A stretch of DNA of 64,000 bases from Leucoraja ocellata. Taxonomy: Eukaryota. Made by a program: the position numbers and the translations under genes. The first letter of the stretch is position 1. The number at the start of each line of letters is the position of its first letter. Shown here one piece after another: positions 1 through 64,000 of this stretch. The notes under the pieces are model-generated. The model worked only from the letters and a program-made list of their open reading frames with translations, was not told where the DNA came from and searched no databases. Location of the stretch: assembly GCA_036785375.1 (NCBI GenBank), contig JAWMAR010000471.1, forward strand, positions 744,001 through 808,000. Direction: 5' to 3'.

Positions 1-1526
1 TATTAAAATATCCTGACCTATATAGTCTCTCTCGGAATAGAATGTCTCCACTCCTGCCAAAACGTTGTCGTTAATACGCTGCCACTCCCCAGATTAATGA
101 TATCAATGCGAACATATTGCGATCTGGAGAACATCGCACGTGCGGTCTCGCCAACGCCCCAGGCCAGATGGTGAAAAGGCCCTGTTTCTGTGCTGTGTAA
201 CATGCAACTACCACTTACAGTGAGAGTTGGTTCAATATACCTGCCCCCCCCCCCCCCCCCCCCCCCCCGTGAGGGAGAGTATCCGCTGCGTCCCTTTAAA
301 TATTTACCGTCTTATTTTATACTCCTGTCCTCTTTTAGAGACCTACATCAGAGGAACACATTAAAATATTTCAACTGATCACCTTGTTATATTTTAATTC
401 TGCATAACTCCTCATGGTTTTATTCGCTGCTGAGAGATACAGTTTCTGCATTCTGCAGTCCATCTCATAATTCACACTGTCCAATATTAGTACCATTCGT
501 GTGAGGAGAGTTGCATACTCCCTAGTTTAAATGGATCCTTAATAAATTATTTCGAAAAATAATATCCCTCCTCCTTTGGTGTACTGCTCTGTGAAGTTTT
601 TGTCTGTGAATTGCTTAGGTCGAGTGCAGCAAACATGACATTTCTTTCTTTGGTCAAGACTGTCTTCAGGATGATCTATCCCCAAACATTTACAGCCGGT
701 GAGATTCTCCTTAACCGATTCAATCATCTTGTACATCAACATTCTTGATATCTCCAACGGATCATTGAATTGAGAAGATTTCTCCCTAATATCTGGAATA
801 ACATCAAATGCTGTTCACCTCTGTGTTTTATGAATTAACACATTTCTTTAAAGATAATCTGTTGGTCAAGAATATTTCTAGCCGTTGTATATTTCCAGTC
901 AGTTATCACATTACACATTATATTCGCCTATTCTTTACTTCATGAAGTGGCAACAGTTGAAATACATTAATGCTGCTGTTGTAGCTGAACTGTATACGAT
1001 GTCGTCTAGTAGGTTCCCTGTGGTTTACATCATTTAGACCCTGCCAAAAAATGATTATCTTTCCGTTTGAAAGGCAGCTACACGGATAATGCAAGATGAA
1101 ATTATTAATGGGTGCATGTTAAATGAAGGGCACGGTGTCTGGAAAATGCATTGCAAATTCGACAAGTAATATACTGTATTACATCGTAGCATGTGTGGAT
1201 AAATGATACATGACACGAATTTTGCTGCATCTGTGTGCCACGCGTTAACATTTAAAAATAGAATGTTCACTCGTATTTTACAGTTCCTTAGTTCTGTTGG
1301 TGCTCAGCTGGTGCCTGAGTAGTGAGCGGTCGCATAATGAGTTTGATCGCTTTGCATCACATGGGAGCAAACTATTTGTTCAACGGTCCACAATACATTT
1401 CCGCGGGGAGGTGAACGCACGCAGTCCTTCAGTTTTTTCTAAGAATATAAATATAGCGCTGTTTGACTTCTCACTTTGACTCCTATAAGTTTTGCACTGC
1501 ATAACTGCGGACGGCTTGAAGGAAAA

Positions 1527-4249
1527 ATGGGTTGGAAGCGGCACTTGGAAGTTGAATATTATTATTATCCAATTCTGGCAACAATCGGAGTACCCGGTAG
1601 GTGAAGGGAAAGCAGTAAGTGGGACTGAGACGTGGGATGATGTGTTGATAAAAACATTGTTAAAGGTAAAGTGTAAATAGTGTGCGAAACACGGGGATGC
1701 TAGACTGCATTCTTCAGGTTAGGGCGGTATTAACTAGAAAATGTTTGTTTAAGAAATTACTGCAGTTGCTGGAGAAATCGAAGCTAGACAAAAATGCTGG
1801 AGAATTAGACAGCGGGTGAAGCGGCATCTATGAAGCGAAGGAATAGGTGACGTTTCGGGTCGAGACTGATCAGTCTGAAGAAGGGTCTCGACCCGAAACG
1901 TCACCTATTCCGTTGTTAAGCTATTGGATCGTTCGTCGTTCATAGGATCTGGCACAGGTTAATTCTCTTCAGATTCAGGTTTAGGTGCATTGTTGTCATG
2001 TATTTCCGGGAGCTGCAAAAAGCATTGGTTTGCAAGAAATCCAAATTAGATCAAATACTATTAAATATCAGTACAAACAATTCAATCTCAGTAACAGGTA
2101 GTGTAAGAGGGGAAATCGGAGTGCAGAGCGTAGTTCAAGTTTGGGAGCGCACTGCAGCGTATCACATCCACAAAGCCCAATGTCCGCAAGGGGATATAGG
2201 TGAAACGGCAATACCCTCGCATATGGAAGAGCGGCTCAGAAGCCTGACAACAGAGGGAAAGAATCGGTTCTGGAGTCTGATGGTGCGAGCTTTAAGCCCT
2301 CTGTATCTTCTGCCCGACGGGTGCAGGGAGTAGAAGGAATGAGCGGGGTGAGACGTGTCTCCGTTTCCAAGGGATTGTGAAGTGCAAACGCAGTCAACAG
2401 TGCGGAGTCTATTTCGTAATAAGGAGACGGCATCTTCCAGAACCCTGCGCAATTTACTCTTTATAGGACATATATGTCCCCACAACAAGCTGTGATACAC
2501 CCAACAGTATGCGTTCTATGCTAATCTGCACAGCAAGTTTGAGTAATCAGAGGCAGGTCAAAGTTCCTCAGTCTTCTCCGTAAAGGTGTTGGTCTGCCGC
2601 TGGCTGTCCTTTCGATGTGGTCGTCCAACAAACATCGTTGGTAGTATTAACTACGAGGAACTTGACGTCCTCAATCACTTCCACTTCAGCACCGTTGTTG
2701 CTGACCGGTGATCCACCGCATTTCCTGATATCGATAACTTGCTCCTTGGCCTCGTTGATACAGACATAGAGATTGTCATCATCTGGGAGCTTGTGGGAGC
2801 AGTCACAGCCGCATTTGGCCGCGGGGTCGTGAGTGCATGGGAGGAAGAACCCGGAACCGGATGAGACGTCTTTATGCGGCACCGTTGTAGAGAATTATTG
2901 TGGAAGGGGTGTTATAACTACTACTCTCTGATTAATGTACGTTCATTTGAACATTAGAAGCTGGTGTGCTGATCGCTAGGCTCGGGAGCTTATCAATGGG
3001 TTGGATGGGAGTAGTGTTGGGAATGGGAATGTGACTTTCGACTCCTTGCTGCCCGGCTGTTCCCAGGAAGGGTTTAGGTCCAGGACGATGGCGTCTGATA
3101 CGGACATGTTGCTGCAATATGCAGTCTGCGGTGCAACAATTGTGGCTGGGAGACAGCTCACGCTGCCTGCGTAGACCGCTGCTACGTAATCCGCACAGCT
3201 GCTTAGCACGCACCCATGTTTGTATGTGGGCCAGTTTTTTTAGAACAAATAAGCCAAGCGTACCCAAGTTTGACCCACGCTTCCAAATGAGCATCGTGTT
3301 TCCCTTACATGTAACGACAGTTTTCTCTTTTCCAGTGAACTTGTTGGCGATTGTGATCCTGTCCAGCAGAAATTGTGGTCTCGCCAAATGCACCACTCGG
3401 TACCTGGTGGCCATGGCGACTGTGGACCTCTCGGTGATCGTCTGCGAAGTGATATTACAACGGATTGCTGACCTTTACTGGGCGCACTCATTCCTCTTCC
3501 ACAATACTGTGTGCAGGTCCATTATGTTCCTCGCTCCCGCGGCCGTTGCCTGTTCTGTTTGGCTCACGGTCGCTTTCACATTTGATCGCTTTGTGGCCAT
3601 TTCCACTCAGAATCTGAGAACCAGATACTGCACCGAGAGAACCGCGCTGGTGGTTATAGTGACCCTAACTGCGTTCTTCTGTTTACTGAGCGTCCCCTGG
3701 CCGTTTGCGTACAATTATTATGTCAGGGATCAGCAGGGTATGCAGTGGGGCTGCCTAATAAGATATCACTTTTATAGCCTATCCTCGTGGATAGCATTTT
3801 CCTGGACTCAACAGCTGCTAGTCCCAGTCATTCCATTTTGCTTGATTATGCTAATGAACGTGCTCACTGTCAGACGCATTTTAGTGGCCAGTCGTGTCCG
3901 CAGGAAACTCCGCGATCTCAGTAGTGAGGACCCCGAAATCGCAAACCGCAGACGGTCCGTAATTTTACTCCTTGCAATCTCCAGCAGTTTTCTGCTGCTC
4001 TGGGGCACAACTGTGGTATATTTCGTTTTATATCGAATTACGAATGCATTTATGTCCAGGGGGTTGAAGAACCCATTTCCAACATTTGAACAAACTGGAA
4101 TTCTGCTACAACTGTTGAATACCTGCACAAACACGCTCATTTACACCGTGACCCAGAGGAGGTTCAGAGAACATCTGCTCCAGGTACTCATGTACCCCTT
4201 CACCCTAACTGTAAGCTTAATAAAATCGAGAACACCAGATGTACATTAA
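1527..4249 (+). CDS. Class A GPCR, GPR139/GPR142-like family, copy 1 (exons 1527-1596 and 3336-4249)
   Basis: Exon 1 is ATG..CCC G|gtaggt and reads MGWKRHLEVEYYYYPILATIGVP. The phase-1 acceptor ttttctcttttccag|TG continues VNLLAIVILS. The ORF has seven hydrophobic segments, FTFDRFVAI (DRY-like), a TM3 Cys/ECL2 Cys pair and NTLIY in TM7. AATAAA at 4681. Family call is from motif recognition. Confidence 0.9.
1840..1911 (+). ncRNA. Penelope-type inverted repeat with minimal hammerhead-ribozyme-like core (1875-1902) in GPCR1 intron
   Basis: CTGAAGA-A-GGGTC-TC-GACCC-GAAA-CGTC resembles CUGANGA/stem II/GAAA/GUC. It lies within a 27-bp perfect inverted repeat (1840-1866 vs 1885-1911). Activity not shown. 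Confidence 0.55.
1965..3200 (-). mobile_element. Decayed Rex1/Babar-like LINE fragments in GPCR1 intron (shared with introns of copies 2 and 3)
   Basis: Minus-strand RT and C-terminal remnants (HPAHSFY..PSGRRYR..RTIRLQNRFFP). Confidence 0.6.
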
Positions 4250-5934
4250 CATTACAATACTAATCCCTCCGTGAGTGAGTGAAACAATTAGGTAATGAAG
4301 GGTGTTCTCTGAAAAGTGTCCGCCTCAATTTTCAAAAAAATAGTTTAGAAATACAATGTGAACGCGTCCCCTGCACTGGAATGCACATCTCGCCATCTAT
4401 TTAACATGCGACACGGGCGCATTGTTCAAAGAGCCCAGTGGGAAGGGCGGCCATGTGGAACCGAGTGCTATGTTGTATTGGAACAGACCTCCAATGATTC
4501 AGGAATTGAGCCTCGCCGTTAACTGTTTCCACATTCCTTTGAATCCAGCGGTAACTTCTCCAACACGCAATGAAAACAGACATAGAGTTATGGTCCTAAA
4601 CATTGCATGCTCTATTACTCTACAATTATTTGAGACGTTCCATGTTTACGTATGTAAATGCCCAGTGCGCCAATGTGTTTAATAAAATTCTTGCTGCAAC
4701 AGTTATGTTAATGAGAGTTCCATTTTATATTTGTTTCTCGCACTGAATGTAATGCCTCGTTGCTTCTTACAGAGGCTTTCGGTTTTCAGTACAATTAGTA
4801 ACTCTGCACCAGATGCAGCCAAAGGTAGTGGGTGTTATTGATACAAGTTGGCATTACAAATTATATATTTAATGCAAACAGTGTGTAACAGCGAGTGTCC
4901 AGTAGAGGGCGGTAAAGTGAGTAAGTTCGCCTGTGTGGTAACGAGATGCTGAAAATCGATTTGCATTAATGTCCCACCTCCTTTGATGCAGCGCCGACGC
5001 TGGAGCTCTGCCTATTTGAGATTCGAGGGAGTGCTCAGAGAGTCGGGTTTATCTCCTCTTGCAGGGCAAGATAATGTGAGAAATCCATTAATTTATTTTC
5101 ACCACCGATGGCGGCTGAGATTTGTATAGCTCCAAATTTGACTTGAGTACTCTCTCCCCAAATTCTCCACTCCCGACGCGGTAACGATTACATTTTTACA
5201 TATTCTGATTGACGTTTATCCCCCCGAGGCCGTGAATACATACCTTCTGGCTCGGCTAGCAGTGATCAGCTTCGCTGAAGATGTCATCCTAATTTAACGT
5301 TATTCGCGATTAAAGCATTAAAAATGCCAACTTTCATAAGATTTTTACATATCCTGATCCACACGTATCCCCTCCAGCCAGAGAGCACATTCGCTGACCA
5401 TTTTATGCTTTATTTCTAGACATTACTGATTAAAGTTTTAATACAAATCAAAAGATTGAATTTAAAACTACTAGCTTCAACTGATGACGTCACGATGGCT
5501 CGGCTAGCAGTGATCAGCTTCACTTACGTTCGGGAACGGCTTGAGTTGGAGGACCACGCCTCCTGTGGTGGCCACGGGTAGGGAACGGGTGCGTTGGGGG
5601 AGCGACCCTTTCGACCCTCTCAAAACTTTACATACCTCAACCAGATCTTCCTGCAATTTCCGACATTCCAGAGGGAAATAATCCAAATATGACCAATCTC
5701 TCTCTGCACCGCTAATCCAGCCACCATTCCGGTAAATGAGCAACTGCGGCTCTAAAACACGCCGTACTTAGTAAATGTGTCCATCTTGCCGAATTGGCAA
5801 AGACATTCACTAATGGCTTTGCTGCTGGTCACCAATTTGTACAGCGTGCAAGTTAGTTTACGTTAGTTAGTTTACGACAGGTGTCGATAGGGTAGACTGT
5901 CAGAACTTTAAATGTCCCAACGGGCGGTTCTAAC

Positions 5935-6385
5935 CGGTATGGCTGGACTGACATATGTTGAAATAATGGAGCGACTGGGCTTGTATATACTGGAAATTAG
6001 AAGGATGAGAGGGCATTTTATTGAAACATATAATGTAATTGAGGGTTTGGACACGCTCGAGGCAGGAAACATGTTCCCGATGTTGGGGGAGTCCAGAACC
6101 AGGGCCACTGTTTAAGAATAAGGGGTAACCCATTTAGATGGAGATGCGGCAACAAATTTTCTCACAGAGAGTAATGAGCCTGTGGTATTCTCTGCCTCAG
6201 ACGGTGGTGGAGACCGGATCTCTGGGTAATGTCAAGAGCGAGCTAGATAGGGCTCTTAAAGATAGCGGAGTCAGGGGATATAAGGAGAGGGCAGGAACGG
6301 GGTAGTGATTGGGGATGATCACATTGAATGGCTGTGTTGGCTAGAAGGGCCGAATGGCCTACTCCTGCACCTATTGTCTATTGAA
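5935..6385 (+). mobile_element. CR1 LINE 3' fragment
   Basis: GMAGLTY..RLGLY.LE.RRMRG..IETY ORF2 C-terminus and CR1 3' UTR (gggccgaatggcctactcctgc). Confidence 0.8.
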
Positions 6386-6619
6386 AAGAAGCTAATCAGC
6401 TTATTTCCAACTGTGTCCTATCTGCAGGACCTTCTCTCTCCGCTTCCAGACCCATAAACTAATTTTTTGCACAAACACATGTGTTACTTTTTAAGCTAGT
6501 GGGCTCGACTGTGGCAAGTAAATTCACATGCACAACCCTCGGCAACGTGCAGGAATGTTTCGTGGAATACCTCCGCTAAATTCGCATAAAACTGCATGAT
6601 CTCCCCTTGCTAAATAGCC

Positions 6620-7080
6620 TACAACTTATTCTTAAACTGTGGTCCCTAGGTTTGGACTCTCTCAACACCGGTCACATGGTTCCTGCCTCCGACGTGTCCA
6701 ATCCTTCAATAATCTTTTATGTTTCAAAAATACCCCCTCTCATCCTACTAAATTCCAGTGTATACAAGCACAGCCGCTCCATTATATCCACATATGACAG
6801 TCCCGCCGTCCCGGGAATTAACCTGGTGAACCCACGGTGCACTCCCAACCCACGGTGCACTCCTTCAATAGCAAGAATGCCGTTCCTCAAATCTGGAGAT
6901 CAAAACTGCACACACTACTCCTGGTGTTGTCTCACTAGGGCCCTGTACATCTGCAGAAGGACCTCTTTGCTCCTATACTCAACTGCGCTTGTTATGAAGG
7001 CCAACGTGCAATTAGCTTTCTTCACTGCCTGCTGTACTTGCATGCTTACTTTCAGTGAGTGATGTACAATGACCCCAGGT
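6620..7080 (-). mobile_element. CR1 LINE ORF2 fragment
   Basis: Reverse complement of the CR1 [13 protein letters not shown] region. Confidence 0.75.
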
Positions 7081-7689
7081 GATACCCATCACCTTCTCAA
7101 GTGCAAATGTTTCCCTCCCGTTCCTGTTAAATATTTCCCCTCTCACCATTAACCTAATTCCTCTGGTTCCCGATTCTCCAACTCTGGGCAAAGGACACGA
7201 TACGAGATACATTTATTTGTCACATGTACCAGTTGCTACAGTGAAATGTGTGGTCAACATACAGCCATACAATAAAATAAAGAACAGTGATTCTCCAAAC
7301 ACCCCCTCACTGTGATGGATGTTTGTGTGGAATTGTGTTAATTTAGTGTATTTTTTTTATTGTTGGTATGACTGCAGGACCGTAATTTCGTTTGAGCCTG
7401 TGTTTCAATGACAATAAACGGCATGCTGATTCTGACTCTGATTCCGATGACTGCCTGGGTTTTCTCCGGGTGCTCCGGTTTCCTCCCAGACTCGAAATAC
7501 GTACAGACATATAGTTTATTTTTAATGTCTGTAAATTGTAACTATTCTCCTGTTTGTAGTAGGGTGCTGCTGTCTGGGGTGATCGTTGGTAAGCGCTGAT
7601 TGTGTGGGACGAAGGGCCTGTGTCCACAGCGGATCTCTGATTTCTTGAGCCTATTTTCCTTGGGTGCAGGAGGCGGAGTGTACGAGACA

Positions 7690-8315
7690 CCCCCTCACTG
7701 TGATGGAAGGCAAACGTATTTTCACTTCGCTGTTCTCGGTTCTTTATTCTTCTCCCACAGTCAAGCAGTCAAACTGCTGCATCGAGCTGATCGAGGCTTT
7801 TTATGTTAGAGCCCTCAGCGGTTGACGGTAAGTCCAACGTCCGTTGAAACCGCGCCGGGCGATATAAGGACCTGCTACGGGTCGATTTAATCCTCTCGAT
7901 TCGGTCGGGAGAAGTTACCGTTGCGGGAGCTCCAAAAAGAGGTCTCCTACCAGGGACCTGCGAGCTCCCGCTGTTACCGTCCACAGAGCCTGCAGACGGA
8001 GACGCCGAAGCTCCGAAGTCCTAGTCCGCAGGCTCCGCGACTCGAGACCCAGGTCGATTCCGGTTGGAGGCCGCCGGCTGCACAATGTTGGGCCCCAACG
8101 ACAACGGAGACTTGACAGGGAAAAGGTCGAATATTCGTACAGGGAAGAGATTTAACCCCCCCCCCCCCCCCCCTCCACGACGCCCCCCCCCCACACACAC
8201 ATATACACAGCTAAAAAGTATATAAAACGAAACCAAAACAAACACCTAACGAGACAAGAAGAAGGGAAAGACAGACGTACAGCAGAGGCCGCTGCCGCGA
8301 GGCGCCGCCATCTTG
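7690..8315 (-). mobile_element. GC-rich non-coding repeat starting AAGATGGCGGCG (paralogue at 13670-14620)
   Basis: Two inverted copies in the window. YY1-like 5' end, and in the right copy a GACAATAAA..(GATTCT)n tail like the Rex1-type LINE ends in this window. Confidence 0.5.
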
Positions 8316-8559
8316 TCCAATCGTCAGAACTTGCAACATCGATACTGACAACACGGTACTCAGGTTCTAACCCGGGTGTCCGACAGTGTAATGCCTCTGT
8401 CCCTCTTAGGAAACTTGAACGGAAAACTCTGGTGACCTTGCCCGCAACCCAAGGTTTCCATGAGGTTGCCAGATGTTTTGGTTAATCGCCTGGAAAGCCT
8501 CGAGCTCGATCGACCGAAGCGTGAGCTGCATCTACCGACCAAACATCATACACGACCCA

Positions 8560-8560
<1 letters not shown>

Positions 8561-8636
<76 letters not shown>
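8561..8636. repeat. (CA)n microsatellite
   Basis: About 38 perfect CA units. Confidence 0.99.
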
Positions 8637-8638
<2 letters not shown>

Positions 8639-9579
8639 GTTCACACTGCTACCCAGCTTTGTGTCATCTGCACATTTGCTAATGTTATTTGTGACCCCTT
8701 AGGTGGGAGGTAAAATTGTGTAATTTGTGTAAACAGTATTGAATGTATGTTTAGCCTCCGAGAATGTCGGATGGGGGTTTTGTTAGGATCATGTATTGTA
8801 CATATTTATTTCTCGAATAAACTATATATTTCGAAATCCAAAGAATTGACGCACTATGACTGTTCCCACAATTCACAATAATCCCAGTTGTGTTTCCCAT
8901 AGTCGAGTTCAGTGAAGGCGGAACTGTTTCCATGTAAAGACCCAGTCAAATGTTGCGATTTCACACTTTATGGCTGCTCCTCCCCAACTGCCCTGATATC
9001 CACCGCACTCCGCGAGCAGGTGAGCGAGAGTGCATTTCAATTATCGTCCAATCTCCAGTGGTTTGTTTCCATGATGGACAACACGTTGTATAGTTAGCAT
9101 ATTCGAAAATATTATTTATGGGCCAATGTTGGTATATATTTTCTTCGATTTTGGAGATATATTTTGAATGTGAATATCAATATTAATTTGAATCTGAGAC
9201 CCCTGGCTGCATGAACCAGTCGGGGTTATGGCAATGTTAGCCGTTGGTAGCAATAATGTTTATGTATTTTGCATAAGTATATTATTTTAAATGTTTGTGA
9301 GCTGCTGACTGTTCACGTGGTTGAGGCGACGCTGAAACTACACAGAGTGAACGATGCGCGGTCTAATAATGTTGCCGCTGGAGACAGAAAGATGCCGCCA
9401 TACTGCCTGACCACGAACCGAATTCAGGCAGCAACGGTCGGTGCGCAGAATGCAGATCACTAGGCCACTCGATACACTGCTGCAACTCATGGAAATTACA
9501 AACCTATTTTGCCGGCTAGCTGTGGTTAAATTTCAACAATCACCCAGCTGCACGCTTTTAAAAACAAATCACACGTTTT

Positions 9580-9870
9580 GTCGGCACAGTGGCGCAGCTG
9601 CTGCTGCCTCAAAGCTTCAGACACCCGGGATCAATCCTGTACTCGGGTAATGTCCGAGTGTAGTTTTCCCGTCTCGCTGTGACCGTGTAGGTATCGTCCA
9701 GGTGCTCTGATTTCCTCCCGTATCCCCAATACGTGTGTTTGTTTTAGCTTAATTGGCCTCTGTAAACATGCACCAAGTGTGTAAGGAATAGATGGAAAGG
9801 TGGAATAACACGGAACGAAAGTGATCGGGTCATCGATGGTCGGCGTGGACTCGGCGGGGTGAGGTCCTCA
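9580..9870 (+). mobile_element. tRNA-derived V-SINE (HE1-like), degenerate
   Basis: ggcacagtggcgcagc head and ccaggtgctctgatttcctccc V-domain-like motif. Related pieces at ~7450-7640, 14620-14790, 27160-27315 (-) and 27480-27770. Confidence 0.6.
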
Positions 9871-10004
9871 GGAATTAATTTCATATGCCAAAACATGGCA
9901 GATGTGGGGGAGTGGAACTGAACACATTCATTGAAAATGGCTCCTATCACATCATTCTGGCTTTGCTTGTAATTTACTTCACTTATTTACTTATTTTCCT
10001 CGGT

Positions 10005-10700
10005 ATTCATGAAATGCTTCGAGAGGCTGGTGAAGAAACACATCTGCGCCTTCCTCCCTCGCAACATAGACCTGTTACAGTTCGCATACCGTCCGAACAG
10101 ATCCACGGACGATGCGGTCTCCCAGGTTTTGCACACCGCTCTCTCCCATCTGGACAGCCAGAAGGGGGGCTACGTGAGGATGCTGTTCATAGACTGGCCG
10201 GGAAGCTAATAGAATTGGGGCTCAACACCCCACTGTGTGCCTGGGCCCTGTACTTTCTCACCGCCAGGCCCCAGGTAGTCAAGATGGGAGGAAATACATC
10301 GAAGTCCCTCACACTGAGCACAGGATCGCCCCAGGGTTGCGTCCTCAGCCCCCCATTGTACTCCCTGTACACACATGACTGTGTGGCTAGGTTCAGCTCC
10401 AACTCAATAATCAAGTTTGCTGATGACACTGTGGTAGTGGGCCGGATCTCAGACAACGATGAGAAGGCCGACCGAGAGGAGGTGGCTGATCTAGCACTCT
10501 GGGGTCAGGACAACAGCCTCCGATTGAACATCAAAAAACTAAGTAGCTGATCATGGACTTTAGGAGGGCACATCATCCGAGGACGTACACGCCATTGAGC
10601 ATAAATGGGGATACTGTGGATAGGGTGAACTCTTTTAAATATCTGGGAGTCCACATCTCTGAGGATATGACATGGACATCACACGCCGCAGCACTTTTCA
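10005..10700 (+). mobile_element. Rex1/Babar-like LINE RT fragment
   Basis: [37 protein letters not shown]; internal deletion. Confidence 0.85.
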
Positions 10701-10944
10701 TTTCACTGACATCTCGTACGTGTATGTGACGAATAAACTTGACTTGACTTGACTTGACTCGTATAGAAATCACGTGCATTTCTCAATGTATACATCGAAA
10801 CATCGTAATAATTCCCATTTTCTCCACACGGCCGAAGCGACTGCACATCTGCCCGTAGCCTTTGGACGGATGACGTTAATACTGTGGTGTTTCTTTTTAG
10901 AATCGTGGCATCATAGAGTCTTACTGCGTGGAAACACACCGTTA

Positions 10945-11475
10945 GAAACATATAAACATAAAAATAGGTGCAGAAGTAGGCTATTCGGCCCTTCGAGCCT
11001 GCACCGCCATTCAATATGATCATGGCTGATCATCCAACTCAGTATCCTGTACCTGCCACCTCTAACTCCCTCTTGAATATAGCCAATGAACTGGCCTCAA
11101 CTGCCTTCTGTGGCAGAGAATTCCAGAGATTCACCACTCTCTGTGTGAAAAATGTTTTCCTCATCTCGGTCCTAAAAGATTTCCCCCTTATCCTTAAACT
11201 GTAACCCCTTGTTCTGGACTTCCCCAACATCGGGAACAAGGTTCCTGCATCTAATCTGTCGAACCCCTTAAGAATTTTGTAAGTTTCAATAAGATCTCCC
11301 CTCAATCTTCTAAATTCTAGCGCGTACAAGTCGAGTCTATCCCGTCTTTCTTCATATCAAAGTCCTGACATCCCAGGAATCAGTCTGGTGAACCTTCTCT
11401 GTACAAGAATGTCTTTCTTCAGATTAGGAGACCACAACTGTACACAATACTCCAGGTGTGGTCTCACCAGGACAC
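10945..11475 (-). mobile_element. CR1 LINE 3' fragment
   Basis: LEFRRLRGDLIETYKIL..FFTQRVVNLWNSLP plus a ttctatgt-type tail. Confidence 0.85.
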
Positions 11476-12101
11476 TGTACACCCTTCGGCCCAAATTGCC
11501 CACACCAGCCAACATGTTCCATCTTCACTAGTCCTACCTGCATGCATTTCGTCCATATCCTCAACATCCGTTCTATCCATGTATATGTCAACGCTCTTCA
11601 TAAACCCTGCGATTATGCCTGCCTTAACTACTACCTCCGGCAGCTCGTTCCAAGCGCCGCCCCCTTTGTATGAAAAAGTTACCCTTCAGGTCTCTATTAA
11701 ATCTACTCCCCACTCACTTTGAATCTATGTTCTCTGTTTCTCGATCCACCTAATCTGGCCAAGAGACTCTGTGAGTTTACCCGATCTATTCCATTTGTGA
11801 ATATGCACCTATTATTATTTCGCTTAACAATCTCAGGCTTCGCACCTTCACCACCGGTTACAAGAACAAATATGCCTTCCTCAATCACGGTTTATTCAAG
11901 CGGATGCGAATACTCTCGGGGGGAAGCTGGATTCCGGCTACGTGTATTTTAATTGGCTAAGACCCCGCTGCCCACCCACATCTCTGACTCCATCACTGGG
12001 GGCACATGGCAGTGACAGCGAACATCCGGAGACCAGCAGACGCGATCCAGTTTTTGTCTCTTCAAGTTTCGAACTCAGCTAGTACATAGTGAACGGTCAA
12101 A

Positions 12102-12572
12102 ATGCGTTTCCTCGGCATCTGTGTCGTGTGGGGAGCGTTTCTGATAGGTAATTCTGGATCAATATTTTCAGTTCCCCTCGCCCTACTCAGTGAGATTTTG
12201 GCTTGAGAAGTGCAACTTTATAGCACTCAGGTATCTGTTACTATCTAAATATATTTATTTTACAGTCACCGTTCACGGAGAATCTGTCACACAGCCACTG
12301 CCCTCGGTGACGAAGACAAAAGGAGAAGCGGTGACTTTAACCTGCAACTATGATACCACATGGACAGCATATGCTTTATTCTGGTACCGACAATATCCAG
12401 GCATGCAGCCCGAGTTTACTGTGTCGAGAGACAACGGCAACAATGAAGATAAGGCCCAATACGCTGACACTCGTTTCTCTATTGAGCTCAATACCGCGAC
12501 TAAGTTCACCAGCTTGAGTATCTCAGGGCTGGATCTCAGCGACTCTGCAGTCTATTACTGCGCACTGTGGCG
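12102..12572 (+). CDS. T-cell receptor alpha/delta-type variable (V) gene segment (leader 12102-12147, V exon 12266-12572)
   Basis: Leader MRFLGICVVWGAFLI G|gtaatt, 118-nt intron ending tttacag. V exon VTVHG-ESVTQ..VTLTC..LFWYRQYPG..RFS..SLSISGLDLSDSAVYYCALW has the Ig V-set Cys/Trp/YYC hallmarks, no stops, and an RSS directly after it. Confidence 0.9.
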
Positions 12573-12610
12573 CACAGTGATGGAAACAAGTTAAGCCCCT
12601 TACAAAAACA
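12573..12610 (+). other. V(D)J recombination signal sequence (23-class, 22-bp spacer)
   Basis: Perfect heptamer CACAGTG at 12573-12579, 22-nt spacer, nonamer ACAAAAACA at 12602-12610 (8/9 match to ACAAAAACC). Confidence 0.9.
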
Positions 12611-14431
12611 TCGCTTTTGTCTTGCTCTCTGCTCCGCTCATGCGGTAGGATGTGCCTGCTTTCCTTTTCTTTCTCAGTTGTCGGTTTGCTTTCATTGTGT
12701 GCAGGTGTCCTGGTGGTTTTATTGTTTCCAACTGTGAGCTGCTTCTCCGGAATCCGTTTCCATAACATTAGCCGCGAGCTGCAGAGAATTACAAGAACTC
12801 TTATGACAGCGGGATATAACATGTGACCAGAGATCTGAAACGTGTGTTCTGTTTCATTCTCTCTCAGTCCTGGGTAACCTGGTTAATAACGGCAGAATTT
12901 TATGTTTTAATCAGACAAACTAGGTTGTCACTGGATGGAGGATTGGCTGGCCCGGAATTGTCACAATTACGTTAACCAATTCCACTTCACCAACACCCTG
13001 GCAGACTTTCTAATTTCAGGTGGTCATTGGCCTTCACTTATTGCAGAAAAATCGTCCGGGACGCGGGAAGAATAGGAAGTCAATAAACCAAACTATTTAC
13101 CGCAAATGGCGGATGCAGTAATGCAGATGGATAGTTCACCATTGGGCCTTGCTAAGTAATCCAGATCTTTGTCGCTGGATATATCACTAGACACCAGATG
13201 CATAGCTACAGTAACTGCTAAAATAAATACCCTGATGGATATGCCCGTGAGGTAAGTAAAATTAAACCCTTTGAATACGCCTGGCGCCTTTCCCAATGGG
13301 TGACTGCACAAATGTGCAAATACCTTAATGCAGTAATTACTGTTTTTGTTCCATGAGCCGGTACTGAATTACTTCTCTGCATCGCTATAGTCTGGGAATT
13401 CCTCCACAACAGCAACATGACAACACCTTCACTAGATCATAGCTCTACTATACTCCCTCGAGGGACTTCGCAAAAAGGATAGTTTGAGCAGTGTAGGAAT
13501 AAATTAGGCGGCATAGTGTCGTAGCTGGAGAGTTGCTCCCTTACACTGAAGACCCACCGGAAGGTAAACTAATTCCTAAGTGGGACAGGGGCATTACACT
13601 GTCAGAGTCTCGTTTAGATCCTGAGTACGGTGCTGACAGTAACAATTTAGTAAATTCTCCCGTTTGGACAAAATGGCGGCGCCTCGCGGCAGCGGCCCCT
13701 ACGGTCTGTCTGTCTTTTATTTCTTTTAGCCTTGTTAGGTGTATGTTTTGGTTTATTAGCTCTGTTTGTGTGTGTGGAGGGAGGACGTTTGCAGGGGGGG
13801 GGGGGGTGGGTGTGGGGCGGGGGAAGGGGGGCTTTTAAATCTCTTCCCTGTACGGGGACTCGAACTCGACCTTTTCCCTGTCGAGTCTCCGTTGTCGTTG
13901 GGGACTAACATCGTGCAGCCGGCGGGGTCCAATCGGAATCGCCCCGGGGCTCCAGTCGCACACCCTGCGGACTCACCATCGCGGAGCGGTCCGACGTCGG
14001 AGCGCGGAGCGCTGTGGCGACGCGCGGCTGCGACCCTGTGGGCGGTAACATCGGGAGCTCGCAGGTCCCTGGCGGGAGACCGTTTTTCGGAGCTTGCGCA
14101 ACGGCAACATCTCCCGCTCGAATCGAGGGGTTTAAATCGACCCGTAGCAGGACTCTCTATCGCCCGACGCGGCGCGGTCCTTACCATCGCCCCCCGGGGG
14201 CTCCAACATCAAAAGCCTCGATCAGCTCGATGCAGCAATTTGACTGCTAGACTGCGGAAGAAGAATAAAGGACAGAGAAGGGAAGACATAATGCTTTTGC
14301 CTCCCATCACAGTGAGGAGTTGTTTGGAGATTCACTGTGATGGATGTTTGTGTGCAATTGAGATAATTTTTTTTTTTTGTTGTTGTTATGACTGCAGGGA
14401 CGTAATTTCGTTTGAACCTATGTTTAAATGG

Positions 14432-14578
14432 CAGTCCAACCTCACGGTGTGCATGTGGTGAGCAGCAAACAATGATGCATGTCCTCAACAAAGACTCAAA
14501 GGAGGACTTGTCACCCTTCATACAGCAGATCAAGAGGCAACTGCTTGGCTAAAGGACTTTGCATTAGCTAAATAAATA
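14432..14578 (+). mobile_element. Short 5'-truncated LINE 3' end (Vingi/I-clade-like) inserted in a repeat
   Basis: CACGEQQTMMHV..GGLVTLHTA..ATAWL remnant, (TAAA)n tail and approximate TSD aatggca/aatgaca; absent from the paralogous 7400 region. Confidence 0.45.
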
Positions 14579-15304
14579 ATGACAATAAACCGCATTCTGA
14601 TTCCGATTCTGATTCTGATGACTGCCTGGGTTTTCTCCGGGTGCTCCGGATTCTTCTCAGACTCGAAATGCGTATTTTTTTAACATCTGCAAATTGTAAC
14701 TTGTTTCCAGCTTGTAGTGCAGTGCTACTGTATGGGGTGATCGTTGGGATGCGTAGATTATGTGGGACGAAGGGCCTGTGTCCACGGCGGACATTTGATA
14801 TCTTGAGCCTATATTCATTGGGCGGAGGAGGCTGAGTGTATGAAATCATTATCGATTGGACAACGTGAATTACACGTGAATCACAGTGGGAAACTTTGAT
14901 TCTGCTGTGTGGGAATGTTTTATGTTGGACTCTATCGTGTGTTGTGTTCTTTATTTAATTGTATGGTTATATGGTGACCACACATTTCACTGTACCAACT
15001 GGTACATGTGACAAATAAATGTATCTTGTATCTTGTACTTTACCCAGAGTTGGAGTATCAAGAACCAGAGGAATTAGGTTTTATGGCGAGAAGGGAAATA
15101 TTTAACTGGAACGGGAAGGAAACGTTTGCTCCTGAGAAGGCGATGTGTATCAATTGGGGTCCTTGTACATCACCCACTGAAAGTAAGTATGCAGATACAG
15201 CAGGCAGTGGAGAAAGATAATTGCACGTTGGCCTTCATAACAAGTGTAATTGAGTATATGAGCAAAATATGGTCATTCTGATTCAGATTCAGATTCTGAT
15301 TCAC

Positions 15305-16213
15305 TTACGACTGAACACCATCATCAAGTATGCAGATGATACAACGGTGATTGGCCTCATCAGCAACAATGACGAGTCGGCCTATAGGGAGGAGGTCCAG
15401 CTCCTAGCACCATGGTGCGCTGACAACAACCTGGGTATTTAACTCCAAGAAGACCAAGGAGCTCATTGTAGATTTCAGGAAGTCTAGGGGCGCCACGCGC
15501 ACCCCCATCCACATCAAGGTGGAACGTGTTTCCAGCTTCAGGTTCCTGGGGGTCAACATCTCCGATGACCTATCTTGGATCCACAATATCTCAACTCTGG
15601 TCAAGAGGGCTCACCAGCGTCTCTTCTTCCTGAGGAGACTGAAGAAGGTCCACCTGTCTCCTCAGATTCTGGTGAACTTCTACCGCTGCACCATCGAGAG
15701 CATCCTTACCAACTGTATCACAGTATGGTTTGTCAACTGCTCTGTGTCCGACCGGAAAGCACTGCAGAGGGTGGTGAAAATTGCCCAACGCATCACCGGT
15801 TCCACACTCCCGTCCCTTGAGTCTGTCCAAAGCAAACGTTGTCTGCGAAGGGCGCTCAGCATCACCAAGGACTGCTCTCACCGCAACCATGGACTGTTTA
15901 CCCACATACCATCCGGGATGCGCTACAGGTCTCTCCTTTGCCGGAAAAGCAGGTCCAGGAACAGCTTCTTCCCTGCGGCTGTCACACTACTCAACAATGT
16001 ACCTCGGTCACCCCCACCCCTTCCACCCGCCCGGACACTCCTCCCACAGGAAAAACACCACGACTGTATGCATGTAAATAGATTTATTTATTGGAATCGT
16101 ATTCTATGTTGCTCTTCCAGGGAGATGCTAACTGCATTTCGTTGTCTCTGTACTGTACACTGACAATGACAATTAAAGTTGAATCTGAATCTGAATTTGA
16201 ATCTGAATCTGAA
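15305..16213 (+). mobile_element. Rex1/Babar-like LINE 3' fragment
   Basis: IIKYADDT, FRFLGVNIS, QRLFFLRRL, FYRCTIESIL; (TGAATC)n tail. Confidence 0.85.
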
Positions 16214-16771
16214 TATGTGAATATAATGGAGCGGCTGGGCTTGTATACACTGGAATTTAGTAGGATGAGAGGAGATATTTTTGAAACATAATAGATTATT
16301 AAGGGATTGGACACGTTGGAGGCGAATTCAGCGGAGGTGTTCAACGAAACGATCCTGCACGTTGCCGAGGATTGTGCCTGTTAATTTACTTGCCACAGTC
16401 GAGCCCCCTAACTTAAAAATTAACACATGTGTTTGTGCAATAAATTAGTTTATGGGCCTGGAAGCAGAGAGAGAAGATACTGCAGACAGGACGGAGATGG
16501 AATATAGCTGATTAGCTTCCTTTGAATAGACAATATGTGCAGCAGTAGTCCATTCGGCCCTTCGAGCCAACACCGCCATTCATTGTGATCATGGCTGATC
16601 ATCCCCAATCAGTACCCCGTTCCTGCATTCTCCTCATATCCCCTGACTCCGATATTTTTAAGAACCCTCTCCAGCTCTCTCTTGACAGTATCCAGAGAAC
16701 CGACACCCTGAGGCAGAGAATACCACATACTCACCACACTGTGTGAATATTTGTTTCATCATCTACATCTA

Positions 16772-17552
16772 AATAGGACGTACAAGGTAAATGGTAGGGA
16801 ATTGAAGAATGCAGGTGAACAGAGGGATCAGGGAATAACTGTGCACAGTTTCCTAAAAGTGGAATTTCATATAGATAGGGTGGTAAAGAAAGATTTTGGT
16901 GTGCTGGCCTTTAGAAATCAGAGCATTAAGTATAGAAGTTGTGATGTAATGTTAAAATTGTACAAGGCATTGGTGAGGCCAATTCTGTAGTATGGTGTAC
17001 AATTTTGGCCGCCTAATTATAAGAAGGATGTCAACAAAATAGAGGGAGTACAGAGGAGATATAGAGGGAGTACTAGAATGTTGCCTGGGTTTCAGCAACT
17101 AAGTTACAGAGAAAGGTTGAACAAGTTAGGGCTTTATTCTTTGGAGCGCAGAAGGTTAAGGGGGGTCTTGATAGAGGTGTTTAAATGATGAGAGGGATAG
17201 AGAGAGTTGACGTGGATAAGCTTTTTCCACTGAGAGTAGGGAAGATTCAAACAAGGGGACATGACTTGAGAATTAAGGGACAGAAGTTTAGGGGTAACAT
17301 GAGGGGGGACTTCTTTACTCAGAGAGTGGTGGCAGTGTGGAATGAGTTTCCAGTGAAGGTGATGGAGGCAGGTTCGTTTTTATCATTTAAAAATAACTTG
17401 GATAGTTATATGGACGGGAAAGGAATGGAGGGTTATGGTCTGAACGCAGGTATATGGGACTAGGGCAGCATACGTGTTCGGCACGGACTAGACGGGTCGA
17501 GATGGCCTGTTTCCGTGCTGTAATTGTTATATGGTTATATGGTTATATGGTT
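16772..17552 (+). mobile_element. CR1 LINE 3' fragment with (ATATGGTT)n tail, inserted in an older minus-strand CR1 (16530-17755)
   Basis: ORF2 C-terminal motifs, octamer tail, flanking TAAAT duplication. Confidence 0.82.
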
Positions 17553-18847
17553 AAATGGCTTAACCCTTATTCTTAAACAGTGGCCCTGGTTCTGGGCTCC
17601 CCCAACATCGGGAACAATTTTCCTGCCTCTGGCGTGTCCAACCACTCAATAACATTATATGTTTCAATAAGATGCCCTCTCATCCTTCTAAACTCCAGTG
17701 TATACAAGCTCAGTCGCTCCATTCGTTCAACATATGTCAGTCCAGCCATCCCGGTTAGAACCGACCGTTGGGAAAATCAAAGTTCTGACAGTCTACCCTA
17801 TCCACGCATATCAAGAACTAATGTAAACTAAATAAAATAGCCCGCTGTACAAATTGGTGACCAGTAGCAAAGCCATTAGTGAATGTCTTTGCCAATTCGG
17901 CAAGATGGACACATTTAATAAGAACAGCGTGTTTTAGAGTCGCAGTTGCTCATTTACCGGAGTGGTGGCTGGATTAGCGGTACAGGGAGAGATTGGTCAT
18001 ATTTGGATTCTTTCCCTCTGGAATGTCGGAGATTGCAGGAAGATCTGTTTGAGGTGTGTAAAGTTATGAGAGGCTGCGATAGGGTCTGATCCCCCAACGC
18101 ACCCGTTCCCCACCCGTAGCCCCCACAGGAGGCGTGGTCCCCCAACTCAAGCCGTTCCCGAACGTCAGTGAAGCTGATCACTGCTAGCCGAGCCATTGTG
18201 ACGTCATCAGTTGAAGATAGTCGTTTTCAATTCAGGCTTTTGATTTTGTTTTAAACTTTAATCAGTAATGTCGAGAAATAAAGCATAACATGTTCAGCGA
18301 AGGTATTTTCGGCCTCGAGAGGGAAAATGTCAACCTGAATATGTAAAAATGTAATCATTACCGCGTCGGGAGCGGAGGATTTGGAAAGAGAGTACTCAAC
18401 TCAAATTTGGAGCTATACAAATCTCAGCCGCCATCGGTGAAGAAAATAAATTAATTAATTTCTCACATTTCCTTGCGCTGCAGGAGGAGATACATCCGAC
18501 TGTGAGCACTCACTCGAATCTCCAATAGGCAGAGCTCCAGCGTCAGCGCTGTATCAATGGAGGAGGGACATTAATGCAAATCGATTCAGCATCTCTTACC
18601 ACACAGGCGAACTTACTCACTTTACCGCCCCCTACTGGACACTAGCTTGTTACACACTGCTTGCATTAAAATATAATTAGTAATGCCAACTTGTATGAAT
18701 AACACCCACTCACTACCTTTGGCTGCATCTGGTACTGAATTACTAATTGTACTGAAAACCGAAAGGCTCTGTAAGAAGCAACGAGGCATTACATTCAGTG
18801 CGAACAACAAATATAAAATGGAACTATCATTAACGTAATGTAAAGTC

Positions 18848-19356
18848 GGACAGATCCTGACCAACTTTTACCGCTGTACCATCGAAAGCATCCTGACCAC
18901 CTGCTTCACGGTATGGTACAGCAGTTGCACCGTAGCGGACCGGAAGGCACTAGAACGGGTGGTTAAAACCGCTCAGTACATCATCGGTGCCCCGCTCCCT
19001 GCCATGGATGCCCTGCACGGAAAACGGTGTCTGAGACGGGCCGGGAAGTTCATCAAAGACCCCTCCCACCCTAACCATGGACTGTTTGCCCACCTCCCAT
19101 GAGGGAGGCGGTACAGGAGCCTCGGGCTCGTAGTAGTAGGATGAGGAACAGCTTCTACAACAACACTATCACATTGCTGAACTCCAAGTCCCGCCGATAG
19201 ATTTCTCCAGTCTCTCCGTCGACATTGTTTGCTTATTCTGTATTTATATTTCTATGTTGCACTATTACTACGGTCTGACGCTAAACTGCATTTCGTTGTA
19301 CCCGTACTTGTATCTGTGCAATGACAGTAAAGTTGAATTGAACTGAATTGAATTGA
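18848..19356 (+). mobile_element. Rex1/Babar-like LINE 3' fragment
   Basis: NFYRCTIESILT..DPSHP; (AATTG)n tail. Confidence 0.8.
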
Positions 19357-20061
19357 AATGTTGCAGGAAGAATTGTACTTACTCACCTTACAGCCCACTA
19401 ATGCACACTAGCTTGTGACACTCTGCTTCCATTAAAAAAATATAGTTAGTAATGACAACTTGTTTGAACGGCTCCCACTACCTTTGGCTGCATCTGGTGC
19501 AGAATTACTAATTGTACTGAAAGCCGAAGGCCTCTGTAAGAAGCAATGAGGCATTACATTCAGTGCGAGAAACAAATATAAAATAGAACTCTCACTAACG
19601 TAAATGTTGCTACAAGAATTTTATTAAACACATTGGTGCACCGGGCATTTACATACGTAACCATGGAACGGCTCAAAGAATTGTAGAGGAATGGAGCATG
19701 CAATGTTTAGGACCATAACTCTATGTCTGTTTTCATTGCGTGCTGGAGACGTTGCACTGGATTCAAAGGAGGGTGGAGACAGTTAACGGCGAGGCTCAAT
19801 TCCGGAATCATTGGAGGTCTGCTCCAATACAACATAACACTCGTTCCACGTGGCCGCCCTTCCCATTGGGCACTTTGAACAACGCGCCCGTGTTGCATGT
19901 TAAATAGATGGCCAAATGTACATTCCAGTGCATGGGGACGCGTTCAGAATGTATTTCTCAGCTATGTTTTTGAAAATTGATGCGGAAAGCTTTGAGACAA
20001 AACTCCTTCATTACCTAGTTTCTGCACTGACTCACGGTGGGATTAGTAATGTAATGTTACT

Positions 20062-22416
20062 TTACACCCGGTTTCTCGATTTTATTAAACTTACAGTTAG
20101 GGTGAAGGGGTACATGAGTACCTGGAACAGCTGCTCTCTGAACCTCCTCTGGGTCACGGTGTAAATGAGCGTGTTTGTGCAGGTGTTCAACAGTTGTAGC
20201 AGAATTCCAGTTTGTTCAAATGTTGCAAATCGGTTCATCAACCCCCTGAACATAAATGCATTCGTAATTCGATAGAAAACGAAATATACTACAGTTGTGC
20301 CCCAGAGCAGCATAAAACTGCTGGAGATTGCAAGGAGTAAAATTACGGACCGTCTACGGTTTGCGATCTCGGGGTCCTCACCACTGAGATCGCGGAGTTT
20401 TCTGCGGACACGACTGGCCACTAAAATGCGTCTGACTGTGAGCACGTTCATCATCATAATCAAACAAAATGGAATGACTGGGACTACCAGCTGTTGAGTC
20501 CAGGAAAATGCTATCCACGAGGATAGGCTATAAAACTGATATCGTATTTGGCAACCCCACTGTATACCATGCTGATCCCTGAGATAATAAATGTACGCAA
20601 AAGGCCAGGGGACGTTCTGTAAACAGAAGAACGCAGTTAGGGTCACTATAACCACCAGCGCGGTTCTCTCGGTGCAGTATCTGGTTCTCAGATTCTGAGT
20701 GGAAATGGCCACAAAGCGATCAAATGTGAAAGCGACCGTGAGCCAAACAGAACAGGCAACGGCCGCGGGAGCGAGGAACATAATGGACCTGCACACAGTA
20801 TTGTGTAAGAGGAATGAGTGCCCCCAGTAAAGGTCGGCAATCCGATGTAATATCACTTCGCAGACGATCACCGTGAGGTCCACAGTCGCCATGGCCACCA
20901 GGTACCGAGTGGTGCATTTGGAGAGACCACAATTTCTGCGCGACAGGATCACAATCGCCAGCAAGTTCACTGGGGGTGTAGAAAAGAGGAAACTCGTTAC
21001 ATGTAATGGACACGCGATGCAAATTTGAAGGCGGGGGTCAAACTTGGGTTACGCTTTGCTTATTTGTTCGAAAACAACTGCCCACATGCAAACCTGTGTG
21101 CGTGCTAAGGAGCTGTGCGGATTAATTAGCAGCGGTCTACGCAGGTAGCGTGAGCTGTCTCCCAGCCACCCGTGATGCACCGCAGACTGCATATTGCAGC
21201 AACATTTCCGCATCAGACGCCGTCGTCCTGGACCTAAACCCTTCCCGGGAACAGCCGGGCAACAAGGAGTCGAAAGTCGGATTCCCAATCTCCGCTGGAG
21301 AACTTGCCTTCAACACTACTCCCATCCAAACCCATTGATAAACCCCAGAGCCCAGCGATCAGTGCACCAGCTTGCGAATGGATACTCAACTTCCTAAAGA
21401 ATGAACCGATAGAATTAGTGGTAACACACAATAATTCTCAACAACGGTGCCGCACAAAGCTTGTTGTGGGGCCATCTATGCCCCATAAAGAATAAATTGC
21501 ACAGGGTTCTGGAAGACGCCGGGTCCATATCACGAAATGGACTCCGCACTGTTGACTGCGTTCGCACTTCACAATCCCTTGGAAACGGAGACATGTTTCA
21601 CCCCGCTCATTCCTTCTACTTCCTGCTCTCGTCGGGCAGAAAATGGAGAAGGCTTAAAGCTCGCTCCACCAGACTGCAGAACAGCTCTTTCCCCTCTGTT
21701 CTCAGGCTTCTGAGCCGCTCTTCCATATGCCAGGGCATTGCCGTTTCACCTATATCCCCTTGCGGACATTGGGCTTTGTGGATGTGATACGCTGCAGTGC
21801 GCTCCCAAACTTGAACTACGCTCTGCAATCCGATTTCCCCTTTTACATTCCCTGTTACTGAGATTGAATTGTTTGTACTGTTATTCAATATTATTTGACC
21901 TAATTTTGATGTCTTGCAAACCATAGCTTTTTGCAGCTCCCGGAGAGACATGACAACAATGCACCTAAACCTGAAGAGAATTAACCTGCGCCAGATCCAA
22001 TGAACGACCAACGATCAATTAGCTTAACAAAGGAATAGGTGACGTTTCGGGTCGAGACCCTTCTTCAGACTGATCAGTCTCGACCCGAAACGTCACCTAT
22101 TCTTTCGCTTCCTAGATGCCGCTTAACCCGCTGTCTAATTCTCCAGCATTTTGTCTAGATTCGATTATCTCCAGCAACTGCAGTAATTTCTTAAACAAAC
22201 ATTTTCTAGTTAATACAGCCCTAACCTGAAGAATGCAGTCTAGCATTCCCGTGTTTCGCACACTATTTACACTTTACCTTTGACATTGTCTTTATCAACA
22301 CATCATACCACATCTCATTCCCACTTACAGCGTTCCCTTGACCTACCGGGTACTCCGATTGCTGCCAGAATTGGATAATAATAATATTCAACTTCCAAAT
22401 GCCGCTTCCAACCCAT
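20062..22416 (-). CDS. GPR139-like GPCR, copy 2 (exons 22416-22347 and 20969-20062)
   Basis: Same 70-nt exon 1 (MGWKRHLEVEYYYYPILAAIGVP) with GT donor, CAG acceptor at 20972-20970 and an uninterrupted 7TM exon-2 ORF. Confidence 0.9.
22032..22102 (-). ncRNA. Same hammerhead-like inverted repeat in GPCR2 intron (core 22068-22041)
   Basis: Identical core on the minus (gene-sense) strand. Confidence 0.55.
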
Positions 22417-24479
22417 TTTTCCTTCAAGCCGTCCGCAGTTATGCAGTGCAAAACTTATAGGAGTTAAAGTGAGAAGTCAAACAGCGCTATATTTATATTC
22501 TTAGAAACACTTAAGGATTTCGTGCGTTCACCTCCCCGCGGACATTTATTGTGGACCGTTGAACAAATAGTTTGCTCCCATGTGATGCAAAGCGATCAAA
22601 CTCATTATGCGACCGCTCACTACTCAGGCACCAGCTGAGCACCAACAGAACTAAGGAACTGTAAAATACGAGTGAACAGTCTATTTTTAACTTTTAACGC
22701 GTGGCACACAGATGCAGCAAAATTCGTGTCATGTATCATTTATGCACACAAGCTACGATGTAATACAGTATATTACTTGTCGAATTTGCAATGCATTTTC
22801 CAGACACCGTTCCCATCATTTAATATGCACCCATTAATAATTTCATCTTGCATTATCCGTGTAGCTGCCTTTCAAACGGAAAGATAATCATTTTTGGCAG
22901 GGTCTAAATGATGTAAACCACAGGGAACCTTCTAGACGACATCGTATACAATTCAGCTACAACAGCAGCATTAATGTATTTCAACTGTTGCCACTTCATG
23001 AAGTAAAGAATAAGCGAATATAATGTGTAATGTGACAACTGACTGGAAATATACAACGGCTAGAAATATTTTTGATCAACAGATTATCTTTAAAGACATG
23101 TGTTAATTCATAAAACACAGAGGTGAACAGCATTTGATGTTATTCCAGATATTAGGGAGAAATCTTCTCAATTCAATGATCCGTTGGAGATATCAAGAAT
23201 GTTGATGTACAAGATGATTGAATCGGTTAAGGAGAATCTCACCGGCTGTAAATGTTTGGGGATAGATCATCCTGAAGAAAGTCTTGACCAAAGAAAGAAG
23301 TGTCATGTTTGCTGCACTCGACCTAAGCAATTCACAGACAAAACCTTCACAGAGCAGTACACCACAGGAGGAGGGATATTATTTTTCGAAATAATTTATT
23401 AAGGATCCATTTAAACTAGGGATTATGCAACTCTCCTCACACGAATGGTACTAATATTGGACAGTGTGAATTATGAGATGGACTGCAGAATGCAGAAACT
23501 GTATCTCTCAGCAGCGAATAAAACTATGAGGAGTTATGCAGAATTAAATTATGACAAGGTGATCAGTTGAAATATTTTAATGTGTTCCTCGGATGTAGGT
23601 CTCTAAAAGAGGACAGGAGTATAAAATAAGACGGTAAATATTTAAAGGGACGCAGCGCATACTCTCCCTCACGGGGGGGGGGGGGGGGGGGGGGTGGGCA
23701 GGTATATTGAACCAACTCTCACTGTAAGTGGTAGTTGCATGTTACACAGCACAGCAACAGGGCCTTTTCTCCATCTTGTTCATGAACAATTTGCTTCCAA
23801 CCAATGCGAGTCAATTTGAATGTGGATGGTAGGATTTTTCCTCCTCAGCCAGCTGGATGTGTGGGCTTATTTCACTGCTGTAATCGCACGCAGTTGGGTG
23901 TAAGTGGAGTTTAACAATTTGGTCTGGGACGTTGGCGAGACCGCACGTGCGATGTTCTCCAGATCGCAATATGTTCGCATTGATACAATTAATCTGCGGA
24001 GTGGCAGCGTATTAACGGCAACGTTTGTGCAGGACTGGAGACGTTCAATTCCGAGAGAGACTGTATAGGTCAGGATATTTCAATTCTCTGAAACGAACGA
24101 TGTGGTGAATTGACATTTCACGTTGTGGACGTTACCACGAGAGACAATATAATCAAGACAGACGTCGATATGCCGAATGTTCTTCCAAATTAGCAGAAAG
24201 ATAGATTTAGTAACGTTGAAGACTCGGATGTTAACTCCAGAAACGTGTGCCTTGCACAAGCGGAAAGTGACTTGTTGTTCTTCGATCTTGGCATAGAGTT
24301 CTAGTGTCATACATCGTGAAAAATAGTCCTCCGGCACAACCTGCCCACGATGACCAATGTCCCCCATCTGCACACCACACCTGTCTACGAGTGGCCCATA
24401 TTCCTCTGAACATATCTTATCCATGTACTTGTCGCATTATTTCTTAAACGTTGCGACAGTACCTGCCTCAACTACATCC

Positions 24480-25100
24480 TTGAAGACTGGACCCTTGAAG
24501 ACGGAAAAAATGAATTTATTATGGGGTACAAGGAAATGGCAGACGAGTTGAACAGGTACGTTGGATCCGTCTTCACTAAGGAGGACACAAACAATGTTCC
24601 TGATGTAGTAGTGGCCAGAGGATATGGGTGACGAAGGAACTGAAATACATCCACATTAGGCATGAAATGGTGTTGGGTAGACTGATGGGACTGAAGGCTG
24701 ATAAATCCCAAAGGCCTGATAGTCTGCATCCCAGGGCTCTTAAGGAAATGGCTCTAGAATTCGTGGTTGCATTGGTGATAATTTTATAATGTTCCATAGA
24801 TTCAGGATCAGTTCCTGTGGATTGTAGGGTAGCAAATGTTATCGCACTTTTTAAGAATGGCGGGAGAGAGAAAACAGGGAATTATAGATCAGTTAGCCTG
24901 ACATCGGTGGTGGGGAAGATGCTGGAATCAATTATAAAAAGACGAAATAGCGGCACATTTGGATAGCAGTGACAGGATCGGTCCGAGTCAGCATGGATTT
25001 ACGAAGGGGAAATCATACTTGACTAATCTTCTGGATTTTGTTTAAGGATGGTAGTAGGAAAATGGACAAGGGAGAGCCAGTGGGTGTAGTGTACCTGGTC
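24480..25100 (+). mobile_element. CR1 ORF2 fragment
   Basis: GLKADKS, NYRSVSLTS and SQHGFTKGKS remnants. Confidence 0.8.
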
Positions 25101-28100
25101 ATTCATTTGTTTTGTTTTTTGTATAGTATTGTTTTTGTAATTGTATTTGTTTAGGTTACTTTAACTCCACCAAACTAATGTAAATTAACTAAACTACAAC
25201 GCTGCACAAACTGGTGACCGGCAACAAGGCCATTAGTGAATGACTTTGCCAATTCAGCAAGATGGAGAAACTTAATAAGAACAGCGCGTTTTACAGCCGC
25301 AGTTGCTCAGTTGCGCATGCTGGCTGGATTAGCGGGTATTAGATACAGGGAGAGATTGGTCATATTTGGATTTTTATCCCTCTGGAACGTCGAAGATTGC
25401 AGGGACAACTGGTTGAGTTATGTAAACTTATGAGACCCGGTGGATTGTCAGAACTTTGATTTTCCCAGAATGGAAATAATGTATCGAAGAGGGCACAGCT
25501 TTATGCTAAGAAGGGCAACATTTAAAGAAAATGTGCGGCGCTACGTTTTACACAAAGTGTGGCGAGTGTATATAACGCGCTGCTGGTTAAGGCGGATACG
25601 ATAGTAGAATGTGAAATAGTTTTGGATGGAGATATGATTCTGCAGGGAAAGGAAGGATATTGATTACGCGCAGATAGTTCGGAGCTGGTCTTGTTATCGG
25701 GTCGACAGGAACATTGTGAACTAAAAATCTGTTCTTCAACTGATCTATCTAAATGCTGACCCGAGCACCATGTTTGATCGGGCTATGCTGGCTTCACCTT
25801 GTATTAAACCTTGTTCCATTATCATGTATCTTTAATACTGCGAATGGCTCGATTACAATCATGTGTTGTCTTTCTGCTGACTGGATAGCACGCAACAAAA
25901 GCTTTCCAATGTACCTCGGTACACGAGGCAATAAACTAAACTGAACGATCTTTTGCTGTATGTTCTATGTTCTAAGTTCCAAAACAGACAGTGTCTGGAC
26001 CAGGTTTAGGAAGTTTGGTATTAATTTCACAATGGCTACAGGAAGTCCGAAGTGGTGCAGTGATTGTGAACAGTGATTGTGCCTGCTATAAAACGAAGTA
26101 TTTTATTTTCAGGCAATGGCTGTACCATGCATGTTTGGCTTATACAGCAGAACATGCGCCGAATTTGGACCAGCTGCAATAGGGCGTAGTTTAATAAAAT
26201 ACAAACTACCGCAGATACTAAACATGTACAACTGCACAGAAAATAAAATAAATCTCCAGCGGCAAGGCAGCAGTTTTAAGGTGAAAAATAAGTTTAATGT
26301 TCAAGGCTATTTATTTTTCTACAAAACGGAATTCACCAGGTGCAATTAGTAAAGTGTATTTGAATGGTGACTGAACGGAGATTGGCATAATATTAGCAAT
26401 AAAAATACATTAATGTACTGAAGAGAGAGTTTGGTCCTAACGTTAAAAAGCAGATTCGATGAAATAAAGCATTGGGGCACTGTCATATTCTGGAGCGTTT
26501 CTACAGCTGCACCTCTGTTGTTGCAGATACACATTGACCATGACGGGTTACCGAGGATTTATCTGCCCCAGAAGTTGCGCAACTTATTTCAATACTGGAA
26601 TAAAAACACCAGGTTTAGTCGATTTAGTCCAAAATCTATTTATTATTAACACTCACATTATGAATACTTAGGAATGTGTTGGCCAAGTTCACCAGGTGGA
26701 TATGTCTTCGTTGTTGAACCACTGTCAACACGAGCATTTCATGCATTTCGTTGTCTCTGTACTGTACACTGACAATGACAATTAAATTAAAAATTGAATC
26801 TGAGCAATATGAAACAAGCAAGAGATTATGTTTCAATAATTTTAATTATTCAATGCGAACCAAGGTGCTCTTGATAAACTCGAATCAATCCCGCATATAT
26901 TTTTGTCTCCGATTTAATAGGATTCGTGTTGAGACCAAAATAGTTTTTCATCTGATGTTCTTTCTGTCTAAAAAGTACTTGGAAGAATAAAGAAGTGTGA
27001 AGAGGAAGACAGAAACATATCATTATCTTTACTTCCGGTGACAACTCTTCCATCTGCTAGTTACATTTCAGTTACACGATAATGACTTTGAAAGGAAAAC
27101 AATCTAACCTCGAGTCGTTTCAGAAGAGAGCGAATTATAAAATGAACTATAATACATTAATTGAGTTTCCTTAAGTTTAGTTTACAGAGTGAAAACTGTC
27201 CATTCGCTCCATCACGTCCGCGCCGTCCAACAAGTACCCGCACACAGCCTCTCTCCTGCACACAGGAGCAATTACAGAGACCAATTAAACGGCAAACCTG
27301 CATGTGTTTCGAATGTGGCCATCGCGCGGACAAATGCGATCTAGCCGCGGCCAAACCCAGCAGTAGGCAGCCCACCGCCGACAGAGTATCACCGGCTAGG
27401 CCAGACCTCAATCGCCTATTACTGATGACTGGCCCGGTATGACTGATTCGCCCGCTGCAGAACGGGGACGGAGGCCACGCGCCGCAGCGGTAGTGTGCTG
27501 TCCGAAACAGCCAGAGATCCGGGTTTGATCCTGACCACGGTTGTTGCCTGCACGGCGCTTGTCCGTTATCCGCGTGACGAGTTGTCCGTTCTCCAAGAAG
27601 CGTTTTATCCTGGTCTCCTCGAATACTCCAAAGACGTATCAGTTTGTAGTTTCGGGAAAATGGTAAAATATCTCCAGTGCGCAGAATTGTGTTAGTGTGC
27701 GGGAATCGCTGATCAACGCGGACTTTGTGAGCCGAGGGGCCTGTTTCCGCGCTGTACCCCCAAACGAAATATATGTGTTTATATGCATATTATTGCACAA
27801 AGGTAGGAGATGCAGTTTACAAGATGTGAATCAAGTATTGTGGTCTGGGTACTTACATGGAAAATAGATGGCCGCAAAAAGGAAACAGTGATGGAACGGC
27901 TGTGGAACGGAATTGTGGACCTATTGGCATTGAGAGCTGAAGGCTTGGCTGTTGGATTCAAAGTATGGAGGGTTTGATTGTAAATAATGTTATGGAAAGA
28001 TTTGTGCAGAAGTTGCCGCCAAGTCAAAAGTCACCAATCAACCATAATCCTCATAAATATCTTAGCTGGCACTAACAGCAGAAAGATTCCTTGTTTTTCG

Positions 28101-28344
28101 TAATCAGTTACATTTTAATTGGAAGCCTCTTCCATCATTCTCAATGTCTTCCCAACTGCGGAGTTCTACGCACGATGCACACGAGTCCGAGAATCATCCT
28201 TTCAAGCTGTTTCCCCTTGTTTTCATTGTCAACACTTTGCATCTGCAGAACTGCAGCGTCTGCGCTGGGGTAATGGCTTGGGAGATAAATGCCAGACCAA
28301 TTTGCTCTATGACCAATCACAAACGAGAACCTTCTCCAAATAAC

Positions 28345-28850
28345 AATTACAGCATGGAAACAGGCCATCCCGGCCCTACAAGTCCGTGCCGAACAATTAT
28401 TTTCCCTTAGTCCCACCTGCCTGCATTCATACCATAACCCTACATTCCCTTCTCATCCATATGCCTATCCAATTTATTTTTAAATTATACCAATGAACCT
28501 GCTTCCACCACTTCCACTGGAAGCTCATTCCACACCGCTACCACTCACTGAGTAAAGACGTCCCCCCTCATATTACCCCTAAACGTCTATCCCTTAATTC
28601 TGAAGTCATGTCCTCTTGTTTGAATCTTCCCTATTCTCAAAGGGAAACGCTTTTCCACATCAACTCTGTCTATCCCTCTCATCATTTTAAAGACCTCTAT
28701 CAAGTCGCCCTTAACCTTCTGCGCGCCAGAGAATAAAGACCTAACTTATTCAACCTTTCTCTGTAACTTAGTTGTTGAAACCCAGGCAAATTCTAGTAAA
28801 TCTCCTCTGTACTCTCTCTATTTTGTTGACATCCTTCCTATAATTGGGCG
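28345..28850 (-). mobile_element. CR1 3' fragment
   Basis: Reverse complement closely resembles 16990-17525. Confidence 0.8.
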
Positions 28851-29619
28851 ACTTCGCTTTTCCGCCCTAGACTCTGCTTCCTTAAAATATAATTAGATCC
28901 CCTTGCTTGTATAAACACCGTCCGCCGCCGTTGGTTGCAACTGGTGAAGAGTGAATCTTTATTGTACATTGTAAACTCATTATATTAAGCAGATTTGTAA
29001 CCTGAGTGCTTACAGGAGCAATCAGAGATGGGTTTAGAGAAGAATAGTGTGATCAGGGGGAAGAGTCGAGGACAGGAATAGTAGTGCTATTGCCATTCAG
29101 TTGGAGGCTTGGCGGCTGGTTACGATGGATGCAGAGTTTGTTGGTAAATCCAGTTCAGAACAGATTGCTGTGGAAAGTGGCGCCACGTCACAAATGGACA
29201 TTGATCCCAATGGAGATCACAACTGGCGCAAGCAGCTCAAGCAAAACACATTTCGTCCCCAAAATACTGTTGTTATCAGTTTATATATCTCTAAATATTT
29301 ATTTCATCATTCTCCATTTTTTGCTGCAGCTAACTAAACCTAGGTCCGAGAGGAGAAAAGCATGTTTTACTCCGAGAGTGGTGAATCTGTGGAATTCTCT
29401 GCCACAGAAGGTGATTGAGGCCAGTTCATTGGCTATATTTAAGAGGGAGTTAGATGTGGCCCTTGTGGCTAAAGGGATCAGGAGGTATGGAGAGAAGGCA
29501 GGTATGGGATACAGAGTTGGATGATCAGTCATGATCATATTGAATGGCGGTGCAGGCTCGAAGGACCGAATAGCTTACTGCTGCACCTATTTTCTATGTT
29601 TTTATGTTTCTGTGTTTCT

Positions 29620-32600
29620 AAGGTACTGGAAGAGAGAAGGTGGGTGACAGTGAGAAAGGGAAGGAGACATGGAATGCAAAGGTCCCCGGGTATTGTACCT
29701 CTTGAGAACGGGCTCACCCACTTAGAAGCTGTCGGGACAGAAGACGTTAACACACTGAGCGGCGGACTGGCTTGCGTAGCAAAGGTGCTGTTGAGCCAAA
29801 TCCAAAGAGGCCGACGTCAGGCAACGCCGTGGTACTTGGAAACTCCATTGTGAGAGGTACGGACAGGGGTTCCTGCGGCAACAGACGAGGTTCGATGGTG
29901 GAGCGTTGCCTCCCTGTGACAGGATCCAGGTTGTCACGGACACAGAGCAGAAAATCCTCAAGGGCGTAGGTGAATAGCCGGAAGTGGTAGTGCATATAAC
30001 CATATAACCATATAACTATATAACCGTATAACAATTACAGCACGGAAACAGGCCATCTCGACCCTTCTAGTGCATGCCGAACACGTATTCTCCCCTAGTC
30101 CCATATACCTGCGCTCAGGCCATACCCCTCCATTCCTTTCCCGTCCATATAACTATCCAATTTATGTTTAAAATATAAAAACGAACCTGCCTCTACCACC
30201 TTCACTGGAAGCTCATTCCACACATCCACCACTCTCTGAGTAAAGAAGTTTCCCCTCATGTTACCCCTAATCTTCAATCCCTTAATTGTACATATCGGCA
30301 CAAACGATGTCGGAAAGAAGGGGGTGAATATTCTTTAGCGTGACTTGAGAGAGCTCGGAAAATTGCTGAAGCGCAGGACCTCCAGAGCTGTTATCTCCGG
30401 GTTGCTTCCAGTTCCTCGTGTTGGCGAGAGCAGGAACAGGGAGATACAGGTCCTGAATGCGTGCCTGAGGACCTGGTGCAGGGGGCAGGGATTTAGATTC
30501 TTAGAACACTGGGATCTTTTGGAGTAAGGGGTAACTGTACAAAAGGGACTGATTGCACTTTATCAGGTGGGACACTTGCATTCTGGCAGGCAGGTTTGAC
30601 ACTGCTACACTGGTGGTTTTAAACTGACTAAGGGGGGGGGTCAAATGGGATAGCCAAGGATAGAGTTAAAGGGAAAAAGAGTAAATGGATAGTTAATGAC
30701 CCCCAGAATTAATGGAAAAGAAAGCTCACAAAGGGATAGGAGACTATGGCCAAGTGTAATAGGGATCGATGTGAAAGGTGAGATGCGTAAGGAATTAAAA
30801 GTATTGTATATGAATGCGCAAAGTATAAGAAGTAAAGTAGATGTGCTTGAGGCTTAGTTATTGGTTGGTAGATATGACATTGTGGGGATTACTGACACGT
30901 GGCTGCAGTTGAAGAATTGTAAAGGCAAGAAGACTAATTGGTGTTATCTACAGACCCCCAAATAATAGCCCGGATGTAGCGTGTACGTTGCAGCAGGAGT
31001 TAAAACGGGCATGTAACTAAGGTAATGCCACTCTGGTGCCTCCGAGATGGGTTATTATAGCAGCTTGTAATGGAGCCGACCAGAGAATTCTAGATTTAGT
31101 GTTGTCCAATCAACCAGATTTGATAAGAGAACTCGAGGTAAGGAACCGTTTGGAGGTAGTGATCATAATATGATTAGTTTTAATCTGCAATTTGAGAAGG
31201 GGAAGATTAACTCGGAAATGTCAGTGATGTAGTTGAACAAAGGGGACTATGAAGGCATGGGAGGGGAGCTGGCCAAGGTAGACCGGAAAGGCATCCTAGC
31301 AGGAATGACGATGGAACAGCAATGGCAGGAATTTCTGGGCATAAACCGGAAGACACAGGATAATTTCATTCGAAAAAGGAAGAAAGATTCAAAGGTGAGT
31401 AGGAGGCAACCGCGGCTGACACGAGACGTTCAGAATAGAATAAAATTAAAAGAAAAGATGTATGACACAGCAAAAAGTAGCCATAAGCCATAGGATTGGG
31501 AAACGTTCATAGGGCAACAGAAGGAAACAAAACGTGCAATAGGAGCTGAGAAGATTAAGTGTGAGTGGAAGTTGGTCAAGAACATCAGGAGGGACTATAA
31601 ACGCTTCTTTAGATATGTTAAGGGGAAAAAGTAGCAAAGTCAAATGTGGGTCTCTTGAAGACAGACACGGGTGAAATTATTATGGGTAATAATGAAATGG
31701 CAGAATAGTTGAACTGGTACTTCGGATCTGTCTTAGAAGAACAGAAGAAGACACAAACAATCTCCCAGATGTATTGGAGGACAGAGGATCTGAGGGGTAG
31801 CGGAACTGAAATACATTTTCGTTAGGCGAGAAATAGAATTGGTTAGGCGAATGGGACGGAAGGATGATAAATCCCCTGGGTCTGATAGTCTGCATCCCAG
31901 GATCCTCATGGAGGTGGCTCTACAAATAGTGGACGCATTGGTGATCATTGACCAATGTTCAATCGATTCAGGGTCTGTTCCTGTGGATGGAAGTATAGCT
32001 AATGTTATAGTAACAGAGAAACATAGAAAATAGGTGCAGGAGTAGGCCATTCGGCCCTTCGAGCCTGCACCGCCATTCAATATGACCATGGCTGATCATC
32101 CAGCTCAGTATCCTGTACCTGCCTTCACTCCATACCCGCAGATCCCTTTAGCCACAAGGTCCACATCCAACTCCCTCTTCAATATAGCCAATGAACTGAC
32201 CTCGATTACTTTTTGTGACAGAGAATTCCACAGATTCACTACTCTCAGATTGATTTTTCTTTCTCATCTCGGTCCTAAAATACTTCCCCCTTATCCTTAA
32301 ACTGTGACCCCTTGTTCTGGACTCCCCAAAATCGGGAACAATCTAGCCTGTCCACCCCGTTATGAATGTTGTAAGTTTCTATAAGACCCCCCCCCCCTTC
32401 AATCTTCCAAATTCTAGCGAGTAGAAGCCGAGTCTATCCAGTCGTGCTTCATATGGAAGTACTGCCATACCATGAATCAGTGTGGTGATCCTTCTCTGTA
32501 CTCCCTCTATGGCAAGAATGTCTTTCCTCAGATAAGGAGACAAAAACTGTACGGAATACTCCAGGTGTGGTCTCACCAAGGCCCTGTACAGCTGCAATAG

Positions 32601-34845
32601 AACCTCCCTGCTCCTATACTCAAAACCTTTTTGCTATGAATGCCAACATACCATTCGCTTTCTTCACTGCCTGCTGCACCTGCATGCCAACTTTCAAAGA
32701 CTGGTGTACCATGACACCCAGGTCTCGTTGCATCTCCCCTTTTCCTAATCGGCCACCATTCAGATAATAGTCTACTCACCTGTTCTTGCCACCAAAGTGG
32801 ACAACCTCACATTTATCCACATCATACTGCATCTGCCATGCATTTGCCCATTCACCCAGCCTATCCAAGTTATCTTGCAGCCTCCTAGCATCCTCCTCAC
32901 AGCTAACACTGCCCCCCCCCCCCCCCCCCGCTTCGTGTGATCCACAAACATGGAGGTTGCATCCAATTCCCTCGGCCAAATCATCAATATATATAGTAAA
33001 TAGCTGGGGTCCCAGCACTGAGCCATGCGGTACCCCACTAGTCACTGCATGCCATTCTGAAAAGGACCTGTTTACTCCTACTCTTTGCTTCCTGTCTGCC
33101 AGCAAGTTCTCTATCCACATCAATACTGAAGCCCCAATACCGTGTGCTTTAAGTTTGCGTACTAATCTTTTATGTGGGACCTTGTCGAAAGCCTTCTGAA
33201 AGTCCAGATATAACACATCCACTGGTTCTCCCTTATCCACTCTATTAGTTACATCTTCGAAAAATGCACTGAGATTCGTCAGACATGATTTACCTTTCAT
33301 AAATCCATGCTGACTGTCCAATGATTTCACCACTTTCCAAATGTGCTGCTATCCCATCTTTAATAACTGACTCTAGCATTTCCCCACTACCGATGTTAGA
33401 CTGACTTGTCTGTAATTCCCCGTTTTCTCTCTCCCTTCTTAAAAATTGGGGTTACATTAGCTACCCTCCAATCCTCAGGAACTACTCCAAAATCTGAAGA
33501 GTTTTGAAAAATGATCACGAATGCATCCACTGTTTCTGGGGCTACATCCTTTAGTACTCTACGATGCCGCCTATCTCGCCCTGGGGATTTATCGGCCTTT
33601 AATCCATTCAATTTACCTCACACCACTTCCCGACTAACATGCATTTCGCTCCGCTCCTCCATCTTATTTGACCCCCGGTCCCCTGATAATTCCGGCAAAT
33701 TATTTATGTCTTCCTCATCCCACTTTTCAAGAAAGGAGCGAGAGAGTAAACGGAGACTTACAGGCCAGTTAGCCTGACTTCGGTGGTAGATAAGATACTG
33801 GAGTCAATTAATAAAGAGGTAATAATGGGGAATTTGGATAGCAAAAGGATTAGTCCAAGTCTACATGGATTTATGAAGAGGGAAATCACGCTTGACTAAT
33901 CTTCGGGAATTTTTTGAGGTTGCGACAAGTTAAATGGTTGGAGGGGATCCATTGGATGTAGAGTATCTAGACTTTCAGAAAGCCTTGGATAAGGTGCCGC
34001 ACGGGAGACTGGTGACTAAAATTAGAGCACATGGTATTGGGGATAGGGTGTTGACATGGATAGAAAATTGATTGACAGGCAGGAAGCAAAGAGTAGGAGT
34101 GAACGGGTCATTTTCAGAATGGCAGGCAGTGGCGAGTGGAGTGCCTCAAGTCTCGGTGTTGGGGCCGCAACATTTCACCATATATATTAATGATTTGGAA
34201 GAGGGAATTAGGAGCAACACTAGCAGGTTGGCAGATGACACAAAGCTGGGTGGCAGTGTGAACTGTGAAGAAGCTGTTAGGAGGTTGCAGGGTGACCTGG
34301 ACAGGTAGTGTGAATGGGCAGTTGCGTGGCACATGCAGTATAATATAGATAAATATGAGGTTATCCACTTTGCCGGCAAACGCAAGGGAGCAGATTATTA
34401 TCTCAATGGGTTTAGGTTAGGTAACGGGGGGGGGGGGGGGGGGGGGGGGGTGCATCGAGACCTGGGCGGCCTTGTACACCAGTCATTGAACGTTGGCGTG
34501 CAGATACAGGAGGCAGTGAAGAAAGCCAATGGAATGTTGGCCTTCATAACAAGAGGATTTCAGTATCGGAGTAAAGAGGTTCTTCTGCAGTTGTATAGAG
34601 CTCTGGTAAGGCCATATCTGGAGTATTGTGTGCAGTTTTGGTCTCCTAAATTGAGGAAGGACATCCTCGTGATTGAGGCATTTCAGCGTAGGTTCACGAG
34701 ATTGATCCCTGAGATGGCGGGACTGTCATATGAGGAAAGGTTGAAAAGACTGGGCTTGTATTCTCTGGAGTTTAGAAAGTTGAGGGGGGGGGGGGGGGGT
34801 TCTTATAGAAACATATACAATTATAAATGGACAAGCTAGATGGAG
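29620..34845 (+). mobile_element. Long decayed CR1 (ORF1 SGNH esterase plus ORF2) interrupted by minus-strand CR1 insertions at ~29997-30288 and ~32015-33715
   Basis: ORF1 motifs VLGNSIVRG, VVVHIGTNDV (split by an insertion), VISGLLPVPR. ORF2 resumes at gctaatgttat|cccactttt; GVPQVSVLGP and LADDTKL follow. Confidence 0.82.
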
Positions 34846-35567
34846 GTGGGGCATTAATGCTAAACGATGCAGAATCTCTGGCTTACCAGACAGGCGAAAC
34901 TACTCACCTTACAGCAATCTACTGGACACTAGCTTGTGACACTCTTCTTCCATTAAAAAATATAGTTAGTAATGCCAACTTGTTTGAACGGCACCCACTA
35001 CCTTTGGCTGCATCTGGTGCAGAATTACTAATTGTACTGAAAACCGAAGGCCTCTGTAAGAAGCAACGAGGCATAACATTCAGTGCGAGAAGGAAAAATA
35101 GAATGGGACTCTCATTAACGTAAATGTTGCAACAAGAATTTTATTAAACACATTGGTGCACTGAGCATTTACATACGTAACCATGGAACGGCTCAAAGAA
35201 TTGTAGAGTAATGGAGCATGCAATGTTTAGGACCATAACTCTATGTCTGTTTTCATTGCGTGCTGGAGACGTTGCCGTTGCCAAAGGAATGTGTAACAGT
35301 TAACGGCGAGGCTCAATTCCGGAATCATTGGAGGTCTGCTCCAGTACAACATAGCACTCGGCTCCACATGGCCGCCCTTCCCACTGGGCACTTTGAACAA
35401 CGCGCCCGTGTTGCATGTTAAATAGATGGCTAAATGTGCATTCCAGTGCAAGGGGCGCGTTCAGATTGTATTTCTAAGCTATTTTTTGGAAAATTGATGC
35501 GGAAAGATTTCAGAGAAAACTCCTTCATTATCTAGTTTTGCACTGACTCACGGTGGGATTAGTAATG

Positions 35568-37943
35568 TTATTTTACACCAGATTCTCTCGATTTTATTAA
35601 GCTTACAGTTAGGGTGAAGGGGTACATGAGTACCTGGAGCAGATGCTCTCTGAACCTCCTCTGGGTCACGGTGTAAATAAGCGTGTTTGTGCTGGTGTTC
35701 AACAGTTGTAGCAGAATTCCAGTTTGTTCAAATGTTGCAAATGGGTTCTTCAACCCCCTGTACATAAATGCAATCGTACATCGATAGGATACGAAATATG
35801 CCACGTTTGTGCCCCAGAGCAGCATAAAACTGCTGGAGATTGCAAGGAGTAAAATTACGGACCGTCTGCGGTTTGCGATCTCGGGGTCCTCACTACTGAG
35901 ATCGCAGAGTTTTCTGCGGACACGACTGGCCACTAAAATGCGTCTGACTGTGAGCACGTTCATCAGCATAATCAAACAAAATGGAATGACTGGGACTAGC
36001 AGCTGTTGAGTCCAGGAAAATGTTATCCACGAGGAGAGGCTATAAAAGTGATATCGTATTTGGCAACCCCACAGCGTACCCTGCCGATCCCTGAAATAAT
36101 AAATGTACGCAAAAGGCCAGGGGACGTTCAGTAAACAGAAGAACGCAGTTAGGGTCACTATAACCACCAGCGCGGTTCTCTCAGTGCAGTATCTGGTTCT
36201 CAGATTCTGAGTGGAAATGGCCACAAAGCGATCAAATGTGAAAGCGACCGTGAGCCAAACAGAACAGGCAACGGCCGCGGGAGCGAGGAACATAATGGAC
36301 CTGCACACAGTATTGTGTAAGAGGAATGAGTGCCCCCAGTAAAGGTCAGCAATCCGATGTAACATCACTTCGCAGACGATCACCGTGAGGTCCACAGTCG
36401 CCATGGCCACCAGGTACCGAGTGGTGCATTTGGAGAGACCACAATTTCTGCGCGACAGGATCACAATTGCCAGCAAGTTCACTGCGGGTGTAGAAAAGAG
36501 GAAACTGTAGTTACATGTAAGGGAAACGCGATGCTAATTTGGAGGCGGGGATCAATTTAGGGCACGCTTTGCTTATTTGTTCGAAAACAACTGGCCCACA
36601 TGCAAACCTGGGTGCTTGCCAAGGAGCTGTGCGGATTAATTAGCAGCGGTCTACGCAGGTAGCGTGAGCTGTCTCCCAGCCACACTTGTTGCACCGCAGA
36701 CTCTATATTGCAGCAACATGTCCGCATCAGACGACATCGTCCTGGACCTAAACCCTTCCCGGGAACAGCCGGGCAACAAAGGCGTCGAAAGTAAGATTCC
36801 CATTTCTCCGCTGGAGAACTTGCCTTCAACACTACTCCCATCCAAACCCATTGATAAGCTCCACAGCCCAGCGAGCAGCACACCAGCTTGCGAATGGATA
36901 CTCAACTTCCTAAAGAATAAACCGAGAGAATTAGTGGTAACACCCTTCCACAATAATTCTCAACAACGGTGCCGCACAAAGCTTGTTGTGGGGCCATCTA
37001 TGCCCAATAAAGAATAAATTGCACAGGGTTCTGGAAGACGCCGGGTCCATATCACGAAATGGACTCCGCACTGTTGACTGCGTTTGCACTTCACAATCTT
37101 TGGAAACGGAGACATGTCTCACCCCGCTCATTCCTTCTACTTCCTGCTCCGTCGGGCAGAAAATGGAGAAGGCTTAAAGCTCGCTCCACCAGACTCCAGA
37201 ACAGCTCTTCCCCATCTGTTGTCAGGCTTCTGAGCCGCTCTTCCATATGCCAGGGCATTGCCGTTTCACCTCTATCCCCTTGCGGACATTGGGCTTTGTG
37301 GAAGTGATACGCTGCAGTGCGCTTCCAAACTTGAACTACGCTCTGCACTCCGATTTCCCCTCTTACACTACCTGTTACTGAGATTGAATTGTTTGTACTG
37401 TTATTTAATTTTATTTGATCTAATTTGGATTTCTTGCAAACCAAAGCTTTTTGCAGCTCCCGGAGAGACATGACAAACAATGCACCTAAAGCTGAATCTG
37501 AAGAGAATTAACCCGTGCCAGATCCAAGGAACGACCAACGATCAAGTAGATTAACAAAGGAATAGGTGACGTTTCGGGTCGAGACCCTTCTTCAGACTGA
37601 TCAGTCTCGACCCGAAACGTCACCTATTCCTTCGCTTCCTAGATGCCGCTTCACCCGCTGTCTAATTCTCCAGCATTTTTGTCTAGATTCGATTTCTCCA
37701 GCAACTGCAGTAATTTCTTAAACAAACATTTTCTAGTTAATACCGCCCTAACCTGAAGAATGCAGTCTAGCATTCCCGTGTTTCGCACACTATTTACACT
37801 TTACCTTTAACATTGTTTTTATCAACATATCATCTCACGTCTCAGTCCCTCTTACTGCTTTCCCTTCACCTACCGGGTACTCCGATTGCTGCCAGAATTG
37901 GATAATAGTAATATTCAACTTCCAAGTGCCACTTCCAACTCAT
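35568..37943 (-). CDS. GPR139-like GPCR, copy 3 (exons 37943-37874 and 36481-35568)
   Basis: Exon 1 reads MSWKWHLEVEYYYYPILAAIGVP with GT donor; CAG acceptor; intact 7TM ORF closely paralogous to copies 1 and 2. Confidence 0.9.
37559..37630 (-). ncRNA. Same hammerhead-like inverted repeat in GPCR3 intron (core 37595-37568)
   Basis: Identical core on the minus (gene-sense) strand. Confidence 0.55.
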
Positions 37944-39809
37944 TATTCCTTCAAGCCGTCCGCAGTTATGCAGTGCAAAACTTAGAGAAGTCAAAGTGAG
38001 AAGTCAAACAGCGCTATATTTATATTCCTGGAAAAAAGTGAAGTACTGCGTGCGTTCACCTCCCCGCGGACATTTATTTTGGACCGATGAACAAATAGTT
38101 TGCTCCCATGTGATGCAAAGCGATCAAACTCATTATGCGACCGCTCCCTACTCAGGCACCAGCTCAGCACCAACAGAACAAAGGGACTGTAAAATACGAC
38201 TGCACATTCTATTTTTAAATGTTAACGCGTGGCACACAGATGCAGCAAAATTCATGTCATGTAGTATTTGTCTACACATGCTGCGATGCAACACAGTATT
38301 TCATTTGTAGCATTTGTAATGCATTTTCCAGACACCGTTCCATTCATTTAACATGTACCCATTAATAATTTGATCTTTCAAAAGGAATGATTATTATTTT
38401 AGGGCAGGGTCTAAATGATGTAAATCACAGGGAACCTTCCAGAAGACATCGTATACATTCAGATACAACAGCAGCATTAATGCCTTTCAACTGTTGGCAC
38501 CGCATGAAGTAAAGGATAGGCGAATATAATGTGTAACGTGACAACTCACTGGAAATAAACAGCAGCTGGAAATATTCTTGATCAACAGGTTATCTTTAAA
38601 GAAATGTGTTAATTCATAAAACATAGAGGTGACCAGCTTTTGATGTTACTCCAGATATTAGGGCGAAATCTTCTCAATGCATAGATCCGTTGGAGATATC
38701 AAGAATGTTGATGTGCAAGATGATAGAACCGATTGAATCCGCTAAGGAGACTCTGACCGGCGGTACATGTTTTGGGATAGATAATTTTGAAAAAAATCTT
38801 GACCTAAAAACAAGTGTCATGTTTGCTGCACTCAAACTAAGAAATTTAAAGGAAAAAAAATCTTCACAAAGCAGTACAGCACAGGAACAGGGATATTAAT
38901 TTTCGAAATAATTAATTAAGGATCCATTTAAACTAGGGAGTATGCAACTCTCCTCACACGAATGGTACTAATATTGGACAGTGCGAATTGTGAGATGGAC
39001 TGGATAATGCAGAAGCTTTTTCTCTCTGCAGCGAACAAAACAGGAGGAATTATGGAGAATTAAAATATGACAAGGTGATCAATTGAAGTATTATATTTTG
39101 TTCCTAAGGTATAGGTCTCTACAATAAGTAAATATTTAAAGGGCACGCAGCGCCAACTTCCCCTCACGGGAGGGGCAGGTATATTGAACCAACTCTCACT
39201 GTAAGTGGTAGTTGCATGTTACACAGCACAGAAACAGGGCCCTTTCTCCATCTTGTTCATGAACTATTTGCTTACAACCAATGCGAGTAAATTTGAATGT
39301 GGATGGTAAGATTTTTTTCCCTCAGCCAGCTGGAGGTGTGGGCTTATTTCACGGCAGGAGTCGCACGCAGTTGGATATAAGTGGAGTTTAACCACCTGGT
39401 CTGGGACGTTGACGAGGCCGCACGTGCAATGTTGTTCAGATCGCAATATGTTAGCGATGATACAATTAAACTGGGGGTGGCAGCGTATTAATGACAAAGT
39501 TTTTGCCTGGACTGGTGTGGTGGTTCAATCCTGAGAGAGACTGTATAGGTCAGGATATTTTATTTCTCTGGACCGAACGATGTTGTCATTTGACATTTCA
39601 AGTTTTGAACGTTTTCGCGAGAGACAATATAATCAAGACAGTCGTCGAAATGCCCAATTGTGTTCCAAATGACGAGGATGAGAGATTTAGTAGAGATGTA
39701 GACTCGGATGTTATGTGCAGAAATTTGCGCCTTGCCCCGGCGGAAGGTGATTTGTTGTTCTTAGATCTTGGCATAAAGTCCTGGTGTCATCCGGCAAGCG
39801 CGACCAAAC

Positions 39810-40060
39810 CAGAAACGTGAGCCGCGCGGAGGTCGAGTCAGTGACACGACGTCGAGGCGGCTGCGGACCGGCAGCCGCGCGGAATTTTTGAACACGGTCA
39901 GTTTTTCGGAGCCCCGCGCGATGTCGGGACCAGCTCCGCACAACTCCATACGCCTCCGGCGATCGAAGTGGGACCGGCCATGCGAGGTCGTACGGCTCAA
40001 GCGACCACGTTAGGTCGCGCTTGCCGCTTGGAGTCGCATGCTCGTGGGACAGGTCCTTTA
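39810..40060. mobile_element. Probable non-autonomous DNA transposon (MITE) fragment
   Basis: GC-rich and ends GTGGGACAGG, like the termini at 8390-8412 and 13573-13597. Confidence 0.35.
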
Positions 40061-40369
40061 CACTGCATACACACTTTTTCGCACAGGAAGTGACCGGTAT
40101 ATGGAACGTGCAGCCAGAGGGAGTAGTTGTGGCAGGCACTATGACAGGTACTTTATTGAAAACACATGTGGACAGGTATATGGATACGGAAGGCGTATGA
40201 TACAGACGCGGGAAAATGACACTAGGGGCATCGTGGTCGGCACGAACAAGGGCCCAAAGCGCTGTTACCGTAGGTATCACTCTATGGCTCTCTAACGATG
40301 TATCAAGTGCAAATTCATGGCTTGAAATATTAATATTAGTGGATATATCATGTCAGCTGATGCAATAAA

Positions 40370-41650
40370 TGTAGGTCCCTTACAGTCAGAATTACAGGTG
40401 AATTCATAATGTGAAACAAGGAATTGCAGACCAGTTTAACAGGTACTTACCAAGAAAGGCATAAACAATTTCCCATAAATATTGGAGGACCGAGGATCTA
40501 TCATGTCTGAGGAACTGAAGGAAATTCTCATTAGTCATGAAATGGTGTTGGGTAAAATGTTGGGACTGAAGACAGATATATCCCCAGGTCCTGATGGTCG
40601 GCATCCCAGAGCACCCACGGAGGTGGGCCGAGACATCGTGCTTGCATTGGTGATCAGTTCTTTTGACTCTGAATTAGTTCCTGCGGACTGGAGGGTAGCT
40701 AATCTAATCCCACTTGAGGAAGAGAGAAAACTGAGAACTATAGACCAGTTTGGTTGCCATTGGTAGAGGGAAGGATGCTTGAGCCGATTATTAAAGATGT
40801 AACAGAACCAAATTTGGATAGCAGTGACAGGATCGGTCAGCGTTATCATTGATTTATGAAAGGGAAATCATGCTTGACAAATCTTCGGGATTTTTGAGGA
40901 CGTAGCAAGTATAATGGTTAAGGGAGAACCAGTGGGTGTGGTGTAACTGGACTTTCAAAAAAGCTTTGACAAGGTCCACCACAGGAGATCAGTGTGCAAA
41001 ATTGCAGCACGTTGTACTGTGGGTAGGCTATTGACACGGATAAAGATCTGGTTGGCAGGCAGGAAGCAAGGAGCAGGAAATAACGGGCCTTTTCAGAATG
41101 GCATGCAGTGACCCGTTGGGTGCCGTAAGGCTAAGTCGTGGGACGCCAGTTATTTACAATATATATTAACGATTTAGACGAAGGAATTAAATGCAACATC
41201 TCCATGCTTGCGGATGACACAAAGCTGGGTGGCAGTGTGAGCTGCGAGGAGAATACGATGATGCTGCCTGGTGACTTGATTCGGTGCCTGGGCAGATGCA
41301 AGTAAGTTGCAGTATAATGTGGATAAATGTGAGTTTATGCACATTGGTGGCAAGAACAAGAAGGCAGATTGTTATCTGAATGGTGTAAGATTTGGATAAG
41401 GGGAGTGTTAACGAGACAGTGGTGTCCTTGTACATTAATCACTGAATGTAAACATGCAGGTATAACAGGCAATGAAGAAAGCTAATGGCATATTGGCTTT
41501 CATAGCGAGAGGATGTGTGTAAAGGAGCAAAGCGATCCTGGTGAGACCGCAGTTTTGGTCTCCTTATTTGAGGAGGGGCATTCTTGCTATTGAGGGAGTG
41601 CAGCTTATGTTCACCATCTTAACTCCCGGGATGGCGGGACTGACTTATGA
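40370..41650 (+). mobile_element. Decayed CR1 ORF2 fragment
   Basis: SPGPDG.HPR, DFQKSFDKV, ADDTKLGG remnants with many stops. Confidence 0.78.
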
Positions 41651-42024
41651 CAACTATTCAATATCCTTTCAACATAATTACACAACGTTTCAATTAATAT
41701 TCAAGACAAATACAATTTTGCGAAGGGTTCATAAAGGAAAGGATATTTTCAGTCTACATTAGAATAAAAAAATGGGCGGGTCAATTGCGCTTCATGGTTT
41801 GTAATATTATTGTCATATTGTTGGAAGTAACTGTTGAAATTTAGTGGAAACAGAACAAAGTTTATATCTTAGGGGAAGGAATTTGTGAAATAAAATTCCG
41901 TCAACTCGGCTTTCTCTGTGTCTCTTTCGACAAATGTGAGCGTGGTTGGCAGAGGAGCATTTACTCAACACCTGTATTTGGCTTTGACGCAACGAGTTTC
42001 TGAGTTTTATTTCAAAGTATAACG

Positions 42025-42296
42025 NNNNNNNNNNNNNNNNNNNNNNNNNNNNNNNNNNNNNNNNNNNNNNNNNNNNNNNNNNNNNNNNNNNNNNNNNNNN
42101 NNNNNNNNNNNNNNNNNNNNNNNNNNNNNNNNNNNNNNNNNNNNNNNNNNNNNNNNNNNNNNNNNNNNNNNNNNNNNNNNNNNNNNNNNNNNNNNNNNNN
42201 NNNNNNNNNNNNNNNNNNNNNNNNNNNNNNNNNNNNNNNNNNNNNNNNNNNNNNNNNNNNNNNNNNNNNNNNNNNNNNNNNNNNNNNNNNNNNNNN
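42025..42296. other. Assembly gap (N run)
   Basis: 272 N bases. Confidence 1.
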
Positions 42297-42339
42297 TTCC
42301 CTCGTTGGATCCCATGCGGTATAACATTCCAGAGCATCA

Positions 42340-44345
42340 TAGAAACATAGAAATTAGGTGCAGGAGTAGGCCATTCGGCCCTTCGAGCCTGCACCGCCAT
42401 TCAATATGATCATGGCTGATCATCCAACTCAGTATCCCGTGCCTGCCTTCTCTCCATACCCCCTGATCCCCTTAGCCAAAAGGGCCACATCTAACTCCCT
42501 CTTAAATATAGCCAATGAACTTGCCTCAACTACCCTCTGTGGCAGAGAGTTCCAGAGATTCACCACTCTCTGTGTGAAAAAAGCTCTTCTCATCTCGGTT
42601 TTAAAGGATTTCCCCCTTATCCTTAAGCTGTGACCCCTTGTCCTGGACTTCCCTAACATCGGGAACAATCTTCCTGCATCTAGCCTGTCCAACCCCTTAA
42701 GAATGTTGTAAGTTTCTATAAGATCCCCTCTCAATGTCCTAAATTCTAGAGAGTATAAACCAAGTCTATCCAGTCTTTCTTCATAAGACAGTCCTGACAT
42801 CCCAGGAATCAGTCTGGTGAACCGTATCTGCACTCCCTCTATGGCAATAATGTCATTCCTCAGATTTGGAGACCAAAACTGTACGCAATACTGCAGGTGT
42901 GGTCTCACCAAGACCATGTACAACTGCAGTAGAACCTCCCTGCTCCTATACTCAAATCATTTTGCAATGAAAGCTAACATACCATTCGCTTTCTTTACTG
43001 CCTGCTGCACCTGCATGCCTACCTTCAATGACTGGTGTACCATGACACCAAGGTCTCGCTGCATCTCCCCCTTTCCCAATCGGCCACCATTTAGATAATA
43101 GTCTGCTTTCCCGTTTTTGCCACCAAAATGGATAACCTCACATTTATCCACATTATACTGCATCTGCCAAACATTTTCCCACTCACCCAGCCTATCCAAG
43201 TCACCTTGCAGTCTCCTAGCATCCTCCTCACAGCTAACATTGCCCCCCAGCTTAGTGTCATCCGCAAACTTGGAGATATTGCCTTCAATTCCCTCATCCA
43301 GAACATTAATATATATTGTAAATAGCTGCGGTCCCAGCACTGAGCCTTGCGGTACCCCACTAGTCACTGCCTGCCATTGTGGAGAGGACCCGTTTACTCC
43401 TACTCTTTGCTTCTGTTTGCCAGCCAGTTCTCTATCCACATCAATACTGAACCCCCAATGCCTTGTGCTTTAAGTTTGTATACTAATCTCTTATGTGGGA
43501 CCTTGTCGAAAGCCTTCTGGAAGTCCAGATACACCACATCCACTGGTTCTCCCGTATCCACGCTACTAGTTACATCCTCGAAAAATTCTATAAGATTCGT
43601 CAGACATGATTTACCTTTCGTAAATCCATGCTGACTTTGTCCAATGATTTCACCACTTTCCAAATGTGCTGCTATCCCATCTTTAATAACTGACTCTAGC
43701 AGTTTCCCCACTACCGATGTTAGACTAACTGCTCTGTAATTCCCCATTTTCTCTCTCCCTCCCTTCTTAAAAGTGGGGTTACGTTTGCTACCCGCCAATC
43801 TTCAGAAACTACTCCAGAATCTAAAGAGTTTTGAAAGATTATTACTAATGCACCACTATTTCTGGGGCTACTTCCTTAAGTACTCTGGGATGCAGCCTAT
43901 CTGGCCCTGGGGATTTGTCGGCCTTTAATCCGTTCAATTTACCCAACACCAATTCCCGGCTAACCTGGATTTCACTCAATTCCTCCAACTCCTTTGACCC
44001 GCGGTCCCCTGCTATTTCCGGCAAATTATTTATGTCTTCCTTAGTGAAGACGGAACCAAAGTAGTTATTCAATTGGTCCGCCATATCCTTGTTCCCCATG
44101 ATCAACCCGCCTGTTTCTGACTGCAAGGGACCTACATTTGTTTTAACTAATCTCTTTCTTTTCACATATCTATAAAAACGTTTGCAGTCAGTTTTTATGT
44201 TCCCTGCCAGTTTTCTTTCATAATCTATTTTCCCTTTCCTAATTAAGCCCTTTGTCCTCCTCTGCTGGTCTTTGAATTTCTCCCAGTCCTCCGGTATGCT
44301 GCTTTTTCTGACTAATTTGTACGCATCATCCTTCGCCTTGATACT
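42340..44345 (-). mobile_element. CR1 ORF2 3' half, relatively young
   Basis: [41 protein letters not shown] and 3' tail. Confidence 0.9.
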
Positions 44346-44774
44346 CCCAAGCGCAGCCTTGTCGAGTTATTGCTGAAGTCCATTTTGTACAACATCTACG
44401 ACCTTTTCATCATTCTTGGTCAATCTTCAAAAAACTCAATCAGATTTGTGAGACACGACCTTCCACGTACAACACCCTGCTGGTTATCCCTAATCTGACC
44501 TTGCCCATCGAAGTTAATGTATATCGCATACCTCAGAATACTCTCTAGTAACGTTCCAACTGCAGATGTTCAGCTCCACACTCGAAACATATAAATATTC
44601 GGATTTGATCTCTTAAAAACGTTTAAATATTTGATTAATATGAAGAATGTGTCGATTTAGCAGAAATCAGACATCAAAGCCTCTTGCTTAATGCTGAGAG
44701 GTGGGCCTCTCAAGTGCACAATCGCGTAACTACAGCGCTTCGTATATGTCGCAACGACAACTGACATCTACGAC

Positions 44775-44952
44775 AGATGGCGCAATGGGCTAAGTGTTCG
44801 GCTGGCGACCGGAAGGTAGCCGCTTCGAATCCTGCTTGGAGTGCATACTGTCGTTGTGTCCTTGGGGCAAGACACTTCACCCACCTTTGCCTGTGTGTAA
44901 ATGTAATGTAATTATGTGAAGCACTTTGGGGTCAATGCAAGTTGACTAAAAA
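44775..44952 (+). mobile_element. tRNA-derived SINE with CORE-like segment
   Basis: A-box-like TGGCGCAATGG, B-box-like TTCGAATCC, then GTCCTTGGGGCAAGACACTTCACCC. Confidence 0.55.
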
Positions 44953-45086
44953 NNNNNNNNNNNNNNNNNNNNNNNNNNNNNNNNNNNNNNNNNNNNNNNN
45001 NNNNNNNNNNNNNNNNNNNNNNNNNNNNNNNNNNNNNNNNNNNNNNNNNNNNNNNNNNNNNNNNNNNNNNNNNNNNNNNNNNNNNN
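44953..45086. other. Assembly gap (N run)
   Basis: 134 N bases. Confidence 1.
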
Positions 45087-46374
45087 GTCGAAGGCTTATT
45101 GTTAAGCAGAATATTCAACGAATATTTGAAAGAGCAGTCGTGCGTTTTTAAACCGCTCGTATCCTAATATATACCTGAAATCGGACAATCCATGATCAGT
45201 CTTTGCTGGCTTTACATTGCACTAAACATAATTCCCTTAGCATCTATATGTACACTGTACATAGCGCGATCGTAATCACGTCTTGCCTTTCTGCCGACTG
45301 GTCAGCACGCAACAAAAGCGTTTCATTGTACCTGCTTTCACGTGGCGATAAACTAAACTAACTGAATGAAAAAAAGTGCATTGTCAAATGGTACATTGAT
45401 TCCGAGAAGCACTCGAGCCCATAAAACACCCCATGCACTGCCTCTACATTCATCTCCCCCCCCCACCCCCCCCCCCCCCCCCCCCGTCCCCACACCCGCT
45501 GTTCATGATGAAACCGCGCAGAACTCATATTCATTTTGAGCAATGTTGCTGATGCCGTCCATGTTATCATATTCACCCATCGCATCGGCTTCACGGCCGC
45601 AGAGTGAGTGGGTGATGAATGTCAGGAAAGATCCCAGAATTATGACATTCCACGCAAACACATTTAATGCGCATATCACTTCCTGCGATATCCTTTTCAA
45701 TATATATAGCTATAGTAGTTACTGTTCTTTGCATGGACATCGCAAATTCGCTTTAAATGCCTCTGCTGCAAAGTTAATGCGTTAGCTAGGCTGTGGGCCG
45801 AGGAGCCTTTTCGTTCACTTTCATGACCCAACTCATGGAACTACCAGATTGTGTAAAAATACTATGTAAATCATACCTGGAATTCGTCAAAATGAAAACC
45901 TGCACATTAAAATAAAACATGAGAAAAACCTCCAGTTTTCCGAGTAGTAATTGTCCAATCAATGCACGTTTGACATTGAGGTCGGACGCAAATTGACTAA
46001 TCCCGCGCTTTGTTTTATGGTCGCTTGTCAGCCAGGACCCTGGGATCATGGCTGCCTCCTAACAATAGCAAGGTTTCCAATGAATAAAGGTAATGCTAAC
46101 CTTGCTGATCATGTTGTTTTTCAATTGATTTATCTTTATAAAGTTATGATGCGAAATGTTAAATACAAATGATAAATAACAAATGTATAGCTAGGGTTAA
46201 GGTAAGGATTGGATTCAGTCAGTCAGTTAGCCGGCCTTCCGCTCAGTCAGAAGGTCAGACAGTCAGTCGCTCAGTGTGTCGATCGGCCTGTCGGTAGGCC
46301 GATGGATGCTGTGGAGGATCGGTCGAGCTGTCAGGCCGCCGGGCCGCCGGGTCGACGGTGGGTGCTCAAAGTAG

Positions 46375-46447
46375 TTGGACGGCCGGTGGGTGTTCGGACG
46401 GCCGGTGGGTGTTCGGACGGCCGGTGGGTGTTCGGACGGCCGGGTGG
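46375..46447. repeat. Short GC-rich minisatellite (GTTCGGACGGCCGGTGGGT, about 3.5 units)
   Basis: Directly visible tandem 19-mers. Confidence 0.9.
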
Positions 46448-46887
46448 TGGTGCGAGTGATCAGTCGGGCTGTCGATAGGTCGGCATTCCAGCGAGCGAGC
46501 GGGCGGACTGACGGAGGGGGAATGCTGAAGGCGGCACGGGCGGCGTGCAGGGCAGTGCTGCTCCCCACCGTCATCACCATGATGATCCGGAAGGGCGTGC
46601 TGGCCGAGGTGGACGCGGTGCGGGGGCACGAGTACGAAGCCCGCAGCCGGTCCCAAAGCGGCTCCAGCTCCAGCCGTGGACAGGTGTGTAAGGGGGCGAG
46701 TTAGGGTTAGGTTTAGGCATTTTCATGTCAGTGGAAGACGCCTTAGCCTTCCCGGAGTCTGGCACTGCCCCAGTCCCATAATGGCCTTGACCCTATTTAA
46801 AAATGTTAATCATTTATTAAGAAATGGATAGATGTTTAGATCTAGTAATTGAAGTTTGAAATTAGCTACACTTGGGTAACTAACTAA

Positions 46888-49800
46888 TTTTACTTCGGAG
46901 TCACGTGAGTGATTCCGTGAAGAAGCCCGTCCCAGGACGCGTTGCGGCATTATTACGTTTCAGCAGGCCAAGCGGCAGCGCGGGAGACAGGGCTCCCGCA
47001 GAAACAAGAAAAACTAAAGTTTAGGTAAGTACTTACCTTTACTTTACAGCCTTTGCGTCTGCTTGTTTCCCTGCAGGGCATGCAAGCGGCCCCTTGAACT
47101 CCGGGAGGAGTTTTCCGTTGTCGGGAGGGGAGGACGCAACAAGGACTCACCGGCGAACCATGGTGCGGGTGCCGGTAACTGTCCACAGGACAGCGGCGCG
47201 GGGCTAGCACTGCGCTGGGGGTTCCCCTCAGTCCTCGCTCGCCCTCAAGGACTGTCCAGGTGAGGCAGGCAGGCGGGCGGGAGGAGGCTTCCGACTTTTG
47301 CGGAGCCGTTAAGGGGACCCACTGTGCAGTGCTGCCGTGAGTGCGCTGCAGCCCGAGTGCAGCAGCCCGAGAACAGAGAGATAGAGAGGGGGAGGACCGC
47401 TAATCAGCGCCCCGCTCCCGACTCTGCACCAAGCCCGTCAGCATCAGCTGCGGGCTGGGAGGGAAATGCTGCACCTGCCCGACGAAAGGACGTTTTTTGG
47501 GCAGCAACAGGGGGTGGGACCGCTTAGCGGGCGGTCCACAAACCCGACAACGGGACCGAGCCAGCCCGCTAGCGCCTGAGCAGCGGGCTGGATGTGTGTA
47601 AAACCCGGCGGTGGAGGAGAGAGACAGCCAACATCGGACTGGGACGTCTCTCCACCCAGGAGGGGGAGAGACAGCCGCCTGAACTGCAGGAGCAGCTCTT
47701 GGGCATTCCAAAGGTACGTTTGCAGTTGTGTTTTTATTACAGAGTTCAGGAACACAACGCAAAACTCGCAAAGAGGAACTGCCCCGCTCCAACTCTACCA
47801 GCAGGGCAGCAACCGGCGGCAGCGTCGCTCGCAGAGCGTTTTCGCTATCCCTGAGACCGAGCCAAGCCAGTCTCGCCATAGCCTGCACGGCGGACTGGGA
47901 AAGGGGCTAGGAAGCCAAACGGCCGGTCGTCTCCGACTCGTCGGAGGGGGAAATGTCCACCCCAAAGCGGGGGAGAGACAGCCGCCTAAGCTGCATCCAG
48001 CAGCTATTGGAGGGGATGGTCTACCGAGAGCAGCAGCGCTCTCGGACAGACAGGACAGGCGCCCCCTCCATGGTGCTGAGTCCGGCACCTCCCTTTGCGA
48101 CCTCGGACCAGGAATGGGAGGTTAGCATCGGTGACCAGGGCAGGGCTGGTCTGAGCATGGGGCAGGCGGAAGGAGTCGAAAGAGAGCAGGGTGTTCAGGA
48201 AGAGCTGCTGGGGGTCGTAAGCCGATTTGTCGCTACCCCAAAGGTTGGAGCGCCGCTGGAGCCAAGGATGGCTGCCAGCATTAACCATCTCTCCAACAAG
48301 CCACTTCAGGAGAAGGTGCTCGCCCAAGTGCTTGAGGAGCACACAGCCCCGGACAATTGTGAGGCTCTTAAAGTAAAGAGCCTCAATCCTCAAATCTGGG
48401 GCAATGTGGGGGGACCAATTCGGGCACAGGAAGTCAAGCTTCAGCGCATACTTCGCCTCCTCACGGCGGCAATAACAGCCTATGCGCGGGGTGTCGAGAC
48501 AGAAAAGACGTCCTTGCACTAATGCGCACAACCCAATACGAGCTAAATAAATCTACGAAGAGAGAACATCAGGCCGGCCCTCAATCCAAGTTTGCAGGGT
48601 TATGCAAAGTTCCAACAGTCGAGACCGACTCTTTCTTATTTGGGAAGGACCTGAATAAACAGCTAAAAGAGATGGATGAGGCGTCCAAGACCTTTAGCCT
48701 CATGAGGGCAGTACCGGCGACGAACATACCAAAGCTTTTCATTCCACCCAGGCGGCAGCACACCACTGTATCTACCAGTCGGCGTCCCGAATATGCGACT
48801 GGTCAAAGCTTGGGGCCGCACTATCCCCAGAGACCTTTTTTAGGTCAGGGCCCGCAGCGGACCCCCTGGAAAATGCGCCTCCCCCCAACATCGCCAGCAC
48901 GTCGACAGAGAAGAACATTGAAAAAGAAAAACCACAACCCCGCCAATAACCATGGAGGTAGGTGGGTCTGGTTTCTACCAGCAAATAGAGCGCTTTCTTG
49001 GACTATCTTGGCTTTCATATTCATTCAGTCCACGTAACTTTAATGTTGCCAAGAGACAACATAGTTGAATTGGCACAAACAAGGAACAAATTAATGGTCA
49101 AACTACCAACTACTCGACAAATAACAGAGTAATTGGGGGGAAAATGGTACCATTTTCTGTCTACATGATTCAGATGTTAGTATCAAAAACAACATATAGG
49201 TTGTCATTGAGCATCTCATGAAGTTACCCACTGAAATAATATCAGAAAGACAGTGGTGGGGTTACCACTTATACTGGGCATTAAGTATCTAAAAAATGCT
49301 CGGGTGAAATTTATGAGTTTAAGCACTTGCATGTATGGGTATAAATAAGACTACACTATGGAGGTGGCCTATATTAACCATATGGCAGCATAAATTCGGT
49401 ATCATATGACAAGTTGGTCAAAACAATTTGGCAATGGTATATCCATAGAGGTATTGGACTATCAACAACTTACCTGCCTGGTAAGCAAAATACAGTGACA
49501 GACACCAGGTCACATAAAATTAAGGACAACATCAATTAGATGTTTTCATATAAAGTTTAACAAAACTATCAAGCTATACGATGCAACAGATATTAATGCA
49601 TTTCATTGTCTCTGTACTGCACACTGACAATGACAATTAAAATGGAATGTGAATCTGATATCGATTATTTGCATCAATGCTATATCACCAGGGGTTCGGG
49701 GATGTCCTATGTATGTCGCTGGGGAAACCAGACCCTGGGGCAGTGGAATCCTCATATATATAAATGTTTTTTTCTTTGGGACAGATAGTTCCAGCGGAAA

Positions 49801-51558
49801 GCTTGTAAGCTATATATATTAACTTTTCTGACCTATAGGTCATGTTGTCATTCAACAATGTATTTATAATATTGATAGACAAATGCGTTCACGTTGCATT
49901 GGTGAAATTAATTCTATGTATTTTTCCCTTCTGCCTCACAAATCGAGAACAACGCACAGTACAAAAGGATTCTGTTTCAGAACTTACGCTATGACATGAT
50001 TGTTGGAACTTGGATGGTGTTTTTCCAGTACCCAGGATTATTATCAATCGGAGCCGGGCACAAATCAACTGTGCCATGAGAAAATAAGCTCCTGAGCTGC
50101 AGATTCTGCGCAAGCCTCTGGGACTGGGATTGTTATTCTGAACAATCAACACCACGTCAGCATCCTTTTGAACATTCACTGGACTACAACACTTGTCCAG
50201 CATCAAGAGAAGTGCTGCAGGGATACAGGGAAAACCTACTCATCCGATACAGGTACTACAAACTGGAATTCCTGGAAAACCGTCATCACGATGAAGGATT
50301 CGGCTACAGTACCATCAACACAGCTAGAATTGCCCTGACTGTTCTTTTTCAAAACAGCTTCAGGACAACAGGTATGGGGTCACTGGCTGGTGGTAAATTT
50401 GAAGGGTATTAAAATTCTAAAACCCTAGACCAAGTACACCCACATGTGGGATGTCACAATGGTTAACCATACTTCAGGGGATACTCACCAGCCAGAGCCC
50501 TAAACCTGAACCTTCTATGCACTAAAAACATATGTTGAAGGCACACTGAGCAGCACAGAGGGTCCAGTCACTACTCCTATTTCAACTGGACACCATGCTC
50601 ACAGCTTCAGACCAGATATCGATCATTTGTCCAGGGAATGGTCAAACCAGACCAGGAATACCTTATCCAGTCATAAAACCCGGGCTTACCCGCCAGAAAA
50701 CACGGTAATGTACCAAGACCCTTTTTTACCTTACATAGACACAACCTAATTATGCGAGGGAGATGAAAAGCCTTGTGGGTTGGTCACAAAAAACCTTGTG
50801 GTCGGGTAACAAGCCTTTTTTGAAATGGCTCAAGCAGGTTAAAGCTCCTGGGATAAAACTAACATGTCAAAGTTGTCATCCCACAGGAGAAGCTTCCACG
50901 TCAACGGCAAAAGAATGGACGTACCTATAAACCACATCCTGGCTCCAGCAGAATAGTGGGGGTAAAACGTTCAGAGAAATAATTTATTATAAACTGTTGA
51001 CAAAACCTGTTTTTTCATTTGCAGGAAAGATTCCAATCTGCAAATATTCAAATTAGCCAAAGGGAGCATTTAAATTTCTTCAGTGTCTATTGTAAAATAC
51101 CATTGGGTTTTCTATAACAGAATCATTGGTTGGTTACGATACACACTTCCTCCCTCAAAGACTTCGGCAGTGAGTGTAGTATAACTGTTACACGGTTTGA
51201 AATCACAGAGCTTTGAAATCTTCACGGAATCACTCACGTGACTCCGAAGTAAAATAGTAAGATTAAACGAGAACTTACCAGTTTGAAGTTTGATCTGTAT
51301 TTTATGAGGAGTTACGATGAGGGTTTACGTGCCCTCCGCTCCCACCCTCGTTACATGGATCAAACTGATAATTGATGTATCTTTATTCTTTACTATGTTA
51401 CTTCAAATACTTGTGTCTATCTGTGATTCCACACCGCTGCTTTGAAGTATGCCGCAACGCGTCCTGGGACGGGCTTCTTCACGTAAACCCTCATCGTAAC
51501 TCCTCATAAAATACAGATCAAACTTCAAACTGGTAAGTTCTCGTTTAATCTTACTATT
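46888..51558 (+). mobile_element. Second DIRS1-type element with decayed ORFs and intact termini/ICR
   Basis: Starts TTTTACTTCGGAGTCACGTGAG; ICR ~51220-51332; 3' ITR plus extension ends CTTACTATT. Broken gag at 47953-48950 and heavily deleted or mutated pol and YR remnants. Confidence 0.9.
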
Positions 51559-53175
51559 ATATGTTTTAATTTCAGGTCATCCAAGTAAGATTATTTTATA
51601 TTTGTTTCAGAATGGTTCAATCTACGATAACTGAACATTTCATTCAGTTCTCTTAATTTTTAAGAAGAATTTTGACAGCACACGATCACAGCTTTTTTGT
51701 CTTGTCCATAGAAAATCAATAGGGAACAAGATGCTAATTTCCGAGTATGAAAATGGCCATAACGTTTTAAATACTTGAGATATGAAAGTGAATTAGGTGT
51801 CAAATTAAACTTATTTTTATGCTTTATCTGATGGGATAAATTACAAACTTGATTTTTTAAATCTCAAAATTGTGTAACATTGCTACAATGAGCCGTCTGC
51901 AGGGGAACCACACAGAAGAAGCTCTCGATCCTGAGAACAAAGCTTTTGAGCTTCACCCTCTTCGTGATGCTTACGATTAGAACGGTGAAAGATGCTTGCG
52001 ACGTAATCGCTCAGAACTGATATAGGTTTTAAACAATGATTCTGGTACCGCCACTTTAGTTACTTCACACTACACCTTGGTAGATCTGTAGCGCCTGCGC
52101 CAAAGACCCTATAGTGGTGCAAGATAGGCCACTCCTGCGAAATGCAATGGGCTGACGTGTAGTACGCTACGGAGAGGAGCGTGGGCTTTTTTCCGTCCAT
52201 TTCAGTAACCGGACCCGACCCGACTCGCAGTGTAATCAACGTTGCGGGGTAACAGTTTGTGTGTGTGTGATATAGAGTTAGATTCATAATTCTGTTAATT
52301 CTTGTTAAATAATATAATTTGACTCTGGTATTTTTTTAATGCGTTTTAAATCATTTCTTTTAATGGACCATAAGCTGTTTTTGAGTTGATTTTGTAGTAA
52401 CCGGAAGCTACCCGACCTTTGGTCTGCGCTGCAGCAATGGAGATGGGACATTAATGCAAAGCGATTGTGGGTCTCTGGCAAACCACGCAGACGAACTGAC
52501 TTTACCGCCCTGTATGAATAATATCCACTACCTTTGGCTGGATCCGGTGCAGAGTGAGTAATGTTAATGAAAACAGGAAGACTCTGTAAGTAACAATGAG
52601 GCTACTGTAAGTAGAATGAACATTCAGTGCGAGAAGCAAAAATAAAATGGAAGTTCCATTAAAATGAATGTTGCAGCAATAATAGTGAGATTAAACGAGT
52701 ACTTACCAGTACGAAGTTTGATCTGTATTTTATGAGGAGTTACGATGAGGGATTACGTGAAGAACCCACCCAGCGCGCAGGCGCGGCATACTTCCAAGCA
52801 GCGGTGTGGAATCACAGATAGACACAAATTGAAGTAAAGATAGTAAAGATTAATGAGACATCAGTCCGAGTTTGATCTATACAATGAGGGTGGGAGCGGA
52901 GGGCACGTAATCCCTCATCGTAACTCCTCATAAAATACAGATCAAACTTCGTACTGGTAAGTACTCGTTTAATCTCACTATTTTACTTCGGAGTCACGTG
53001 AGTGACTACGTGAAGACTTCAAAGGTCTGTGATTTCAAACCGTGTAACAGTTATATCACTCACTGCCGAAAGATCATCGAGGGAGGAAGTGGTATCTAAA
53101 GACCAACAAGTTTGTTAGTTTTAAAAAACAAATGTTTATTAACAGCAACAAAAAATAGCTCCCCTGGGCTTTAAA

Positions 53176-54186
53176 TTATAAATTTGCGGTTTCTAAAATT
53201 CTCTCCGCAAAGACGTCCTTCTCCATCAGCTGTTTTCGGTAGAATTTTTGGAATGTCGATTCCCTTGACCATCCCGCTGCACTGAGGATGTGGTCTAGGG
53301 GAACCTGCAGCCGATCCGCCGCTGAGGTGGACGCTGCCCTGGTTGAATGGGATTTAAAAACATCTGTGTTAATCCCTGCCATATTAAGGACCTGTTTCAA
53401 CCATCTGGATATTGTCTGGCTGGTAACCCGTCCAAAAGGCCTTTTATGGCTGACCCATAAGGCTTTTTCTCTCCCTCTAAGAGTTTGGGTTGTGTCTATG
53501 TAATGATAAAGGTGGGTCACCACACACAGCCTAGGTTCTGGAGGGTATGCCCGGAAGATCAACGGGGAGTTGGATGTACCTGGTCTGCTCTGTTTGACCA
53601 ACCCCGGCATGGTAAAAGTAATGGTATCTGGGGTGGTCACCATGTGGTCCAGACTTAACTGATGCAGCGACTGAACCCTCTGAGCAGAGACAAGCGCCAT
53701 GAGCATGAGGGTCTTGTAAGTGGACTGTTCCAGGCTCAGGGATCCCACCGGAGGCCAACCTCGAAGGTGTGACAATACTACACTAACATCCCACACTTGG
53801 GTGTATCTAGGTGTAGGGGGTTTGGTGTTATAAATCCCTTTAAGGAGTTTGATAACCAGAGGGTGGGATCCAACACTATGCTGTCCTATGGGCATAAGGT
53901 ATGCGGACAGGGCGCTCCGAGCTGCATTGATGGCACTGTAGCTCATCTTTAGGTCATGGTGCAGGTGGGCCAGGAACTCCAGCACATCCGAGATCGAAGC
54001 CGTCTTGTAAGATGTCCCTGCTTCCAGACAGTACTGTTCCCATTTCCTGATGTAGGTCAGGTACTGTTTCTTGGTGGAAACTCGCAGGGATGCCGACATG
54101 GTGGTGATTGTTCTCTCTGATAACCCCAATCCCCGGTAAGGTCTGTTCAGAATCTGGAAACCAGGAGGTTCAATTTTTGGTGGCAT
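53176..54186 (-). CDS. DIRS tyrosine recombinase
   Basis: SAQRV, HSTR and AAGWS..TFQKFY catalytic motifs of the lambda-integrase superfamily. Confidence 0.92.
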   Translation of the reverse strand: MPPKIEPPGFQILNRPYRGLGLSERTITTMSASLRVSTKKQYLTYIRKWEQYCLEAGTSYKTASISDVLEFLAHLHHDLKMSYSAINAARSALSAYLMPIGQHSVGSHPLVIKLLKGIYNTKPPTPRYTQVWDVSVVLSHLRGWPPVGSLSLEQSTYKTLMLMALVSAQRVQSLHQLSLDHMVTTPDTITFTMPGLVKQSRPGTSNSPLIFRAYPPEPRLCVVTHLYHYIDTTQTLRGREKALWVSHKRPFGRVTSQTISRWLKQVLNMAGINTDVFKSHSTRAASTSAADRLQVPLDHILSAAGWSRESTFQKFYRKQLMEKDVFAERILETANL

Positions 54187-56081
54187 GGATGACTAATGCC
54201 AGTTACCGGGTGAGTCAATAATTGGGGGTGGTTGTGAAGGACCATAGGTGTCTCTACCACCATGTCGTGGAACATTGGGAACCATGGTTGGGTAGGCCAG
54301 TCGGGCACGACCAGAATGCCGGAGGCTGAGTCTGCCTGAATTTTCTGGAGTACCCGACTGATGAGGCAGAAGGGAGGGAAAGCATAGAAAAAGAAATTTC
54401 CCCAATCCAGCGTGAAGGCATCTACCGCTGCTGCCTCTGGGTCTGGTTCCCAAGCCACATACATGGGTAGTTGGTGATTTAGTCTAGACGCAAACAAATC
54501 TATATCTGGCGTACCATATTGCTTGACAATTCTAGCAAATAGTTTCGGGTCCAACATCCATTCGATGTTGTCGTTGAATTTTCGTGACCTGGTGTCCGCC
54601 ACTAAATTTAGCTTGCCTGGTAAATAGGCAGCTGATAGCCAAATATGTCTCTCGACACACCATTGCCAGATTATAGTAGTCAATTTGTCGCATGATACTG
54701 ATTTTATGCCACCCATGTGCTGGATATAAGATACCGCCGTTGTGTTGTCAATCATAATTCTAACATGCACATGCTGCATTTCAGATGCATATGCTTTTAG
54801 CCCATAAAAGGCGGCGAGCATCTCCAAGAAGTTAATGCCCAGTGTTTGTAGTAGCGATGCCTCTGAGTTAGTCCATCTGCCACCTGTGCTGTCTATGGAG
54901 TTAGTAGCTCCCCAGCCTAAAGCACTGGCATCCGTTGTAATGGTTATGTTAGGATTGGTGACGGCGATAGGACTGTGACTGTGCCAAATATTATCGACCC
55001 ACCACTGAAGTTCTGATCTGGCTTCAGTGGGTAACTCCATTTTGCGGTCATAATGCCCCCTATTAAGACGTAGTGCATGACTCCTTGCTCTTTGCAAATT
55101 TTGATAATGCAAGGGCCCATATTGGGCAGCCGGGAATGCTGCTACTATAGAGCCAATGACTCTGGCTACGTGCCGTATCCTTGGTTGCGGTATAGCAATT
55201 AAATGGTTACAAGCTTCGATGAGTGAAAGTTTTTTGTCTCTGGGCAGAGTGACAGTCATATGGATAGTGTCAATAGTGAAGCCTAGGTAATCCATGTTAG
55301 TAGTAGGCTCCAATATTGATTTATCTGGGTGTAGGATGAATCCCAAAGTTTCAAGGAGTTGTTTAGTGGCTAAAACTCCTGCGACAGCTAGTTCCCTTGT
55401 TCTCCCTAATATGAGAACATCGTCCAGATAGGCCACAACTAAATGTTTTTGTTCTCTCAATTTTTTCATGGCCACTTTGAGAATGTTTGTAAATAATCTG
55501 GGAGCTGTCGTTAAATCATTGGGCAAGGCTCTGTACTGCCATAGCTGGCCCATCCAGATAAATTTCAGATATTTGTAATAATCATTATGAATGGGTACTA
55601 AATAGTAAGCATCCTTGATATCTATGCTTGCCATGTAGTATCCCCTGGAGATCAGTTGTCTGGCAGTGACAAATGTCTCCATTTTGAAATGTTGATACTC
55701 AACAGACTGATTAAGTGACGTCAAATCAATAATAATGCGACATCCACCATCTTTCTTGGATTTGAGAAAAATATTTGATACAAAATCGTGCGGCTCGTGT
55801 GTGGTCATTTCTATGATGCCTTTAGCCACGAGCCTATCTAGTTCAGCTTGTCCTTCTACCTTCTCAAATGCTGAGGGAAGGAATACCCTTTGGGGCATGT
55901 GCTGAACTGGCGGTTCTATGCCTGGTTTGAATTCAATTTTGTATCCACTGATACTGTTGAGTATAAACTTATTGTTAGTTAGGGAGCACCAAACATGCTT
56001 GAAGAACCTCAAACGTCCTCCTGTTAATACAACAACCTTTGTCTGTGTATGTTGGCAGGAACCAGACCCACTTACCTCCAT
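54147..56081 (-). CDS. DIRS Pol: reverse transcriptase, RNase H and C-terminal adenine-methyltransferase-like domain
   Basis: SIDIKDAY and YLDD (RT); TTDAS..GWG, INFLE, DNTTA (RNase H); DLFAS and YAFPPF (MT-like). Confidence 0.93.
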   Translation of the reverse strand: MEVSGSGSCQHTQTKVVVLTGGRLRFFKHVWCSLTNNKFILNSISGYKIEFKPGIEPPVQHMPQRVFLPSAFEKVEGQAELDRLVAKGIIEMTTHEPHDFVSNIFLKSKKDGGCRIIIDLTSLNQSVEYQHFKMETFVTARQLISRGYYMASIDIKDAYYLVPIHNDYYKYLKFIWMGQLWQYRALPNDLTTAPRLFTNILKVAMKKLREQKHLVVAYLDDVLILGRTRELAVAGVLATKQLLETLGFILHPDKSILEPTTNMDYLGFTIDTIHMTVTLPRDKKLSLIEACNHLIAIPQPRIRHVARVIGSIVAAFPAAQYGPLHYQNLQRARSHALRLNRGHYDRKMELPTEARSELQWWVDNIWHSHSPIAVTNPNITITTDASALGWGATNSIDSTGGRWTNSEASLLQTLGINFLEMLAAFYGLKAYASEMQHVHVRIMIDNTTAVSYIQHMGGIKSVSCDKLTTIIWQWCVERHIWLSAAYLPGKLNLVADTRSRKFNDNIEWMLDPKLFARIVKQYGTPDIDLFASRLNHQLPMYVAWEPDPEAAAVDAFTLDWGNFFFYAFPPFCLISRVLQKIQADSASGILVVPDWPTQPWFPMFHDMVVETPMVLHNHPQLLTHPVTGISHPCHQKLNLLVSRF

Positions 56082-56083
56082 GT

Positions 56084-57307
56084 TTATTTGTGGGGGCGTT
56101 TTCGATAGGTTTGGCCCAAGGTTGTCCGTGTTGGTGCTGTGGTGGGGCGGCGCATCTTCCCACGGCTCCGCCCTGGGCCCCGCTCTAAAAAAGAGCTCTG
56201 GGGGTAGTGGGAGGCGGTCACCAGGCTTTCACCAGCTCGGTACCTGCTGGTGGATGCCGAGGCGTGCTGCCAACTGGGTGTCTTCACCCTGCTCGGTCCT
56301 GGCGCTGCCCTCATGAGGCCTACAGGTTTGGCCGCCTCTTCCAACTCTTTGAGTTTCTTGGCCAAGTCTGCACCAAATAGCAGCGCCTCCCGTTCCGGCG
56401 CTGGAGCTTTGCAGAGGCCTGCGTATTTCGGATTGAGGGCAGGCCTGATGTTATCCCGCCGTAGGCTGTTGAGCTCGTACGTGGTGTTGCACATCAACGC
56501 CAGTGCATCCTGCTGGGGTATGGAGAGCTCTTCGTTCCCGACGGACCGAGCAAAGGCGGTGATGGCTGCAGAGTGGAGCTTCAGGACCCGCTGCATTTTT
56601 ACCTCCTGAGCCCTGATCTGCTGCCCCAGCTGGTTCCATATTTGCCCGTTGACCGTTTTCACCCGCAGCGCCTCGCAATTCTCTGGCGCTGTATAGGTAT
56701 CAAGGGCCTGCTGGACGACCTTGTCCTGCAGAGGCTTGTTGGAAAGCCTATTGATACTGGCCGCCATTCTAGGTGGTAGTACCATCCCGGTCGTTGGGGG
56801 CGCTGCGTACCGACCCACTACACCCAGTAGCTCTTCTTCTAGCACGCCCGGCATACTGATGTTGTCGTCCGCCTGCCCTTGGGATAGGCCAGCCCAGTCC
56901 TGGCCTCCCTTACTGCCCTCGAACAGAGAGGGTACAGAAGGGTGTGGTGATGGTAAGGAGGAGGCCAAAGCCCGTCCTCCTGGGAGATGCCTAGCCTGCA
57001 TCTCCTCATCAATCATCTGTTCCAGGAGCTGCCTCATGCAGCTGATGCGGGCGTCTCCCCGTTTCGGTGGTGGAGAGCGTTCCCGTTCCTCCGACGAATC
57101 AGAGGACACCGGCCGGTCGGTTTTATGTGTCGCCTTCCTCCCTGTGCGGGGCGTCGATATCGGCAGCACAGGGGGCGGCTCGGTGTCGGGTGAGCGGGAG
57201 CGTTGAAATGGCTCCTCCGCTACGAGTGGCTGCCGCCCAGCTATGGACCCCTCCTCGGGTGGAGTTGGGCAGGCAGTCCTTCTGGCTGGTCGCTTTCGGG
57301 TGGCCAT
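56084..57307 (-). CDS. DIRS ORF1 (Gag-like)
   Basis: Long ORF from ATG (MATRKRP) in the first position of the element; homologous to 47953-49037 of the neighbouring DIRS. Confidence 0.8.
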   Translation of the reverse strand: MATRKRPARRTACPTPPEEGSIAGRQPLVAEEPFQRSRSPDTEPPPVLPISTPRTGRKATHKTDRPVSSDSSEERERSPPPKRGDARISCMRQLLEQMIDEEMQARHLPGGRALASSLPSPHPSVPSLFEGSKGGQDWAGLSQGQADDNISMPGVLEEELLGVVGRYAAPPTTGMVLPPRMAASINRLSNKPLQDKVVQQALDTYTAPENCEALRVKTVNGQIWNQLGQQIRAQEVKMQRVLKLHSAAITAFARSVGNEELSIPQQDALALMCNTTYELNSLRRDNIRPALNPKYAGLCKAPAPEREALLFGADLAKKLKELEEAAKPVGLMRAAPGPSRVKTPSWQHASASTSRYRAGESLVTASHYPQSSFLERGPGRSRGKMRRPTTAPTRTTLGQTYRKRPHK

Positions 57308-57759
57308 AATTCTCCACCGTTGAGCGACTCTGTAACACAAAAAAGGCACTTACCTGAGGTCTTGTCTTTATGCTGCCGCTGGAGAGCCTGGCTCCAGCTG
57401 CTGCCACTGTTGCACTGCTGACGTAATGCCGCGCCTGCGCGCTGGGTGGGTTCTTCACGTAGTCACTCACGTGACTCCGAAGTAAAATTGTGTTTACCTT
57501 TGTGTCATGGGCATAAGTAGACACGGAACGTTTCAAAGAAAGTAAAGGAATGGAGGATGAAAAGTTCAGCACCATGTCGCTATGCCTGTTGTCATCGCGT
57601 GCTCGAGGCGTTACGGCTGGACTCAAAGGAAGGTGGAAACAGTTAACGGTGAGGCTCAATTCCAGAGACATTGAATGTATGTTCCAGTGTATCATAGCGC
57701 ACGGCTCCCCGTGACTACACTCCCGACTGAGCAATTGAACAATGTGCCCGTCCCCCATG

Positions 57760-58836
57760 TCAAATTGATGGCCAGATATGCATTCCAGCGCAGGAGACAC
57801 GTTCAGATATTGATTGCATTTCGAAGGTATTTGTTAAACAATAGATGCGGATAGATTTCAGAGAAAACTCATCGTTACCTAGGGTGTTGCACTCACCCAC
57901 GAAGGGATTTGTGGTGGTATGTTGTTTTACACCATGTTTTCTCAATTTTATTAAACGTACATTTAGGGTGAAGGGGTATTTGAATGCGTGGAGCAGCTGC
58001 TCTCTGAACCTCCTCTGGGCCACGGTGCAAATCAGCGTGTTTGTGCAGGTGTTCAACAGCTGCAGGACAACCCCAGTCCGATCAAATATTGCAAATGGAT
58101 TTAACAATCCCCTGCACCAATATACGCTCGCACTTCGATAGAAAACGAAATGTGCTACAGTTGTGCCCCAGAGCAGCATAAAGCTGCTGGATATCGCGAG
58201 GAGTGAAATAACGGAGCGTCTGCGGTTTCCGATCTCGGCGTCGCCACCATCCAGATCGCGGAGCTTCCTGCAGATCCGACTAGCCACTAAAATACGTCTG
58301 ATCGTGAGCGCATTCAACAGCACAATCAAACCGAACGGAATCACAGGTATTAACAGCTGTTCAGTCCAAGAAAATGCAACCCACGTGGGCAAAGTATAAA
58401 AGTGTATCCCCATTCGGCAACCACACTGTATACCATTATTATCCATGTGGAAATAACCATACGCGAAAGGCCAGGGAGCATTTTGTAAACTGAAGAAAGC
58501 ACTTAGCGTCACGATAACCACCATCGCGGTTTTCTTGGTGCAGCAACTGTTCTTTAGGTTTTGCGTGGAAATGGCCACAAAGCGGTCAAAGGTGAAAGCC
58601 ACGGTGAACCAAACGGAACAGTCTACGGCCGCAGAAGCGAGATAGGACATGAAGCTGCGCGCCGTAATGTGGAGCAAGAACGTGTCCCAACCAATACAGA
58701 TCGGCTATACGATGTAATATGACATCGCCGACAATCACCGCGAGGTCCGCCGTCGCCATGGCGATCAGGTAACGAGTAATGCATTCGGAAAGACCGCACC
58801 TTCCCTGGTACAGAACAGCAATCGCCACCAGGTTCA
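57760..58836 (-). pseudogene. GPR139-like GPCR pseudogene, copy 4 (exon 2 only)
   Basis: 7TM homology is split over two frames by a +1 frameshift near 58690 (TAT TGG TTGG GAC). The TM3 Cys is absent and the paralogous stop is read through (TAA to CAA). A CR1 begins ~12 nt from the acceptor, and no exon 1 was found before copy 5. Confidence 0.82.
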
Positions 58837-58849
58837 CTGGGAACGAAGA

Positions 58850-60002
58850 CTATGAATGCAAACATGCCATTCGCTGTCTACACTGCCTGCTGCACCTGCA
58901 TGCCTACTTTCAATGACTGGTGTACCATGACACCCAGGCTTTGTTGCATGTCACCTTTTCCTAATCGGCCACCCTTCAGATAATAGTCTACTTTCCTATT
59001 TTTTTCCACCAAAGTGGATAACCTCATAATTATCCACATTATACTGCATCTGCCATACATTTGCCCACTAACCCAGCCTATCCAAGTCACCTTGCAGCCT
59101 CCTAGCATCCTCCTCACAGCTAACATTGCCCCCCAGATTCGTGTCATCCGCAAACTTGGAGATGTTGCATTCAATTCCCTCATCCAGATCATTAATATAT
59201 ATTGGAAATAGCTGGGGTCCCAGCACTGAGCCTTGCGGTACTCCACTAGTCACTGCCTGCCATCCTGCAAATGACCCGTTTACTCCTACTCTTTGCTTCA
59301 TGTCTGCCAGCCAGTTCTCTATCCACATCAATACTGAACCCCCAATACCATGTGCTTTAAGTTTGCATACTGATCTCTTATGTGGGACATTGTCGAAAGC
59401 CTTCTGAAAGGCCAGATATAACACATCCACTGGTTCTCCCTTATCCACTTTACTAGTTACATCCTCGAAAAATTATATAAGATTCGTCAGACATGATTTA
59501 CCTTTCATAAATCCATGCTGACTTTGTTCAATGAATTCACCACTTTCCAAATGTGCCGCTATCCCATCTTTAATAACTGACTCTAGCACTTTCCCCACTA
59601 CCGATGTTAGACTAACTGGTCTGTAATTCCCCGTTTTCTCTTCCCCTCGCTTTTTAAAAAGTGGGGTTACATTAGCTACCCTCCAATCCTCAGTAACTAC
59701 TCCGGAATTTAAAGAGTTTTGTAAAATTATCACTAATGCATCCACTATTTCTACGGCTACTTCCTTCAGTACTCTGGGATGCAACTCATCTGGCCCTGTG
59801 GATTTATCGGCCTTTAGTCCATTCAATTTACCTAACACCACTTCCCGGCTAACCTGGATTTCACTCAGTTCCTCCCTTGTTTGACCCCCGGTCCCCTGCT
59901 TTTTCCGGTAGATTATTTATGTATTCCTTAGTGAAGACAGAACCAAAGTAGTTATTCAATTGGTCTGCCATGTCCTTGTTCCCCATGATAAATTCGCCTG
60001 TC
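58850..60002 (-). mobile_element. CR1 ORF2 fragment abutting the GPCR4 splice acceptor
   Basis: [24 protein letters not shown]. Confidence 0.88.
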
Positions 60003-60008
60003 GGAGGA

Positions 60009-60490
60009 TTAGGTTCTGTGTGCGATGGCTGATACGGTGAAAGTTGAGGGACGGGGGACTTTGTCCCTGTTGCGTCTGGAGGAGGGAAGTAACAGAGGAG
60101 TTACGGGATAACGAGAAGACGCGAGTGAGGGACTCATTTGTGGAAGAGGTGAACCCCGGCCGTTAAAGTACGAGAAGAATTCAGATGTCCTGGTGTGGAA
60201 CAATTTATCCTGGGCACACATGCTGCATAGACGGAGGAATTGGGAGTAGGGGATAGAGTCTTTACAGGAGGCAGGGCGGGAAGACATGTCGTCTGGATAG
60301 ACGTGGTAGTCAGTAGGTTTATAGTGGATGCCCGTCGATAGTCTATCTCCTACAATGGAGACGGTGAGATTAAGAAACGGCAAGGAGATAACGGAGATGG
60401 TCCAAGTGAATTTGAGTGCGGGGTGGGAATTAGTTGTGACGTGTTTGAAGTACGGGAGTTCTACGTGGGTGCAGCAGGTAGCCCCGAAGC
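60009..60490 (-). mobile_element. Penelope-like element RT C-terminal fragment
   Basis: FTWTIS..LPFL..YKPTD..SIPYSQFLRL motif. Weaker GIY-YIG-region remnants at ~6510-6615, 24215-24295 and 39700-39775. Confidence 0.75.
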
Positions 60491-61832
60491 AGTCGCAATG
60501 TTTCTCCCCTCTCAATCTGTGAAAGACTCAAAGCTGCAAATGAACGCGACGGAACGGGTCGCCTTCTGATTTACACACGTCATTCAGCAATTAAAATGTA
60601 TTTAACCAATATAATCCTGAACACTGATAAACGCCCATTCATTGTAAGACGATAGAGAAAGGAGCACTCGGAGAGCTATTTTAGATATTTGGGTTTGAGA
60701 AGACTTCAGTCTTTAATGTCAAAGGGAACATCGAACAAGTCTATATGAATCGATATTTTAATGAACATTGAAACGATTCCGGGGAAATTCCATAATTTAC
60801 ATTAACAGCTGTAAACTCGCTTTCTTCTCTCACTGCATTTCTCCAAGGAACTGCCTGCAACTTCGTGAGATAAAGAGATTGATCACCATTTTAACATTAA
60901 CTTACATATTTCACATTTCCTTAATTGATAACAGGAGAAAGAGTCATATATGTCTCTCTATGGCTTTTCATTGCAATGTAATATGAGTTCTGCGAGATGT
61001 TTAACGGGACCCTGCATAGCGTGTCAAAACGAATCTGGAAAATATTTTGCGAAAGAGACCGAAGTCACGATTTATTGTAAATCTGCATCTCCTGGAGCAC
61101 ATTTGACAATGAAGCAGGAATTAACACTACAGGCTCCACGTTTTGTTCCTGAATTTGAATGTTCAGATTTGACGTGTAATATTGTAAAATATTTGAAGAG
61201 TGAGTTATATAACCAGACCGTATCCATTCGTTTATAATTAGTTTAATGTAATCAGTAAGCGCCTCTAAATGGGAATAACAGGTTCTGTTGCAATGGGGCA
61301 CCAAGAATACAGTGAAGCTCCCGTTTAGCTAAATGCAGTAGCTGGAATGTGGGAGACGCAGTCTACTTTAATATCATCAAGCAAATTTGTGACTTAGGCA
61401 CCCACATGAGTGCTTCGAAAAATTAAAATGAGAAGGACGTGGAACGTATCGCGAACTTAGAGCTTTGGGCGTTTAGAGCCTAATGGGTTGGCCGCAGGAT
61501 TGAAAGGAAATCGGGGATGTCGCGGATTTTTTCAATTGGAGATACTGGATGCCGGCTCACGTAGAAATTAACACCGGGTTCCAGACCACCGCCCCTGAGG
61601 AATTGGGAAACGGGCGGCGTTCGTTTTAAAGGGCAGGGGCTTGGGTCTGCGGAGCGGTGAGGGGGGCCGAAACGCCGGTATGCCGTTACGTACCGGGGGA
61701 TATTAATGTTTTAGCCGACAATTAGTGGCATTTTTTTAAAACGTTTTGGAAAGATAGGTGTGATTTTCGTTCAATGATTCCTCTTCAACAGAGATCCATG
61801 AAGTCACACTCGGACAGACTTGTTGCCTGATG

Positions 61833-63520
61833 TCATTTTGAACCGGTTTTGGGAACTTTAACGAACTTTCTAATTAGCGCGACGGGGCATTGAAGTGCGT
61901 GAAGGAACTGCTCTCTGAACTTCCCCTGGGTGACGGTGTAAATCAGTGTGTTTGTACATGTGTTCAACAGCTGCAGCAGGACTCCCGTTTTTTCGACTGT
62001 TTCTAATGAGTTAGTGAAAGCTCTCACCCACATTACGTTGATACATCGAGAGTACACAAAATGAAATACAGTTGTGACCCAGAGCAGGAGAAAGCTGCCG
62101 GAGATGGCAAAGAGTAATATTATGGACCGTTTACGGCTTTCCGTCTCCGGGTCTCCACGAGTGAGATCGCGGAGCCTCCTGCGGACCCGATTGGCCATTA
62201 CAATACATCTCGCCGTGTGCGCATTAAACAACAAGATGAAACAGAATGGAATAACTGGGGTCAACAACGCCTCGGTCCAAGAAAATGCGATCCATGCTGG
62301 CAGGACATAGAACTCCGGTGGGATTCCGCAGCCCCACAGTAAACCATTATACACGTAGAGAGGATTGTAAGCGAAAGGCCAGGGAGCGTTCTGTAAGCAG
62401 ATGAAGGTACTCAGGGTCACAATAATCACCGCCGCGCTTCTCTCGGTGCAGTATCTGGATCTCAGATTCTGTTTGGAGATGGCCACGAACCTATCAAATG
62501 TGAAAGCGACCGTGAACCAAACGGAACAGTCTACGGCCGCGGCGGACAGGAAGAGAATACACTTGCACACAGGAGCAATGAACAGGATTGAGTTCATCCA
62601 ATAAAGATCGGCAATTTGATTTAAAATCACTTCGCAGACAATCACGGAGAGGTCCGCCGTCGCCATAGCCACCAGGTAACAGGTGATGCATTTGGAGAGA
62701 CCGCACTTTCCTCGGGACAGGATCACAATGGCCAGTAGATTCACTAGGGGAGCAAGAAAGAAGCAATGGTGATTATGGGGACAAAACTTCGAGTTGAGTG
62801 ATGGATGGTCATATATTGTTATTTTGCTCGCTTTCGTAAATTGTGAAATGGACGGAGATTTCCTTTGGTTTGAATGTGATCCCTGATACTGCGCTCACGA
62901 ACAAACATTCCACCTAACAGTGAATTAATCTACTGAGAAACAGTTTGAACGGAAGCGTAGAGTGAACAGTACGACTGAAGTTGGTGTTAATCGGGTGCAC
63001 ATTTCGGATCAGCATTTGCTTATTGGTTTGCAACATTTGCAGGGGGCGGTGTACAGTGGAGAATACCTGCACGCGATGCGGCGATCGTTGAAGAAAGTCC
63101 ACAATGAAAATTAATAGAAGCCATAAAAAGGGAGAACATATGGAAACAAAGATAGAGCGGGAAATACAATCGCCCGAGGTTTAAGCACATACAGCCTTTG
63201 TCGCTCAACCGACTTTGGCTGTTACTTCACTTAACAATATTGCAAGGATCATTCTAAACGCCAAACGGTGAAATGCAATGAAACCATACAATAACTATAT
63301 TATCTTCTGGTTATTTCCCCCAAACCCCATTCCCTGAATGCAGCCGAGTATCCAGTACATGTTGTCACATTATTTTAACTTAATCTTCAACATTACCGCT
63401 TCCCAATCAATTGGCCTCACGGTTATCCCACATACAGCCGTCAAGAGACATACCGGGTACTCCAATTGATGCCAGGATTGGGTAATAATAATATTCAACC
63501 GACATGTGCATCCGACCCAT
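61833..63520 (-). CDS. GPR139-like GPCR, copy 5, more divergent (exons 63520-63454 and 62743-61833)
   Basis: Exon 1 is 67 nt, MGRMHMSVEYYYYPILASIGVP G|gtatgt. TAG acceptor; intact 7TM ORF with FTFDRFVAI and NTLIY. Confidence 0.9.
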
Positions 63521-64000
63521 TTCTCCTTCAAAGCGACCTCGGAAACTCAGTACACAGCTTACAGATGTCATAGTGGGAGGTTAAACCGCTTGACATTTAT
63601 AACCCAAGAAGAAGATTCACGAGTTATTGTGATAACCTCCCTGTGGACATTCATTACGGATTTTGCTCCCGTGTGATGTTATACGACAACAATCACGAGG
63701 GTGGTCGTTCGCTGCACATGCACCAATTGAGCGCGTACAGAACTAACACACTGTAAAGTAGGATTGCGAAAAATATTTCGCAATTTAAATATGTTCCACG
63801 GAGGTTGCAGCTGCAGAAAGGTCCGACAGAAATATCAGTCAACAACACACGATCCAATGAGGAACTGCAGATGCTGGTTTAAACAGAAGGTAGACACAAA
63901 AAGCCGGACTAACTCAGCGGGACCGACAGCATCTTTGGAGAGAAATAAATGGTTGGCGGTTCGGGTCACGACCTTCTTCACTGTGAAGAAGGGTCTCGAA

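Follow-up and report, generated by a model that had tools for sequence, protein, structure and literature searches.

The nearest characterised relative of the genes considered here is GPR139, which came first in profile searches made with both the cartilaginous-fish family and its amphibian relative. GPR139 and GPR142 are reported to have a common origin with the FMRFamide, myosuppressin, and MIP receptors (PMC8514136, accessible part). Nematode srw chemoreceptors are traced to such receptors and have been speculated to detect environmental peptides (PMC2576165, accessible part). For GPR139 itself, the pocket residues F109, H187, W241, and N271 are described as required for activation by Trp and Phe (PMC5430874, accessible part). 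Both GPR139 and GPR142 are class A orphans activated by L-Trp and L-Phe. 'NMOGPR' and 'Orphan 139-like' have been listed beside them as orphan relatives within one clade, marked 'unclear' and given no ligand, and the accessible part of that source makes no mention of a shark expansion with either label (PMC5207463). A sequence-only reading of the present locus had held that cartilaginous fishes have small OR repertoires, and the catshark figures in print agree: 2 canonical ORs, 6 OR-like, 3 ORA, 3 TAAR, 2 TARL, and about 32 V2R (PMC11979771, accessible part).

Here, we analyzed a 64-kb stretch of Leucoraja DNA (the window), in which four intact class A GPCR genes (A, B, C, and E), each with two exons, accompany one broken copy (D). 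Gene A is encoded on the plus strand by a 70-nt coding exon 1 with a phase-1 donor (1527..1596) and an exon 2 that carries the 7TM body (3336..4249), giving an intact spliced product of 327 aa. The other genes lie on the minus strand and are likewise intact when spliced: gene B (exon 1, 22347..22416; exon 2, 20062..20969; 325 aa), gene C (exon 1, 37874..37943; exon 2, 35568..36481; 327 aa), and gene E (67-nt exon 1, 63454..63520; exon 2, 61833..62743; 325 aa). All four have open frames of 325-327 aa, a coding exon 1 of 67-70 nt, and a phase-1 intron with GT..AG ends, of 1739, 1377, 1392, and 710 nt in A, B, C, and E, respectively. A profile search of the whole window in six frames recovered the five copies where the sequence-only reading had placed them, with no sixth or degraded family copy, and all five ECL2 sequences match those it had quoted, as does the TVAFTFDRFVAIS.QNL motif. 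Its description of five paralogues with a common exon 1, phase-1 intron, and 7TM exon holds for A, B, C, and E and fails for D, for which no exon 1 was found anywhere in the window, the interval up to E included. Pairwise identity is uneven, at 90-91% among A, B, and C, 62-63% for E, and 58-68% for D. Gene E belongs to an older subfamily branch and is 80% identical to an Amblyraja protein.

Copy D consists of exon 2 only (57760..58836, minus strand; the GYFHMDNN.. copy). In addition to the missing exon 1, D carries one extra nucleotide compared with B and E, which shifts the frame near 58690, and C3.25 and Y7.53 are replaced by R and C, so that D reads as a pseudogene from its sequence. At the other end of the window, an interrupted inverted duplication (left arm, 166..8412; partner, 13573-23776) carries A and B tail to tail, and gene conversion that homogenises A, B, and C is evident. 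Tandem and inverted duplication, gene conversion, the pseudogene, and the chondrichthyan-wide tree described below together bear out the earlier claim of a lineage expansion with birth-and-death turnover.

Between A and B lies an intact T-cell receptor (TCR) V segment of alpha/delta type with its recombination signal (12102-12610, plus strand), which the sequence-only reading had not mentioned. It comprises a leader exon (12102..12147), a V exon with an open frame, a Pfam V-set match, and both Cys and the Trp (12268..12572), and a 23-type signal of CACAGTG, a 22-nt spacer, and ACAAAAACA (12573..12610). TRA/Vdelta1 chains were the best full-length single-domain PDB matches of the V exon, and the segment is called alpha/delta type by PDB similarity only. 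The arms of the A/B duplication leave it out, and no further V segment was found elsewhere in the 64-kb window. In each species, the family genes are spread over many different large contigs; thus, linkage to TCR genes is not general. OR genes also sit inside the mammalian TRA/TRD locus. The receptors among TCR V segments are likely co-duplicated neighbours rather than genes with a T-cell role.

On sequence grounds, the window genes are class A GPCRs and members of a chondrichthyan expansion that goes under the name 'probable GPR139'. The 7tm_1 Pfam scores, 72 and 62 bits, exceeded the 30.5-bit cut-off; 7tm_1 was the only match at E<=0.001, with no OR, TAAR, V1R, or V2R Pfam match. A seven-helix fold was modelled with a pLDDT of 85.9 and TM-scores of about 0.7 to CCK1R and NTSR1, the top fold matches being generic peptide receptors with near-equal scores. 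All four intact genes have N1.50, D2.50, the C3.25-ECL2 Cys, DR3.50, P5.50, and N7.49/Y7.53 but lack W4.50, P6.50, and P7.50. Of 3907 candidates, 732 proteins, counted as 90% clusters, matched the family at E<=0.001. Among the 120 matches listed, 119 are named from chondrichthyans, Callorhinchus included, and the remaining one clusters with a Leucoraja protein; 116 bear 'probable GPR139' as an automatic database name. In the tree, the window genes nest in the chondrichthyan clade (98/94), where they form a group with proteins from Leucoraja and Amblyraja (100/99). Their subfamily holds a holocephalan member and has therefore been kept since the chondrichthyan root. In the published work searched (most subscription papers lay outside the search), no description of the expansion was found, and three skate-genome supplements contained no 'gpr139', 'receptor 139', or 'gpr142'.

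Outside the chondrichthyans, the likely sister of the family, judged by profile scores and trees, is an apparently single-copy gene of amphibians, sturgeon, and reedfish. The family profile scored the amphibian gene at 204-223 bits, the Latimeria lineage at 203, sturgeon at 159-163, amphioxus at 144, and human GPR139 at 72. The amphibian gene, with those of sturgeon and reedfish, was sister to the family at 100/97, in trees built without true GPR139 or GPR142 sequences (the first by a quick method and with long invertebrate branches); grouping the amphibian gene with the Latimeria/teleost lineage was not rejected by an AU test (p=0.065). Examples are Xenopus tropicalis XP_031757816.1, Pleurodeles XP_069092602.1, and Acipenser RXM35349.1, all auto-named 'probable GPR139', and no characterisation of this orphan was found in the published work searched. 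A second Xenopus entry is XP_018120247.1. It has in common with the family WLTVAFTFDR, CC..LK..YC, DPE..RR, C3.25 with the ECL2 Cys, and N5.58. Unlike the family, it has one 90% cluster per species listed, keeps P6.50, has N at 2.50, and shows a near-frozen pocket, in which R2.61, Y3.32, F3.33, K6.51, K6.55, R7.35, and N7.39 are invariant in 26 rows; its identity to family members is about 30-36%. 'NMOGPR' and 'Orphan 139-like' may be this gene or the Latimeria/teleost lineage. The 'Orphan 139-like' label probably comes from Yun et al. 2015, which PMC5207463 cites.

The matched single-copy gene served as a control for the claim that change in the family is much quicker on the ligand side than on the G-protein side, and the claim was upheld. 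Pocket diversity was 0.64 in 191 family rows versus 0.07 in the 26 amphibian/sturgeon/reedfish rows, at equal inner-helix diversity (0.30 versus 0.28). At an inner-helix distance of 0.2-0.3, pocket differences were 0.64 in 8040 family pairs versus 0.01 in 107 single-copy-gene pairs. Genes A and E, for example, differ at 25 of 114 inner and 12 of 27 pocket sites, whereas Xenopus and Pleurodeles differ at 28 of 114 inner sites and at none of the 27 in the pocket. The signalling motifs are 96-100% conserved across the 191 family rows.

Among the young copies A, B, and C, codons with amino acid changes were concentrated on the outer face (28/145 outer versus 10/176 inner; Fisher p=0.0002), and synonymous-only changes numbered 9 outer and 13 inner. 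The copies differ at 8-10 of 40 loop positions, the changes falling in ECL2, ECL3, and the rims of the helices, and at 1-3 of 27 positions in the deep pocket. A codon model gave an omega of 0.28 for the inner side, 0.90 for the outer helices plus N-terminus, and 1.89 for the loops. The partitions differ (p=4e-6); an omega above 1 in the loops was not significant (p=0.057), and positive selection was not detected by the M1a versus M2a site models (p=0.39), each with three sequences under gene conversion. Relaxed constraint thus fits the codon data too. Moreover, non-coding divergence among A, B, and C (0.12-0.13 variable columns per site) exceeds the codon-model synonymous rate, so the loop omega would drop further. 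The earlier statement that variation is focused in the extracellular loops is upheld as an outer-face excess beyond chance.

Each intact gene is preceded by a similar candidate promoter, with two O/E(EBF)-like sites (P<=0.0015 for each gene by shuffling), TAATGA, and TATAAA at -81. In gene A (1335..1452, plus strand), TAATGA lies at -192, and the O/E-like sites, each one mismatch away and motif matches only, at 1357-1366 and 1400-1409. In gene E (63595..63676, minus strand), TAATGA lies at -136 and the O/E-like sites at 63667-63676 and 63638-63647; the paired sites of B and C span 22533..22585 and 38061..38113 (both minus strand). A and E have retained common promoter blocks, and the V-segment promoter has none of these motifs. 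These motifs were picked post hoc, after sequence inspection, in promoters that are homologous. Across the full 64 kb, the pattern is hardly enriched (30 versus 22.7), with an equally high count in 8 of 100 shuffles. EBF acts in B cells as well. O/E and TAATGA sites are described as marks of OR promoters and enhancers (PMC8213819, accessible part).

RNA reads drawn from 7 of 13 raw runs, 1-25% of each, with the tissue unlabelled, showed no more than traces of the genes. Exon 2 of gene A reached a depth of 4.5 in one run, with reads also on the intron side, and 2 in another; exon 1 had a depth of about 1 in one run, and the exons were empty in another. Mapping to gene A was swamped by an intronic SINE that could mask a splice joint. 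Gene E attracted 13-32 reads per run, with no splice joints and some intron-like loose ends; most were partial and less than 90% alike, which points to other paralogues as their source. In a catshark brain plus olfactory library, no GPCR, V2Rs included, appears in the 50 most abundant and specific genes given in the accessible part of the report (PMC11979771).

We propose that the cartilaginous-fish family is a chemosensory repertoire for outside chemicals, a reading to which we assign a probability of roughly 50%. The four intact genes would then belong to an overlooked set of chemical sensors, which is likely because the pocket changes fast in the family and is nearly fixed in the likely sister gene. 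Hundreds of class A GPCRs probably descended from one ancestral orphan receptor, with a conserved G-protein-side core (D2.50, DR, P5.50, N5.58, N7.49, Y7.53) and a C3.25-ECL2 cysteine pair kept beside a highly variable pocket, each copy perhaps tuned to a different polar ligand. Given an N-terminus of about 7 residues, a polar pocket, and the peptide receptors in the wider clade, the ligands may be small peptides, amino-acid-like compounds, or amines entering between ECL2 and ECL3. Signalling would be G-protein-mediated, with calcium, the readout in GPR139 assays, as its probable end point. Expression might lie in olfactory cells or in chemosensory cells scattered through epithelia, under the control of the homeodomain and O/E-like motifs.

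Known repertoires offer parallels. The srw family is likewise expanded, clustered, and subject to birth and death, and derives from FMRFamide/myosuppressin-type receptors in a clade that includes GPR139/142; weak Srw Pfam matches occur in part of the family and in neighbouring Atlas clusters. However, srw is an independent expansion in another phylum with speculative ligands, an analogue and not a member. OR, TAAR, V1R, and V2R genes resemble the family in clustered birth and death, a variable pocket, O/E-like and TAATGA promoter motifs, and a place among TCR V segments, whereas the family has two coding exons, a phase-1 intron in TM1, and peptide-receptor ancestry. In its fullest form, the proposal would be of a fifth vertebrate olfactory-type family with hundreds of genes in sharks, rays, and chimaeras, derived from a GPR139/142-like orphan kept frozen and single-copy in frogs and sturgeon, expressed one gene per cell via homeodomain and O/E elements, following an srw-like route from peptide receptor to sensor, and explaining why animals famed for their sense of smell seem to carry so few ORs. 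This remains tentative, and we lean against it as a whole.

Two unlikely explanations, to which we give similar weight, take the same outer face differently. The family could be an immune sensor repertoire, in which granulocytes, mast-like cells, or T cells detect peptides released by microbes or damage, much as FPR and MRGPR receptors do. The V segment with its signal between A and B, EBF-type sites that would suit B-lineage cells, and pathogen-driven change, which fits the fast outer face equally, all speak for this. Against it are the dispersal of family genes over many contigs, the solitary V segment outside the duplication arms, and catshark ORs, which can be spleen-specific without forming an immune repertoire (PMC11979771, accessible part). 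Alternatively, birth and death may be largely neutral in duplication-prone DNA, the TCR V region included, with a relaxed pocket and redundant copies under no single ligand. An outer-face omega near 1 and not significantly higher speaks for this, and 64 kb with an inverted duplication, gene conversion, a pseudogene, and dense transposable elements suits it; yet purifying selection acts on the inner side even of young copies, four of five copies are intact, the signalling motifs and the promoter blocks of A and E are conserved, and a subfamily with a holocephalan member has persisted since the chondrichthyan root.

It is far less probable that the expansion consists of GPR139/GPR142 orthologues, or of endocrine neuropeptide receptors, that respond to L-Trp/L-Phe or one endogenous peptide. 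GPR139 heads the PDB matches of the family profile at E 4e-19, ahead of the next at 5e-12, its name is on nearly all listed matches, and the family shows His at the H187 position in 31% and Tyr/Phe at the F109 position in 51%. GPR139/GPR142 (PDB 7VUG, 9M42) have N5.58 and W6.48 as the family does, and have lost P7.50 as most members have. But C3.25 is missing from GPR139, whose ECL2 is also shorter by about 12 residues, gene A alone matches this receptor no better than CCK2R, and GPR139 is absent from the model's 50 best fold matches. F109, H187, and N271 correspond to P/A, Q/E, and I/V in the window genes, which retain W6.48 alone of the four activation residues (PMC5430874, accessible part). 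Other bony-vertebrate orphans are much closer, and under one unchanging endogenous ligand the pocket would be expected to stay frozen, as it has in the amphibian gene. Identity with GPR139 itself was ruled out by the one pocket residue in four and by 72 bits versus 223 for the amphibian gene. The earlier label 'GPR139-like' is apt for a distant likeness to the nearest characterised receptor and misplaces the nearest bony-vertebrate relative, which is another orphan gene.

In the same genomes that hold so few ORs, a far larger GPCR family with a repertoire-like pocket bears a misleading automatic name. If the chemosensory reading is right, vertebrate chemoreceptors would have to be recounted and their history revised; if the immune one is, innate immunity would gain a large new family of sensors tied to the TCR locus. 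The likely sister gene, apparently single-copy, is carried by Xenopus as well as sturgeon, and its tissue and ligand, accessible in a laboratory animal, could reveal the state ancestral to the diversification of the shark pocket.

The window is also dense in transposable elements. One, a LINE-type reverse-transcriptase fragment (about 58850-60001, minus strand) that we take from its motif to be CR1-like, adjoins the splice acceptor of copy D.

The window carries five members of a single class A GPCR family; a profile search in all six frames turned up no sixth. Four are intact two-exon genes with a GT..AG phase-1 intron and open frames of 325 to 327 amino acids: gene A on the + strand (exon 1, 1527-1596; exon 2, 3336-4249) and, on the - strand, genes B (22416-22347, 20969-20062), C (37943-37874, 36481-35568), and E (63520-63454, 62743-61833). 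The fifth, copy D (58836 to about 57760, - strand), is not intact. Its exon 1 was looked for and not found, a LINE-type fragment adjoins its splice acceptor, one nucleotide has been inserted in comparison with B and E, and C3.25 and Y7.53 are both lost. The receptor cluster noticed in the sequence-only reading is therefore real, but of the five paralogues said to share exon 1 and a 7TM exon only four do so; the ECL2 strings and TM3-ICL2 motif quoted there were accurate as given. Identity is 90 to 91% among A, B, and C, 62 to 63% between E and these three, and 58 to 68% for D. Two assembly gaps lie between C and D (42025-42296 and 44953-45086; 406 N in all) and may hide additional family members or V segments.

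When gene A exon 2 was searched, 732 proteins among 3907 candidates were matched at E<=0.001. Among the 120 of these listed, 119 carry shark, ray, skate, or Callorhinchus names and 116 the annotation probable or putative GPR139; the closest named match is from Leucoraja (87%), which marks the window as skate-like. After 50% clustering, 92 representatives reach 1e-30. Judged by sequence comparison, the GPR139 name of this family misleads. Gene A matches GPR139 at an E value of 2e-5, no better than CCK2R. A family profile built from 89 sequences did place GPR139 first in the PDB (72 bits), which bears out the label "GPR139-like" to that extent, but proteins of amphibians (204-223 bits), a Latimeria/teleost lineage (187-203), sturgeon (159-163), and amphioxus (144) all score higher. 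GPR139 activation requires F109, H187, W241, and N271 by mutagenesis (PMC5430874); mapped via the family-profile alignment, the window genes keep the tryptophan only. They also have a C3.25-ECL2 cysteine pair that GPR139 lacks, and the ECL2 of GPR139 is about 12 residues shorter. That the family performs the true GPR139 function is very improbable. In an AlphaFold model (pLDDT 85.9) the protein forms a bundle of seven helices, ECL2 contains short strands, and the nearest folds were peptide receptors with near-equal scores. Other GPR139-like orphan lineages occur in coelacanth, teleosts, and amphioxus (proteins P0230, P0238, P0249, P0252, P0251, and P0248), auto-named GPR139 yet clearly unlike human GPR139 in sequence. 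A Rhincodon protein with family-type 7TM and zinc-finger domains (P0388) is probably a gene-model fusion.

The family's likely sister, on tree evidence, is an amphibian, sturgeon, and reedfish gene. Using a salamander match as the query and a profile of 15 relatives, the best 120 of 183 matches comprised 21 rows from amphibians of all three orders and a single row each from sturgeon and reedfish, with one cluster per species among the matches listed, followed only by chondrichthyan family members (27-36% identity; 94 named and 3 unnamed). No teleost or amniote sister gene was among these best 120 of 183, which does not establish absence, with 7995 candidates scored. In a careful tree of 32 rows, the sister gene formed a clade (100/100), the chondrichthyan family was monophyletic (98/94), and the two were joined at 100/97; an alternative placement of the sister gene stays unrejected by the AU test (p=0.065). 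A quick tree of 72 rows agreed on this placement and nested the window genes in a subfamily including Callorhinchus, with batoid- and skate-specific expansions. Both trees were built without true GPR139/142. Relatives in bony vertebrates are probably not new to the literature, since a review table (PMC5207463) sets "NMOGPR" and "Orphan 139-like" next to GPR139/142 and classes them as orphans of unclear status. The expansion itself is not described in the literature searched, although unseen supplements or subscription papers may hold a description. The accessible portion of a catshark sensory genomics paper (PMC11979771) contains no word-start "GPR" except "GPCR" passages, none on this family, and that of PMC12294341 is likewise without "GPCR" passages concerning it.

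The sister gene is a conserved, apparently single-copy orphan GPCR of frogs, salamanders, caecilians, sturgeon, and reedfish (proteins P0289, P0237, P0305, and P0317). Its pocket is basic and invariant (R2.61, K6.51, K6.55, and R7.35), which suggests an acidic ligand. At 27 canonical pocket positions, with numbering anchored on gene A, diversity was 0.64 in the family (191 rows, lengths of 290-400 kept) and 0.07 in the sister gene (26 rows), whereas inner-helix diversity was equal (0.30 and 0.28). Pairs were matched by inner-helix distance, which removed frog bias; at distances of 0.2-0.3, pocket differences were 0.64 in the family versus 0.01 in the sister gene, the pairs being non-independent. 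By this contrast, the sister gene acts like a receptor with a single fixed ligand; the family acts like a set with many ligands, or with none that constrains it.

This family-wide control is stronger than the codon tests on A, B, and C. In these genes, amino-acid-variable codons favored the outer, ligand-facing side (28 of 145) over the inner, G-protein-facing side (10 of 176; p=0.0002), a pattern not followed by synonymous-only changes (9 outer, 13 inner; contrast p=0.015). Under GY94, omega was 0.28 inside, 0.90 in the outer helices and N-terminus, and 1.89 in the loops, and the partitions differed (p=4e-6). With the little power of three sequences subject to conversion, the loop omega above 1 was not significant (p=0.057), and the site-model check for positive selection proposed in the sequence-only reading came out negative (M1a vs M2a, p=0.39). 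Variation had also been said to be concentrated in the extracellular loops. This holds for the young trio, which differs mainly in ECL2/3 (8-10 of 40 sites, with 1-3 of 27 in the pocket), but gene E differs from it in the pocket as well (11-12 of 27). Neutral turnover with a relaxed pocket would fit the codon tests; it fits poorly with the purifying selection on the inner side and with the age of the subfamily, and we consider it unlikely.

In all four intact genes, TATAAA stands 81 bases upstream of the ATG. Each of these promoters also has one TAATGA and two sites that match the O/E (EBF) consensus with a single mismatch, one of them at about -127 in every gene. Shuffles gave P<=0.0015 per promoter, in a post hoc test on promoters of common descent. 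The same scan found none of these motifs in the promoter of a neighboring V segment. In mouse, motifs of the O/E and TAATGA classes are a hallmark of OR promoters and of OR enhancers (PMC8213819). The most likely reading, with a probability of about 0.5, is that the family is a chemosensory repertoire. Its receptors combine a conserved G-protein side and an N-terminus of very few residues with a polar, predicted open pocket beneath variable ECL2 and ECL3, and olfactory-type elements in the promoters may drive the genes in a presumed sensory cell type. Peptide-receptor ancestry of the clade (PMC8514136) and the precedent of nematode srw chemoreceptors (PMC2576165) suggest small-peptide or amino-acid-like cues as ligands. 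Signaling through a G protein is predicted as well.

The V segment is of TCR alpha/delta type and intact (12102-12610, + strand; leader, 12102-12147; V exon, 12268-12572), with a recombination signal of heptamer, 22-nt spacer, and nonamer. Among single-domain PDB entries it is most similar to TRA/Vdelta1 chains, and no other V segment was found within the 64-kb window. Such a TCR neighborhood would suit an immune repertoire, but family genes are spread over many contigs per species, and this alternative to the chemosensory repertoire is doubtful.

The V segment sits between the arms of an interrupted inverted duplication that places A and B tail to tail (166-8412 vs 23776-13573); B and C have a common direct duplication (about 5 kb, 90%). 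In the sequence before exon 1, divergence is 2.6% between A and B, and C stands apart at 11%; once the intron begins, the nearest pair is B and C (intron 5.7%, vs 8.5-10%). Odd-one-out labels along the three genes are clustered (197 changes vs 269 expected, p=0.0001; p=0.0009 once neighbors were collapsed), which indicates gene conversion or unequal exchange. The young copies A, B, and C are thus mosaics. Two related elements lie in opposite orientation at about 52700-57500 (-) and about 46900-51600 (+). The former, a DIRS-like retrotransposon, looks young and has long open frames of 421 aa (gag-like), 693 aa (reverse transcriptase), and 338 aa (tyrosine recombinase); its partner is more broken. 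Intron 1 of gene A contains a SINE-like repeat (1740-1915), in a region common to B and C, to which reads from other copies mapped by the thousand in each RNA run.

What the first reader, a model, noticed from the sequence alone, without database searches (positions are those of the whole stretch)
12102..12610. Lone, apparently functional TCR alpha/delta V segment inside a GPR139-like receptor cluster
Seen: a complete leader-intron-V-RSS unit, the only one I found in 64 kb, in the unique ~5 kb spacer between two inverted GPCR-bearing arms. No D, J or C segment is visible. Established: mammalian TRA/TRD loci are flanked by and interspersed with olfactory receptor genes. Inference: this is either the edge of a chondrichthyan TCR alpha/delta locus interleaved with a different expanded 7TM family (a convergent arrangement), or an orphon V that kept a perfect RSS. 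If D/J segments lie downstream in the same orientation, rearrangement would somatically delete GPCR copies 2-5 in T cells.
Basis: partly seen in the sequence, partly recalled or inferred. Interest (0 to 1): 0.75.

Follow-up and report, generated by a model that had tools for sequence, protein, structure and literature searches.

The report
Skate TCR V among orphan receptors
An intact T-cell-receptor variable gene segment, with its cut-and-join signal, sits between copies of an expanded orphan cell-surface receptor family in what is most likely a skate; it is likely one ordinary member of a widely scattered T-cell-receptor array whose chromosome these receptors appear to share in other skates and rays, and no functional link between the two is shown.

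Summary
The unit is real: leader exon, 118-bp GT-AG intron, open V exon, exact heptamer, 22-bp spacer, 8/9 nonamer; no other V, D, J or C signature in 64 kb. It belongs with conventional leadered elasmobranch TCR alpha/delta V segments (up to 62% identical), not NAR-TCR. The host is likely a skate. 'Lone' is likely an effect of window size: in published shark and ray tables 16 of 26 and 12 of 18 listed V segments would look as lone, and about half face away from C, so rearrangement could invert rather than delete. What is of interest is the neighbourhood: the five receptors fall in one batoid clade, whose sawfish and thorny-skate members share a chromosome with V segments of this clan, 4 to 29 accession numbers away. 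Against: the closest thorny-skate receptors lie on another chromosome. Position of D/J/C and expression are untested. The scan noted this V/receptor interleaving before, 125 kb away on this piece and in three other genomes; my paper searches did not find it.

The parts
12102..12147 (+). TCR V leader exon (15 codons + 1 base)
   Evidence: resembles leaders of P0246, P0311, P0318
12148..12265 (+). Leader intron, 118 bp, GT..AG, phase 1
12266..12572 (+). V exon, open, TCR alpha/delta type
12573..12610 (+). RSS: exact heptamer, 22-bp spacer, nonamer 8 of 9
   Evidence: same spacer length (no gap) in contigs of four runs
8413..13572 (.). Spacer between inverted arms; holds (CA)38, LINE fragments and the V
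2..8412 (+). Left arm of inverted duplication, carries receptor copy 1
13573..24084 (-). Right arm of inverted duplication, carries receptor copy 2
1527..4249 (+). Orphan class A receptor copy 1 (exons 1527-1596, 3336-4249), intact
20062..22416 (-). Receptor copy 2 (exons 22416-22347, 20969-20062), intact
35568..37943 (-). Receptor copy 3 (exons 37943-37874, 36481-35568), intact
57760..58836 (-). Receptor copy 4, frameshift near 58680-58650, no first exon found: likely pseudogene
61833..63520 (-). Receptor copy 5 (exons 63520-63454, 62743-61833), intact, a separate sub-branch
4899..4911 (+). CTCF-consensus match in left arm (faces its twin across the V)
18626..18638 (-). CTCF-consensus match in right arm, duplicate of the former

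Best explanation
[quoted passage not shown] In thymocytes RAG would cut at the 12572/12573 border and join the V to a distant 12-bp-spacer D-delta or J-alpha segment (established 12/23 rule; use of this V not shown). If D/J/C lie to the right on the + strand, copies 2-5 would leave on the excision circle of that allele; if they lie to the left on the - strand, the V and copy 1 would be inverted and nothing lost. The inverted duplication copied the receptor on either side and left the V single between the arms.
For: Shown: intact anatomy and RSS. Nearest proteins are elasmobranch V models at 48-62% with the same type of leader; one relative at 52% is part of a full V-J-C TCR chain model of a sawshark (P0349). 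Tree of 40 V domains puts it beside this clan (87/2, weak) and outside the Cys-bearing NAR-TCR supporting V clade (99/98). 22-bp spacers predominate in cod TRA/D V genes (PMC13149839). Published elasmobranch V rows are scattered on both strands over 1.9 Mb (26 rows) and 5.1 Mb (18 rows); 16 of 26 and 12 of 18 would look lone in a window placed like ours. Receptors: all five fall in a 15-row batoid clade (SH-aLRT 99); its Pristis member XP_051882913 shares a 57,793,762-bp record with V-clan model XP_051882909, and two Amblyraja members XP_032890424 and _447 share a 59,888,763-bp record with V-clan model XP_032890418. A Pristis IgW cited in PMC12227049 is 246 accession numbers from the receptor. 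The V 3' end with RSS is held at about 97-98% identity, without gaps, in contigs of four runs. Unverified lead: earlier scan notes place TCR V segments 71 kb before and 125 kb beyond the window.
Against: No D, J or C was located, and no rearranged transcript was seen. The closest Amblyraja receptors (XP_032874706/7; 80% and 77% to copy 5) lie on a 131,315,132-bp record, not the V record: of 6 chromosome-placed clade members from other batoids 3 are on a known V record, 2 are not, 1 (Hypanus) could not be assigned. In Heterodontus the V models lie on a 59,489,666-bp record while its nearest listed receptor lies on a 19,484,767-bp record. Accession adjacency gives no distance: consecutive gene ids in the stingray table are up to 1.2 Mb apart. 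The published tables list NCBI models only and may miss V segments, which would inflate the gaps. Read-through of two relatives implies a 23-bp spacer in this clan (inferred from protein), one base more than here. No listed contig bridges the V to a receptor arm.
Confidence: 0.74

Rival explanations
1. The V, perhaps with a whole block of V and receptor genes, has been moved off the antigen-receptor chromosome and is an orphon that cannot rearrange in cis, still intact because the move is recent or because it is used in trans.
For: Closest Amblyraja relatives of copy 5 lie on a different chromosome-size record than the V models. No D/J/C in the window. The catshark table has V rows 28 Mb from the PSMB5/IgW end and the C genes on an unplaced scaffold.
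Against: Frame, splice sites and RSS are intact and the RSS end is kept in four runs of at least two labelled organisms; sparse V arrays are normal; three clade members share records with V models in two other batoids.
Confidence: 0.16
2. The linkage is functional: the receptors are opened with the V array in thymocytes and expressed in T cells, so V choice sets, by deletion or inversion, which receptor copies a clone keeps on that allele.
For: One receptor clade, not the whole family, appears tied to V-bearing records in three batoids; four of five copies are intact and copies 1-3 have pN/pS 0.45-0.76.
Against: No expression evidence of any kind. Many near-identical copies and the second allele would buffer loss. 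Mammalian olfactory genes sit among TRAV genes with no such role known to me (recalled). The V was not copied with receptors 1-3 in this window.
Confidence: 0.06
3. The V-between-arms layout is an assembly artefact (collapsed or mis-joined repeats).
For: Repeat-rich region, inverted arms, two N runs elsewhere in the window; no listed contig bridges V and arm.
Against: Arms differ by 5-24% and carry different insertions, so they are not two reads of one copy; no N between 1 and 42024; V and receptor clade share records in two other species.
Confidence: 0.04

Closest known systems
Conventional TCR alpha/delta V segments of the elasmobranch antigen-receptor complex (PMC12227049 section 6 and Table S1; nurse shark alpha/delta V sharing, PMC5931798)
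   Same: Split leader, V exon, 3' RSS with long spacer; V rows scattered far apart on both strands and between other genes; nearest relatives are such models.
   Different: The paper's text and tables name no 7TM genes among the V segments (0 hits; the table lists only Ig, TCR and marker genes); D/J/C linkage of this V is not shown here.
Olfactory receptor genes among mammalian TRAV genes (human OR10G2, OR4E2; mouse Olfr1507-1509; sheep; PMC4574546)
   Same: Members of an expanded class A 7TM family lie between V segments and would be deleted in passing.
   Different: Here a two-exon family with only distant likeness to human GPR139 (E 1.6e-5, no better than CCK-B receptor); five copies in 64 kb rather than 2-3 at the distal tip; V segments likely on both strands.
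NAR-TCR (NAR V plus supporting V-delta) and TAILV
   Same: Same chromosome region in sharks and rays; RSS-flanked V exons.
   Different: Own leader, no extra CDR1 cysteine, no adjacent D or NAR V, TCR-type rather than IgH-type sequence.
GPR139/GPR142 orphan receptors
   Same: Automatic label of nearly all 120 listed homologues; full-length weak match to human GPR139.
   Different: Weak similarity; large chondrichthyan expansion; orthology to GPR139 not tested.

Membership tests
Conventional TRAV/TRDV segment | Split leader with GT-AG intron and open V exon with Cys-Trp-Cys framework | tested here: met
Conventional TRAV/TRDV segment | 3' RSS with heptamer, 22/23-bp spacer, nonamer | tested here: met
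   22 bp usual in cod TRA/D V
Conventional TRAV/TRDV segment | Sequence nearest to TCR alpha/delta V | tested here: met
   best single-domain PDB matches human TRDV1/TRA; 52% to V of a shark V-J-C TCR model; tree support for the exact clan weak, 87/2, and no TRB, TRG or IgH V rows were in the tree
Conventional TRAV/TRDV segment | Lies in cis with TRD D-J-C and TRA J-C | not testable with these tools
   no genome held; none in window
Conventional TRAV/TRDV segment | Found rearranged in T-cell transcripts | not testable with these tools
   no usable RNA run was available
NAR-TCR supporting V-delta | Extra cysteine in CDR1, directly behind a NAR V-D-J unit, no own leader (features recalled; Cys and order seen in P0301, P0322, P0166) | tested here: not met
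   own leader, no CDR1 Cys, outside the 99/98 clade
NAR-TCR V / IgH minicluster V / TAILV | IgNAR- or IgH-like V sequence, D segments close behind | tested here: not met
   TCR-type best matches; 0 D-like RSS pairs; no named TAILV sequence was on hand for a direct comparison
Orphon V | Located outside the main locus, on another chromosome or without D/J/C in cis | tested here: inconclusive
   mixed record-sharing in relatives; neighbours on the same piece only from unverified notes
GPR139 orthologue (the receptors) | Clear best match to human GPR139 | tested here: inconclusive
   E 1.6e-5, third behind two CCK-B receptor entries, though the longest aligned stretch
Olfactory receptor (the receptors) | Olfactory receptor family profile; single coding exon (recalled) | tested here: not met
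   Pfam gives 7tm_1 only; two coding exons

The most novel reading that the evidence does not exclude
One clade of chondrichthyan orphan GPCRs has been held inside the TCR alpha/delta V array since the batoid ancestor or earlier because it is regulated with the array, so that V(D)J recombination edits each T-cell clone's receptor complement: a second, non-immunoglobulin receptor family diversified somatically by RAG.
Probability: 0.06. Interest if true: 0.85.

Novelty: new variant of a known kind. Interest (0 to 1): 0.35.

Why it matters
The V itself is ordinary. The neighbourhood is a second case of an expanded 7TM family living among TCR alpha/delta V segments, in a lineage far from mammals and with a family unrelated to olfactory receptors, so the arrangement likely arose twice. 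It gives a marker for finding and ordering the scattered skate V array, and a testable question: whether long-range RAG joining across receptor-filled, inverted duplications deletes or flips passenger genes, and whether T cells express them.

Tried and rejected
Genome-wide search for D/J/C: no genome held. Sequencing runs: no RNA holder listed, no evidence either way. Contigs laid on 2000-21900 were swamped by repeats and too short to bridge V and arms; only 32 of over 563,000 pieces were listed, and depth is no copy number; letter-by-letter conservation of the V across species therefore remains unread. Thirteen receptor models fetched, including the long ones, held no V domain by eye: tandem receptor fusions only. 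Searches for longer V relatives gave mostly multi-V gene-model artefacts. ESM Atlas gave only generic V-set clusters. RSS-side CTCF motif, a lead from earlier notes: none within about 1 kb of this V at up to 2 mismatches. Promoter motifs: no octamer, CRE or TATA match in 400 bp upstream, uninformative. The CTCF pair in the arms: exact matches 2 against 0.10 expected but they are one duplicated site, the count is not above chance at 1 mismatch (2 against 2.39), and the third copy has decayed: kept as a note only. Papers: no paper with GPR139 + T cell receptor + elasmobranch; searches listed none describing the interleaving; PMC7039070 (Deiss 2019, nurse shark locus) is not held; PMC4289303 had no spacer passage; PMC11372145 main text has no GPR mention, its supplementary data were not opened. 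No structure or complex prediction was run: it would not change the verdict.

Full report
Observation. The unit is present as described. The leader exon runs 12102-12147, a 118-bp GT-AG intron follows, and the V exon 12266-12572 is open in frame with it. The exon has both framework cysteines and the WYRQ motif and scores as Pfam V-set, E 8e-15. Directly behind lie CACAGTG, 22 bases, and ACAAAAACA; this is the only such match in the window and 0 of 100 shuffles gave one. Two other RSS-like sites with 3 mismatches are at chance level (about 1.7 expected). tblastn with 40 V proteins and their profile found no second V; there is no D-like RSS pair and no convincing J or C1 motif. The V lies in a 5,160-bp spacer (8413-13572) between inverted arms that are 76-95% identical by block. 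Five receptor genes were modelled: four intact two-exon genes and one frameshifted copy for which no first exon was found.

What the V is. The best single-domain matches among solved structures are human TRDV1/TRA chains. The nearest proteins are cartilaginous-fish V models: Heterodontus 62% and 60%, Pristiophorus 59%, Chiloscyllium 55%, Callorhinchus 54%, Pristis 52%, Amblyraja 48%, with leaders of the same type. One relative at 52% is the V of a full V-J-C TCR chain model, named alpha-like by its source though its best PDB matches are delta chains. In a tree of 40 V domains the V joins this clan with weak support (87/2) and lies outside the well supported clade of Cys-bearing NAR-TCR supporting V domains (99/98) (the tree held no beta, gamma or IgH V rows, and its regular expression missed NAR V domains). 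The 22-bp spacer is no defect: it predominates in cod TRA/D V genes (PMC13149839, passage seen), and contigs from four public runs cover the RSS at about 97-98% identity without a gap (four runs, three studies; the best holder may be close to the source). Read-through of two relatives implies 23 bp in the clan (my inference).

Host and receptors. Copy 1 is 87% identical to a Leucoraja protein; 1,314 homologues passed E 0.001, and the named ones among the 120 listed are chondrichthyan, mostly labelled 'probable GPR139'. The host is therefore likely a skate. The label is loose: human GPR139 matches at only E 1.6e-5, behind two CCK-B receptor entries. In a tree of 59 rows (5 window copies and 54 of the 120 listed homologues) all five copies fall in a 15-row batoid clade (SH-aLRT 99) within a 42-row elasmobranch clade (99). 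Copies 1-3 are 90-92% identical with pN/pS 0.45-0.76; copies 4 and 5 are older branches.

Is it lone? Table S1 of PMC12227049 (read whole) lists TCR-type V models scattered over megabases on both strands. For the epaulette shark 26 rows span 1.9 Mb (median gap 33 kb), for the stingray 18 rows upstream of C span 5.1 Mb (median gap 112 kb); 16 of 26 and 12 of 18 would have no listed neighbour in a window placed like ours, and 15 of 26 and 8 of 18 lie on the strand opposite to C. I included NAR-TCR and Ig-TCR V rows, left out IgW-linked V rows on the far side of C, and did not count the great white and catshark sheets; the tables hold NCBI models only and may be incomplete. The paper's section 6 says alpha/delta-type V exons lie between IgH clusters (section 15 also read). 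Earlier notes of this scan place TCR V segments 71 kb before and 125 kb beyond this window on the same piece; I could not check them because no genome is held. Two runs hold a second version of the V's 3' flank with 33-39 differences in 275-412 bases, a hint that this neighbourhood has a paralogue elsewhere.

Is the neighbourhood shared? In Pristis a V-clan model (XP_051882909) and a receptor of the batoid clade (XP_051882913) share a 57,793,762-bp record; in Amblyraja a V-clan model (XP_032890418) and two clade members (XP_032890424, _447) share a 59,888,763-bp record. Close accession numbers give no distance, as consecutive gene ids in the stingray table are up to 1.2 Mb apart. Against a simple picture: the Amblyraja proteins closest to copy 5 (80%, 77%) lie on a 131,315,132-bp record, the Hypanus member could not be tied to a V record, and in Heterodontus four V models lie on a 59,489,666-bp record while the nearest listed receptor lies on a 19,484,767-bp one. 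Scan notes report the same interleaving in three other genomes (unchecked, not counted as support).

Mechanism. By the established 12/23 rule this V would be joined in thymocytes to a D-delta or J-alpha segment; nurse shark V families serve both chains (5 of 7 delta families, PMC5931798, passage seen). If D/J/C lie to the right on the + strand, copies 2-5 would be excised on that allele; if to the left on the - strand, the V and copy 1 would be inverted. Any more distal same-strand V would delete all five. None of this is shown for this V. The inverted duplication copied receptor and flanks but not the V, which speaks for neighbours rather than a fixed V-receptor cassette. I give 0.74 to an ordinary array member with passenger receptors, 0.16 to an orphon or displaced block, 0.06 to functional coupling and 0.04 to misassembly.

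Comparison and novelty. Olfactory genes among TRAV genes are known in human, mouse and sheep (PMC4574546, passages seen). The skate case has the same logic with an unrelated, two-exon family. Searches of the held library (listings only) and of PMC12227049 with its two supplements found no description of it; subscription papers, notably Deiss 2019, were not available and could mention it. PMC6795676 was seen in passages. The V is a new member of a known kind; the arrangement is a new variant of a known kind. Interest 0.35: worth mapping, but without expression or locus data it is a neighbourhood, not a mechanism.

Noticed in passing
window 53176-57307 (-): Three long overlapping open frames (407 aa no Pfam match, 644 aa reverse transcriptase, 336 aa tyrosine recombinase): a DIRS-type retrotransposon that looks intact; a second, broken gag-like piece at about 47600-49000 (+).
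   Followed up: partly
window 166-1170 against about 23776-22780: About 1 kb upstream of receptor exon 1 is 98% identical between the inverted arms while most of the rest is 80-96%; around exon 1 copies 2 and 3 or 1 and 3 are closest instead: patchy identity suggesting gene conversion among copies.
   Followed up: partly
window 4899-4911 (+) and 18626-18638 (-): Exact CTCF-consensus matches that the inverted duplication turned into a convergent pair about 13.7 kb apart, enclosing the V; decayed in the third copy. One independent site, binding untested.
   Followed up: partly
window 12611-12700: This V lacks the RSS-side CTCF-like motif that earlier notes report for another V family on this piece; a pyrimidine tract with two AG sites follows the nonamer.
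   Followed up: partly
window 57760-60001: Receptor copy 4 is frameshifted and a LINE fragment begins about 10 bases upstream of its exon-2 acceptor; no exon 1 found.
   Followed up: yes
P0301 (Cetorhinus), P0322 (Heterodontus): Genome-derived models in which a NAR-TCR-like V runs straight into a J-like motif ahead of a supporting V, suggesting germline-joined NAR-TCR units, as also labelled 'gj' in the great white table.
   Followed up: no
PMC12227049 Table S1, great white sheet: Runs of 7-18 gene ids are missing between listed V rows; these unlisted models could be the receptor family.
   Followed up: no
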